A DNA stretch of 64,000 nucleotides from Collinsella sp. (GTDB lineage: Bacteria; Actinomycetota; Coriobacteriia; Coriobacteriales; Coriobacteriaceae). The translations under genes were made by a program, and so were the position numbers. Where the stretch lies: positions 13,050 through 77,049 of the forward strand of contig JAHAAK010000007.1 of the NCBI GenBank assembly GCA_018376905.1, read 5' to 3'. The notes under the pieces were generated by a model. That model worked only from the letters and a program-made list of their open reading frames with translations, searched no databases and was not told the origin of the DNA. Every line of letters starts with the position of its first letter. Position 1 is the first letter of the stretch. Below are positions 1 through 64,000 of this stretch, in pieces.

Positions 1-68
1 TGCGCGATAATGGACGGGAATTACACGGAAACGTAAAGGCTTCTTAAAGAATTAGCGAGGATGAGGCG

Positions 69-917
69 ATGAACGAGCAGGTTTGCACCAAGGCTGTGGA
101 TACGTGCGGCTATCCGGTCGAGACGACGGGCAATGCGGTGCTGGACACGTTGGAGCACCGTTCCTCCACGCGTGCCTTCGCGCGTGATGACGATGACCGT
201 CCCGTGGCGGTGACCGACGAGCAGCGGGCGGCGATTCTGCATGCGGCGAGTCGTGCGCCGTCGGCGGGCGCCATGATGATGTATTCCATCGTGAGCATCC
301 GCGAGCAGGCAACGCTCGACCGCCTGGCCGACCTGTGCGACCACCAGCCCATGATCGCCAAGGCGCCCTGGGCACTGATATTTGTGGTCGATTATGCCAA
401 GTGGATCGATCTGTTTGAGCACGTGGGCTGCTTTGAGCCCGAGTTTGTCGAGCGCACGGGTAAGGCGCCCCGCCGCGCGCCGGGTTTGGGCGACTTTGCC
501 ATCGCGGCCCAGGACGCCGTGATCGCCGCGCAAAACGCCGTGGTTGCCGCCGAGGCTCTGGGCCTGGGGAGCTGCTATATCGGTGATATCGTCGAGAATG
601 CCGAGGAAGTTGCCGAGCTGCTCGATCTGCCGCCCTATACCATGCCGCTGTCGATGCTCATCATCGGCACGCCCCGCAAGGAGCGCCCGGCTATTGCGCA
701 TCCCGTGGTGAACCTGGTGCACGAGGAGCGCTACTGCCGCGCCGATGCTGCGACCATGGACGCGCAGGTGGCCGAGATGGACGCGATGTTCCGTCCGCAT
801 GCCCGCGAGGTAGGCGAGCGCGTGGTGGATATCTACACCCGCAAGCACACGAGCCCCTTTATGGCCGAGATGAGCCGTTCCATGGAGTGGTGGTTCAAAA
901 ACTGGCTCGGCAAGTAA
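69..917 (+). CDS. Nitroreductase family protein
   Basis: 282-aa ORF with the nitroreductase-type RSSTRAF motif and flavin-binding-like core. ATG at 69 preceded by AGGATGAGG. High-GC codon bias. Confidence 0.8.
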   Translation: MNEQVCTKAVDTCGYPVETTGNAVLDTLEHRSSTRAFARDDDDRPVAVTDEQRAAILHAASRAPSAGAMMMYSIVSIREQATLDRLADLCDHQPMIAKAPWALIFVVDYAKWIDLFEHVGCFEPEFVERTGKAPRRAPGLGDFAIAAQDAVIAAQNAVVAAEALGLGSCYIGDIVENAEEVAELLDLPPYTMPLSMLIIGTPRKERPAIAHPVVNLVHEERYCRADAATMDAQVAEMDAMFRPHAREVGERVVDIYTRKHTSPFMAEMSRSMEWWFKNWLGK

Positions 918-928
918 CGAATGCGGCG

Positions 929-959
929 ATGTGACAAAGGGACAGTCCCTTTGTCACAT
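929..959. repeat. Dispersed 31-bp perfect palindrome (family A) ATGTGACAAAGGGACAGTCCCTTTGTCACAT, copy 1
   Basis: Perfect inverted repeat directly after the nitroreductase stop. The same element recurs at 14103, 24854, 26403 and 29904, degenerately at 30949, as an incomplete remnant at 39232 and as a degenerate variant at 49351. Confidence 0.85.
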
Positions 960-1083
960 TCCATATCGCCGAGGTGGCCTAAAGGCCGTATAAATGTTTA
1001 TTTAGCTGGGAAAACAGTGCATTAAAACATGGGCCGATTACCTATAATCCCTTCGAACATTAAAGTTGGGAGGAAACCGGCTT

Positions 1084-3111
1084 ATGGAACAAAAGGCCAA
1101 GGAGGCAGCCTCGCACGCTGCGATTCCTGTGAGCATCTCGGCGATGCTCGTCACGCTGGGCGTGGTGTACGGCGATATCGGCACCAGCCCTATGTATGTA
1201 ACCAAGGCGCTCGTCGCCGGCAACGGCGGCATCGGAAGCGTCACGGAGGAGTTCGTGCTCGGCGCGCTCTCCCTTGTCGTGTGGACGGTCACGTTGCTGA
1301 CCACCATCAAGTATGTGCTCATCTCGCTGCGCGCCGATAACCATGGTGAGGGCGGCATCTTTGCCCTGTACAGCCTGGTCAAGCGCTGCGGCAAGTGGCT
1401 TATCATCCCCGCCATGCTGGGTGGCGCCGCGCTTCTCGCCGACGGCATCCTGACGCCGGCCGTTACCGTTACCACGGCCATCGAGGGCCTGCGCACCATC
1501 CCGGCGGTCCATGCCGTGCTGGGCGATGACCAGGGTCGCGTCGTCGCCATTACGCTCGCCATCATCATCGCGCTTTTTTTGGTGCAGCGCATCGGTACGG
1601 CCAAGATCGGTCACGCCTTTGGCCCCATCATGACGCTGTGGTTCCTGTTCCTGGGCGGCACGGGTCTGTTCTTTGTCTTCCAGCACCCCGCCGTGCTGCT
1701 GTGCCTCAACCCGGTGCGCGGCATCGCCTTTTTGCTGAGCCCCAACAACCACGCGGGCATCATGATTCTGGGCAGCTGCTTCCTCGCCACCACCGGTGCC
1801 GAGGCGCTCTACTCCGACATGGGCCACGTCGGCCGCGGCAACATCTACGCTACTTGGCCGTTCGTTAAGTGCTGCCTGCTGCTTTCCTATATGGGCCAGG
1901 GCGCTTGGCTTATGAACAACGCTGCCAACCCCGAGCTCATGGGCATTGCCGACCTCAACCCGTTCTACCAGATGCTCGCCCCGGGCCTGCGCCCGTTTGC
2001 CGTCGGCCTTTCCACCGTCGCGGCCATCATTGCCTCGCAGGCGCTCATCACCGGCGCATTCTCGCTGGTGTCCGAGGCCAGCCGTCTGGACCTCATGCCG
2101 CACATGCAGGTCTTCTACCCTGCCGAGACCAAGGGCCAGCTCTACATCCCCATGGTCAACAACGTCATGCTTGTCGGCTGCGTCATCGTGGTGCTGCTGT
2201 TCCAGAACTCGGCGCATATGGAAGCCGCCTACGGCCTTGCCATTACGCTGACTATGATGTGCACCACGCTGCTGCTCTTCTTCTACCTGCACGAGGAGCG
2301 CAAGCTCAAGGTTGCTCCGTGGATCTTCGCGGCCTTCTTCCTTTTGCTCGAAGGCTTCTTCTTCGTGAGCTCACTTACCAAGTTCTTCCACGGCGGCTAC
2401 TTCACCATCCTCATGGCCGCGCTCATCATGGGCATCATGGTGTGCTGGTACAACGGTACGGCTGTTGAGCAGCGCCAGTTTACGCTGCTGCCGCTGCGCA
2501 GCTACCTGCCGCAGCTCAAGCGCCTGCGCGACGACGACCGTTACGAGCGCATGAGCGACAACGTCGTGTACCTGACCAAGGACACCCATACCGACTACAT
2601 CGACCGCGATATCGTCTATTCGATCTTGGACAAGCATCCCAAGCGCGCCCGCGCCTGGTGGTTTGTGAATGTCGAGACCATGGACGAACCGCACACCTTT
2701 GCCTATTCGGTCGAGACGTTCGGCACCGATTACGTGTTCCGCGTGCATCTGTACCTGGGCTACAAGATCAACCAGCGCGTCAATGCCTACCTGCGTCAGG
2801 TCGTTCAGGACCTGGCTGCCACCGGCGAGCTGCCGCCGCAGACGCATGACTACTCGGTCTACAAGGATCCGGGTAACATCGGCACGTTCAAGTTCGTCCT
2901 GATCCGTAAGCTTCTGGCGCCCGAAAGCGATGTGGAGCCGAGCGAGCGTACGGCCATCACGCTCAAGTACATCATCCGCCGCGCCGCCGGCACGCCTGCG
3001 CGTTGGTACGGCCTGGAGAACTCCAACGTGAGCTTTGAGTACGTGCCGCTGTTCACCAAGTTCAAGGCCGTGAACAAGATGCAGCGCCTGGCCCCCAACG
3101 AGCGGCCGTAG
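1084..3111 (+). CDS. kup: KUP/HAK/KT-family potassium uptake protein Kup
   Basis: Characteristic N-terminal motif LGVVYGDIGTSPMYV, 12 predicted TM segments and a cytoplasmic C-terminal domain. RBS GGGAGGA then ATG at 1084 (the ORF track's TTG at 1066 is less likely). TATAAT at 1044-1049 upstream. Confidence 0.9.
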   Translation: MEQKAKEAASHAAIPVSISAMLVTLGVVYGDIGTSPMYVTKALVAGNGGIGSVTEEFVLGALSLVVWTVTLLTTIKYVLISLRADNHGEGGIFALYSLVKRCGKWLIIPAMLGGAALLADGILTPAVTVTTAIEGLRTIPAVHAVLGDDQGRVVAITLAIIIALFLVQRIGTAKIGHAFGPIMTLWFLFLGGTGLFFVFQHPAVLLCLNPVRGIAFLLSPNNHAGIMILGSCFLATTGAEALYSDMGHVGRGNIYATWPFVKCCLLLSYMGQGAWLMNNAANPELMGIADLNPFYQMLAPGLRPFAVGLSTVAAIIASQALITGAFSLVSEASRLDLMPHMQVFYPAETKGQLYIPMVNNVMLVGCVIVVLLFQNSAHMEAAYGLAITLTMMCTTLLLFFYLHEERKLKVAPWIFAAFFLLLEGFFFVSSLTKFFHGGYFTILMAALIMGIMVCWYNGTAVEQRQFTLLPLRSYLPQLKRLRDDDRYERMSDNVVYLTKDTHTDYIDRDIVYSILDKHPKRARAWWFVNVETMDEPHTFAYSVETFGTDYVFRVHLYLGYKINQRVNAYLRQVVQDLAATGELPPQTHDYSVYKDPGNIGTFKFVLIRKLLAPESDVEPSERTAITLKYIIRRAAGTPARWYGLENSNVSFEYVPLFTKFKAVNKMQRLAPNERP

Positions 3112-3171
3112 ACGTCGGCGGCTACACGGAGTTGGTTTTTGATGGATAAGCATGAGGCCGGGGAGGTAAAC

Positions 3172-3366
3172 ATGGATACAAAGGCGCTCGATGGCCGTGA
3201 GGCGGTGGTCGAAATGGTGCGTGAGGCGCGCGTCGACGCCGCCGAAGATCGGTTCTTTACGAATCGTGCCAACATGGATATGGCCGATCGCGTAATTTCG
3301 ATCGTGGCACTGGTATTTGGAGCGGTGTGCGTGTGTGCCCTGCTCGCGCACGTGCTGTTTGTCTAG
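3172..3366 (+). CDS. Small hypothetical membrane protein (about 64 aa, one C-terminal TM helix)
   Basis: ATG at 3172 with strong RBS GGGGAGG. Hydrophobic C-terminus IVALVFGAVCVCALLAHVLFV. Sits between kup and the KdpD-like kinase. Confidence 0.35.
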   Translation: MDTKALDGREAVVEMVREARVDAAEDRFFTNRANMDMADRVISIVALVFGAVCVCALLAHVLFV

Positions 3367-3413
3367 CGACCGCAGGTTGCAAAGGCTATACACTTGGAAC
3401 CACCACAAGGGAA

Positions 3414-3458
3414 ACCACCACAAAGGTGCCTGTCCCTTTGTGGTGGTTTTTGTTTTTG
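3414..3458 (+). terminator. Rho-independent terminator
   Basis: Stem ACCACCACAAAGG / CCTTTGTGGTGGT followed by TTTTTGTTTTT. The core resembles the family-A palindrome (AAAGG..GTCCCTTTG). Confidence 0.7.
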
Positions 3459-3477
3459 AGAGAGGGGCGGGGCGCTG

Positions 3478-5103
3478 ATGGACGTCCGTGCGGACGGTGA
3501 TATTGCCGAGAACTTTTGGTGGCGGCGCACTACGATGACGCGTCGCGGCCCCCTGTACGATATCTGCGTGTCGGTGGGGCTGCTGGTCGCGGCGACGATT
3601 GTGGGCGCGCTGCTCGACCATCCGGGTCTCGCGCCGAGCATCATGATCGTCTATGTGTTCGCCGTTCAGCTGTGCGCATTCTTTACCTGGAGTCGCCTGT
3701 ATTGCTTGCTGAGCTCGGCTGCCGCCGTGGCGCTCTACAACTTCTTGTTTGTCGACCCGCGCTACTCGCTGTCGCTTATCGACCGCGGCTATCCCGGCAT
3801 GTTCTTCATCATGTTCGTGGTCTCGCTTGTGTCGAGCTCGATTGCGTTGGCCCTGCGCCGCGCCTTGGCACAGGCTGCCGCCAGCGACCGCCGCACGCAT
3901 ATGGTGCTCGAGACCAACCGCATGCTGCAGCGGTGCGCCGATCAGCAGCAGATTGTCCATGCCATGGCAACGCAGCTGGCACGTCTTTCGGGCTGTCCGG
4001 TCGTGTGGTACAGCGCCGACGCCGAGGGCGATGATCTGCTGCCGCGTGCGACATACACGGCCGTGGGCGATGCCGCACCGGTGCACGAACTGGCGCCGCA
4101 GATGCCGCCGCGGCTCTCGGCGTCCGCCTATGTGGGAACGCCGCTCGATGCTACGTTCGGCGGCTCGGCGTTTTATGGCATCTACCTGACGGTTCGCACA
4201 GGCGACGGCTTCGCGCGCTCGGGCGACCCCGCCTCGGTGGTGGGCGTGCTGGCTATCGTTGCCGAGCCCGACGTGCTGACGCATGAGGAGCGGACGCTTG
4301 CCGATGCCATCGTGAGCGAAGGCGAGCTGGCGCTCGACCGCGCCCGCGCCATGGAGGCCCGCGAGGAAGCGGCGGTGCTCGCCAAAAACGAACAGCTGCG
4401 CGCCAACCTGCTGCGCTCCATCTCGCATGATCTGCGCACGCCGCTTACCAGTATTTCGGGTAATGCCGACGTGCTGCTCGATCAGGGCTCGACCGGCACC
4501 GCGGTGCTCGATGCCCAGACGCGCCGCGGCCTGCTTCTATCCATTCGCTCGGATGCGCTGTGGCTCAACGCCACCGTCGAGAATCTGCTCGCCATCACCA
4601 AGCTCGAGGGTGGCGGTATGCGCCTGTCGACCACGCTCGAGCTCATGGACGATATCGTCGAGGAGGCGCTGCGCCACGTGAACCCTGCCGTGCGCGAGCA
4701 CGACCTTAAGGTGGTGGCGTGCGATGAGCCGGCGCTCGTCAACGTCGATGCGCGCCTGATGGTGCAGCTGGTGGTCAATCTGGTGAACAACGCCATCACC
4801 TATACGCCCGCGGGCTCGCATATCATGATTTCGATTAGCGTCGACGATGGACGCGTGGCGTGCTCGGTGGCCGATGACGGCCCGGGCATCGCACCCGAGG
4901 ATCGCGAGCGGATCTTTGAGTCGTTCTATACCGCCAACCACGGTTTGGCCGACAGCCACCGCAGCGTGGGCTTGGGTCTTTCGCTCTGCCGCTCCATTGC
5001 GCTGGCACATGGCGGTAGCATAGAGGTTGCCGCGGCGGACCCGCACGGTTCGGTCTTTACGATTGAACTTCCCGCCGCCGACGTTTCGTTTGATAAGGAG
5101 TAG
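3478..5103 (+). CDS. Sensor histidine kinase, KdpD C-terminal-type (TM, GAF, HisKA, HATPase_c) lacking the N-terminal KdpD/Usp sensor domains
   Basis: TM region with YNFLFVDPRYSLSL, typical of the KdpD membrane domain. H-box HDLRTPLTSISG. G-boxes DDGPGI and GLGLSL. RBS GAGAGGGG. Confidence 0.8.
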   Translation: MDVRADGDIAENFWWRRTTMTRRGPLYDICVSVGLLVAATIVGALLDHPGLAPSIMIVYVFAVQLCAFFTWSRLYCLLSSAAAVALYNFLFVDPRYSLSLIDRGYPGMFFIMFVVSLVSSSIALALRRALAQAAASDRRTHMVLETNRMLQRCADQQQIVHAMATQLARLSGCPVVWYSADAEGDDLLPRATYTAVGDAAPVHELAPQMPPRLSASAYVGTPLDATFGGSAFYGIYLTVRTGDGFARSGDPASVVGVLAIVAEPDVLTHEERTLADAIVSEGELALDRARAMEAREEAAVLAKNEQLRANLLRSISHDLRTPLTSISGNADVLLDQGSTGTAVLDAQTRRGLLLSIRSDALWLNATVENLLAITKLEGGGMRLSTTLELMDDIVEEALRHVNPAVREHDLKVVACDEPALVNVDARLMVQLVVNLVNNAITYTPAGSHIMISISVDDGRVACSVADDGPGIAPEDRERIFESFYTANHGLADSHRSVGLGLSLCRSIALAHGGSIEVAAADPHGSVFTIELPAADVSFDKE

Positions 5104-5105
5104 CG

Positions 5106-5821
5106 CCGTGCCGAACTCTGCCGTAAAACCGCTCATCTTGGTCGTTGAGGACGACCCCGCTGTCCGCAACCTTATCGTTACCGCGCTCGAGACGCACGGC
5201 TTGCGCCATATGGCCGTTGAGACTGCCCATGCCGCCATTGCCGCTGCCTCATCGCAGGCACCGAGCATTGTGCTGCTCGATCTTGGTCTGCCCGATATGG
5301 ACGGCGTCAAGGTGGTGGAGTCGGTGCGCACGTGGTCGGGCATGCCGATCATCGTGGTCTCGGCGCGCAGCGAGGACGCGGACAAAATCCGCGCGCTCGA
5401 TGCCGGTGCCGACGACTATCTGACCAAGCCGTTTTCGGTCGAGGAACTGCTCGCGCGCATTCGCACGACGCTCAGGCGCCTTTCGTATGCGCAGACGGGC
5501 GGCGTTGTCTCCGAGGGCTCGTTCGATACCGGTGAGCTGCATATCGATTTTGATGCCGGCATCGCCACGATGGATGGCGAGGAACTGCATTTGACGCCGA
5601 TCGAGTACAAGCTCCTGTGCCTGCTGGCGCATAACGCCGACAAGGTGCTGACGCACCAGTTTATCCTGCACGAGATTTGGGGCACGGCAACTAAGAGCGA
5701 CCTGGCGAGCCTGCGTGTCTTTATGGGCACGCTGCGCAAGAAGATCGAGTCCGACCCCGCGCACCCGCGCTATATCCAGACACACGTGGGTATCGGTTAC
5801 CGATTGGTCATCCAGGGATAG
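5106..5821 (+). CDS. OmpR-family response regulator, KdpE-like
   Basis: GTG at 5106, 7 nt after AAGGAG and 2 nt after the kinase stop. Receiver domain with LVVEDD...LDLGLPDMDG. C-terminal winged helix with LTPIEYKLL...YIQTHVGIGYRL. Confidence 0.8.
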
Positions 5822-5845
5822 GTCGGCATCCGCCATCCCAATATG

Positions 5846-5911
5846 AGTTGCGGTGAAATAGTTCCTGTTTGGGCCTTTACCAGGCTTTTTAGGAACTATT
5901 CCACCGCAACT
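5846..5911. terminator. Long hairpin (21-bp stem) between convergent genes, bidirectional terminator candidate
   Basis: AGTTGCGGTGAAATAGTTCCT ... AGGAACTATTCCACCGCAACT, 20 of 21 paired. The loop contains GCCTTTACCAGGCTTTTT. Confidence 0.55.
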
Positions 5912-5915
5912 TTGT

Positions 5916-8483
5916 CTATTTACCCTTGGGCTTGCTGGCGTAGAACTTCTTCTTTTTGGACTTGCCGGCAGGGGAGGGCTTGCCGGCAAAGCTGGACTTG
6001 CCGTTGCCGGCCTGCGCGTGCGCGGGTACTGCCGCACGGGGCTTGCGGGCCTCGGGGTTACGCAGTTCCTCGACGCGCTCGGCAATTTCCTCGGCGCTAA
6101 AGCCGACCTCGGCCATAGCGTCCTCGATGGGCAGGCGGCGCACGATATAGCAGTGGTGCACCTTCTGGTTGCGCGCGAAGTCCTCGGGAATGGTCTGCGT
6201 CGTAATGTCCTCCAGCACGACGCCCGCGCGCGCGAGCTTGCGCGTCTCGGGGCGGAAGCCACGCAGGTTGCAGCTAAAGATGGCGTGGCCGCCCTGTGCG
6301 AGCAGGCGCGATACGCCGGCCAAAAGCTCAACATGGTCGCGCTGGACATCCCAGGTGCGGCGGCCCATCTTGGACGAGTTCGAGAACGTGGGCGGGTCGA
6401 CAAAAATCAGGTCCCAGCGGTTGCGCGTCTGGCGCTGGTCGCGAATCCAGGCGAGCACGTCATCGCGCACAAAGTGATGCTGCGGGCCAACAAAGCCGTT
6501 CTGGCGCATGTTGCGCTCGGCCCAGTCCAGGTAGGTGTTGGAAAGGTCGACCGTCACGGTCTCCTCGACGCCGCCATCGGCCGCGTAGCAGGTGGCAGTG
6601 CCGGTGTAGGCAAACAGGTTGAGGAAGCGGCGCGCCTGCTTGGCGTGCTCGCGCACCAGGTTGCGCGTGACGCGATGATCCAGGAAGATGCCCACATCCA
6701 AATAGTCGTCAAAGTTGACGGCAAAGGTGAGTCCGCCCTCTTCGATGAGCGGCAGACGACGGCGCGCGATGTTGGCGCGCTCGCCCGAGCCGCCCTTGCC
6801 GGCGCCCTGCTTGCCGTACTGCGAGCCGCCGCGCGAACGCATGCGGGCCTTGGCGTGCACATGCTCAGCGGGAACATCTAGGATGCGCGGCGCGATGGCC
6901 AAGATGTCGAGCATGCGGGCCTGGGCCAGCGCGGGGTCGATGGTCTTGGGCGCGGCGTATTCGGCGATGACGAGCCAGCGGCCCGGCGTCTGCGGGCAGC
7001 CCTCGTACAGGTCGATGGCGGCGGAGTAGTCGGGCAGGTCGGCATCGTAGACGCGGTAGCAGCTCACGCCCTCGCGCTTTGCCCACTTGCGACGCAGGCG
7101 GGCGTTCTTGCGCAGGCGGTTGGCGAACTGCTCGGACTCCGGGATGAGCACGGGCAGCGGCTTGCCGTCGCCCAGGTCGAGCGTGGCGGCAGGCTCGGGC
7201 ATGGAGGAAGCGGCGGCTTCGCCGTTGGCTTCGTTGGCATCCGCAACCTCGGCCTCGGCATCCGCACTGGTCGCAGCCTCAAACGCTGCGGCGGCGTGGT
7301 CGAGCGAGGGCCAAACCTTAAGAGCCGCCTCCTCGTTATTGGGCATGACGGCGATCGAGCGCTCGGGCTCGGCGTGGAGCGCGCGGGCCAGCAATGCATC
7401 GCGGGTGAGCGCGGCGACCGGCGCCGCGGAAAGCTCGGGCGCGCGGCGCAGCTCACCGACCAGCGTCATGGCGTCGTGCATGAGCGAAAGCGGGGTCTCG
7501 GTGGTGTCCGCGACCACGGCGGCACCGGCGACGGCGCCCGCGTGGTCCAGCACGGTGGCTGGCTTGGCAGCGCAAAAGTCGACAAAACGCTTGTAGCCGG
7601 CGCACTTGACCATGCGCTCGGCAGTCTTGCGGGCGGCGGGGTCAATGTCCACGGCGACGATGCGCGCCTGGCGCTCACGCGCCGCGGTCTCGCGCTCGCG
7701 CGCCTCGGCAAGCAGCTGCTCCCACAGGGCGGCGTCGTGCAGCTGCCAGCCCTCAAAGCCCCAGCGCTCGCGTGCGGCGCCCGGGGCGCGGTCGGTCAGA
7801 ATGTTCACGGCCTCCAGCAGCAGACCGCCGCCGGCGCACGAGGCGTCGATCAGCGTAGGCAGCGCTTCGTTTTCGTAATCATCGGCCGTCAGCTCGCGCT
7901 CGCACAGTGCGGTCCAGCCGACCTGCGCCAGCACCAGGGCGGCGTAGTCGGGGCGCAGCACGTGCGCGCCCTCGCCGGTGCGGGTCGCTGCGGGCGGCAG
8001 GCGTTTGAACAGCGGGTCGCCTGAAAGGTCCAGGCTGATGCTCGCGCGGCGCTGGCGCAGCGAAAGCAGCAGGTGAACGTCGGGGTCGGCAGCATCGACG
8101 TCGGCGCGACGGCCCGTGGTCTCGGCCAGACGGTCGCACAGCGCGTCTTTGGCGCGCAGGGCCGAGAAGCGCGTGTTGCGCAGCTGCTCGGTCACGCCGC
8201 GGGCTGTGATGGCGATGGTGGCGCCGGGGCGGACGATGCTCTCCCAGGCGATGTCGTAAACGCTATCGTACAGTTCATCGGCATTCTGCGCCTCAAAGCG
8301 CCCGAGCACCACGAACACGCGGCTCGCCAGGCGCGACCACAGGCATGCTCGGTAGCCTTGCTCGAGCTCGCCCTCAAATGTAGCGCGGCCCTTCAGCCGG
8401 CGAACATGCGAAAGCCCGAGGCGTTTAAGCTCATCGGCGAGTGCGGACTCAAAGCCCTCGGGGCAGCTTGCGTAAAATTCCAT
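5916..8483 (-). CDS. rlmL: 23S rRNA methyltransferase RlmKL (THUMP plus two SAM-dependent methyltransferase modules) with an Ala/Glu-rich insertion and a Lys-rich C-terminal tail
   Basis: N-terminus MEFYASCPEGFE...LKGRATFEG typical of RlmL. C-terminal RlmK-like methyltransferase module (DPPTFSNS motif). 855 aa against about 700 aa in E. coli. Tail ends KSKKKKFYASKPKGK. Confidence 0.75.
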   Translation of the reverse strand: MEFYASCPEGFESALADELKRLGLSHVRRLKGRATFEGELEQGYRACLWSRLASRVFVVLGRFEAQNADELYDSVYDIAWESIVRPGATIAITARGVTEQLRNTRFSALRAKDALCDRLAETTGRRADVDAADPDVHLLLSLRQRRASISLDLSGDPLFKRLPPAATRTGEGAHVLRPDYAALVLAQVGWTALCERELTADDYENEALPTLIDASCAGGGLLLEAVNILTDRAPGAARERWGFEGWQLHDAALWEQLLAEARERETAARERQARIVAVDIDPAARKTAERMVKCAGYKRFVDFCAAKPATVLDHAGAVAGAAVVADTTETPLSLMHDAMTLVGELRRAPELSAAPVAALTRDALLARALHAEPERSIAVMPNNEEAALKVWPSLDHAAAAFEAATSADAEAEVADANEANGEAAASSMPEPAATLDLGDGKPLPVLIPESEQFANRLRKNARLRRKWAKREGVSCYRVYDADLPDYSAAIDLYEGCPQTPGRWLVIAEYAAPKTIDPALAQARMLDILAIAPRILDVPAEHVHAKARMRSRGGSQYGKQGAGKGGSGERANIARRRLPLIEEGGLTFAVNFDDYLDVGIFLDHRVTRNLVREHAKQARRFLNLFAYTGTATCYAADGGVEETVTVDLSNTYLDWAERNMRQNGFVGPQHHFVRDDVLAWIRDQRQTRNRWDLIFVDPPTFSNSSKMGRRTWDVQRDHVELLAGVSRLLAQGGHAIFSCNLRGFRPETRKLARAGVVLEDITTQTIPEDFARNQKVHHCYIVRRLPIEDAMAEVGFSAEEIAERVEELRNPEARKPRAAVPAHAQAGNGKSSFAGKPSPAGKSKKKKFYASKPKGK

Positions 8484-8558
8484 GGGTGACCTCTCTGGTT
8501 GCGTCGCTTCATTATATGATGGATGCTTCGTTTGCCCTTATCCTCGAAAGGAACCCAT

Positions 8559-9386
8559 ATGATTGATGCGTGCCCCGATTCCGCCGTCCTCTTTTTTGAC
8601 GTGGACGGCACGCTGACGTCGTTCGATCCCGACAACATGACCGACAAGGACTTTTCGGCGGTTCACCCCTCGCAGACGGTGGTTGAGGCGTTCCGTGCAC
8701 TGCGCGATGCAGGGCACAAGGCATTTATCTGCACGGGCCGCCCCCTGTGGCTTATCGCCGATAGCCTGCGTGCGCTCGACCCCGCGGGCATCGTTGCCAT
8801 GGCGGGAGCCACGCTCGAGGTCGAGGGACGCGTGGTACACGAGGACTGCTTTGGCGAGGACGTTATCGAGGAGCTTGCACGCCGTATGGCCGCGGCAGGG
8901 ATTGAGGCCTTTTTCGAGACCAACGTGGCTACTTTTGCCCTGGAACCCGCGGGTGTTGAGCAGTCGTCTCTGATCGGCACTTCTGTGGCGCACAGCACCG
9001 AGGAGATGCGCGTCGACGGCAGTCTGCGCGTGGGCAAGGTAGGCCTCGCTGCGCCCAGTTTGGCTCGCGTAGCCAACGATGACGGCTTTATCGATTGCGA
9101 GTTTGAGCTGTGCAATACCGGTGGTCAGAATCGCGAGCTGAGCCCCAAGGGCATTGACAAGGGCGTGGGCGTGGCGCGAGCACTGGCGTATCTGGGCCGC
9201 GAGGGAAATGCGCGCACCTTTGGCTTTGGCGATTCGGGCAACGACCTGGGCATGCTCGCTGCCGTCGAGACAGCCGTGGCCATGGGCAACGCCATGCCCG
9301 AGGTCAAGGCGGTCGCCGACTACGTGACCGACGATGTCGCGCACGACGGTACCGTCACAGCGATGCAGCATTTCGGCCTCATCTAA
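8559..9386 (+). CDS. Cof-type HAD-IIB family hydrolase
   Basis: Motif I FFDVDGTL and motif IV GDSGND. RBS AAAGGAA before ATG 8559. Confidence 0.75.
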   Translation: MIDACPDSAVLFFDVDGTLTSFDPDNMTDKDFSAVHPSQTVVEAFRALRDAGHKAFICTGRPLWLIADSLRALDPAGIVAMAGATLEVEGRVVHEDCFGEDVIEELARRMAAAGIEAFFETNVATFALEPAGVEQSSLIGTSVAHSTEEMRVDGSLRVGKVGLAAPSLARVANDDGFIDCEFELCNTGGQNRELSPKGIDKGVGVARALAYLGREGNARTFGFGDSGNDLGMLAAVETAVAMGNAMPEVKAVADYVTDDVAHDGTVTAMQHFGLI

Positions 9387-9579
9387 TGAATCCCGCGTTC
9401 TGACGTTTGCTCGAACTGCGACTTTCTGCTTTTGCATGCTCAATCGATTTATCGATCCAAACACTGAGGTGTTTATACCGTTCGCCGAGAAGATAAAAAC
9501 CCGCAGCTCACGCCTTGATAAACATAGGTAAAGTGTTTAGCAGTTTATCGGCCGTGTGCAAACGAAAGGAATCAGGCAG

Positions 9580-10284
9580 ATGGCAATCAAGGTGTTCGCT
9601 GACGGTGCAAACCTCGAGGGCATGCTCGACATGTACGAGAACGGCAACGTTCAGGGTTTCACGACCAACCCGTCCCTTATGAAGAAGGGCGGCGTGACGG
9701 ATTACCGCGCGTTTGCCAAGGAGGTCCTGGCCCACATTACCGATGTGTCCGTGTCGTTTGAGGTCTTTGCCGACGACGTCGAGACCATGGAGGTCGAGGC
9801 CCGCGAGATTGCTACCTGGGCCGAGAACGTCTACGTCAAGATTCCGTGCGTGACCACCAAGGGCGAGTCCACCGCCGAGTTGGTGCGCAAGCTTTCGGCC
9901 GACGGCATCAAGGTCAATGTCACCACCATCTTTACGCCCGAGCAGGTCGACGAGATGGTCGAGACCGTTGACGCCGAGACCCCGTCCATCATTTCGCTCT
10001 TTGCCGGCCGTATCGCCGATACCGGCGTCGACCCCATTCCGTTTATGACGGAGTCGGTCGAGAAGGCCGCCGCCAAGCCCAACTGCGAGGTTCTGTGGGC
10101 GTCCACGCGCGAGCTCATCAATATCTACCAGGCGGAGGCCTGCGGCTGCCAGATCATCACGGTGCCCAACAGCATCCTGGCCAAGCGCAAGAACATCGGC
10201 CGCGACCCGTACGAGGTCTCGCTCGACACCGTCCGCGGCTTTGCCAAGGACATCGCCTCGCTCGGCTTCCATATCCTGCCGTAA
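9580..10284 (+). CDS. Transaldolase / fructose-6-phosphate aldolase family protein (TalC/Fsa type, about 234 aa)
   Basis: GFTTNPSL active-site region. Length and N-terminus MAIKVFADGANLE fit Fsa/TalC. RBS AAAGGAA. Confidence 0.8.
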   Translation: MAIKVFADGANLEGMLDMYENGNVQGFTTNPSLMKKGGVTDYRAFAKEVLAHITDVSVSFEVFADDVETMEVEAREIATWAENVYVKIPCVTTKGESTAELVRKLSADGIKVNVTTIFTPEQVDEMVETVDAETPSIISLFAGRIADTGVDPIPFMTESVEKAAAKPNCEVLWASTRELINIYQAEACGCQIITVPNSILAKRKNIGRDPYEVSLDTVRGFAKDIASLGFHILP

Positions 10285-10437
10285 CGCGAACACCGACTGT
10301 GTCGTGGGCTGTTCGCCCCGGCCTTTCCTTTCCCTATCGCTCACGCGCTTTGCGAGGGTCGCGCTAGGCAAAGGAAAGGCCGGGGCTGCCGACACGGGCT
10401 CGCTGGCAAGTTGGTACTTGGCTTCCATATCCTGCCG
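10264..10437. repeat. About 135-bp hairpin element flanked by an 18-21-bp direct duplication of the tal 3' end
   Basis: GGCTTCCATATCCTGCCG at 10264-10281 (the tal C-terminus) recurs at 10420-10437. Between the two copies lies the hairpin GCCCCGGCCTTTCCTTTCCC ... GGCAAAGGAAAGGCCGGGGC (10315-10396). Confidence 0.5.
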
Positions 10438-10523
10438 CAGGCAAAGGTACCCCCTTTAGCGACGTGCAAAATTGAGAGTATTCAGCAGGGTAAAGGCTTT
10501 TACCAGTTGATTGAAGCACGGAA

Positions 10524-10570
10524 CAGCCCCCGTTTTGGCTCTGGTGGCGCCAAAACGGGGGCTGTTTTTG
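10524..10570 (+). terminator. Rho-independent terminator inside an element flanked by inverted repeats
   Basis: Stem CAGCCCCCGTTTTGGC / GCCAAAACGGGGGCTG then TTTTTG. Flanked by imperfect inverted repeats TGCAAAATTGAGAGTATTC (10463) and GAATACTCGCGATTTTGCA (10613). Confidence 0.6.
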
Positions 10571-10665
10571 ACTTTATTGCCTCTGAGGGGCGTCCGGAAC
10601 GGCGGAATTTGCAGAATACTCGCGATTTTGCACATCACTACCGGGGGGACCCTTGCTTTAGGCGT

Positions 10666-12813
10666 TTACTTGCCCTGCACCATGGTGAGGGAGATCTTTT
10701 TGCGGTCGCGGTCGACCTTCTCCACCCACACCTTGACCGTATCGCCGACGCGCACGACGTCGCTCGGGTGCTTGACGAAGCGGTTAGCCAGCTTGGAGAT
10801 GTGCACGAGACCGTCCTGGTGCACGCCTACGTCGACGAAGGCGCCAAAGTCGACGACGTTGCGCACCGTGCCCTTGAGCTCCATGCCGGGCTCCAGGTCG
10901 TCGATGGAAAGCGCCGAGCGGCTAAAGACCACCTCGGGTGCGTCATCGCGCGGGTCGCGGCCGGGCTTTTTGAGTTCGTTAACGATGTCGATGAGCGTGA
11001 GGGTGCCGCAGTCTAGGTCGCTTGCCAGCGCCGAGATGCTGCCCAGGCGGCGCTCGATATCGGGTACGCCGCCACGGCTGAGTTCGCTGGCGGCAACGCC
11101 GGCGCGCTCCAGGACGGCCGTGGCCACCTCGTAGCTTTCGGGGTGGACGCTCGTCGCGTCGAGCGGGTTCTTACCGCCGCTGATGCGCAGGAAGCCCGCG
11201 GCGTTGAGGTATGCCTTGGGCCCCAACTTGGGGACCTTTTTGAGCTGGCGGCGATCGGTAAAGGCGCCGTTTTCCTCGCGGTACGCCACGATGTTCTTGG
11301 CCACGCTCGGCGTGATGCCCGATACGTATCCCAGCAGGCTCGCGCTCGCGGTATTTACGTCGACGCCCACGCGGTTGACGACGTCTTCCACCACGTGACC
11401 CAGCGTGCGCGAAAGCTCGGCCTGGTCAAGGTCGTGCTGGTATTGGCCCACGCCGATGGACTGGGGCGGAATCTTGACGAGCTCTGCCAGCGGGTCCTGC
11501 AGGCGACGACCCAAGCTCATGGCGCCGCGCACGGTGACATCCAGATCGGGATACTCCTGGCTCGCGAGCTCGGAGGCGGAATACACCGACGCGCCGGCCT
11601 CGTTGACGATGGTGTAGCGAAGGCTGGGCGCCTGCTCGGCAATGAACTCCGAGACGACTTCCTCGGTCTCGCGGCTGGCGGTGCCGTTGCCGATGACGAT
11701 GGTGTTGACGCCGTCCTTCTTGACGAGGCGGGCGAGCTCGCGCTTGGTGCCGGCGACGTCGTGGCGCGGCTTGGTGGGGTAGACCACGCCGTGGTCGAGC
11801 AGCTTGCCGGTCTCGTCCATGACGGCGACCTTGCAGCCGGTGCGGTATCCCGGGTCGAGCGCAAGCACGCGGGCGCCGCGGACGGGGCGGGCCGAGAGCA
11901 GACCCTCGAGATTCTTGGCAAAGATGTTGATGGCCTCGGTCTGCGCGCGGACGGTGAGCTTGGCGCGGGCCTCGCGCTCCAGCGAGGGGGCCATGAGGCG
12001 CTTGTAACCGTCAGCGATGGCGGCGTCAAAGACGGGAGCAAACACGCCCTGACGGCGGGGCCAACGGCTGCCGAGGCGTGCCGTGGCGGCAGCACCGTCG
12101 ACGTTCACGCGCACGCGGAGCTTGCCCTCGCGCTCACCGCGGTCGATAGCCAGCACGCGGTGGTTGGGTATACGGCGCAGCGGCTCATCATAGCTGTAGT
12201 ACGGCTCGTAGGGGGTCTTCTCGGTGGGGTCGGTGGCCTCGACGACGATATCGGCGGTGTTTTGCGTAAAAGCGCGCAGGTCGGCGACGTTCTCGGGGTC
12301 CTCGGCCACCGTCTCGGCCACGATGTCCGCCGCGCCGGCGAGCGCCTTCTCGGGCGTGTCGAAGCCGGCTTCCTCGTTGACGTAGGCCGCGGCGGCATCG
12401 AGTGCGCTGCCCTTGGCCGATGCCTGCATGATGATCATGTTGGCAAGCGGCTCCAGGCCTGCCTCGCGGGCCTTCTGCGCGCGGGTCATGCGCTTTTTGC
12501 GGTAGGGCTTGTAGAGGTCCTCGACACGCTGGAGCTGCGTGGCCTCGCGAATCTGCTGCTCGAGCTCGGGCGTGAGCTTGCCCTGGGCGTCGATGAGCAG
12601 AATGACGTCCTCTTTGCGCTGTTCAAGATTGCGCAGGTAGGACAGGCGCTCGTCGAGTGCGCGCAGGGCGACGTCGTCCATGCCGCCCGTTGCTTCTTTG
12701 CGGTAGCGCGAGATAAAGGGGATGGTGTTGCCCTCGTCGATGAGCTTGACGGCTGCCTCGATGTTGGCGGCCTTAAGGTTGAGCTCGTGGGCGAGCTGGG
12801 CGATAAGATCCAT
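10666..12813 (-). CDS. tex: Transcription accessory protein Tex (HhH, YqgF and S1 domains)
   Basis: N-terminus MDLIAQLAHELNLKAANIEAAVKLIDEGNTIPFISRYRKE and C-terminal S1 domain. Start taken at the Met 26 codons inside the ORF-track start. Confidence 0.85.
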   Translation of the reverse strand: MDLIAQLAHELNLKAANIEAAVKLIDEGNTIPFISRYRKEATGGMDDVALRALDERLSYLRNLEQRKEDVILLIDAQGKLTPELEQQIREATQLQRVEDLYKPYRKKRMTRAQKAREAGLEPLANMIIMQASAKGSALDAAAAYVNEEAGFDTPEKALAGAADIVAETVAEDPENVADLRAFTQNTADIVVEATDPTEKTPYEPYYSYDEPLRRIPNHRVLAIDRGEREGKLRVRVNVDGAAATARLGSRWPRRQGVFAPVFDAAIADGYKRLMAPSLEREARAKLTVRAQTEAINIFAKNLEGLLSARPVRGARVLALDPGYRTGCKVAVMDETGKLLDHGVVYPTKPRHDVAGTKRELARLVKKDGVNTIVIGNGTASRETEEVVSEFIAEQAPSLRYTIVNEAGASVYSASELASQEYPDLDVTVRGAMSLGRRLQDPLAELVKIPPQSIGVGQYQHDLDQAELSRTLGHVVEDVVNRVGVDVNTASASLLGYVSGITPSVAKNIVAYREENGAFTDRRQLKKVPKLGPKAYLNAAGFLRISGGKNPLDATSVHPESYEVATAVLERAGVAASELSRGGVPDIERRLGSISALASDLDCGTLTLIDIVNELKKPGRDPRDDAPEVVFSRSALSIDDLEPGMELKGTVRNVVDFGAFVDVGVHQDGLVHISKLANRFVKHPSDVVRVGDTVKVWVEKVDRDRKKISLTMVQGK

Positions 12814-12920
12814 GGGACTCCTTGCGTTTAAGGTGCGTTTGCAGCACAGGGCTACCAAGGATACCACCCGCCGCTCCACCAAAGCAGTCAATTTGGGACG
12901 GGCAAATCATCCCCAAGGCG

Positions 12921-12959
12921 CCAAAAAGCCCCGCGGGCAGGAAGGCTGCTCGCGGGGCA
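12921..12959 (-). terminator. Rho-independent terminator (minus strand) downstream of the Gfo/Idh/MocA gene
   Basis: On the minus strand, GCCCCGCGAGCAG...CTGCCCGCGGGGC is followed by TTTTTGG. Confidence 0.6.
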
Positions 12960-13031
12960 AAGAAGAGGGACTTGTTGGTGGCGGACCGAGGGGTCCGGCA
13001 TGGGGTTTCTGCCGCGGTCGCTCTTAAGGCA

Positions 13032-14072
13032 TTACAGCTCGACGAGCTGGCCGGTCTCGGCGGCCTCCTTGATGGCGTTGAGAAGCGTGAGCGTCTTGAC
13101 GTTATCGGCGGGGGTCACGACGGGCTCGACCTCGCGGCGAACAACCTTTACAAAGTGCTTGAGCTGCATCTTGTGCGGCAGTGCCGGGTCGACGGCCGGA
13201 ATCTCCATCTGCAGCGGCTTGTGCCAGTTAGAGGCGCCGTCGTAGGAGAACTGGTGCAGGCGGGGCAGCGACAGGGCGCCCTTAGTGCCGCCGATAAAGT
13301 AGGCGTCGGCGTCGAAGGGGCGGTACTGCGGATCCTCGCGAGCGGTTGCCTCCCAGTTCCAGGGGCTGGCGGTGGCGTCGGAGATGGTCATGCTTGCGAG
13401 CGCGCCATCGGCAAAACGGACGTTGACCACGGCGGAGTCCTCGGTCTCAAAACCGCGGGCGGCGCTGGACTGCATACCCTGGACGGCAACGGGCTCGCCC
13501 AGCAGGTAGCGGAGCAGGTCGACGTCGTGCACCAGGTTGACCAGGATCGGGCCGGCACCCTTCTTGCGGCGCCACTCGACATCGAAATACTCGTCATTCT
13601 TATAGATCATGTAGTGGAAGCTCGACACGGTGAGCTTGCCCAGCTCGCCGGACTCGATGATCTCCTTGGCCTTGTTGACGAAGGGGTTGTGGCGACGGTG
13701 CTGACCCACGAGCACGGGCACGCCGGCGGTTTCGGCCTCGGCGGCGAAGGCCTGGGCATCCTCGAGGTCGTTGGAGATCGGCTTTTCGACCAGCGGCACG
13801 ATGTTGCGCTTCACGGCCTCGCGGGCAACGCCCAGGTGCAGGTCGTTGGGGGTGGCGATGATGACGGCCTCGGGCTTGACCTCGTCCATCATCTGGGCGG
13901 GATCGGTAAAGAACGGCACGCCGGCGGCCTCGGCCGTGGCGCGGGCGCCCTCAAAGGCGTCGGCGATGGCGACGAGCTCGGCCTCGGGCTCCTCGGTGAC
14001 AAAGCGGATGTGGTTGCGGCCCATGGCGCCGGCACCGATAACGGCAATGCGGACGGGGTTGAGCTCAGGCAT
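13032..14072 (-). CDS. Gfo/Idh/MocA-family NAD(P)-dependent oxidoreductase
   Basis: N-terminal Rossmann fold VRIAVIGAGAMGRNHI plus the C-terminal alpha/beta domain of the family. Confidence 0.8.
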   Translation of the reverse strand: MPELNPVRIAVIGAGAMGRNHIRFVTEEPEAELVAIADAFEGARATAEAAGVPFFTDPAQMMDEVKPEAVIIATPNDLHLGVAREAVKRNIVPLVEKPISNDLEDAQAFAAEAETAGVPVLVGQHRRHNPFVNKAKEIIESGELGKLTVSSFHYMIYKNDEYFDVEWRRKKGAGPILVNLVHDVDLLRYLLGEPVAVQGMQSSAARGFETEDSAVVNVRFADGALASMTISDATASPWNWEATAREDPQYRPFDADAYFIGGTKGALSLPRLHQFSYDGASNWHKPLQMEIPAVDPALPHKMQLKHFVKVVRREVEPVVTPADNVKTLTLLNAIKEAAETGQLVEL

Positions 14073-14102
14073 TTCGACTCCTTAATACTGGTGACCAGTG
14101 GA

Positions 14103-14133
14103 ATGCGACAAAGGGGCTGTCCCTTTGTCGCAT
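14103..14133. repeat. Family-A palindrome variant ATGCGACAAAGGGGCTGTCCCTTTGTCGCAT
   Basis: Perfect palindrome between the Gfo stop and the MFS stop. A variant of the 929 copy with compensated changes in both arms. Confidence 0.8.
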
Positions 14134-14141
14134 CGGTAAAA

Positions 14142-15398
14142 CTAGGCGGACTTCTTCTTGCTGTCGGAGACCATCATGTAGACGGTGAGCACGACGGCGA
14201 TGGCGGCGATCACAATAGCGCCGTAGAAGGACTGCTGGTAGGCGGCGCTGCCGGCCTCGGCGTGATACAGCACGGCGGTGATGGGCTGGCTGATCCAGGT
14301 GGAAGCGGCGTAGCCCAAAAACATGATGCCGTAGTTGACGCCGATGTTGCTGGTGCCGAAGGCGCCACCGGTGAGCGGCGGGTAGATGACGAGCAGGGCG
14401 CCAAAGCTAAAGCCGAGCAGGGCGAGCGCCACAAAGAACATGCCCTGCGTAAAGCTCATCGACATGATGACGAGTGCGACGATGGTGACGACAAGGCTGA
14501 TGAGCAGCGACTTATAGGCGCCGAGCTTGTCGATGATCTGGCCAAAGGACAGACGGCCAACCAGGTTGGCGCAGGTGTTGACGGAGACCACCACACCGCC
14601 GAGGGCGACGGCCGCGGCGCTCGTGGGGTCGGCGAAGAGCTGGACGGCGGCGATGGAGGCAACCTTGCCCACGAGCAGGGTGCCCGCGGTGGCGGCAAAG
14701 GCGAAGGTGACGATGAGGACCCAGAAGCGCGGGGTCTTGACCATCTCGCCCGGGGTGAGGTCGCCGAAGGTGCCGGCATGCGCGCCGCCCTTGGGGGCCT
14801 CGAAGCCCTCGGGCAGCCAACCGGCCTCGGGGGCCTTCAGGAACAGGGCGGAGGCGGCGATCATCACAAAGAAGATGACGCCGAGCGCCTTAAGGGCGCC
14901 AAAGATGCCCAGGCTCGGGATGAGCAGCGAGGCGAGCACTGGGGACAGCACGGCGGGGCCGGCGGTTGAAGCGGCCAGGGTGATGCCGGAGGCGAGGCCC
15001 TTCTTGTCGATGAACCACTTTTGGCCGGTGGTGAGCGCCGGGTTGTAGCCCAGGCCGTTGCCGATGGCGGCGACGAGCGAGAACCACAGGTAGAACTGCC
15101 ACGGCTCGGTGACGGTGCCGGACATGAACCAGCCCACGCCGTAGCACACGGCGGCGGCGATCACGACGTTGCGCGGGCCGATCTTATCGGAGATGCGGCC
15201 GGCGAAGATGCCCGTCACAGCCATGATGGTCTGAAAGACCGGGAAGGCCCAGGTAAGAGCGCTGGACCACTCGGGGTAGACGGCGAGCAGGTTCTTGCTC
15301 ACGACGGAATACAGCGCGATGGAGCTGATGAAGAACATGGTGACGCACGCGGCGGAAAGCACGACGGCGCGACCCTTGTTGGAGTTGGTGGAAGCCAT
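14142..15398 (-). CDS. MFS transporter, oxalate/formate antiporter (OFA)-like family
   Basis: 418 aa with 12 TM segments and an OFA-type N-terminus. Confidence 0.75.
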   Translation of the reverse strand: MASTNSNKGRAVVLSAACVTMFFISSIALYSVVSKNLLAVYPEWSSALTWAFPVFQTIMAVTGIFAGRISDKIGPRNVVIAAAVCYGVGWFMSGTVTEPWQFYLWFSLVAAIGNGLGYNPALTTGQKWFIDKKGLASGITLAASTAGPAVLSPVLASLLIPSLGIFGALKALGVIFFVMIAASALFLKAPEAGWLPEGFEAPKGGAHAGTFGDLTPGEMVKTPRFWVLIVTFAFAATAGTLLVGKVASIAAVQLFADPTSAAAVALGGVVVSVNTCANLVGRLSFGQIIDKLGAYKSLLISLVVTIVALVIMSMSFTQGMFFVALALLGFSFGALLVIYPPLTGGAFGTSNIGVNYGIMFLGYAASTWISQPITAVLYHAEAGSAAYQQSFYGAIVIAAIAVVLTVYMMVSDSKKKSA

Positions 15399-15463
15399 TG
15401 GACTCTTTCTAATCGATGCGGGGGAGGAGCGGGCGTGTCCGCGGGCCTCCCTGTTAGGTTGGT

Positions 15464-16345
15464 TTACTGGTCAGTCGGCTTGGCGACGCCGGACTCATCG
15501 GACCAGAGCTCGACGCCCTTGTTCTTAAGGTAGTTGTCGGCATATGCGCGACGGCCGCCGGACTTGGCGGTGAGGTCGCCCATCATGTTGGAGAAGCCGC
15601 CGTCGACCTTGATGGCGTCGCCGGTGGTAAAGTCCGAACGCTTGGACGCCAGGAACATGACGGCGTTGGCGATATCGCTGACCTCGCCGATGCGACGCGT
15701 GGCGATCAGACGGCTGCGGCTCTTCTCGACCTCGGGGTCGGCGTAAAAGCTTGCCGACATGGGGGTTTTGACAAAGCAGGGCTCGACGCAGTTGGAGCGG
15801 ACGCCGTAGGGGCCCCACTCGGCGGCGAGCATCTTGGACATCATGTTGACGCCGGCCTTAGTGGAGCTGTACACACCCGAGAACGTCTCGGGGGAGTGGC
15901 TGGCAACGGTCGAGATGTGCACCAGGCGACCCTGGCCGGCCTTGATCATTTCGCGACCAAAGCGCTGCGAGGTGATGAAGTAACCGGTGAGGTTGACGTT
16001 GAGCACCTGCTCCCAGTCGCTCAGCGGCAGGTCCTCCATGGCGGCGAAGCGCAGGATGCCGGCGGTGTTGACGAGAACGTCGACGCGGCCGAAGTCGGCG
16101 ATGGTGGCATCGACGGCGGCCTGAACCTCAGCCTCGTCGGTGGCGTTCATCTTGTAGCCCTCGGCGTGGATGCCAAACTCGGCGGCGAGGTCGGCGGCTG
16201 CGGCCTTGACCTTTTCCTCGTCTAGATCGAGCAGGACGACGTTGGCGCCGTTGCGGGCGAACTCGCGGCAAATCTCGACGCCCATACCGCCGAGTGCGCC
16301 AGTCACGGCGCAGACATCGCCTTCGAGCTTGAGCCAATTGCTCAT
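15464..16345 (-). CDS. SDR-family short-chain dehydrogenase/reductase with a C-terminal extension of about 40 aa
   Basis: TGALGGMG cofactor motif, NTAG, and catalytic S...YSSTK. Confidence 0.8.
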   Translation of the reverse strand: MSNWLKLEGDVCAVTGALGGMGVEICREFARNGANVVLLDLDEEKVKAAAADLAAEFGIHAEGYKMNATDEAEVQAAVDATIADFGRVDVLVNTAGILRFAAMEDLPLSDWEQVLNVNLTGYFITSQRFGREMIKAGQGRLVHISTVASHSPETFSGVYSSTKAGVNMMSKMLAAEWGPYGVRSNCVEPCFVKTPMSASFYADPEVEKSRSRLIATRRIGEVSDIANAVMFLASKRSDFTTGDAIKVDGGFSNMMGDLTAKSGGRRAYADNYLKNKGVELWSDESGVAKPTDQ

Positions 16346-16577
16346 AGGAACTTCCCTTCTTGTGCCTCCCGGTGGGTCGCTCCCATTAATCGACCCACGT
16401 GGTTTTCGCTGGTTATCGTATGCTTTGCATTTGCGCAGGTGAATTGCATATTTGTTAGAATGGCGTTAACCGTAGGTTTACACCGTGCGATGCAGTTTTT
16501 CTCAATTAAGCGCGTGACCTGCGAAAACAACCCCCTGTGGCGCCATGTGGCCACGGGTGCGAAAACGGGAGATTGAC

Positions 16578-17456
16578 GTGTACGATCGACGACTTGAGGC
16601 CATATCGGCCGCCGCGGAGCTGGGAAGCTTCTCGCGTGCGGCGGCAAAATTGCGCGTGTCGACCCCGGCGCTCGTCAAGCAGGTGTCGGGTTTCGAGGCC
16701 GAGTTCGGCATCACACTGTTCGAACGCTCGCACTCGGGCGTCAAGGTGACACCGGCCGGCGCGTTACTGGTAGACGACGCGCGCTCGATTATGCGCCAGT
16801 CCGAGGATGCCCTTCGCCGTGCCCGACGCGCGGCGGGCGATGGCGGCGCGGTGCGCCTGGGCGTGTCGATGATGTGCCCGGGGCGCCAAACGCTGTCGAT
16901 GTGGTCGGGCATCCACGATCTGGAACCGTCGCTGCGATTTGAGATCGTGCCGGTAAGCGACCTCTACGACGAGCGCGAATCCGTCATGCGTAGCCTCGGT
17001 CGAGAGGTGGATGTGGTGCAGTCGAGTTTTTCGACCCCGCGCTGGGGCGATGCCTGCCAAAAGCTCCGCATTGTCGACGTGCCGTTTTATATTGACCTGC
17101 CGCGCACGAGCCCACTGGCGCGCAAGACACGCATTACGGTCGCCGACTTGGAGGGTATGCGTCTGCGCGTGCTGCGCCACGGCAACGACGCCATGGACAG
17201 CCTGCGCATCGACCTTTTGGCCGACGGCGGCGTGGACGTGATCGATGTGGATAGCTTCGACTTTGCGCTCTTTAACGAAGCCGAGGAAAAGGGCGACGCG
17301 GTGCTCACCTGTGGAGCGTGGTCGGGGGTGCACCCGGCCTTTGTGGGCGTGCCGTTCCTGTGCGGCCGCGAGGTACCGGTCTTTTTGCACTATCCGCTCG
17401 AGCCCACCCTCCAAGTCCAAAAATTCGTCAACGCCATGGCACAACTTCTCAAATAG
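16578..17456 (+). CDS. LysR-family transcriptional regulator, divergent from the SDR/MFS/Gfo operon
   Basis: HTH region RRLEAISAAAELGSFSRAAAKLRVSTPALVKQV. GTG at 16578 preceded by GGGAG; ATG at 16545 is the alternative start. ATGC-N3-GCAT-type dyads lie in the divergent intergenic region. Confidence 0.7.
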   Translation: MYDRRLEAISAAAELGSFSRAAAKLRVSTPALVKQVSGFEAEFGITLFERSHSGVKVTPAGALLVDDARSIMRQSEDALRRARRAAGDGGAVRLGVSMMCPGRQTLSMWSGIHDLEPSLRFEIVPVSDLYDERESVMRSLGREVDVVQSSFSTPRWGDACQKLRIVDVPFYIDLPRTSPLARKTRITVADLEGMRLRVLRHGNDAMDSLRIDLLADGGVDVIDVDSFDFALFNEAEEKGDAVLTCGAWSGVHPAFVGVPFLCGREVPVFLHYPLEPTLQVQKFVNAMAQLLK

Positions 17457-17499
17457 CCAAAAGAGTCCCGTCCCAAATTAGCTACCCTTTGCTACGGGT

Positions 17500-18591
17500 T
17501 TAGCGGTCCTCGCGTTGCGGCCCGGCTGCCTCGGCTGTCTTTACGCGGTTCTTGTCGATGTACATGTTTTTGTCGGCCTGAGAAAAGAGCTCACGCATCA
17601 TAGGCGGTTCATCAAAATCACTGGAAAGCGCGTAGCCCACCGCATAGCTGATAGGCATGTCGGGGTGAGCCCCGGAATACTCGTTCACGTTCGCACGAAC
17701 CCGAGCGAGACAGGATTCCACAGCGGCTCGGTCGGCATCCCACAGCACCGCGATAAGCTCATCGCCGCCGTCGCGACCCACAAAGCAGGTCTCGGACGCC
17801 ACACTTCCCAGTTGTTGGGCAAAAGAGCGAATGTATTCATCGCCCTTCTCATGGCCGAAGTTGTTATTGACCATATGCAGATTGTTAAGATCGAAGACGC
17901 ACAGCGCAACGGGCGCCTCCGCGGAGACAGGCTGCTCCTGCCCCAAGATCTCCTCGCACTTATTCTTATTGGGCAGTCCTGTGGCTTCGTCGAGATAGAC
18001 TTTGCTCTGCAGCTCGCGGTTGAGCGCGGCAGTGCGCACCGCGCGAACAAGTTCGACCGCAAAGGTCGCCACCAAGCCCACGATGTCGATGATCACCAAG
18101 CCCTCGAGATAGTTGAGCGCCGACGCCTTCTCCTGAGAGTAGTCCTCTGCGAGTCGCGTAGCATCGTCGCAAATGCCAAAGAACTCCTCGCTCATGGAGA
18201 TGATGTCGGTGCTCTCGTAGCCGACTTCGCGCACGCGGCTAATCTCGGCGCAAAGCTCATCATAATAATTTGCAAGCTCGGTCATCTTTGCCTGATACTC
18301 ATCGTCGTCGAGACGGACGAGGTTGAGGTCGTCACTTCCGTAACGCAAGCCGTTGATGTATGAATCCACGGCTTTGAGCAGGTCATCTTGAGGCTGGCCC
18401 GCGTCCTCGAGCTTAACGATTCGCTGCGTGGTGCCGCGCACCAGGCCGGCGTAGTTGACCACACGCGCCGTGCCCTGGATATCGGAGACGAGCAGCATGA
18501 CATTGATGAAGAAGAAGATGAGAACTGCCGTGAGCACCATCATGAGCAGGCGCACCGCCTGGCTGGCCTTCTTGGCGACAGAAGTATTCAC
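17500..18591 (-). CDS. Membrane-anchored GGDEF-domain protein (diguanylate cyclase-like, variant GGDEL motif)
   Basis: One N-terminal TM helix, a sensor region, then a GGDEF fold with LNNLHMVNNNFGHEKGD and RDGGDELIAVL. Confidence 0.75.
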   Translation of the reverse strand: MNTSVAKKASQAVRLLMMVLTAVLIFFFINVMLLVSDIQGTARVVNYAGLVRGTTQRIVKLEDAGQPQDDLLKAVDSYINGLRYGSDDLNLVRLDDDEYQAKMTELANYYDELCAEISRVREVGYESTDIISMSEEFFGICDDATRLAEDYSQEKASALNYLEGLVIIDIVGLVATFAVELVRAVRTAALNRELQSKVYLDEATGLPNKNKCEEILGQEQPVSAEAPVALCVFDLNNLHMVNNNFGHEKGDEYIRSFAQQLGSVASETCFVGRDGGDELIAVLWDADRAAVESCLARVRANVNEYSGAHPDMPISYAVGYALSSDFDEPPMMRELFSQADKNMYIDKNRVKTAEAAGPQREDR

Positions 18592-18780
18592 AAGTTCACT
18601 TCCCTAAATGACAAAAGAACAGGTAGCACGCAGTGTGCTGAAATTCATGGGTGGTTAACTCTACCATATGGGCCAGCAGCCTTAAACTGCAGCAGACGCT
18701 CGTCCAAATTGGCGTGACGCTTGCCTTGTTGTTCTTGACCTGGCCGCGCTATCGGACATGCTTCTGGTCTTGGATCACCA

Positions 18781-18962
18781 TGGGACAGCTCATCCCGTTT
18801 TGTGCGTACAGAGTGGGATGCGGGGGACCAAAGGTGCCGTTAGGGGAAACCACATCCCGGTTTATGCCTTGAAATGGGATGCCGTTTCCCGGAGGGGGCC
18901 AGCGGGAAACGGCATCCCATTCTGAGCCCGAAAAGTGGGATACGGTTTCCGGCTGGCATGAA
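18781..18962. repeat. Cluster of four tandem, related hairpin units closed by TGGGAT(G/A)C ... (G)CATCCCA
   Basis: Unit at 18875-18919 is a perfect 17-bp stem: TGGGATGCCGTTTCCCGG / CCGGGAAACGGCATCCCA. Related units at 18781-18796, 18813-18858 and 18945-18962. Confidence 0.6.
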
Positions 18963-18998
18963 AAAAGCCCCCACAGCTCATATGAACTGCGGGGGCTT
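18961..18998 (-). terminator. Rho-independent terminator (minus strand) downstream of the ABC exporter operon
   Basis: Minus strand reads GCCCCCGCAGTTCATATGAGCTGTGGGGGC followed by TTTTTT. Confidence 0.75.
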
Positions 18999-19122
18999 AT
19001 GCGTTGCGGTGCATTGTGTTTGGGTCGTTGAGATGAGTCGATTTGCCCCGAAAGAGGAGGGCATTGACCTTAGGGTCATGCCCGACGAATGAGCGGCAAA
19101 TCGGCCATCTCGGCGGGCCGAA

Positions 19123-21042
19123 CTACTCCAGCTCAAACGCTCCGGTGTAGAGCTGGTAGTAATACCCGCGCTTGGCGATCAGCTCATCGTGGTTGCCGCG
19201 CTCGATAATGCGGCCGTGGTCCAGACAGATGATCGCGTCGGAGTTGCGCACGGTGGACAGGCGGTGCGCGATGACAAACGTCGTGCGGCCTTCCATGAGC
19301 TTATCCATGCCCGCCTGCACGATGGCCTCGGTGCGGGTGTCGATGCTCGACGTGGCCTCGTCCAGAATCATTGCCGGCGGATCGGCGACGGCGGCGCGTG
19401 CAATCGAGATCAGCTGGCGCTGGCCCTGCGACAGCTGCGCGCCGTTGCCGGTGAGCATGGTGTCGTAGCCGTCGGGCAGGCGGGTGATAAAGTCGTCCGC
19501 GCCCGCGAGCTTGGCCGCCGCGATGCACTCCTCGTCGGTAGCGTCCAGGTTGCCGTAGCGGATGTTATCCATCACAGTGCCGGTGAACAGGTTCACGTCC
19601 TGTAGCACGACGCCCAGCGAGCGGCGCAGGTCGGCCTTGCGGATCTTGTTGACGTTGATGCCGTCGTAGCGGATCTTGCCGTCGGCGATGTCGTAGAAGC
19701 GGTTGATGAGGTTGGTGATGGTCGTCTTACCGGCACCGGTGGCGCCGACAAACGCGACCTTCTGGCCCGGCTTGGCAAACACGGACACGCCGTGCAGCAC
19801 CTCGTGGTCGGGCGTGTAGCCAAAGTCGACGTTGTCCATGACCAGGTCGCCGCGCAGCGGCACGTACTCGATCTCGCCGGTTGCGCGGTGCGGATGTTTC
19901 CACGCCCACATGCCGGTGTGGTGGTCGGCCTCCTCGAGCTGCCAGGTGTCGGGGTTCACCTGAGCGTTGACGAGCGTCACATAGCCTTCGTCGGCTTCGG
20001 GCTCCTCGTCGATGAGCTCAAAGATACGGTCGGCGCCGGCGAGGCCCATGACCACGGCGTTGATCTGCTGCGAGATCTGGCCGATCTGTCCGCAGAACTG
20101 CTTGGTCATGTTGAGGAACGGCACCACGACGGCGATGGACAGTGCCATGCCCGAGATGCTCAGGTTGGGCACGCCCAGCGCCAGGAAAATGCCGCCTGCC
20201 AGTGCGACCAGCACGTAGAGCAGGTTTCCCAGGTTCATAAGGATGGGCATGAGGATGTTGGCGTACATGTTGGCCTTCTGCGAGACCTCGAAGAGCTTTT
20301 CGTTGCGCTCGTCAAAATCGGCTTCGGCGGCAGACTCATGGCAGAATGCCTTGACGACCTTCTGGCCGTTCATGACTTCCTCGATGTGGCCCTCGACCAC
20401 GCCGAGCTCGGCCTGCTGCGCAATAAAGAAGCGCGCGGAGTTGGAGCCGAGCAGCTTGGTCATAAAGGTCATAAAGGCGACGCCTGCCACAATGACCAGG
20501 CACATCCAAACGCTGTAGTACAGCATGATAAAGAACACCGTGACGATGATGATGATCGTCATGAGCAGGTTGGGCAGCGACTGGCTGATCATCTGACGCA
20601 GCGTGTCGATGTCGTTGGTGTAGTGGCTCATGATATCGCCGCGCTGGTGCGTGTCGAAGTAGCGGATCGGCAGGTCCTGCATGCGGTTGAACATCATCTC
20701 GCGCAGCTTCTCCAGCGAGCCCTGCGTGACGATAGCCATGGCGCGGTTCCAGAAGAGCGAGGACAGGACGCCGACGCCGTAGATGCAGGCGAGGGTGGTC
20801 ACGAGCTGTGCGATCTTGGGCTGCGCGGCTTCCCAATCGCCCGACTGCCACGATTCGCCAATAATTTGCAGGGCGCTCTGCAGGAAGGTCGCGCCGATGG
20901 AGTTGATGATGGCGCAGAGCACCACGCCGGCGACGACGAGGGGCAAAAGCACGGGATAGAAGCCAAAGAGCGTCTTGATGAGGCGCGACATGGTGCCGCC
21001 CTTGCGGTTGAGCGCGCGCTCGGCGGTCGTTGCCTTACTCAT
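19123..21042 (-). CDS. ABC exporter, fused permease/ATPase subunit (heterodimer partner 2)
   Basis: Six TM segments then Walker A GATGAGKTT, signature LSQGQRQ and Walker B ILDEATS. Start overlaps the upstream ABC gene's stop by 8 nt. RBS AGGAGG. Confidence 0.85.
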   Translation of the reverse strand: MSKATTAERALNRKGGTMSRLIKTLFGFYPVLLPLVVAGVVLCAIINSIGATFLQSALQIIGESWQSGDWEAAQPKIAQLVTTLACIYGVGVLSSLFWNRAMAIVTQGSLEKLREMMFNRMQDLPIRYFDTHQRGDIMSHYTNDIDTLRQMISQSLPNLLMTIIIIVTVFFIMLYYSVWMCLVIVAGVAFMTFMTKLLGSNSARFFIAQQAELGVVEGHIEEVMNGQKVVKAFCHESAAEADFDERNEKLFEVSQKANMYANILMPILMNLGNLLYVLVALAGGIFLALGVPNLSISGMALSIAVVVPFLNMTKQFCGQIGQISQQINAVVMGLAGADRIFELIDEEPEADEGYVTLVNAQVNPDTWQLEEADHHTGMWAWKHPHRATGEIEYVPLRGDLVMDNVDFGYTPDHEVLHGVSVFAKPGQKVAFVGATGAGKTTITNLINRFYDIADGKIRYDGINVNKIRKADLRRSLGVVLQDVNLFTGTVMDNIRYGNLDATDEECIAAAKLAGADDFITRLPDGYDTMLTGNGAQLSQGQRQLISIARAAVADPPAMILDEATSSIDTRTEAIVQAGMDKLMEGRTTFVIAHRLSTVRNSDAIICLDHGRIIERGNHDELIAKRGYYYQLYTGAFELE

Positions 21043-22849
21043 GTGCCTCGCCTCCTTCCTGAGTCTGAGCTTGCGTTGCGGATGCCTCGGTGTCGGCCTC
21101 GACGGCCCCTTCGCCCTCGGCGCTCATCTTGTTTTGCGAGGTAAAGGTCTCGCGGTAGATCTCGCTCGTCTTAAGCAGCTCGTCATGGTTGCCGATCTGC
21201 GCGATTCGGCCGCCCTCCATGACGATGATGCGGTCTGCGTCCTGTACGGAGCTGATGCGCTGGGCGATGATGAGCTTGGTCGTGTTGGGCAGATAGCTTG
21301 CCAGCCCTGCGCGAATTTTTGCGTCGGTCTTGGTGTCGACGGCGCTGGTGGAGTCGTCCAGGATCAAGATCTTGGGGCGACGCAGCAGGGCGCGTGCAAT
21401 GCACAGGCGCTGCTTCTGACCGCCCGAAACATTAGAGCCGCCCTGTTCGATCCAGGTGTCGTAGCCCTTGGGAAAACCGTCGACAAACTCGTCGGCGCAG
21501 GCCAGATGCGCCGCCTCGCGGACTTCCTCGTCGGTGGCGTTCGGGTCGCCCCAACGCAGGTTCTCGGCGATGGTGCCGCTAAACAGCACGTTTTTCTGTA
21601 GCACCATGGCGACCTGGTGACGCAGCGCGTCCAGGTCGTAGTCGCGCACGTCCACGCCGCCCACGCGCACAGCGCCTTCGGTGGTGTCGTACAGGCGGGC
21701 GATGAGGTTAACGAGCGTGGACTTGGCCGAGCCGGTGCCGCCGATGATGCCGATGGTCTCGCCGCTCGTAATGTGCAGGTCGATATCGTCGAGCGCCTGG
21801 CGCTTCGCATGCTTGGAATACTTAAAACTCACGTGGTCAAAGTCGATGGAACCGTCGGCAACCTCGAGCACGGGCTCGGCGGGATCGGCGATCGTGGGCT
21901 CGGCGGCCAGCACCTCGGTGATGCGGTGCGCCGATTCGTCGGCCATGGTCACCATGACAAAGATCATCGACAGCTGCATCAGGCTCATGAGAATCTGGAA
22001 ACCATAGGTAAAGGTCGAGGAGAGCTGGCCCACGTCGAACAGCGTGCCCTGGCTCGTGATGATGAGCTTGGAGCCCAGGTAGATGATGACGACAAACGCG
22101 CCGTTGACGCAGATGTTCATCATGGGGTTGTTAAAGGCGAGCAGCTTCTCGGCGCGGGTGAAGTCCATCTGGACGTCGTGCGCGGCGGTGGCGAACTTCT
22201 CCTTCTCAAAGTCTTCGCGCACGTAGCTCTTGACCACGCGCATGCCGGTGACGTTTTCCTCGACGGACTCGTTAAGGGCGTCGTACTTGTGGAACACGCG
22301 CGAGAAGATGGGGCGTACCTTAAAGATGATAAAGAACAGGCCAAAGCCCAGCAGCGGAATGATGACCAGGTAGACCATGGCGACGCTGCCGCCCATGATA
22401 AATGCCATGGTAAAGGCGAAGATCAAGACCAGCGGCGCGCGCACGGCGATACGGATGATCATCATAAAGGCCTGTTGAACGTTGTTGATGTCAGTGGTCA
22501 GACGCGTGACGAGCGAGGAGCTCGAGAACTCATCGATGTTGGCAAAGCTGAACGTCTGGATCTTGTAGAACAGGTCGTGACGCAGGTTCTTGGCAAAGCC
22601 GCAACTCGCATGGCTGCAGGTGACGCCGGCAGCGGCGCCAAAAGCAAGCGACGTCAGCGCGATGAGCACCAAAAAGCCTGCGGTGGGAAGCATCTCGGCT
22701 ACGGTGGCGCCGTCTTTGATGGCGTCGATCAGGTTGGCGGTGATAAATGGAATCAGCATTTCGCAGAGCACCTCGCCAAGCACGAGCAGCGGCGTGGCAA
22801 CGGTGACTTTCATATAGTCGCGGATGCTGCCCATGAGGGTTTTAATCAT
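21035..22849 (-). CDS. ABC exporter, fused permease/ATPase subunit (heterodimer partner 1)
   Basis: TM domain plus nucleotide-binding domain [27 protein letters not shown]. Start overlaps the MarR stop by 8 nt. Confidence 0.85.
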   Translation of the reverse strand: MIKTLMGSIRDYMKVTVATPLLVLGEVLCEMLIPFITANLIDAIKDGATVAEMLPTAGFLVLIALTSLAFGAAAGVTCSHASCGFAKNLRHDLFYKIQTFSFANIDEFSSSSLVTRLTTDINNVQQAFMMIIRIAVRAPLVLIFAFTMAFIMGGSVAMVYLVIIPLLGFGLFFIIFKVRPIFSRVFHKYDALNESVEENVTGMRVVKSYVREDFEKEKFATAAHDVQMDFTRAEKLLAFNNPMMNICVNGAFVVIIYLGSKLIITSQGTLFDVGQLSSTFTYGFQILMSLMQLSMIFVMVTMADESAHRITEVLAAEPTIADPAEPVLEVADGSIDFDHVSFKYSKHAKRQALDDIDLHITSGETIGIIGGTGSAKSTLVNLIARLYDTTEGAVRVGGVDVRDYDLDALRHQVAMVLQKNVLFSGTIAENLRWGDPNATDEEVREAAHLACADEFVDGFPKGYDTWIEQGGSNVSGGQKQRLCIARALLRRPKILILDDSTSAVDTKTDAKIRAGLASYLPNTTKLIIAQRISSVQDADRIIVMEGGRIAQIGNHDELLKTSEIYRETFTSQNKMSAEGEGAVEADTEASATQAQTQEGGEAHE

Positions 22850-23348
22850 CCAGTTCCTCCCAGGTTACACGGATTTTATCGAGCATTTCGGCGAGGTCTT
22901 CGCGCTCGTCGTGGGTGAGGGCACTAAAGGCCCGCTCTCTAAAGCGGATGCGGGCCGCCTGGTCGATGCGGGCGTTTTCTCGGCCGGTTTCGGTCAGGCG
23001 AATGGTGAGTTGCCGTCGATCTTTGGGGTTACGGCTGCGCTCAATGAGGCCGTTGACCTCGAGCTTGGACAGGATCTCGGAAAGCGACCCCGGCTTGAGG
23101 TCAAAGTGCATGCCGAGTTCCTGCTGCGACATCTCGCCGCCGGGCTGCTTGGCCAGCAGGCAAATGATGGGCGCCTTGCCGGACACGCCTCCGCCATGAA
23201 AATGCATGTAATGGCCGCAAAAACCCAGGCCGCTCAGGATGCGCTTGGCAAGCTTGTCTTCCGAGCTAACCGCTTCGGGTACATCCGCCGGCTGTGACGG
23301 GTCGCCGCCGGGCTCGTGCGAACAAAGGTTAAGAAGTTCATCGCACAT
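22842..23348 (-). CDS. MarR-family transcriptional regulator
   Basis: Winged-helix core MSQQELGMHFDLKPGSLSEILSKLEVNGLIERSRNPKDRRQ. First gene of the MarR-ABC-ABC operon. Confidence 0.8.
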   Translation of the reverse strand: MCDELLNLCSHEPGGDPSQPADVPEAVSSEDKLAKRILSGLGFCGHYMHFHGGGVSGKAPIICLLAKQPGGEMSQQELGMHFDLKPGSLSEILSKLEVNGLIERSRNPKDRRQLTIRLTETGRENARIDQAARIRFRERAFSALTHDEREDLAEMLDKIRVTWEELDD

Positions 23349-23446
23349 GAATTAGTGTTGCTCCTTTCTTTAGTTAGGTAGTGGAATTGTTTTGTGCCTA
23401 ACCAATCTAGGAGCATGAGAAATGAATGTCAAGGTACCAAACTAGT

Positions 23447-23584
23447 GGTTACGCGGTTTTACCAAACCGCGTAACGGCTCGACGCTGCAAGCGTTCCTAA
23501 GCGGCAATCTGTGATTCCGCCACGGTCCGCTTTGGTGCATGTGATCCCTTGGGGACGGAGGAAAAGGGATCATTTTCCGTAACC
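23447..23584 (+). ncRNA. Conserved structured non-coding element D, copy 1 (pdxK leader)
   Basis: 5' hairpin GGTTACGCGGTTT-TACC-AAACCGCGTAACG (23447-23476). A CGACGCTGC...CAAT.TGT.ATTC segment. 3' hairpin GATCCC-TTGGGGACGGAGGAAAA-GGGATC followed by ATTTT (23543-23576). A second copy at 50635-50880 carries compensatory changes in both stems. Confidence 0.5.
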
Positions 23585-23698
23585 TTTCCGCAACAATTTA
23601 CCCTTCGCGCTGCTCGACTCCGCTCACAACGTCCCCTGCGCTACACTTAGTCGCACTGTGGCGCTGCTGTGCCGCGCCCGAACTAAGGGGGGACTCTC

Positions 23699-24523
23699 AT
23701 GAAGAACACTCAGCTGCTGCTGATCAACGATATGTGCGGCTACGGCAAGGTCGCGCTTTCCGCCATGCTGCCGGTGCTGTCGCACATGGGCTACCGTATC
23801 CATAACCTGCCGACGGCGCTCGTTTCCGATACGCTCAACTACCCCAAGTTCTACATCCACGACACCACCGAGTACGTGCGTCAAAGCCTCGCTATCTGGG
23901 AGGAGCTCGGCTTTGAGTTCGACGCCATCTCGACCGGCTTTATCGTGACCGAGGAAGAGACGCGTATCATCTCGGACTTTTGCCACCGCCGCGCGCAAAA
24001 GGGCACCAAGGTGTTCGTCGATCCCATCATGGGCGACAACGGCAAGCTCTATGCGGGCGTGCCCGAGTCCACGATTGGCCTTATGCGGCATCTGCTGGAG
24101 TGCGCAGACTACGCGGTGCCCAACTATACCGAGGCATGCCTGCTCACCGATACGCCTATCGCCGAGCAACTCACGCCCGACGAGGCCCGCGCCCTTGTGG
24201 ACGCCGTGCGCGAGCTGGGTGCCAAGTCGGTGGTCATTACGAGCGCCGTGGTCAATGGCACGAACGCGGTTATCGGTTACGACCATGTGGCGGGGGAGTA
24301 CTTCACGATTCCCTTTGAGCTCATTCCGGTCTATTTCCCGGGCACGGGCGACACGTTCTCGGCGGTGCTCGTCGGCCGCGTTATGGCCGGTTGGAGCCTG
24401 CAGCGCGCGACGTCCGATGCCATGCGCGTGGTGGCTGAGCTTATCGAGCGCAATGCCGACCAAGAGGACAAGTCGGCTGGCCTTCCCATCGAGGCCTGCC
24501 TGGATGTGATTGACCATGAGTAA
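23699..24523 (+). CDS. pdxK: Pyridoxal/pyridoxine/pyridoxamine kinase (ribokinase-like PdxK/PdxY family)
   Basis: 274 aa with N-terminus LLINDMCGYGKVALSAMLPVLSHMGY and the ribokinase-fold GTGDTFSA region. RBS GGGGGGACTCTC before the ATG. Confidence 0.8.
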   Translation: MKNTQLLLINDMCGYGKVALSAMLPVLSHMGYRIHNLPTALVSDTLNYPKFYIHDTTEYVRQSLAIWEELGFEFDAISTGFIVTEEETRIISDFCHRRAQKGTKVFVDPIMGDNGKLYAGVPESTIGLMRHLLECADYAVPNYTEACLLTDTPIAEQLTPDEARALVDAVRELGAKSVVITSAVVNGTNAVIGYDHVAGEYFTIPFELIPVYFPGTGDTFSAVLVGRVMAGWSLQRATSDAMRVVAELIERNADQEDKSAGLPIEACLDVIDHE

Positions 24524-24845
24524 TGCTGGCGAGGGCGGCGCCAAGCCTGCGGGCGAGAACAAGCCGCTCGGCGCGCCGCGGGGCAAGCGTCCGCGCATCC
24601 GCGTGAGCTGCGTGGACCAGCTGGGTGCGTGCCGCTGCCACCATGGTCACAAGCCGGGCGACGTTTTTGACTTCGACCGAGACCGCGGCAAGATGTGTGC
24701 CATGGCCTGCCATGTGGGCTTTCCCTATATCGATATCCTGCGCTATGGCGGAACCGTGCCTGGCAACGAGCCCGGTACGGCAAAGTTCTGCTGCCCCGAG
24801 GTCGATACGCTGAACGTCTGGCTTGCCGAGATCGTCGACGAGTAG
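24516..24845 (+). CDS. Small cysteine-rich protein, resembles the uncharacterized TIGR04076 family
   Basis: ATG at 24516 overlaps the pdxK stop as ATGAGTAA (translational coupling). Cysteine pattern C..C.CHHGH..GD.F.F....C..CH.GFPY......GG......KFCCPE. Confidence 0.55.
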   Translation: MSNAGEGGAKPAGENKPLGAPRGKRPRIRVSCVDQLGACRCHHGHKPGDVFDFDRDRGKMCAMACHVGFPYIDILRYGGTVPGNEPGTAKFCCPEVDTLNVWLAEIVDE

Positions 24846-24853
24846 TCGAGCGC

Positions 24854-24886
24854 AATGTGACAAAGGGACAGTCCCTTTGTCACATT
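24854..24886. repeat. Family-A palindrome copy
   Basis: AATGTGACAAAGGGACAGTCCCTTTGTCACATT, perfect. Confidence 0.85.
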
Positions 24887-24927
24887 CGCCGGGGCTGCCC
24901 CTTCTTTTTGCTTATAATCCTAAATCT

Positions 24928-25004
24928 CTGCATTTCATCCGATTTTAGGTTCTAAAAATCCTACATTTCATCGATAATTAAGCGCATAAAACTTTGCATT
25001 TCAT
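24928..25004 (+). promoter_or_regulatory. Three direct repeats YTRCATTTCAT at 33-bp period in an AT-rich segment just upstream of DUF4143 ATPase paralog 1
   Basis: CTGCATTTCAT at 24928, CTACATTTCAT at 24961, TTGCATTTCAT at 24994. TATAAT at 24913. Confidence 0.6.
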
Positions 25005-25028
25005 TTGATGACACTGAGGGGAGAGCCT

Positions 25029-26390
25029 ATGCTGCGCAGGAAAATAGCGGCAGAGCTGGAGCGTTGGCTGAAGTCTGCCGAGCAAAAGGCCTTATTCATC
25101 ACGGGTTCTCGCCAGATCGGCAAAAGCTATTCGATTCGCGCATTTGGCAAAGCCAGCCATGCAACCTACATCGAGCTCAATCTCATGGAAAATCGCCAGG
25201 CAAAAGATGCTCTTCTCGAGGCGCGGAATGCCGATGATTTCATCAGCAGGGTGACGCTTCTTTCGGGAAAGTCGATTGCACCAGGCAAAACGCTCGTGTT
25301 TATCGATGAGGTCCAAGAGGCCCCCGACATCATGACGATGGCAAAGTTCCTTGTAGAGGACGGGAGGTGCCGCTGGGCGTTTTCGGGGTCAATGCTCGGG
25401 ACCCAGTTCAAGGGCGTCAGGTCCTATCCCGTGGGGTATGTCCACGAGCTTAGGATGTTCCCGCTCGATTTTGAGGAGTTTTGCTGGGCAACCGGGGTGA
25501 GCGAGGGGGCTCGCCAAACGATACGTGACGCGTGTATCAGCGAGAGGCCCATTCCTGATTACATTCATGACGCGATGATGGCAAACTTCAGGACCTATAC
25601 CGTTGTCGGCGGAATGCCGGAGGTCGTGCAGCGTTTCCTTGACACGCAGGGCGACCTTGCCTCTGTTCGTCAGCTGCAGTCAGAGCTCAACGAACAGTAC
25701 CGGCGGGATATCTCCAAGTATGCAAGCGGGCGAGCCCTGCAGGTGCAGAGCATCTACGATCAGCTCCCTATTATGCTCGAGGGCGAAAACAAGCGCTTCG
25801 TGCTCAATTCCATTGACCCCAAGGCTCACTACGAGAAGTATCAGCGAGATTTTGTATGGCTTGTCGATGCCGGCGTTGCTCTCAAAGCCGATATCGTAAC
25901 CGAGCCAAAATCGCCCCTGCTCAAGACGGCACGGCCATCGCAGTTCAAGCTATATCAATCGGATACGGGCATGTTGATGGCGCGCTACCCCGTTGGAGTC
26001 GCCCAAGCGGCGTATCTTGATAGCAAAGAGCCCAATCTGGGCGGCATTTACGAAAACGTGGTGGCCCAGCAGCTAGCTGCCCAAAATCGCCAGCTTTACT
26101 ACTATCAGACAAAAAAGCGCGGCGAAGTGGACTTTGTGGTCGATGGACCGGATGGGACGGCTGTTCCGATCGAGGTTAAATCGGGCTCCTATTACCACGC
26201 GCACGCTGCGCTCGGTCATGTGCTTGATACGGCTGAATATGGCGTAAGGCTCGGGATTGTTTTCTCGAGAGGCAACGTTGAGCGCAACGGAGCGGTTCTC
26301 TATTTGCCGCTATATGCGACCTGGGCCCTTTCGGATGTTTTGGGCGACTCCTGCGCCGAGGGGATAAAGCTGGAGGTCAAGCCGGTCTAG
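25029..26390 (+). CDS. AAA+ ATPase (COG1373, AAA_14) with a C-terminal DUF4143 domain (PD-(D/E)xK-like), paralog 1
   Basis: Walker A GSRQIGKS and Walker B LVFIDEVQ. C-terminal EVDFVVD...PIEVKSG. Start at MLRRK (RBS GAGGGGAGAG), which aligns with the paralog N-termini. GC content is lower than in the flanking genes. Confidence 0.8.
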   Translation: MLRRKIAAELERWLKSAEQKALFITGSRQIGKSYSIRAFGKASHATYIELNLMENRQAKDALLEARNADDFISRVTLLSGKSIAPGKTLVFIDEVQEAPDIMTMAKFLVEDGRCRWAFSGSMLGTQFKGVRSYPVGYVHELRMFPLDFEEFCWATGVSEGARQTIRDACISERPIPDYIHDAMMANFRTYTVVGGMPEVVQRFLDTQGDLASVRQLQSELNEQYRRDISKYASGRALQVQSIYDQLPIMLEGENKRFVLNSIDPKAHYEKYQRDFVWLVDAGVALKADIVTEPKSPLLKTARPSQFKLYQSDTGMLMARYPVGVAQAAYLDSKEPNLGGIYENVVAQQLAAQNRQLYYYQTKKRGEVDFVVDGPDGTAVPIEVKSGSYYHAHAALGHVLDTAEYGVRLGIVFSRGNVERNGAVLYLPLYATWALSDVLGDSCAEGIKLEVKPV

Positions 26391-26402
26391 GGCCAGTCCC
26401 GG

Positions 26403-26433
26403 ATGTGGCAAAGGGGCAGTCCCTTTGTCACAT
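26403..26433. repeat. Family-A palindrome variant ATGTGGCAAAGGGGCAGTCCCTTTGTCACAT
   Basis: Directly after the ATPase paralog 1 stop. Confidence 0.8.
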
Positions 26434-26436
26434 TCA

Positions 26437-26500
26437 TGAGCGTGGATTTTCTCCCGTTTAGAGCGCACTCGAGCGCTCAAAGTGGGAGAAAATCCACGCT
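26437..26500. repeat. Palindromic element B (about 64 bp), copy 1
   Basis: GAGCGTGGATTTTCTCCCGTTT ... AAAGTGGGAGAAAATCCACGCTC. A second copy lies at 33029-33092. Confidence 0.75.
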
Positions 26501-26546
26501 CGTTTTATGCCGATGGCGTGGCACGTGCGTCCGCGTGCTCGCTTGC

Positions 26547-26993
26547 CTATAACTGCTCGAGCATGGCCGTGCAGCCGGCGAGCACATCGCGGTAGGTGGC
26601 ATCGAAGTTGCCGGTGTACCAGGGATCGGCCACGTCGCCGGGGCGATCGGTCCAATCGAGCAGGCGCGAGATCTTGCCGTCGGGGTCGTCGCCAAAGATG
26701 CGGTACAGGCCGCGGGCGTTTTCGTCGTCCATATAGACAATGTGGTCCCAGTCGCCATACTCCGCGCGTCGCACCTGGCGCGCGCGATGTGCGACGACGG
26801 GAATCCCGACCTCGCGCAGCTTGGCGAGCGTGCCATGGTGCGGCGGGTTGCCAATCTCCTCGGTCGAGGTCGCCGCGGAATCAATGACAAACTCGCCCTC
26901 GCGCCCAGCGCGGCGCACGAGCTCGGCAAACACCGACTCAGCCATCGTCGAGCGACAGATGTTGCCATGGCAGATAAACAGTATGCGTTGCAT
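26547..26993 (-). CDS. Low-molecular-weight protein-tyrosine phosphatase
   Basis: P-loop ILFICHGNICRSTMAE (CX5R-S) and the DP-loop aspartate region DPWY. Confidence 0.75.
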   Translation of the reverse strand: MQRILFICHGNICRSTMAESVFAELVRRAGREGEFVIDSAATSTEEIGNPPHHGTLAKLREVGIPVVAHRARQVRRAEYGDWDHIVYMDDENARGLYRIFGDDPDGKISRLLDWTDRPGDVADPWYTGNFDATYRDVLAGCTAMLEQL

Positions 26994-27026
26994 GAGCGGT
27001 TTCCTTTCTAGGCGGTCGTGCAGGGC

Positions 27027-28397
27027 TTACAGACTGCTCTTGAGGCAGTTTGCTCCAATAAAGCCCGCTGCGTACAAGGGGAGGTGGCGTAGCTCGCGCC
27101 CGTCATCGGTTTCGCTGCGGAAAAAATTGTTCTCGGACAAAATGTAGGCATATGGCGATCGGGCTTTGTCCATGAACGACCCGAGGGTTCTCGCGCGCAC
27201 GTTGCGTGCGGACTTTACCTCGACGGGCACGATTTCCATACGGTCGGTCTGAAGTAGAAAATCGAGCTCGCCGGTCGTCTTCCAAGACGACGGCGGCACC
27301 CAGTAATACGTCTGCAAGCTGTTGCCCGAAAATGCTTGCATGACCGAGTTTTCCGCCAGGGCGCCTCGGAAGTCGGAAGATAGCGCTATGGCGGAATCTT
27401 CTTTGAGGTCGAGCCAGAGCCTCGGGTTGATGCCGAGTTTGTAGAACATGAGGCCGGTATCGAGAAGATAGACCTTAAAGAAACTTCCATCTTCGTCGTC
27501 GAAGGGAACGAGGGGAGGCTCGATGCCTTCGGTCAGGTTGTTGACCGATATGATACCGGCGCCTTCGAGCCAGTCGAGCGGCTCGATAAGCTTGGCGCGA
27601 CGGCCTCCGCGTTCGACCTCGGAGTACTTGAATTTTTTTGTGGACGATCTCAGCAGCTGGGACGGAATGGAGCGCCAGACCTTGCGTGCCGCCACGCCGC
27701 TGATCCCGTTTTCGGGGTCGGTCATATCGGCGGTATAGGTCTCGTTGATTTCGCGCTGCTCGACGCGCGCATCCTCGATGGATAACGTCTTGCGATATGC
27801 GTTGACGGCGGCGGGCATGCCGCCCACGATCTGGTATCGATGAAACAGGCTGAGCGCGGCTTGGTGCGCGGCGTAGGTCTCGAGCGTGCCGGCGTGGGTA
27901 CGAATGGCATCGGCCATCTGCTCCTCATCGAGCGCCCAGAGAAACTCCTCGAACGACATAGGATGCATGGTCTCTTGACGAACGCCGCTGGGAAAAGGCA
28001 GCTTACGTTTGCGCGTGGCGACGCCGAGCTGACTGCCGGTCGCGCATATGCGCCAGCCCGAACCCGAAAAAAAGCGAAGCGAGTTGAGCGCCCGTTCGCA
28101 GAGCTGCACCTCGTCAAACAGGATGAAGGTGGTTTCTTTGCGAATGGGGGCGCGTTTATAGTCTGAAATCCGCGCCACGATGGTGTCAACGTCGTCGGTG
28201 GGACAATCGAACAGCGGAGCGATCAGCTCAAGATCGGTCTGAAAGTCGAGTTTGACAAACGCATCGCCGGCGATTCGCCTGCCGATTTCCTCGGCAGCGT
28301 ACGTTTTGCCTACGCGTCGCGCACCACGGATGAGGAGGGGGCGTGAGGCGTCCTTTGTCGCCCATGATTCGATAACGGACTCGATTGATCTGCGCAT
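27027..28397 (-). CDS. AAA+ ATPase (COG1373) with DUF4143 / PD-(D/E)xK-like domain, paralog 2
   Basis: GARRVGKTY, FILFDEVQ, and C-terminal ELDFLLQ...PVEVKSAR. Confidence 0.8.
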   Translation of the reverse strand: MRRSIESVIESWATKDASRPLLIRGARRVGKTYAAEEIGRRIAGDAFVKLDFQTDLELIAPLFDCPTDDVDTIVARISDYKRAPIRKETTFILFDEVQLCERALNSLRFFSGSGWRICATGSQLGVATRKRKLPFPSGVRQETMHPMSFEEFLWALDEEQMADAIRTHAGTLETYAAHQAALSLFHRYQIVGGMPAAVNAYRKTLSIEDARVEQREINETYTADMTDPENGISGVAARKVWRSIPSQLLRSSTKKFKYSEVERGGRRAKLIEPLDWLEGAGIISVNNLTEGIEPPLVPFDDEDGSFFKVYLLDTGLMFYKLGINPRLWLDLKEDSAIALSSDFRGALAENSVMQAFSGNSLQTYYWVPPSSWKTTGELDFLLQTDRMEIVPVEVKSARNVRARTLGSFMDKARSPYAYILSENNFFRSETDDGRELRHLPLYAAGFIGANCLKSSL

Positions 28398-28413
28398 GGG
28401 GCCGCCTTTCCAA

Positions 28414-28505
28414 TTTCGTGTACTTCAGATACATAGTTTAGTACGATTTCATGTACTTGAAATACACGAAATAATAGAAAAGCGTGTATCTCAAATACAC
28501 GAAAT
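28414..28505 (-). promoter_or_regulatory. Three direct repeats (TTTCGTGTATTT-N-TACA type) at about 33-bp period immediately upstream of ATPase paralog 2
   Basis: Plus-strand cores TACTTCAGATACA (28421), TACTTGAAATACA (28455) and TATCTCAAATACA (28487). AT-rich. Confidence 0.6.
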
Positions 28506-37802: not shown

Positions 37803-39230
37803 ATGGCCGAGGTTTGGCGCTTTTTTGCGCATGAGGACGATTTTGCCGATTTGGATGAGGCTGGCGCGTGCGAGCGCTTGGGCCGCGTGCTGTCGTTTCC
37901 GACCATCTCGAGCATGGATGCCGAGGCGGTGGACTGGCAGCCCTTCGACGACCTGCGCGCCTATATGCAGCAGGCCTGGCCGCGCGTGTTCGCGGCGGGC
38001 GAGGTCGAGCTTGTCGACCATTCGCTGTTGGTGACGCTTGACGGTTCCGACCCCGCCCTCAAACCCGTCATGCTCATGGGCCACATGGACGTGGTCCCCG
38101 TGGTGCCGGGCACCGAGGCCGACTGGACGCATGCTCCCTTTAGCGGGCACGTGGACGACGCCTATATTTGGGGTCGCGGCGCCATCGATATGAAAGACCA
38201 GGTTGCGGGCATCCTGGAGGCCGTTGAGTATGCGTTGACGCACGGCTGGGAGCACGAGCGAACCCTGCTGCTGGCTTTTGGCCAGGACGAGGAAACCACG
38301 CAGTACGGCGCGCGGGCGATCGGTCGCGTGCTCGAGGAGCGCGGTATTGAACTTGAATACCTGATCGACGAGGGTGACTACCGTATTGTTTCGGCTGCCG
38401 AGTACGGCGCGGGCGAGGGCTGGCTTATGCATGCCGACCTTGTCGAGAAGGGCTATGCCGATATCGTGCTCAAGACGAAGAGCGAAGGCGGGCATTCTTC
38501 CAACCCTTACGGTGGCACGTCGCTCGAAGTGCTCAGCCGCGCTATTGCCGCGATTTGCGATATCGAGTGGCCGACGCGTGTGACCGATCTGCTTGCCGCC
38601 CAGCTCGTCGAGCTGGGGCTTTATACCGCAGACGAGATTGCTGCCAGCAAGGATGCCATCGTGCGCGACTGCCTCGCCAGCAAAAAGCTGTACCCGCTTG
38701 TAACCACCACCTGCGCGCCCACGCAAATCGAAGGCGGCAGTACCGGTGCCAACGTAATGCCGCAGGATATGTGGGCCAATATCAACTTCCGCATGCTCGA
38801 GGGCACGGGCGTGGCCGATGTCACTACTCGCTGCCGCGAGGCCGTTGCCGCGGCGGGCCTTGCCGGGCGCGTGGAGGTCGAACTCGGCCCCGGCAGCTCC
38901 GAGCCCTCGCCGTCCCCGCGTGTCGGTGGACCGGGGCTCGAGGCCGTTCGCGCCATTGCCGCCTGCTACTTCCGCGACCCAAAGGGGGCGGAGGAAAACG
39001 GACCGAGTGCGACGGGCGGGGTTCCTGTCAGCATCGTCCCCTCAACCGTGATCGGTGCCACCGATGCTGCCAACTACCAGCGCATTTGCCCCGAGTGCAT
39101 TCGCTTCTCGGCCTTTGTGGTCGACGATGACGAGTGCGACCGCGGCGTCCATGGCACTAACGAGCGTATCACCCGCCGCGCCTACCTCCAGGGTGTTCGC
39201 TTCCTCATCGCCCTGCTCCACACGCTCTAG
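37803..39230 (+). CDS. M20-family metallopeptidase (ArgE/DapE/ACY1/CPG2 family)
   Basis: Metal-binding HMDVVP and the dimerisation domain. 475 aa. Confidence 0.75.
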   Translation: MAEVWRFFAHEDDFADLDEAGACERLGRVLSFPTISSMDAEAVDWQPFDDLRAYMQQAWPRVFAAGEVELVDHSLLVTLDGSDPALKPVMLMGHMDVVPVVPGTEADWTHAPFSGHVDDAYIWGRGAIDMKDQVAGILEAVEYALTHGWEHERTLLLAFGQDEETTQYGARAIGRVLEERGIELEYLIDEGDYRIVSAAEYGAGEGWLMHADLVEKGYADIVLKTKSEGGHSSNPYGGTSLEVLSRAIAAICDIEWPTRVTDLLAAQLVELGLYTADEIAASKDAIVRDCLASKKLYPLVTTTCAPTQIEGGSTGANVMPQDMWANINFRMLEGTGVADVTTRCREAVAAAGLAGRVEVELGPGSSEPSPSPRVGGPGLEAVRAIAACYFRDPKGAEENGPSATGGVPVSIVPSTVIGATDAANYQRICPECIRFSAFVVDDDECDRGVHGTNERITRRAYLQGVRFLIALLHTL

Positions 39231-39231
39231 A

Positions 39232-39246
39232 ATGTGACAAAGGGAC
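39232..39246. repeat. Family-A palindrome remnant ATGTGACAAAGGGAC (left arm plus centre only)
   Basis: Left arm ATGTGACAAAGG and centre GAC are intact; the right arm is missing (the sequence continues TGAGCCGATTT). Follows the M20 peptidase stop. Confidence 0.5.
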
Positions 39247-39526
39247 TGAGCCGATTTCATCGGTAATGAGACAAAAACTGTCATAGAAAAAGACTAAGAT
39301 ATCTTAAGAGACATATGCTGGGGTTGGTATTCCTTGAACGACTGCGGGCATGTGCCAGACTGCCTCGGCCCCCCGGGGAGTGCCCGGGCAGGTCGCCGTG
39401 TGACTGGGGAGGAAATTATGCAGGAGCTCAGAGAGATGACGTCTCGACTCGTGAATATTGCTACCGGGGGGGTGTCTAAGCAGGGAACTTCCTGGTAAAC
39501 ATCGGCCGCGCGAGCGGTGGTCCGTC

Positions 39527-42500
39527 ATGTCTTATGGCCGTCGCCGCGGGCTGTGCCCGGTCTCGCCATATGCGATTGTTCTGGTCCTCGCCGTCGCGCT
39601 GACGACGAGTTTCTTCCTGCCGGCCCGTGCGGAAGCGGCGATTGCGGACCACACGGTTCCGACGACCTCGCCCTCGGGGACGACGATCAACCTGTTTGAT
39701 TACTGGGTGAATTCGGAGGATCACCTGTCGGTCAGTGGATCCGACGGCATCAACAAGGATCACCGCTTCCAGTTCAAGGATCAGAGAGCCAGTGATGATC
39801 TCAATCGGTATACGGGCGGCTCCTCTCCTCGCTTCGGTATCGTGAACAACGTTCTTACCGGCGGTTACCCGAAACTCACCAACAGCTGGGATGGAGAATC
39901 CCTCGGCTACCTGTTTGATTCCTCCATCCAGACGGGCAAGATATCCCATATGGGTGTGACGGGTCTGTTGCAGGTCAAGGGCGGCTACTACGAGTATGAC
40001 AGCTCGCAGAACTACGCGGCGTACAACGCCAATAAGAATGCATTTGATGTATACGATGCCCCCGGCGTTAAGCAGGCGGGGGCTGAGCCTCATACAGTAG
40101 GCCAGTTCTTCCCCTTCGATGCGGCCAATGAGGTATTCAAGGAGGGGAGCAGCGGGCTCGTCCCGAACGGCATTACGTCGCAGAACGTCGGCGACTCGCA
40201 ATATAACGATGGCAATCCCCTCAACCATTATTTCGGCCTCTCAATGTCCACGCGATTCGTGCAGCCCAACGGCGGCCTGGCGAACGGTAAAGATGCCATG
40301 ACCTTTGAGTTCGCCGGCGATGATGACGTCTGGGTGTTCATCGACGATGTCCTCGTGGGCGACATTGGCGGCATCCACACCCGTGCTGAGCTGACCATTA
40401 ACTTCCAAACGGGCGAAATCACCGTTAACGGTTCCGCAAACGGCACGCTGCGGAGCAAGTTCCAGGCGGCAGGCAAGGGCGGCTCAGCCGAGAATTGGAA
40501 CAGCAATACCTTCGCCGACGGCACCAACCACACCCTCAAGTTCTTCTACCTGGAGCGCGGCGCCACCGACTCCAATATGAAGCTCAAGTTCAACCTCGTG
40601 ACGGTGCCCGAGTCCGACATCATCAAGTTCGACCAGGACGGCAAGTTCGTACAGGGTGCCGAGTTCAAGCTTTATAAGACCGACAAGGACTTCCAGACCG
40701 AGGGCAAGCTCCTCGGCTCCGGCACTACGGACGAGACCGGCCGCCTAACGCTCACGAACGACGATGACAACGGCGTCATCAACTTCGACGATCTCTACAA
40801 CAAGAATCACGGTAACAAGTACTACCTCCTGAAGGAGACGCGCGTGCCGGAGGGATACCGCTCGAGTCTCACGGCGACAGGTGGCAGCATGCAGCTCGAG
40901 TACGTGCCCGCGAGCGCTGAGAACGGCGCGGGCGGCGTCATCATCAACCGCGGCGGTATGGATGCGGACAGCGTCGTGTGGAAGACTGGTGCGTTTGCCG
41001 GCGCGAAGGAGACCATCACCGCACCGGTGAACGTGTACAAGGCGAATGATGACCTGATGAAGTCCGACGAGACCGTCAACCTGAAGTCTGGCATACTGTT
41101 CGCTGTGGTGCTCAAGCGCGATAAAAGCGCAAACGCAGATATCAAAAATCAGAACAATTGGTACGCCGTGTCGGGCGACCCATCGACGGGAATGGGGTAC
41201 ACCCTCGCCGAGAAGCCGAGCAAGGCCGGCGCTATCGAGGCGGCGAAGAAGGACCTGCACGCCTTCACGCTCAACACGAGCGGCCAGTACCAGGTAGAGA
41301 TTCAAAATCTGCCCGGTGACATCTCCAAGTACTACTACCTGCTGAGCGGTGATGCCCACAAGGATGCCGAGTACACGGTGGCCATCTACCACACAACGGA
41401 GAGCTCCATCGCCAACGCGAAGCCCGAGAACACCGTCCACGTGTACAGCGACGGCATCGCAGACGGCACGAACTTCAAGCGGCAGTTCGCCACGCGCCTG
41501 CTCGTCACGAACATCCAGAACCGCCTGTTCGTGCAGAAGACCGATACCGAGGGTAAGCCCGTTGACGGGGCGAAGTTCGGCCTGTACAAGGCCGATCAGG
41601 TGAAAATGGACGCGAACGGCAAGGTCATGCTCAATGGCGAGCAGACCCCCTTTGACACCCTGACGACGGGGTCGGTCGGCAACCCGGTTCCGCTCGAAGG
41701 TGCGGGCATATTCCCGAATACGAGCGACGGTAACAGGCCGCTCGTGAAGGGGACCTACTTCCTAAAGGAGGTCTCGGCGCCCAAGGGCTTCCTGCTTAAC
41801 GACACGCTCACCAAGGTGATTGTGGACGATTACGGCGTCCATGCCGATGCTGGTACGGCCGATGACGGCGTTTCGACGTTCGTGGGCCCGGGCGCGCTCA
41901 TGAAGAGCCTGGGCCAGTTTGGCGCAGAGGGCGACATCGACAACACGCTCACGTGGATCAAGGGTATGCGGCAGACGTCCGACGGGACGCTCGACGGCAA
42001 CGACAACCTTTCCTGGAACAATGACGCCAAGGGCGGCGAGGATGAGGTGCACCTCAAGTACGGCGCCAACGGACGTGTCTACCAGTATGGGCCCACCGAG
42101 GAAGGCAAACCTTATCGCTTGGAGACCGAGACGGGCTGGATACGTATGGGCATCACGCAGGACGTGCCTGGTGACACTAATGCGAAGGGCGCCCGTGCCA
42201 ATCTGGACGACATGAATTTGAACGCCCTGTTCACAGGTGCCACCTGCGTGCGCGTGGCGAACGAACGCGAGGCGAGCCTCGAGGTGACGAAGAAGGTTGC
42301 CCTGCCCGATGGCCTGACGGGCAATAAGGACGCGGAGTTCACCTTCAAGTTCACCGTGCCCGAGGGGAAGACCTACAAGGCTGCAGTGTTCAAGAACGCT
42401 GGGGCCGGAAAGCAAGCCGGCGACGTGTTCGATTTGAAGAACGGCGACACCCATGCTATCAAGGCCGACGAGACGATTCGCGTGTACGGTCTTGGCGAGG

Positions 42501-44650
42501 GCGACGAGTACGCGGTGCAGGAGCTGACCGGCGCAGACAAGATGCCCGCGGGCTATAAGCTGACCGGCCGCAAGCAGGGTACCACGAATCTGACCGGCGC
42601 AGGCGATAGTATCACCGGTGAGATCGAGAAGCAAAAACCCGACGGCACGTTGGCCGAAGCCAACAAGCTGGTGTTCACAAACACCTACAAGGCGGAAGCT
42701 AGCGACGAACTGACCCCGCAGGTAACGAAGAAGGTCTCCGGTGTTGAGAGCACGGAGAAGGCGTTCTCGTTCACGCTGACCGCCACGGAAGAGACGCAGA
42801 AGCAGATCGATGATGATGACCTCAAAGTCTCGGATGCTCTGGCGGGCAATGAGCATGCCGAGTCCAAGGCCACGAGTGGCAAGATCATCAAGGACAAGGG
42901 CCAGACGGTCGACTTCTCCGGCATGAAGTTCAACAAGGCCGGTACGTACACGTTCACGCTCACCGAGGCGCACGACGCCGACGACGACGCGGCGGTGGAC
43001 GGCGTGCAGAACTCCGGCTGGACGATGGACGCCTCGACCTATACCGTCACGGTGAGGGTCGAGGATAAGAACGCCAAGCTGACTGTCACAGGCGTGACGG
43101 TGGAGAAGAGCGGCGATGACAAGCGCGAGACGCTTGAGGTCAAGAACGGCAAGGTGAACCTCGCCACCTTCAACAACAGCTATGCTGCGAAGGGTTCCGT
43201 GACCCTGGCGGCGAAGAAGCAATTTACGGGCGGCACCCTTGAGAACCAGCAGTTCTCATTCCAGGTGAAGGAGGGCGATAAGGTTGTCGCCGAAGAAAAG
43301 AACGATGCCAATGGCGACATCACCTTCCCGGCCATTGATTACACCGAGGCTGGTGAGCACGACTACGCCATCAAGGAGGTCGAAGGCACCGACCCGACTA
43401 TCGTTTACGACGGCAAGACGGTGAAAGTGCGCGTTAGCGTCACCGATAACAAGAACGGCACGCTGAGCGCGACCGCCACCTACGACGGCAAGGCCGACGC
43501 TCCGACCTTCACCAACTCGAAGCCGACGGCCGACGCCACTATCGAGGCGACGAAGACCCTCAAGGGCAAGGACCTGACGGCTGGTGCGTTCACTTTCGGC
43601 CTATATCAAGGCGACACGACTACGGTTGATCCCATCCAGACTGTCCAGAACGACAAGGACGGCAAGATTAAGCTCATCCTCACCGGTCTGACCATAGGCG
43701 AGTACGACTACACGCTCAAGGAGGTCGCTGGCGGCGATTCGACCATCACCTACGATTCCGCGGCGGTGAAGGTCCACGTCTCGGTGAAGGCGGACGGTGA
43801 CAAGGCAAAGGCGACTGTCACCTATGACGACAAGAATGCCGCCCCGACCTTCACCAACAAGTACCAGCCTGCCGAGACCTCGGCTACACTCACGGCGAAG
43901 AAATCGTACGTGAAGTCCGACAACACGCCGATCGTACTCAAGGGCGGCGAGTTCACCTTCGATGTGTACGAGGGCAACCTGACGGCTGAGCAGCTGAAGG
44001 GCAAGCAGCCCATCCGGGCCGCTGAGAACGGCGAGGGCGGCACCGTCACCTTCCGGGTCATCAACTACACCAAGGCCGGCGAGTACAAATACACTATCGC
44101 GGAGCAGAAGGGCGACCTGTCCCACGTGACCTACGACGATACGGTGCACCACGCTGTGGTGAAGGTCGTGGACAACGCCGGGCAGCTGGAAGCGAGCGTC
44201 ACCTACGACGACGGCAAGACGGATGCCCCCACCTTCAAGAACACCTATACCGCAAAGGGATCCGCGGAGCTGACGGCGACCAAGGTCGTCGCGGTCGCGC
44301 CGGGCTTCACGCACGACACCACGCTGAGGGGCGGCGAGTACACGTTCGAGCTGAAGGACGCCGACGGCAAAGCGCTCGATACCATGAAGAACAAGGCCGA
44401 TGGCACGGTGAAGTTCACGCGCGACTTCAAGCTCTCCGACCTGGGCGGCGCCGCGAGCAAGGACTTCACCTACACCATCGTGGAGCAGCGGGGCGCGGAG
44501 CCGGGCATGGTCTACGACACCCATGCGCTCATCTACAAGGTGACGGTCGCGGACGATGGCGCCGGCGCGCTGACGGCCACACCGCAGGTCTCGAGTGGAG
44601 ACAACTCGCAGACCTTCACAACACGTACCACCCGAAGGAGACCTCGGTAA
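39527..44650 (+). CDS. Giant cell-wall-anchored adhesin, N-terminal reading frame: signal peptide, fibro-slime/PA14-like head domain, then tandem CnaB / isopeptide-type Ig-like domains
   Basis: Signal peptide MSYGRRRGLCPVSPYAIVLVLAVALTTSFFLPARAEA. Head motif FEFAGDDDVWVFIDDVLVGDIGGIH (fibro-slime/PA14-like). Repeated modules with TFTN.YxP linkers and EYDYTLKEV...TYD motifs. Frame ends at a 1-nt deletion near 44620. Confidence 0.8.
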   Translation: MSYGRRRGLCPVSPYAIVLVLAVALTTSFFLPARAEAAIADHTVPTTSPSGTTINLFDYWVNSEDHLSVSGSDGINKDHRFQFKDQRASDDLNRYTGGSSPRFGIVNNVLTGGYPKLTNSWDGESLGYLFDSSIQTGKISHMGVTGLLQVKGGYYEYDSSQNYAAYNANKNAFDVYDAPGVKQAGAEPHTVGQFFPFDAANEVFKEGSSGLVPNGITSQNVGDSQYNDGNPLNHYFGLSMSTRFVQPNGGLANGKDAMTFEFAGDDDVWVFIDDVLVGDIGGIHTRAELTINFQTGEITVNGSANGTLRSKFQAAGKGGSAENWNSNTFADGTNHTLKFFYLERGATDSNMKLKFNLVTVPESDIIKFDQDGKFVQGAEFKLYKTDKDFQTEGKLLGSGTTDETGRLTLTNDDDNGVINFDDLYNKNHGNKYYLLKETRVPEGYRSSLTATGGSMQLEYVPASAENGAGGVIINRGGMDADSVVWKTGAFAGAKETITAPVNVYKANDDLMKSDETVNLKSGILFAVVLKRDKSANADIKNQNNWYAVSGDPSTGMGYTLAEKPSKAGAIEAAKKDLHAFTLNTSGQYQVEIQNLPGDISKYYYLLSGDAHKDAEYTVAIYHTTESSIANAKPENTVHVYSDGIADGTNFKRQFATRLLVTNIQNRLFVQKTDTEGKPVDGAKFGLYKADQVKMDANGKVMLNGEQTPFDTLTTGSVGNPVPLEGAGIFPNTSDGNRPLVKGTYFLKEVSAPKGFLLNDTLTKVIVDDYGVHADAGTADDGVSTFVGPGALMKSLGQFGAEGDIDNTLTWIKGMRQTSDGTLDGNDNLSWNNDAKGGEDEVHLKYGANGRVYQYGPTEEGKPYRLETETGWIRMGITQDVPGDTNAKGARANLDDMNLNALFTGATCVRVANEREASLEVTKKVALPDGLTGNKDAEFTFKFTVPEGKTYKAAVFKNAGAGKQAGDVFDLKNGDTHAIKADETIRVYGLGEGDEYAVQELTGADKMPAGYKLTGRKQGTTNLTGAGDSITGEIEKQKPDGTLAEANKLVFTNTYKAEASDELTPQVTKKVSGVESTEKAFSFTLTATEETQKQIDDDDLKVSDALAGNEHAESKATSGKIIKDKGQTVDFSGMKFNKAGTYTFTLTEAHDADDDAAVDGVQNSGWTMDASTYTVTVRVEDKNAKLTVTGVTVEKSGDDKRETLEVKNGKVNLATFNNSYAAKGSVTLAAKKQFTGGTLENQQFSFQVKEGDKVVAEEKNDANGDITFPAIDYTEAGEHDYAIKEVEGTDPTIVYDGKTVKVRVSVTDNKNGTLSATATYDGKADAPTFTNSKPTADATIEATKTLKGKDLTAGAFTFGLYQGDTTTVDPIQTVQNDKDGKIKLILTGLTIGEYDYTLKEVAGGDSTITYDSAAVKVHVSVKADGDKAKATVTYDDKNAAPTFTNKYQPAETSATLTAKKSYVKSDNTPIVLKGGEFTFDVYEGNLTAEQLKGKQPIRAAENGEGGTVTFRVINYTKAGEYKYTIAEQKGDLSHVTYDDTVHHAVVKVVDNAGQLEASVTYDDGKTDAPTFKNTYTAKGSAELTATKVVAVAPGFTHDTTLRGGEYTFELKDADGKALDTMKNKADGTVKFTRDFKLSDLGGAASKDFTYTIVEQRGAEPGMVYDTHALIYKVTVADDGAGALTATPQVSSGDNSQTFTTRTTRRRPR

Positions 44651-44712
44651 CGCTCAAGGCGACGAAGCGCTTCACAGGTGGTGAGCTCGCAGGGAGCGAC
44701 TTCACGTTCCAG

Positions 44713-47700
44713 TTGCTCGACAAGGATGGCAACGTGATCCAGACCGTCCAGAATGACAAGGACGGCAAGGTCGCCTTCCAGGCAATCAGCTACGACACGC
44801 CGGGCGATCACGACTACACCATCAAGGAGGTTGCCGGCAACGACCCGACCGTCGTGTACGACACGAAGGACGTGAAGGTCCACATCAAGGTCTCCGATGA
44901 GAAGGGCGAGCTAAAGGCGACCGCCACCTACGACGGCGAGGTCGACGTTCCGACCTTCACCAACTCGAAGCCGACGACGGACGTTACCGTCGAGGCGACG
45001 AAGATCCTCACGGGCAAGGACCTGACGGCCGACGCGTTCACCTTCGGCCTGTACGACCAGGCCGGCAACGAGGTCGCCAAGGGCACCAACGACCGGGGCG
45101 GCAAGGTCGAGCTGGCCGTCAAGAACCTGAACCTGGGCGAGTACGACTACACGCTCAAGGAGGAGAAAGCCGGCCAGACCGTCGACGGCGTGGCCTACGA
45201 CGCCAAGGAAGTCAAGGTCCACGTCAAGGTAGAGCAGAACCAGGGCGACAACAACAAGACGAAGGTGACCGTCACCTATGACGGTGCCGCTACGGCTCCC
45301 ACCTTCAACAACACCTACGACGCAAAGGGTTCCGTAATCCTGACGGCGACCAAGACCATCAAGGTTGCGGACGGCTTCGACCACACGACGAAGCCCGCGG
45401 ACGGCGAGTTCACCTTCGACCTGAAGGACGCTGCCGGCAACGTGCTCGACACCGCGAAGAACGATGCAAACGGCAAGGTCAGCTTCACGCGCGAGTTCCA
45501 GCTCTCCGACTTGGACGGCGCCGCGAGCAAGGACTTCACCTACACCATCGTGGAACAGTCGGGCACGGAGCCGGGCATGGTCTACGATACCCATGCGCTC
45601 ACCTACAAAGTAACGGTTAAGGACGACGGGACGGGCACGCTGAACGCGAAGGCGATCGTTACGAGCACATCAGGCCCGGAGACCTTCACCAACAACTACC
45701 AGCCGGCCGCGACCGGTCTGGCTCTCGGTGCGCAGAAGAGGTACGTGAAGAAGGACGACAACACGCCGATCGTACTCAAGGGCGGCGAGTTCACCTTCGA
45801 TGTGTACGAGGGCAACCTGACGGCTGAGCAGCTTGCCGGGGCCAAGCCCGTCCGGACCGCGACCAACGGCGCGGACGGAAGTGTTAACTTCGACGCCTTC
45901 TCCTACGCGAAGCCGGGCACGCACGAGTACACCATCGTGGAGCGGAAGGGTGATCTGGCCTACGTGACCTACGACGCCGCGGTGCACCATGCCGTGGTGA
46001 CGGTTGCGGACAATGCCGGCACGCTGCAGGCGAGCGTCGCCTACGACGGCACGAATGTCACGAAGCCCAGCTTCACCAACACCTATGAGGCACAGGCGAC
46101 GGACTCCGGCGCGATCGCCCTCACCAAGAGCGTTGACGTGCACGACGGCAGCTATCAGCTAAAGGCGGGAGACTTCGCCTTCGAGCTGGTGGGGTCTGAC
46201 GGCTCGGTGATCCAGACCCAGAAGAACGATGCGCACGGCAAGGTTGCCTTCGACAAGCTGACCTTCGACCATGCGGGCACCTTTACCTACACGGTCCGCG
46301 AGGTGCAGCCGACGGGGGACGCGCCGGGCGTACCGGGCGTGACCTACACCGGCAAGACGTACACCCTGACCTACGTGGTGAAGGACAACAACGACGGCAA
46401 GCTGGTGGTAGAGAACTCCACGGTGAAGCCGAGCGAGGGCACCGAGAACGGCGTCACCCCCAACACCATGACGTTTGCGAACAGCTACCAGCCGGGCGCG
46501 ACCTCCTACCAGATCTCCGGCACCAAGGTGCTTGAGAATACCGATTCGGCCACCATGCGGACGCCCGCCGATGGCGAGTTCACGTTCGCGCTGATTGACG
46601 TGGCCACCGGGCAGGAGATCGACCGGACCACGAACGTGGGTAACGCGTTTACCTTCAAGGCCATCTCGTACACCGCGACTGGTTCGCATGCGTACCAGGT
46701 GAAGGAGGTTGCGGGCCAAGATGGCACCATCACTTACAGCGATGCGGTGTTGGATGTGACGGTGAGTGCGACCGACGACGGCAGCGGCCAGCTGACCGCG
46801 ACGGCGAACAAGACGGCCGCGGATCTGACCTTCACCAACACCTACACGCCGACGGCAACGACGGCGACGATTACCGGAACGAAGGCCCTGACCGGCCGCG
46901 ACCTGGCCGAGGGTGAGTTCTCCTTCGACCTGAAGGACGCCGACGGTAACGTGGTGCAGACGGTGCAGAACGGCGCCGACGGCACGTTCGGCTTCGCGCC
47001 GCTGCAGCTGGACAAGGTGGGGACGTACGTCTACACCGTGTCCGAGCAGGCAGGGGCGACGGCGAACGGCGTCACCTACGACACGACGGTCTTTACCGCG
47101 ATGGTGACGGTGACGGAGAATGCGGAGACGCACGCGCTGGAGGCGCAGGTTGCCTACAGCACGGGCGGCAAGGCTGCGGATGCGGTGACGTTCAGCAACA
47201 GCTACGCGCCGGCCGCGACTGAGGTGAAGCTGGGGGCTTCCAAGGTGCTGAGCGGTGAGGACCTGAAGGAAGGGCAGTTCTCCTTCCAGCTGAAGGATGC
47301 CGACGGCAAGGTGCTGCAGACCGCCAAGAATGCGGCGGACGGCACGGTGGGCTTCAAGGCGATCTCGTACGACAAGCCCGGGGCGTATCGCTACAGCATC
47401 TCCGAGGTGAACGACGCTCAGAAGAACGTGACGTACGACGCAGCCGAGCACCAGGTAACGGTGATGGTGACGGACGACGGCGCGGGCCATCTGGTGGCGA
47501 CGGTAACCTATGACGGTGACGTGGCGCCGGTGTTCAAGAACACGTACACGCCGCCGACCACCCCGCCGGTCAACCCGCCGACGGAGCCGCCCACCAACCC
47601 ACCGGTGTCGAAGGAGGAGAAGCCGGGTCTGCCGAACATGGGCGATACCAGCTTGTCGCCGATGGCCCTGGGTGGCATCGCGGGCGGCGCAGTGGTGCTG

Positions 47701-47739
47701 ATCGCCACAGGTGTGATCCTGCGGCGCCGGAACCGGTAG
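44713..47739 (+). CDS. Giant adhesin, C-terminal reading frame continuing the same domain array, with a cell-wall sorting signal
   Basis: Continues the tandem modules. C-terminus LPNMGDTS, then a hydrophobic helix, then RRRNR (LPXTG-like sorting signal). The frame is contiguous with the upstream fragment once one A is restored in ACAAAC near 44620. Confidence 0.8.
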   Translation: MLDKDGNVIQTVQNDKDGKVAFQAISYDTPGDHDYTIKEVAGNDPTVVYDTKDVKVHIKVSDEKGELKATATYDGEVDVPTFTNSKPTTDVTVEATKILTGKDLTADAFTFGLYDQAGNEVAKGTNDRGGKVELAVKNLNLGEYDYTLKEEKAGQTVDGVAYDAKEVKVHVKVEQNQGDNNKTKVTVTYDGAATAPTFNNTYDAKGSVILTATKTIKVADGFDHTTKPADGEFTFDLKDAAGNVLDTAKNDANGKVSFTREFQLSDLDGAASKDFTYTIVEQSGTEPGMVYDTHALTYKVTVKDDGTGTLNAKAIVTSTSGPETFTNNYQPAATGLALGAQKRYVKKDDNTPIVLKGGEFTFDVYEGNLTAEQLAGAKPVRTATNGADGSVNFDAFSYAKPGTHEYTIVERKGDLAYVTYDAAVHHAVVTVADNAGTLQASVAYDGTNVTKPSFTNTYEAQATDSGAIALTKSVDVHDGSYQLKAGDFAFELVGSDGSVIQTQKNDAHGKVAFDKLTFDHAGTFTYTVREVQPTGDAPGVPGVTYTGKTYTLTYVVKDNNDGKLVVENSTVKPSEGTENGVTPNTMTFANSYQPGATSYQISGTKVLENTDSATMRTPADGEFTFALIDVATGQEIDRTTNVGNAFTFKAISYTATGSHAYQVKEVAGQDGTITYSDAVLDVTVSATDDGSGQLTATANKTAADLTFTNTYTPTATTATITGTKALTGRDLAEGEFSFDLKDADGNVVQTVQNGADGTFGFAPLQLDKVGTYVYTVSEQAGATANGVTYDTTVFTAMVTVTENAETHALEAQVAYSTGGKAADAVTFSNSYAPAATEVKLGASKVLSGEDLKEGQFSFQLKDADGKVLQTAKNAADGTVGFKAISYDKPGAYRYSISEVNDAQKNVTYDAAEHQVTVMVTDDGAGHLVATVTYDGDVAPVFKNTYTPPTTPPVNPPTEPPTNPPVSKEEKPGLPNMGDTSLSPMALGGIAGGAVVLIATGVILRRRNR

Positions 47740-47885
47740 CTGCGGCGGCCGAGAAGGGCTTTGATTGAGGGCGGGTGGTCGCAGGGCGCGGCCGCCCGTC
47801 CTTTTCGGTGAAAGGCTATGTTAGCCCGCCGTTTGCACGCGATTATGATTCTGCAGCTCCTAAGCGCGCCGCGCCCTCTAGAAGT

Positions 47886-47995
47886 CCGGAAAAGCTGCAC
47901 GAAGCGGCTATCTTGACCCGGAAAAGCTGCAAATCTAGGCCAAATACACCCGGAAAAGCTGCAAAAGTTGGTAAAATCCATCCTGAAAAGCTGCA
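47886..47995 (+). promoter_or_regulatory. Four direct repeats CC(G/T)GAAAAGCTGCA at exact 32-bp period immediately upstream of ATPase paralog 3
   Basis: Copies at 47886, 47918, 47950 and 47982. Confidence 0.65.
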
Positions 47996-48010
47996 AACAG
48001 CAGGTGAAGG

Positions 48011-49336
48011 ATGGTGCGTAGTGTGCTGAAGCGAAAGATGCTCGACACCCTCCGTTCGTGGCGGGCGGAAAAGGGCGCCGAATGCCTTCTCATCAAGGGC
48101 GCGCGACAGGTTGGCAAGTCGTACATAGTCGCCGAGTTCGGGCGGCAGGACTACGAAAGCTTCATCTCCATAGACTTCATTGGGTCCCCGGACCTTAAGC
48201 GGGTGTTCGATGGCCCAATCGATGCCGACTCGATCTACCGGCAGATATCGCTCGTCGTGCCCGGCGTGCGCTTTGTTCCAGGACGAACGCTTCTTTTCCT
48301 CGACGAGATTCAGGAGTGCCCGCGTGCTCGCGCTGCGCTTAAGTATCTCGCTCTCGACGGCAGGTGCGATGTCGTTGCGTCGGGCTCGCTTCTGGGCATT
48401 CGGTTCAAGGAGGAGGCTGCGCTCGCCTCCATTCCCGTTGGGTACGAGCGAGAGGTCGAAATGGGCCCCCTCGATTTCGAGGAGTACCTTTGGGCGCGCG
48501 GGTATGGGGAGGACGATATCGCCAATTTGCGGGAATACTATGAGTCGTTGATGCCCGTGCCCGTTGCGGTGAATCAGAAGATGATGCAGATGCTGCGCGA
48601 GTACCTCGCGGTCGGCGGTATGCCTGCGGTGGTGGACGCCTTTGCGCGGACGGGCAACTTCGCCGTTGCTTTCGACGAGCAAAGCAGGCTGCTCGCCTCG
48701 TATCTCGACGACGTGGCTCGATACGCGCAAGCCCCCGAGCGCGTGCGTGCGCGGGCGTGCTTTGAATCGTTGCCGCGCCAGCTCGCAAAGGAGAATACGA
48801 AGTTCCAATATTCCGTGGTCGAGAACAGGGGAACGGCGCGCAAATTTGGTTCGTCCGTGGATTGGCTCGTGGGAGCAGGTATGGTGCGACGGTGCCAGTC
48901 GGTGAGCGCCGCCCAATTCCCTCTTGCCGCCTATGAAAATGGGACGAAGTTTCGCCTCTATGCCGCCGATACGGGCGTGCTCATGGCCATGTACGGCTTT
49001 GAAATGCTGGAAGCGGTGGTGAACAACAAGCTCGCGGGTCCCATGAAAGGCGGCCTCTACGAGAACCTGGTCGCCTGCATGCTTTCGGCGCGGGGTGTGG
49101 CTCTGCGTTATTGGCGGTCGCAGAAGGGCGATAGGGAAATAGAGTTTCTCGTCGACTCGCCCGACGCGAGCGTTGTGCCCATTGAAGTGAAGGCCTCGCG
49201 CGGATCTACGGTATCGCTCAACGACATGCTCGAGCGGCAGGACGTGAACCTTGGGTACAAGCTGATAGACGGTAACGTCGGCCGAGACGGCAAAAAGGTG
49301 ACGCTTCCGCTATATATGGCCATGTTCTTGAAGTAG
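48011..49336 (+). CDS. AAA+ ATPase (COG1373) with DUF4143 / PD-(D/E)xK-like domain, paralog 3
   Basis: GARQVGKSY, LLFLDEIQ, and C-terminal REIEFLVD...PIEVKASR. Confidence 0.8.
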   Translation: MVRSVLKRKMLDTLRSWRAEKGAECLLIKGARQVGKSYIVAEFGRQDYESFISIDFIGSPDLKRVFDGPIDADSIYRQISLVVPGVRFVPGRTLLFLDEIQECPRARAALKYLALDGRCDVVASGSLLGIRFKEEAALASIPVGYEREVEMGPLDFEEYLWARGYGEDDIANLREYYESLMPVPVAVNQKMMQMLREYLAVGGMPAVVDAFARTGNFAVAFDEQSRLLASYLDDVARYAQAPERVRARACFESLPRQLAKENTKFQYSVVENRGTARKFGSSVDWLVGAGMVRRCQSVSAAQFPLAAYENGTKFRLYAADTGVLMAMYGFEMLEAVVNNKLAGPMKGGLYENLVACMLSARGVALRYWRSQKGDREIEFLVDSPDASVVPIEVKASRGSTVSLNDMLERQDVNLGYKLIDGNVGRDGKKVTLPLYMAMFLK

Positions 49337-49567
49337 AGCCTTGCGTTGGCGGACTGACCCTTTGTCACATTCCGTGCGGGTTATATGCAGGTTTGCCTGC
49401 GCACGCTATCATGTATGGGTTAGACCACAACTATGTACCCCATACGCGAAGGGATGCGCATGTATCTGAAGATCGACATGTTCTAGCCGGGCTTACCCCC
49501 GCAGCGGCGCCGCGCGCCCCATCAATTCTGCCGATTTTCACCTTCACGCATATAAAGGAGTTCCGCC

Positions 49568-50635
49568 ATGCGCGACAAGCTCGAAAAGATCATCAAGGCC
49601 TACGAGGAGCTCGAGAAGAAGCTCTCCGACCCGGCCGTCGCCTCCGATATTAAGGAGTTCACGCGTCTCAACAAGGAGTACGCGCACCAGTCTGACCTCA
49701 TTGCCGCCTCGCGCGAGTACATCGGCGCGCTCGATGACATCGAGGCGGCCAAGGAAATGCTGCACGATACCACCGATGCCGATGAGAAGGAGATGCTCCA
49801 GATGGACATCTCCGAAAACGAGGCCAAGCTTCCCCAGCTCGAGGAAGACATCAAGTACATGCTCATCCCGAGCGACCCCAACGACGACAAGAACACCATC
49901 GTCGAGATTCGCTCCGCCGCCGGTGGCGACGAGGCGGCCATCTTCGCCGGCGATCTGTACAAGATGTACCAGCGCTTTTGCGAGTCGCGCGGCTGGAAGA
50001 CCACCGTGCTCGACTCCAGCCCCAGCGAGGCCGGTGGCTTTAAGTCCATTGAGTTCAAGGTCGAGGGCGACCGCGTCTACTCCGTTATGAAGTTCGAGTC
50101 CGGCGTGCACCGCGTCCAGCGCGTTCCCAAGACTGAGTCCCAGGGCCGCATTCAGACCTCCACGGCTACCGTCGCCGTACTTCCCGAGGCCGAGGAGATC
50201 GACGTCCAGATCAACCAGTCCGACCTGCGCATCGACACCTACTGCGCCTCCGGCCCTGGCGGTCAGTGCGTTAACACCACCTACTCCGCCGTGCGCATCA
50301 CCCACCTGCCCACCAACACCGTGGTGCAGTCGCAGGAGCAGCGTTCCCAGATCCAGAACCGCGAGGTCTGCATGCAGATGCTGCGCGCCCGTCTGTACGA
50401 GATGGAACTCGAGAAACAGCAGGCCGAGCTTGGTGCCGAGCGCCAGAGCCAGATCGGCCACGGTAACCGCTCTGAGAAGATCCGCACCTACAACCAGCCT
50501 CAGGACCGCGTGACCGACCACCGCATCGGTTTCAACTCCACCTATAACGGCGTCCTTCTGGGCGACCAGCTCGGCACCGTCATCGAGGCACTCGCCGCCG
50601 CCGAGCGAGCCGAGAAGCTGGCACAGGCCGTTTAG
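49568..50635 (+). CDS. prfA: Peptide chain release factor 1
   Basis: Includes the GGQ motif region (SGPGGQCVNTT). 355 aa. Confidence 0.9.
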   Translation: MRDKLEKIIKAYEELEKKLSDPAVASDIKEFTRLNKEYAHQSDLIAASREYIGALDDIEAAKEMLHDTTDADEKEMLQMDISENEAKLPQLEEDIKYMLIPSDPNDDKNTIVEIRSAAGGDEAAIFAGDLYKMYQRFCESRGWKTTVLDSSPSEAGGFKSIEFKVEGDRVYSVMKFESGVHRVQRVPKTESQGRIQTSTATVAVLPEAEEIDVQINQSDLRIDTYCASGPGGQCVNTTYSAVRITHLPTNTVVQSQEQRSQIQNREVCMQMLRARLYEMELEKQQAELGAERQSQIGHGNRSEKIRTYNQPQDRVTDHRIGFNSTYNGVLLGDQLGTVIEALAAAERAEKLAQAV

Positions 50636-50880
50636 GTTACGGCGTTCTACGAACGCCGTAACCGGCCGACGCTGCGCGCCACCCAGAACGACAATTTGTC
50701 ATTCAAAAGGCAAGGCATGACCAGAAGGTCTATGCCTTGCCTTTTTCATGCCAACTTGTTCGTTCTGGGCGGCGCTCGCTGTCCGTCCTCTACCTACGGC
50801 GTTGTCTTGCTCCGGATGCGGCAGTTAGTGGTAGTCATTCTGATCCGTAGGGGACGGAGGAAAACGGATCATTTTGGTAA
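50635..50880 (+). ncRNA. Conserved structured non-coding element D, copy 2 (prfA-prmC spacer), carrying an internal terminator
   Basis: 5' hairpin GGTTACGGCGTTC-TAC-GAACGCCGTAACC. CGACGCTGC...CAATTTGTCATTC segment. 3' hairpin GATCCG-TAGGGGACGGAGGAAAA-CGGATC followed by ATTTT. Stem positions differ from copy 1 by compensatory changes. Confidence 0.5.
50705..50748 (+). terminator. Rho-independent terminator of prfA
   Basis: GGCAAGGCAT ... ATGCCTTGCC followed by TTTTT. Confidence 0.75.
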
Positions 50881-51250
50881 ATTGCTATGTGGGTTTATTT
50901 AGGTTGACTTGGTAGTCTATGGGCCATTTACCTGCTTAAAGCGTCGGTCGATTACCAAAATAATGCTCAAAAAATCGTCCAAGAAGTCGCGAGCCATTTT
51001 TTGACGCGTCGTGCGTCAAGTGATTTGGCAAGTGTTTGGTTGGATATTGGTCAGTTTTGGGGCCACCTTGCCAAAAGCTTGACGGATGCAAATCTAGACG
51101 TCGACAAATGAGCACTTCGATTGCGCCGCGAGCAAAAATCTGGGCTGATTCTCGATAATCGCTTCCAATCGTCCCTTACCGCGTGCCACCCTCGCGTACA
51201 ATCTGCTCCGACATTCACGCGCCGCCTGGCGCTCAAGAGGGGAGGACCCC

Positions 51251-52525
51251 ATGGCAAACGAGATCTGGACCATCAAGCGTTGTCTCGAGTGGACCAAGGA
51301 GTACCTGGCCGAGCGCGGCGAGGAGCATCCCCGTCTTTCTGCCGAGTGGCTGCTGTGCGCGGCTACGGGCCTGGCGCGCATCGACTTGTATATGCGCATG
51401 GACGAGACGCTCGACGCGGCCCAGCTCGAGACCATGCATGCGGCTGTCGTCCGCCGCGCCAAGGGCGAACCGCTGCAGTACATCACGGGTAGCACGCAGT
51501 TCCGCATGATCGACGTAGCGTGCGCCCCCGGCGTGCTCATCCCGCGCCCCGAGACCGAGATGCTCGTCGAGGAAGTTCTGAACTATCTGGATGCCGAGGT
51601 GCTGAGCCCCGAGGCCGCCGCCCGTCAGCGCGTGGAGTTGCCCTGGAACGATGAAGTCGAGCAGGCCCGCAAGGCCGAGGCAGCACTGGCCGATGAACGC
51701 GCGACTGCCGAGCGCCGTGCCGCCAACCTCACGGCTGCCGACGAGGCGGCGCTGGGCAGCGACGTACTTGGCAGCCGCGCCTATGCCGAGGAGCTGGCCG
51801 ATCGCGAGGCCGAGGAAGCCGCCGCGCGGGCAGCAGAAAGCGAAGCAGCAGAAGCCGAGGCCATGGAAGCCCCCGAGCCCGAGCTCGACGAATACGGCAT
51901 TGCCATCGAAGGCGACGACCAGGAGACGACCTCCGCGCAGAACGCCGCCGAGGCCACCGAGCCCGCTCCCGCCGAGCCCCGCGTCGCCCGCGTCCTCGAG
52001 GTCGGCTGCGGCACGGGCTGTATCTCGCTCTCGCTTGCCTGGGAGCGCCGCGGCCACGTCACCTGCACCGCTACCGATATCGAGCCGCGCGCCATCGACC
52101 TGGCAACCAAAAACCGCGACGCCCTAGGTCTCACGGCAGACGAGGTCGCATTCAGCCTCACCAACCTGGTAAGCTCGATTCCCCGCGAAGAGTGGGGCAC
52201 CTTCGACGTCCTCGTCTCCAACCCTCCGTACATTCCCACCGACGTCATGCGCTCGCTGCCGCACGAGGTCAAGGATTTTGAGCCCGACCTGGCGCTCGAA
52301 GGCGGTGCCGACGGCCTCGACATCTTCCGCCGCTTGCTCAACGCGGCGCCCTACATGTTGCGCGCCGGTGGCCTCTTTGCCTGCGAGCTCTACGAGGGCG
52401 CTCTCGACGCCGCCGCCGAGCTCTGCCGCCAAGCGGGCCTGTCGGATGTGCGCATCGTCCGCGACCTCACCGATCGTCCCCGCATCGTCCGAGCCGTCGT
52501 CACGGAGCCCAAACAGCGTCAGTAA
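51251..52525 (+). CDS. prmC: Release-factor glutamine N5-methyltransferase PrmC/HemK with an Ala/Glu-rich insertion of about 140 aa
   Basis: N-terminal domain with LQYITG. Methyltransferase motifs VLEVGCGTGC and NPPY. 424 aa against a typical 280 aa. Confidence 0.8.
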   Translation: MANEIWTIKRCLEWTKEYLAERGEEHPRLSAEWLLCAATGLARIDLYMRMDETLDAAQLETMHAAVVRRAKGEPLQYITGSTQFRMIDVACAPGVLIPRPETEMLVEEVLNYLDAEVLSPEAAARQRVELPWNDEVEQARKAEAALADERATAERRAANLTAADEAALGSDVLGSRAYAEELADREAEEAAARAAESEAAEAEAMEAPEPELDEYGIAIEGDDQETTSAQNAAEATEPAPAEPRVARVLEVGCGTGCISLSLAWERRGHVTCTATDIEPRAIDLATKNRDALGLTADEVAFSLTNLVSSIPREEWGTFDVLVSNPPYIPTDVMRSLPHEVKDFEPDLALEGGADGLDIFRRLLNAAPYMLRAGGLFACELYEGALDAAAELCRQAGLSDVRIVRDLTDRPRIVRAVVTEPKQRQ

Positions 52526-52605
52526 TATTTATTAACTGATTCATTTCTAATTATAAAGCAATTTATAATTATCTCGGTTGGTAGCTGGTAGCCGAGGGGG
52601 TCATA

Positions 52606-53052
52606 ATGAAACAACGATTTACCTATGACTGCGTTCTCATAAAAGAAGACGACGGTTACTGTGCCAGCTTCCCGCAGGTCCCCGGGGCCTTTGCCGATGG
52701 CGATACACGCGAAGAAGCAATAGCTCATGCCATCGAGGCGCTGATGGCGTTTTTGGCCGACGATCTTAACAATGGTCGGGCTCCGGCTGGGTACGAGCGT
52801 TCGGCCGAGGTCGTGGCCCTTTCAGTCGAAATCGACCACGAGGACGCTCGGGAAGCGGCGTGTCGAACGTTTAAGGACGCGGCGGCGGACCTCAGGGTTT
52901 CCGCACCGCGAATCACTGCGCTGGTCAAAGCCGGCAAACTCGATGTTGAGCTTGTCGACGGCCGTCGGATGATTACGATCGACAGCATCGAGCGTTACGC
53001 CGCTCAGGAACGCCATGCCGGCAGGCCAAAGAAGTTCGTCGCAGTCCAATAA
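52606..53052 (+). CDS. HicB-family antitoxin-like protein fused to a C-terminal excisionase/MerR-type HTH
   Basis: N-terminus YDCVLIKEDDGYCASFPQVPGAFADGDTREEAIAHAIEAL (HicB/UPF0150 fold). C-terminal HTH VSAPRITALVKAGKLDV. No hicA partner found. Preceded by an AT-rich segment. Confidence 0.6.
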   Translation: MKQRFTYDCVLIKEDDGYCASFPQVPGAFADGDTREEAIAHAIEALMAFLADDLNNGRAPAGYERSAEVVALSVEIDHEDAREAACRTFKDAAADLRVSAPRITALVKAGKLDVELVDGRRMITIDSIERYAAQERHAGRPKKFVAVQ

Positions 53053-53161
53053 CCCCTCGTTGCCTACTGATCTCGGGCTTCACTTCTGCAAAAAAGACCC
53101 TTCGAGCCTATTTCCGCTCTTGCAATATACCGTAAAACTTCTACTATAGAAGGAGAAAGGT

Positions 53162-53557
53162 ATGTCAAATCAGCTGCATCGGTACCGTATCGTGCTTGAT
53201 TACATTGAACCTTGGCTTGATGAGCAGGATGAAGCTACGCTGAAGCAGATTTATGCAGACCTTTTGGTGCTCGAGAAGGAAGGTCCCAGCCTTGGTCGTC
53301 CGCTGGTTGACCGCGTAAAGGGCTCGAAGCTTCATCATTTAAAGGAGCTGAGAGTGACGTCGTGTGGTGGGCAGGTGATTCGCATCCTCTTCGCCTTTGA
53401 CCCCAAGCGCCAGGCGGTATTGCTATTGGCGGGTGATAAGTCGCGAGCGGGATCGTCAAGGGCAAAATGGAACGGTTGGTATGCGATCAACATTCCAAGG
53501 GCCGAGCAAATATACCGTCGCCACGTAAGGAGGCTCGATCGAGATGGAACTGCATGA
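53162..53557 (+). CDS. higB: RelE/HigB-type type II toxin (Gp49-like addiction-module killer family)
   Basis: 131 aa. Motif IRILFAFDPKRQAVLLLAGDKS. Followed by an XRE-HTH partner that overlaps by 14 nt. Low GC. Confidence 0.6.
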   Translation: MSNQLHRYRIVLDYIEPWLDEQDEATLKQIYADLLVLEKEGPSLGRPLVDRVKGSKLHHLKELRVTSCGGQVIRILFAFDPKRQAVLLLAGDKSRAGSSRAKWNGWYAINIPRAEQIYRRHVRRLDRDGTA

Positions 53558-53846
53558 GTATATGGAATCTCGCGGGATAACACGCGACTCCATTACCGCC
53601 GAGCAGGAGAGGACTCGCGATCGTATCGAAGCCTATAAGCTTGCTCAGATTCGCAGGTTAAAAGATCTAACACAGGCGTCGGTCGCCCAGTCGATGGGCG
53701 TTTCTCAAAAACGTGTATCCGAGCTCGAGCGTGGGGAGTTGGGTTCGATGAGGCTCGACACGCTGAGCAGGTACGCAGAGAGCCTCGGCGGAAAACTGGT
53801 TGCAAGCATCGAGTTTCCCGATCGTACCGTTACGCTTGCGCGCTAA
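53544..53846 (+). CDS. higA: XRE-family HTH antitoxin (HigA-like)
   Basis: HTH LTQASVAQSMGVSQKRVSELERG. Translationally coupled to the preceding toxin gene. Confidence 0.65.
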   Translation: MELHEYMESRGITRDSITAEQERTRDRIEAYKLAQIRRLKDLTQASVAQSMGVSQKRVSELERGELGSMRLDTLSRYAESLGGKLVASIEFPDRTVTLAR

Positions 53847-53994
53847 AAATCTTCAATTAACCCCCTCACTTTCACCGACTACTAGAGCCGCTCACCAAAC
53901 CAACATGCGCTCTGGGCAAATAGGTTGAATGTTTCGTGCGAGAATGCCCCACAGTAAACAAACTTGCACCGGAGCGTAAGGGGCTGGCATACAC

Positions 53995-54738
53995 ATGCAG
54001 ACGGTCTATCGGGTATACGAGGGAACGCGCGAGCCGCATCGGCTTGCCGTCGAGCGCACGGCCGAGGTGCTCGGCCGCGGCGGCCTGGCCTTGATTCCGA
54101 CCGAGACCGTCTACGGTGTCGCCGTGGCAGTCAACGCCTTCTCGGGCGCCGTGCCCCAAGATACAAGCGAATTCCCATCGTGGCCGCGCGATCCGCAGGC
54201 TGCCGTCAATGGCGCCGCAGTTCCTGCGCTCGGCACCGGCTATCGCCGTATCTTCACTCTCAAGCAACGTGAGCTCACGCAAACCGTCGCTTGGCTGGTC
54301 GATGGCGTCGAAGCACTCGACCGCTATGGCGTGGATATCCCGGAAGATGCCCGCGTACTCGCGCGACGATGCTGGCCGGGAGCCCTGACTATCGTGGTCA
54401 AGGCAGCCCCCTGCGTGCCGACCTTTATGCGCGCTGCCGACGACACCGTGGCCCTGCGCGCTTCGGCCTCTCCCGTGGTCCAAGCGCTCATCCGCGCCTG
54501 CGGCAGTCCCCTTGCCTGCACGAGCGCCAACACGCACGGCGCGCCTTCGCCGGCAAGCTTTGCCGCCGTCGAGGGCCGCATCCTGGAGGGGGTCGATGTT
54601 GCCGTCGACGCCGGTGAGACCCCGTGTCGCTACGCCTCGACCATCGTGTCGTTCCAGCACGGCGGGCTCCAGATCCTGCGCCAAGGCGCACTTCCCGCAT
54701 CAGAGATCGAGCGGGTCCTGTCCGACCCGATGCAATAG
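53995..54738 (+). CDS. tsaC: L-threonylcarbamoyladenylate synthase, Sua5/YciO/YrdC/YwlC family
   Basis: YrdC-fold motif LALIPTETVYGVAV. Conserved prfA-prmC-ywlC neighbourhood. Confidence 0.8.
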   Translation: MQTVYRVYEGTREPHRLAVERTAEVLGRGGLALIPTETVYGVAVAVNAFSGAVPQDTSEFPSWPRDPQAAVNGAAVPALGTGYRRIFTLKQRELTQTVAWLVDGVEALDRYGVDIPEDARVLARRCWPGALTIVVKAAPCVPTFMRAADDTVALRASASPVVQALIRACGSPLACTSANTHGAPSPASFAAVEGRILEGVDVAVDAGETPCRYASTIVSFQHGGLQILRQGALPASEIERVLSDPMQ

Positions 54739-54751
54739 AAGGGTGTAAGCG

Positions 54752-56293
54752 ATGTCGTTGAATCTGGGCAGCCTGGGCATGGAAGATGCCTCGTTTAACT
54801 TTGGCGGTTCCTACATCATGGCGCTCGACTGCGGCACTACCTCGGTACTCGCGGCCATTGTCGACGAATACGGCTGCATCGTTGCCCAGGTGCGTCGTAG
54901 CGTCAAAACCAGCTTCCCGCGCCCCGGCTGGGTGGAGCAGGATCCCACGGAGGTGCTTGCCAGCCAGATCGGCGTGATGATGGAGGTTCAGTTTAAGAGC
55001 GGCATCCATTCCGATCGCATCGCCGCCATCGGCATCTCCAACCAGCGCGAGACCACGGTGGTCTGGGACCGCGTGAGCGGCCAGCCCATCTATAACGCCA
55101 TCGTATGGCAGTGCCGTCGTACCGCGCCGGCGATCGACGCGTTGGTTGAACAGGGTTGCGAGGAGCTGGTGCGCTCCCGCACGGGACTTACGCTTGACCC
55201 GTATTTCTCGGCCTCCAAGGTGCAGTGGATTCTCGACAACGTCGACGGCGCACGCGAGAGCGCGGCGGCGGGCGACCTCATGTTTGGCACCATCGACACC
55301 TGGCTCATCTACAACCTCACCGGCGGCCAGGTCTTTGCCACCGACTACACCAATGCCAGCCGCACGGCACTCTTTAATATCCATACGCTCGATTGGGACG
55401 ACGACCTGCTGGCGCTCTTTGACGTTCCACGTTCCATGATGCCCGAGGTTCGCTGGAGCTCGGGCGACTACGGCCGCGTCGCGAGCGACATCATGACCAA
55501 CATGCCGCCCATCATGGGCGTGGCGGGCGACCAGCAGGCATCGCTGTTCGGCCACTGCTGCTTCTATCCCGGCCAGACCAAAAACACCTATGGCACGGGC
55601 TGCTTTATGCTCATGAACACCGGTGACGAGATCGTCGAATCCAAGAATGGCCTGGTCTCCACCATCGGTATCGCTGCGGACGGCAAAGTCAGCTATGCGC
55701 TCGAGGGCTCTATTTTTGCCGCCGGTTCAACGATGAACTGGCTTCGCAACAACATGGGCATCATCTCGAGCGTGAGCGAGTCGGCACAACTCGCCGCTTC
55801 GATTAGCGACAACGAGGGCTGCTACTTCGTTCCCGCCTTTGCAGGTTTGGGTGCTCCCTGGTGGGACCCGCATGCCCGCGGTATCGTGTGCGGTCTGACC
55901 GGCGCCTCGAGCCGTGCGACCATCGTACGTGCCGCCTGCGAATCCATGGCATATCAGAGCTACGACGTGCTGCGCGCCATGGAGCAGGACGTGGGGCTTT
56001 CGATTGAGCGCCTGTCTGTCGATGGCGGTGCCTCGCGCAACGAGTTCATCATGCAATTCCAGGCCGACCTGCTGGATATCCCCGTGCTGCAATGCGAGAC
56101 GGTGGAGACCACGGCAATCGGTGCCGCGTACTTGGCGGGTCTTGCCGTCGGCTATTGGGAAGACCTTGAAGAGCTGGAGCAAAATGCCCAGATCGTTAGG
56201 ACCTTCCTTCCCCATATGTCCGCCGAGCGTCGCGAGCAAAACCTTGCGGGCTGGCGTGATGCAGTCAAGCGCTCGCTCAGTACCGCACAGTAG
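54752..56293 (+). CDS. glpK: Glycerol kinase (FGGY family)
   Basis: N-terminal ALDCGTTS. FGGY N- and C-terminal domains. 513 aa. Exact start uncertain. Confidence 0.8.
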   Translation: MSLNLGSLGMEDASFNFGGSYIMALDCGTTSVLAAIVDEYGCIVAQVRRSVKTSFPRPGWVEQDPTEVLASQIGVMMEVQFKSGIHSDRIAAIGISNQRETTVVWDRVSGQPIYNAIVWQCRRTAPAIDALVEQGCEELVRSRTGLTLDPYFSASKVQWILDNVDGARESAAAGDLMFGTIDTWLIYNLTGGQVFATDYTNASRTALFNIHTLDWDDDLLALFDVPRSMMPEVRWSSGDYGRVASDIMTNMPPIMGVAGDQQASLFGHCCFYPGQTKNTYGTGCFMLMNTGDEIVESKNGLVSTIGIAADGKVSYALEGSIFAAGSTMNWLRNNMGIISSVSESAQLAASISDNEGCYFVPAFAGLGAPWWDPHARGIVCGLTGASSRATIVRAACESMAYQSYDVLRAMEQDVGLSIERLSVDGGASRNEFIMQFQADLLDIPVLQCETVETTAIGAAYLAGLAVGYWEDLEELEQNAQIVRTFLPHMSAERREQNLAGWRDAVKRSLSTAQ

Positions 56294-56417
56294 GGCTGCG
56301 ATGGGCTGCTCGATACAACAAACCGCTAAACTTATGCATGGCGTGCGGCGGCAACATTGCTGCGCGCCTTGTCAGCAAGGCCGTTTTGCGGCTGCAACGA
56401 AAGGGGCAATCAACCCA

Positions 56418-57064
56418 TGACCGTCACCTACGATGCGTCCCGTGTGACGCTTGTCGATCATCCGCTCGTCCAGCACAAGCTGTCGATCCTGCGCGACAAA
56501 AACACCGGCACCAACCAGTTCCGTCAGCTCGTGCGCGAACTCGCGCTTTTTGACGGCTACGAGGCCATGCGCGACCTGCCTATGGAAGACGTCGAGGTCG
56601 AGACCCCCATCACTACCGCCACGTTCAAACAGCTTGCCGGCAAGAAACTCGCCATCGTGCCCATCCTGCGTGCGGGCCTTGGCATGGTCGACGGTATCCT
56701 CGACCTGGTGCCCTCCGCTCGCGTGGGCCACATCGGCATGGAGCGCGACGAGGTCACCCACGAGCCGCACGAGTATTACTGCAAGATGCCCAAGGATATC
56801 GACCAGCGCATCTGCCTGGTCGTCGACCCCATGCTCGCCACGGGCGGTTCGGCCGAGATGGCCATCAGCTACCTGCGCGGGCGCGGTGTCAAGGACATCC
56901 GCATGCTGTGCATCGTCGCGGCCCCCGAGGGCCTCAAGTCGCTGACTGAGAAGGATCCCGATGTGCATATCTATACCTGCGCCATCGACGACCATCTCAA
57001 CGAGGCTGCCTACATCGTTCCCGGTCTCGGCGACGCCGGCGACCGCATCTACGGCACGCTCTAG
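56418..57064 (+). CDS. upp: Uracil phosphoribosyltransferase
   Basis: N-terminus [25 protein letters not shown]-binding region [11 protein letters not shown]. Confidence 0.9.
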
Positions 57065-57105
57065 TCGCTGGGCTAAGACGGCCGCGGCTGCAAATACGAA
57101 GAAAC

Positions 57106-57141
57106 GGTGCGCGCGGTCGAACAAAAGGCGACCGCGCGCAC
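57106..57141 (+). terminator. Perfect 13-bp GC-rich hairpin after upp (terminator candidate, no clear T-run)
   Basis: GTGCGCGCGGTCG-AACAAAAGG-CGACCGCGCGCAC. Confidence 0.4.
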
Positions 57142-57344
57142 TCCTGTTAACGGACGTTTTGCCCTGCAGGGTTCGAGAAAAACGTATTACCGTACCTGCG
57201 GCATAAAGAAGGTCTTAAGAAAACGAACAGGTGCGTATTAACCGATGCTTTTTCGGTTGTACTTTAGCGATTGGCTCGTACAATAGTCACCAATGTTTGG
57301 CGGGAACTGTTCTGTGAGGCGTTAAAAAGGAAAGTGAGGACGCC

Positions 57345-57657
57345 AGTGTTTCAGATAGCCGATCTGCTCGCTATCGTTGCAGGCGCCATCGCGGGCGCAA
57401 TTGCCTTCCTTCCCTTTGTCTTTACGCTCAAGCCGGTTCTTGACGATAAGCAGAATGCGGACATGCTCAAGGGCATGGTGAGTCTGGCGGTCTCGGCAGT
57501 TGCCCTGCTCGTCTTTACCTTGGTTGTGTTTGCGTTGTTCGGAGAGGCATTTCGCATGTTCCTCCTGGGCGAGGCGATCGGCTTCGTGGCCTTTATGGCC
57601 GCCTGCACGGTTCGCGTCGCCAAGGCGCTGCGAGATCCTCATGAGGTCGAAAGGTAA
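57345..57657 (+). CDS. Putative ATP synthase protein I (AtpI-like small membrane protein)
   Basis: GTG at 57345 after GGAAAGTGAGGA. 3-4 TM helices. Position immediately upstream of atpB. Confidence 0.4.
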
Positions 57658-57660
57658 GTC

Positions 57661-58464
57661 GTGGAAATTTTTGAAAAGCTGCCTGATGAGATTAATCATC
57701 TGGTCAGCGAGTTCAGCTCCACCCCTGTCGTGGGCGATCTGAGCTGCGGCATCACGCAGTACTCGTTTTGGCTGATCGTCTCCACGATCGTGCTCCTGAT
57801 CGTCCTGGCCGTGTTCAAGAAGAAGCAGACCCTGGTCCCCAAGGGCTTCTTCGTCAACGGTTTCGAGTACATCATCGAGTACGTCGAGAACGATATCGGC
57901 AAGGGCGTCGTGGGTGAGAACTGGAAGAAGCACTTCCCGTTCCTGTGCTCGCTTTTCCTGTTCATCCTGATCAATAACATGATCGGCCTGATCCCGGGAA
58001 TGAAGCCCGGCACCGGCGCAATCGGCTCCACCGCCGCGCTCGCCATCTTCGCCTTCGTGTACTTCATCTACTACGGATGCAAGGCTCACGGCGTGATCGG
58101 CTACATCAAGAGCCTCGCCCCGCAGGGCGTGAGCTTCCCGATGAACGTGCTTGTGTGGGTCGTCGAGCTTTTCTCGACCTTCCTGCGCCTCATCACGCTC
58201 GCCGTCCGTCTGTTCTGCAACATGTTCGCAGGACACGTGGTCATGGGCTCGTTCGCCATCATGGCGAGCATGTTCATGCAGCCGCTGCTTCAGCAGGTTT
58301 CTGCGGCCCACGCCGTCGGCGCCCTGCCTTCGCTGGCCTGGCTTGCCATCCTCATCCTGATCTATGCGATCGAGCTTGTGGTCGGCGCCATCCAGGCTTA
58401 CGTCTTCACGGTCCTTACCGCCGTGTATGTCTCCGAGGCAGAGGAGGTCGCGGAGGAGGAGTAG
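57661..58464 (+). CDS. atpB: F0F1 ATP synthase subunit a
   Basis: Conserved LRLITLAVRLFCNMFAGH region with the essential Arg. Confidence 0.9.
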   Translation: MEIFEKLPDEINHLVSEFSSTPVVGDLSCGITQYSFWLIVSTIVLLIVLAVFKKKQTLVPKGFFVNGFEYIIEYVENDIGKGVVGENWKKHFPFLCSLFLFILINNMIGLIPGMKPGTGAIGSTAALAIFAFVYFIYYGCKAHGVIGYIKSLAPQGVSFPMNVLVWVVELFSTFLRLITLAVRLFCNMFAGHVVMGSFAIMASMFMQPLLQQVSAAHAVGALPSLAWLAILILIYAIELVVGAIQAYVFTVLTAVYVSEAEEVAEEE

Positions 58465-58588
58465 TCTTCCGTTCGCGCCTTAAAGGTAAGGCAATTCGTT
58501 AAACCGCCGGTGCCCGTACCCATGGAGCCCGGCAGTTATAAAAAGGTTATCCTGCGTGAAATAAGACACGCACGACAAAGGAGGAATC

Positions 58589-58783
58589 GTGGGAGTTATC
58601 GGTTACGGTCTCGGTGTTATCGGCGCTGGTCTTGCTATCGGCCTGTCTGCTCTGGGTGCTACGGGTGCTATGGCCCGTCAGCCTGAGGTCCAGGGCCGCG
58701 TGTTCACCGTCTTCATCATGGGCTCCGCCTTCGGCGAGGCTCTGGCTCTGATCGGCTTCGTTGTCGCGCTGATCGTTAAATAG
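58589..58783 (+). CDS. atpE: F0F1 ATP synthase subunit c
   Basis: 64-aa proteolipid hairpin with the conserved acidic residue in FGEALALIG. RBS GGAGGA then GTG. Confidence 0.9.
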   Translation: MGVIGYGLGVIGAGLAIGLSALGATGAMARQPEVQGRVFTVFIMGSAFGEALALIGFVVALIVK

Positions 58784-58798
58784 CACGGAGCGTCAAGT

Positions 58799-59401
58799 AT
58801 GAATCTTTCATCCCAGAAGAGCGCGATCGCACTCTCCGCGTCCGCGGCCGCGCTGCTCATGCCGGTTTCCGCGTTCGCCGAGGACGGCGCTGCCGGTGCG
58901 GACATCCTCATCCCTAAGATGGCGGAGTTCATCCCGGCGCTTATCGCCTTCCTGATTATCTGGATCGTGCTGGCCAAGGTCGCCCTGCCGGGCATCATGA
59001 AAACCATGGAGGAGCGCGGCAAGAAGATCGAGGAGAGCCTCGACGAGGCCGAGAAGACCAAGCAGGAGGCCATCGCCAAGCGCGCTGAGTCCGACTCGAT
59101 CGTCACCGACGCCCGTCGTCAGGCTGCCGACATCGTTCTCGAGGCCCGTAAGGACGCCGAGTCCGAGCGCGCCCGTATCATCGAGGCTGCTCACAAGGAG
59201 GCCGAGGAGATCATCGCCAAGGCCCATACGACCGTCGAGGACGAGCGCAAGTCCATCTACGCCGGTGCCGCGAGCTCCATTGCCGACCTGTCCGTTGCCG
59301 TCGCCACCAAGATCGTGGGCGAGGCACTCGAGGACGAGACCGAGCAGAAGAAGCTCATCGAGCGCTACATCCAGGAAGCAGGTAGCCTGAATGCCGACTA
59401 G
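58799..59401 (+). CDS. atpF: F0F1 ATP synthase subunit b
   Basis: N-terminal TM helix followed by a long charged coiled coil. Confidence 0.85.
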   Translation: MNLSSQKSAIALSASAAALLMPVSAFAEDGAAGADILIPKMAEFIPALIAFLIIWIVLAKVALPGIMKTMEERGKKIEESLDEAEKTKQEAIAKRAESDSIVTDARRQAADIVLEARKDAESERARIIEAAHKEAEEIIAKAHTTVEDERKSIYAGAASSIADLSVAVATKIVGEALEDETEQKKLIERYIQEAGSLNAD

Positions 59402-59867
59402 CCGCTATCAGGACAAGGTGCTCGAGACCTACGCGCGCTCCCTTCTGGAAGCCGCTAAGGCCGAGAACCATGTGTTCGAGGACCTCGAGATGATCGAGCG
59501 CCTGGCTTCTGCCAGCCCCGAGATCATCGCCGTGCTCGACACCATGTCCAAGCGCGACCAGCTCGACCTTCTTCCCAAGGTGGCAGCTGCCTTTAAGTAT
59601 GTTGCCGAGGAAGACGAGGATGTAGTGGGCGTGACCGTCACCACGGCGATCCCGCTCGACGACGAGCTGCGTCAAACCATCACTAAGAAATGCGAGCAGG
59701 ACTTCGGCCGCAAGGTATTCCTTATCGAGCAGGTCGACCCGTCTATCGTGGGCGGCCTGGTTCTCGAGGCCCGCGGCGAGCGTCGTGACATTTCCGTCAA
59801 GACGCAGCTGCGCATCGCGCAGGAGACCCTCGCAAACTCTGCTAATTCGTACGGAGGTGAAGCCTAA
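59391..59867 (+). CDS. atpH: F0F1 ATP synthase subunit delta
   Basis: OSCP/delta fold. Operon position between atpF and atpA. Confidence 0.8.
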
Positions 59868-61465
59868 TGTCCGAAACCCTCAATGCCCAGGATATCGCCA
59901 AGAAACTGCAGGAGCAGCTCACGAGCCTCTCCGCGACGGTCGATACGCATGAGGTTTCAACGGTCGACGAGGTAGGCGACGGCATCGCGCGCGTCTCCGG
60001 CCTCAAGAGCGCCATGGCAGGCGAGCTTCTGGAGTTCAAGAGCTCCGATACCGGTGAGACCGTCTTCGGCCTTGCCCAGAACCTTGACCGTGACGAGGTC
60101 GGCGCCGTTCTGTTCGGTGCCGTCGACTCCATCAAGGAAGGCGACGAGTGCCGCACCACTGGCCGCATTATGGATATCCCCGTGAGCCGCGCCATGCTCG
60201 GCCGCGTCGTCAATCCGCTCGGCCAGCCCATCGACGGTTTGGGTGACATCGTCGCCACGCACCGTCGTCCTATCGAGTTCAAGGCCCCCGGCGTCATCGA
60301 CCGTACCCCGGTGTGCGAGCCGGTTCAGACCGGCCTGTTGGCCATCGACTCCATGGTGCCTATCGGCCGTGGTCAGCGTGAGCTCATCATCGGCGACCGT
60401 AAGACCGGTAAGACCGCCATCGCCATCGACGCTATCCTCAACCAGCGCGGCAAGGGCATGGTCTGCATCTATGTCGCCATCGGCCAGAAGGCCTCCACGG
60501 TTGCCAACATCCGCGAGACCCTCGCTCAGCACGGTGCGCTCGACTACACCATCATCGTTTCGGCAACCGCTGCCGATTCCGCCCCTATGCAGTACATCGC
60601 GCCTATGGCCGGTGCCGCTATCGGCGAGTTCTTCATGTACAACGGCGAGGACGGCAAGCCCGCCAGCGAGACCAACCCCGGCGGCCACGTGCTCGTCATC
60701 TACGACGACCTGTCCAAGCAGGCCGTGGCCTACCGTCAGATGTCGCTGACGCTGCATCGTCCGCCCGGACGCGAGGCCTATCCTGGCGACATTTTCTACC
60801 TGCACTCTCGTCTGCTCGAGCGTGCCGTCAAGATGTCCAAGAAGAATGGCTACGGCTCCATGACGGCTCTGCCGATCATCGAGACCCAGGACGGCGACGT
60901 CTCGGCCTACATTCCGACCAACGTCATTTCCATTACCGATGGTCAGATCTACCTGCAGTCCGAGCTCTTCTTCCAGGGTCAGCGCCCGGCAGTCGACGTG
61001 GGTATCTCCGTGTCCCGCGTCGGTGGCGATGCACAGACCAAGGCCATGAAGCAGGTCGCCGGCAACCTCCGTCTGGACCTCGCTTCGTACCAGGAGCTCG
61101 CTGGCTTTACGCAGTTCGGCTCCGACCTTGACGAGGCTACTCAGAAGCAGCTCACCCACGGCGCTCGCATGACCGAGCTCCTGAAGCAGCCGCGCTACAA
61201 GCCGTTTGAGGTTGGCGAGCAGATTGTTACGCTGTTCGCTGGCAACGAGGGCTTCCTGGATGACCTGGAGATCGCCGACGTGCTGCCTTTCCGTGCCGAG
61301 CTCATCGAGTACATGGACAATGGCTTTGGCTCGCTGCTCGACAAGGTTCGCGCCAAGAAGATCGACGATGACACCAAGGCTGAGCTCCTGCGCGTCATCG
61401 GTGACTTCAAACAGCAGTTCATGGCCAAGCACCATGCCGATACGACTGGATCAGAGGAGAACTAA
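59867..61465 (+). CDS. atpA: F0F1 ATP synthase subunit alpha
   Basis: Walker A GDRKTGKT. 532 aa. Confidence 0.95.
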
Positions 61466-61470
61466 GCCCT

Positions 61471-63833
<2,363 letters not shown>

Positions 63834-63836
63834 GTT

Positions 63837-64000
63837 ATGCGTATCCGCATCGTGTGCCCCGTGAGCTGCGCCTATGAGGGCGACGCTGCGTTTGTGTCGA
63901 TTCCGTCCACGGATGGCGAGTTTGGCGTTCTGCCCGCTCACTCCAGCGAAATCTGCACGATCGACCGCGGTTACGTTCGCGTTTCCGATAAGGCCATGGG
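63837..64000 (+). CDS. atpC: F0F1 ATP synthase subunit epsilon (5' part, truncated by the window end)
   Basis: N-terminal beta-sandwich start MRIRIVCP...GEFGVLPAHS. Confidence 0.8.
   Translation, partial: MRIRIVCPVSCAYEGDAAFVSIPSTDGEFGVLPAHSSEICTIDRGYVRVSDKAM

Follow-up and report, generated by a model that had tools for sequence, protein, structure and literature searches.

The analysed window, a 64-kb stretch of Collinsella DNA, contains five full and three partial matches to a short palindrome, here called family A, where none was expected by chance. Full copies were located by a pattern search allowing up to 3 mismatches, and 0 of 100 shuffles yielded a match. An nhmmer profile recovered the same five full copies, together with partial matches at 30958-30977, 39231-39248 and 49351-49372, as well as a weak match (E 0.32) at 3421-3441 within a terminator that begins at 3414. 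The palindromes, to which no strand is assigned, and the features around them are as follows.

929..959, no strand: full perfect copy, 11 nt past the codon that ends a nitroreductase-like gene (69-917), with kup downstream
3414..3457, plus strand: T-tract terminator with a canonical hairpin, the stem having CACAAAGG…GTCCCTTTGTG in common with family A
14103..14133, no strand: full copy of the ATGCGAC…GTCGCAT type; one pair is compensated, another is G·T
24855..24885, no strand: full perfect copy (33 bp counting the flanking A/T), 9 nt past the stop of a TIGR04076 gene
24886..26402, plus strand: bracketed segment, made up of an AAA_14/DUF4143 ATPase gene (25029-26390) and a leader that carries iteron-like repeats
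26403..26433, no strand: full copy, one arm of which has 2 mismatches, 12 nt past the ATPase stop
29904..29934, no strand: full copy carrying 1 mismatch, from either side of which an MFS gene (minus strand) and a Nudix gene (plus strand) start divergently
29935..30948, plus strand: bracketed segment with a PAC_bac/NUDIX gene (30007-30954)
30949..30976, no strand: degenerate copy (ATGTAAAAAGAC) whose left arm is shortened and which includes the TAA that ends the Nudix gene
39232..39248, no strand: left half of a palindrome (positions 1-17), 1 nt past the TAG that ends an M20 peptidase gene
39249..49350, plus strand: 10.1-kb island at the palindrome centre
49351..49370, no strand: right half of a palindrome (positions 12-31, T18A), its downstream flank identical to that of empty sites

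The family A unit has the form (A)ATGTGACAAAGGGAC-N-GTCCCTTTGTCACAT(T), i.e., 31-33 bp made up of two 15-nt arms and one free centre base. Conservation ends exactly at the palindrome edges, the flanks are random, the centre base is unconstrained and the unit has no coding capacity. A MITE was considered and rejected, given that the unit has no internal sequence and that the flank is neither conserved nor duplicated. The start at 24854 given in the first-pass annotation corresponds to the extra A that extends the 24855 copy to a 33-bp palindrome. The full window copies fold on either strand into a 12-15-bp stem (12-14 bp inside the palindrome proper), with RNA folding energies of -23 to -25 kcal/mol (z -4.4 to -6.1) and a DNA fold of -14.3; the 29904 copy, which has an arm mismatch, folds more weakly as RNA (-15 kcal/mol, z -2.9). 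With a 31-bp unit, a 14-bp stem and -24 kcal/mol, family A has the dimensions of the short (~20-40 nt) non-coding hairpins known as REPs.

Beyond the window, family A was found in more than 120 genome stretches, nearly all from Collinsella, but also from Olsenella, Tractidigestivibacter and other Atopobiaceae. Clustering by flanks left at least 39 distinct sites with unrelated flanking DNA, which bears out the earlier proposal of a dispersed REP-like family rather than a local duplication. Among 2.9 million viral contigs there was a single match, and it lay in host flank. The sites are extragenic in 31 of the 32 cases classified. Density is about one copy per 8-25 kb, which by extrapolation would give roughly 100-250 copies per genome. 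The 15-nt arm sequence is conserved in two bacterial families, Coriobacteriaceae and Atopobiaceae, and all nine Atopobiaceae sites carry T4A together with A28T, giving the symmetric variant ATGAGAC…GTCTCAT. A shared sequence that recurs in hairpins 3' of genes and is conserved within one clade recalls DNA uptake sequences that come in inverted pairs, of the Neisseria DUS or Haemophilus USS type. We regard this as highly improbable, however, given that lone 15-nt arms are rare and represent truncation products, that family A is sparser than the one copy per kb or so of uptake sequences, and that there was no sign of competence.

The symmetry of the palindrome is maintained across the family. 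Paired arm positions account for 93.8% of cells, and cells changed on both sides number 73, compared with 23.5 in shuffles, the observed value being reached in 0 of 500 shuffles; the earlier view that the stem is maintained is upheld. One orthologous site reads GTG/CAC, CCG/CGG or CTG/CAG, depending on the strain. The 14103 copy had been cited as an example of arm compensation, which is correct for T4C with A28G, whereas the second change produces only a G·T pair. No bias of G·U over A·C was seen in the mRNA sense (27 vs 19 events).

Family A copies are closely associated with the ends of genes. Of 32 distinct sites, 22 lie no more than 13 nt from a stop codon (8.8 expected), a number reached in 0 of 100,000 simulations, and the proposed bias toward the 3' side of stops is therefore confirmed. 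Fifteen of 22 tandem sites lie closer to the stop side, nine sites lie between convergent genes, and only 2 of the 32 lie between divergent starts. The stop codon is often provided by the palindrome's own ATGTGA. Within the window, the statement that all copies lie 3' of stops applies to those at 929, 14103, 24855, 26403, 30949 and 39232, with the 14103 copy located 8 nt beyond the point where an MFS transporter gene (14142-15398, minus strand) stops and the next start 30 nt further on. It fails for 29904, where the stop that had been cited belongs to a spurious ORF. Nor are window copies often situated between convergent genes, as had been suggested: 26403 is the sole example.

The close fit to stop codons, together with a hairpin that is stable on both strands, might suggest that the copies are bidirectional factor-independent terminators whose shared sequence is incidental or inherited, as the first-pass annotation had supposed. 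Two further observations point the same way. The T-tract terminator at 3414 contains an 11-nt core in common with family A, as previously noted, and may be a derivative of the family; moreover, the M20/prfA site holds a different hairpin at the same spot in some strains. Nevertheless, we consider this explanation improbable. The column composition after the stem reveals no T-tract on either side of the consensus, and a terminator scan flagged none of the copies. The genome does have canonical elements with a hairpin and a T-run, two of which come within 5 nt after family A copies: a separate T-run hairpin at 26438-26505 beside the 26403 copy, and hairpin B, with TTTT, at 30982-31048 beside the 30949 copy. 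Conservation of the arm sequence over two families, with lineage-wide symmetric variants, would be needless for a terminator, and the lack of a G·U preference in the mRNA sense and the two sites between divergent starts are also against it. Family A resembles intrinsic terminators in being a G+C-containing hairpin shortly 3' of genes, with a T-tract relative at 3414, but differs in having no T-tract, in the conservation of the sequence itself and in the separate terminators beside some copies.

Alternatively, the copies might be sites for a dimeric DNA-binding protein, such as a nucleoid-associated or topological factor or a global regulator, with selection acting on the duplex sequence. The perfect dyad, the conservation across genera of a sequence beyond mere pairing, and mismatch types without strand bias would all suit such a protein. 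In E. coli, IHF, gyrase and Pol I are known to bind REP/BIME elements. The position of the sites at 3' ends, nine of them between convergent genes, nevertheless argues against operators. The compensated change from GTG/CAC to CCG/CGG keeps the pairing while altering the sequence that a protein would read, and no candidate protein was found. We therefore hold this possibility to be quite unlikely.

Family A copies often coincide with the borders of strain-variable DNA. Accessory segments ranging from about 0.3 to 5.9 kb are enclosed by paired copies at places that hold a lone copy in other strains; these segments include the Nudix gene, AAA_14/DUF4143 ATPase genes and a UbiD-UbiX-MerR group. 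In the window, the ATPase segment is bordered on its left by the 24855 copy and the Nudix segment by the 29904 copy. The Nudix segment is missing, with a single palindrome in its place, in L121, L122, L128, L129 and L131-L139. Copies bracket or border AAA_14/DUF4143 ATPase genes at four of six paralogous loci, and at one palindrome site the inserts differ between strains. One-arm remnants are present, and truncated copies at three sites start at positions 10-13. At one deletion junction the right-arm variant is retained, indicating that this particular crossover was not central. Length polymorphism of at least 100 bp was found at 7 of 27 palindrome sites and at 13 of 103 control 3'-of-stop sites, an approximately 2-fold excess that is not significant (chi-square about 2.9). 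Only allele replacements were seen, with no clean instance in which the 31 bp alone had been gained at an otherwise unaltered site.

The most extensive rearrangement in the window involves the 10.1-kb island, which contains two FctA/SpaA adhesin genes and one AAA_14/DUF4143 ATPase gene. The matches at 39232 and 49351 are one palindrome cut at its centre by the island, not two decayed copies; of the eight dispersed copies originally counted, five full and three partial matches stand, but these two are halves of the same element. Strains without the island have an intact palindrome at this site and those with it a split one, always with the same junction. The motif GGACTGA is present at both island junctions. 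At the right junction in L125/L126, positions 8-31 were apparently kept, which may point either to an overlap of about 10 bp or to an island once flanked by two copies, each now minus an arm. Separately, a 56-bp palindromic element was found inserted in a family A copy. The suggestion that the repeats are IS targets is borne out to the extent that this element and the 10-kb island lie inside copies, but the IS110 and IS256 elements in these genomes occupy other hairpin families.

Such events raise the question of whether a system dedicated to site-specific recombination uses the copies as its core sites, which would be of the lox, dif or attC type, with arms of ~12 bp and a centre of ~7 bp. 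The sites loxP, FRT and dif are simple tyrosine-recombinase sites, and the 12+7+12 layout that can be read in family A would suit them by analogy. In the same direction point the island at a palindrome centre with GGACTGA at both junctions, the truncations that begin at positions 10-13 at three sites, the many two-copy accessory segments with one site carrying strain-specific inserts, and the ATPase genes at four of six loci. Yet no recombinase lies within or beside any cassette or the island, and in the 1.26 Mb of loci scanned no Y1/RAYT gene or tyrosine recombinase adjoins a copy, the sole Y1 match being an ordinary IS200 5.9 kb from one. No cassette was seen at two loci, and the exact ATPase protein always occurred in one context. 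A symmetric site should permit inversion, but adjacencies of copy pairs were inverted in 0 and in the same orientation in 612 cases. The non-central deletion crossover, the L125/L126 junction and the non-significant excess of length polymorphism also count against dedicated sites, which we judge doubtful at best. The corresponding integron-like system of Coriobacteriales, in which a recombinase encoded elsewhere would cut the ~7-bp centre flanked by 12-bp arms and bring in or remove 'gene + palindrome' cassettes or islands at numerous places in the chromosome, seems to us equally doubtful; its cassettes would include the AAA_14/DUF4143 ATPases, the Nudix gene and small metabolic operons. Integron attC sites themselves (imperfect palindromes of 57-141 bp with R''/L''/L'/R' boxes) were rejected, family A being 31 bp, perfect, dispersed and, in the loci scanned, free of any nearby tyrosine recombinase.

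We favour, with moderate confidence, the reading that family A is a new REP-like family of Coriobacteriales, acting as a 3'-UTR hairpin and a recombination-prone DNA site and not as a canonical terminator. We infer that it persists because a trans-acting factor encoded elsewhere would recognise, copy or homogenise the palindrome as DNA, in hairpin or cruciform form, a dependence modelled on that of REPs on RAYT transposases. Once transcribed, the -24 kcal/mol hairpin would block 3' exonucleases in the 3' UTR in the manner of E. coli REPs, and would modulate expression of the upstream gene rather than bring about factor-independent termination. As DNA, a perfect palindrome would be prone to breakage and short-homology recombination, which would account for the deletion of DNA lying between paired copies as well as for the insertion that split one copy in its middle. 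REP/BIME elements are likewise known hot spots of insertion and rearrangement (PMC1525189).

Family A shares with enterobacterial REP/BIME elements and with the REPIN-RAYT systems known from Pseudomonas its short, dispersed, extragenic palindromes in 3' UTRs and between operon genes, a stable hairpin without a T-tract, and lineage-specific sequence types. It differs in several respects. REP and REPIN elements of Proteobacteria are imperfect and paired or clustered, whereas family A is a single perfect 31-bp palindrome whose copies lie together only where a segment of at least 95 bp separates them, with no REPIN pairs or BIME clusters. The GTAG-type 5' motif of REPs is missing, the consensus beginning (A)ATGT with no conserved flank, and no RAYT-like match was found in the 1.26 Mb. 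Its host is an actinobacterium, and its coupling to stop codons is unusually tight.

Two other systems offer partial parallels. Neisseria dRS3 elements are 20-bp repeats recognised by a prophage-encoded enzyme of the IS110/Piv type; in dRS3/NIMEs, short inverted repeats bracket variable intergenic blocks and serve as foreign-DNA insertion sites and rearrangement breakpoints. Family A likewise brackets variable blocks and marks insertion sites and breakpoints, but no such enzyme is linked to it, and the IS110 elements seen here target other hairpins. In attC and Acinetobacter pdif systems, a palindromic site lies right after the stop of an accessory gene, and segments with two sites correspond to one site in other strains. 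Family A is similar on both counts, though it has no integrase, cassette array, R/L boxes or dif consensus, and no cassette movement between loci was seen.

No description of the repeat was found in Rfam or in the literature searched, and to that extent family A appears not to have been described before. Nearly all work on REP-like families, to our knowledge, has concerned Proteobacteria. The conservation of one in Coriobacteriaceae and Atopobiaceae, with no RAYT in sight, raises the question of what propagates such repeats in Gram-positive lineages. Family A also helps to spot mis-binned contigs, as with two contigs labelled as Firmicutes bins, which composition and site clustering showed to be Collinsella-like. 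Collinsella is an actinobacterium commonly found in the human gut, and copies that mark strain-variable borders, among them adhesin islands and AAA_14/DUF4143 ATPase genes, are useful for pangenomes and strain typing. Finally, the closeness of the copies to stop codons points to an influence on how the preceding gene is expressed.

A search of the window for the 31-bp REP-like palindrome of family A (two 15-nt arms around one free base), with up to three mismatches allowed, returned matches at 929, 14103, 24855, 26403 and 29904, and 0 of 100 dinucleotide-preserving shuffles of the window matched the 31-mer. At 24854-24886 the palindrome measures 33 bp. A family profile built from 146 members recovered the same five full copies and added three partial ones, at 30958-30977, 39231-39248 and 49351-49372, together with a weak match (E 0.32) within the terminator at 3414. 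The first-pass annotation had described a dispersed palindrome in this region, and this was borne out, with no copy missed and none spurious. Folded as RNA from either strand, a full copy formed a 12-15-bp stem (12-14 within the palindrome) with a 3-5-nt loop at -23 to -25 kcal/mol (z -4.4 to -6.1), while the 29904 copy, which has an arm mismatch, gave -15 (z -2.9). The energy of the DNA-form hairpin was -14.3 kcal/mol.

A scan of 185,579 species genomes with the query GACAAAGGGNCNGNCCCTTTGTC, which selects for the inner core, yielded at least 120 stretches carrying the palindrome (L numbers in this text designate stretches of other genomes). Among the matches listed, nearly all were from Collinsella, with a few from Olsenella, Tractidigestivibacter, Paratractidigestivibacter and other Atopobiaceae. 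The order Coriobacteriales contains both families, Coriobacteriaceae (with Collinsella) and Atopobiaceae (with Tractidigestivibacter). Two contigs, L009 and L043, bear Acutalibacteraceae and Ruminococcus (Firmicutes) MAG-bin labels, yet they are probably mis-binned, because they have a G+C content of 0.61 and Collinsella palindrome sites. The window's own proteins were identical to those of Collinsella-type assemblies, and the gene order matched too. No orthologous palindrome sites common to Atopobiaceae and Collinsella were found, in a sample far too small to inform. A phage origin or att site was rejected, as the sole match in a collection of 2.9 million viral contigs lay in host flank. Rfam gave no match in the window. 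Separately, an isolate of Dethiothermospora halolimnae (Firmicutes, 0.31 G+C; L020 3270-3320) carries a single perfect palindrome of 37 bp, AACCTGGGACAAAGGGACAGTCCCTTTGTCCCAGGTT, that shares the family-A core and may reflect convergence, chance or transfer.

Across 129 aligned instances, the conserved stretch ran exactly from (A)ATGT to ACAT(T), and the centre base was free (A 62, T 50, G 11, C 6). Since conservation ends at the palindrome tips, the flanks are random and a T-run is absent on both sides, the unit is the palindrome alone, and is neither a MITE nor a hairpin-plus-T-tract terminator. Pairing was intact in 93.8% of stem cells across 146 distinct sequences, and 73 cells had changed on both sides from the common pair, against 23.5 in shuffles (0 of 500 reached 73); this covariation is informative only for the four outermost pairs and the innermost one, the inner stem being fixed by the search pattern. 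Shifting the partner column by 1-3 abolished the pairing signal. Compensation could be followed at a single orthologous site, 3' of the M20 peptidase gene, which reads ATGTGAC…GTCACAT, ATCCGAC…GTCGGAT or ATCTGAC…GTCAGAT according to strain. In addition, all nine Atopobiaceae sites carried ATGAGAC…GTCTCAT, a symmetric change at paired positions 4 and 28 (T4A/A28T). Copying or homogenisation of the family inside each lineage would be expected to leave such a symmetric variant, lineage-wide and at non-orthologous sites; independent terminators would not. A search for a wider hairpin class with TGTGAC…GTCACA ends produced only one extra case, a 44-bp hairpin at window 37747-37790, between the ABC ATPase and M20 peptidase genes, whose outer arms are family-like (ATGTGGCA…TCGTCACAAT) around a G+C-rich core of different sequence. 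The corresponding position in L123 holds a family-A-like palindrome.

Flank clustering reduced 174 instances to 39 distinct sites, of which 23 were tandem, nine convergent, two divergent and one within an ORF, according to crude, G+C3-based gene calls and with many loci orthologous and hence not independent. The stop codon lay at most 13 nt away at 22 of 32 classifiable sites, where 8.8 would be expected under uniform placement in the same intergenic space; none of 100,000 placement simulations reached 22. Of 22 tandem sites, 15 were closer to the stop than to the following start, and the stop codon is often the TGA of ATGTGA or, in Atopobiaceae, of ATGAGA. All window copies had been annotated as lying just 3' of stops, often between convergent genes. 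The first statement held for six window sites and failed at 29904, which is flanked by the divergently oriented starts of the MFS and PAC_bac/NUDIX genes; the second did not survive, as 26403 is the only convergent site in the window. The right arm of the 29904 palindrome supplies TTGTCA, with TATAGT 17 nt downstream (window 29926-29954), a 10/12 match to a sigma-70-type promoter directed toward the NUDIX gene; this -35-like hexamer is present in every copy, facing outward on both sides.

The copies had also been proposed to act as bidirectional terminators, a role that the sequences do not support: neither side carries a T-run, a terminator scan flagged no copy, and separate hairpins with a T-run follow two copies within 5 nt (26438-26505 and 30982-31048). 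Classical terminators do exist in this genome, e.g., at 3414-3457. Canonical termination by the palindrome is therefore unlikely. Selection for the hairpin in the upstream gene's transcript would predict an excess of G·U over A·C among one-sided transitions; in mRNA sense we counted 27 G·U and 19 A·C events, a non-significant difference in a small sample, and strand-specific RNA selection found no support in this count. By analogy with REPs, a role in the 3' UTR is plausible, in which the palindrome might serve as an exonuclease barrier or interfere with the terminating ribosome. E. coli REPs within 15 nt of a stop codon reportedly interfere with the terminating ribosome.

Two further hairpins were seen beside the palindromes. 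The first, a 64-bp repeat family (GAGCGTGGAT..TCTCCCGTTT.GAGC…GCTCAAAGTGGGAGA..ATCCACGCTC followed by a T-run), is found directly after palindrome 26403 (window 26438-26501) and after the aldose epimerase gene (33029-33092), and looks like a shared canonical terminator. The second, hairpin B (CCGTCACAACATTCGA…TCGAATGTTGTGACGG plus TTTT; window 30982-31048), directly follows palindrome 30949; in L131 (7400-8950) an IS256-type element occupies its loop, with an 8-bp duplication, AAAAACGT.

Several segments were bracketed by two copies of the palindrome at positions where a single copy stands in other strains.

Segments bracketed by two copies
Window 29935-30948: NUDIX gene; single copy in other strains
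L010, 5.9 kb: NUDIX…UbiD-UbiX-MerR block; single in other strains
L123: ATPase gene between MerR and the next gene
L127: leader remnant of the L123-type ATPase gene, only the leader being left
0.4 and 0.75 kb: non-coding blocks
dus-adjacent site: inserts of 1.3, 3.0 and 4.9 kb, by strain

Their contents were ordinary accessory genes (LysR, aldo-keto reductase, flavodoxin, membrane proteins), and no recombinase gene was found within them. Nested deletions of longer arrays fit these patterns at least as well as insertions. At the L121 junction the right-arm variant of the left copy is retained, so the crossover was not central. Between copy pairs, 0 inverted and 612 same-orientation adjacencies were counted. 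Length polymorphism of at least 100 bp affected 7 of 27 palindrome sites, compared with 13 of 103 control sites immediately 3' of stop codons; because this roughly two-fold excess over control 3' intergenic sites is not significant, a structural-variation excess was rejected, and the palindromes as a "hot spot" are a suggestion only. Downstream of prmC (window 52606-53846), a comparison with L121-L130 showed different toxin-antitoxin pairs by strain (Gp49 and HTH in the window, HicA/HicB in others); no family-A palindrome was found at the borders of that region.

The copies annotated separately at 39232 and 49351 turned out to be halves of one palindrome, intact in island-free strains, in which prfA comes straight after the M20 peptidase gene: there, a TAG stop precedes the intact palindrome and then CCGTGCGGGTTATATGC, and in L152 and L158 its arms equal those of the window. 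The window's split site reads …AAAGGGACTG|AGCC…10.1 kb…GGCGGACTGA|CCCTTTGTCACATT CCGTGCGG, with GGACTGA at both junctions.

Insert at M20|prfA
Window 39249-49350: island encoding two FctA/SpaA adhesins and one AAA_14/DUF4143 ATPase

The left junction is common to all island-bearing strains (window, L125, L126, L141, L153, L156, L159, L161), while the adhesins vary from 771 to 3461 aa between strains, which together point to one old insertion. The right end differs: the window has the ATPase gene there, and L125/L126 have a different ORF and an IS256. Since the right junction of L125/L126 apparently retains palindrome positions 8-31, the junction overlap may be about 10 bp rather than 7. Alternatively to a single palindrome split by insertion, the island may once have been flanked by two full copies, each of which lost an arm. 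Other alleles occur at M20|prfA: in L071 (880-972) and L122-L124 (9711-9803) one palindrome arm is broken by a palindromic element of 56 bp (TAGTCGTTGGGGACGTTC…GAACGTCCCCAACGACTA), and in L154 and L157 a different hairpin replaces the palindrome. Elsewhere, the 56-bp element is an IS110 target (L121 3790-5290).

Of the window's three AAA_14/DUF4143 ATPase genes, one has a copy on either side, another adjoins the split half and the third has no copy nearby. Among other paralogues, that of L123 is bracketed, the one in L032/L087 has an upstream copy, and one adjoining sbcCD has none. The leader of every such gene contains three or four iteron-like repeats (for example TGCATTTCAT, CCGGAAAAGCTGCA and CTTATAAACTTGCAAAAT), which, unlike the palindrome, are paralogue-specific in sequence.

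ATPase leader repeats
Window 24886-25028
Window 28398-28591
Window 47870-48010
L123 1622-1777
L032 7537-7660
L144 2330-2500

These repeats suggest that members of this uncharacterised ATPase family may recognise DNA or regulate themselves sequence-specifically. As a partner enzyme for the palindrome the ATPase was rejected: a gene was present at only 15 of 120 palindrome loci among the matches listed, two paralogues are copy-free and the repeats differ per paralogue. Cassette hopping was rejected, as the exact ATPase protein occurs in a single gene context throughout. Given this context and repeats that differ from the palindrome, the ATPases are read as frequent accessory cargo, not the enzyme. 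In the 1.26 Mb of DNA covered, no RAYT (the REP-associated Y1 transposase) or tyrosine recombinase was found next to a copy; tblastn with IS200 TnpA and XerD matched an ordinary IS200 lying 5.9 kb away from the nearest palindrome and a prophage integrase on a viral contig.

Insertion sequences targeting family A were likewise rejected, as IS110 (window, L121, L133) and IS256 (L131) sit in other hairpin families. The window IS110 element (33130-34659; transposase 33231-34397, minus strand, DEDD_Tnp_IS110 plus Transposase_20) interrupts the left arm of a palindromic element longer than family A, whose halves lie at 33110-33129 and 34659-34722; at the position of window 33110-34722, about 250 bp are present in other strains.

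Among known systems, REP/BIME and REPIN come closest. Family A resembles these in being short extragenic palindromes of lineage-specific sequence types in 3' UTRs, and in the roles as insertion and rearrangement sites known for REP/BIME (PMC1525189). It differs in being a perfect single unit without a GTAG-type motif that lies tight against the stop codon, in its Actinomycetota host and in having no RAYT in the DNA examined. The Neisseria dRS3/NIME repeats are a second analogue, in that both bracket variable blocks. We have filed family A as a new REP-like family. That its copies are the sites of a dedicated cassette-recombination system seems improbable to us. We lean, with modest confidence, toward a combined reading in which family A would be a repeat maintained at the DNA level that also acts as a 3'-UTR hairpin and a recombination-prone site.
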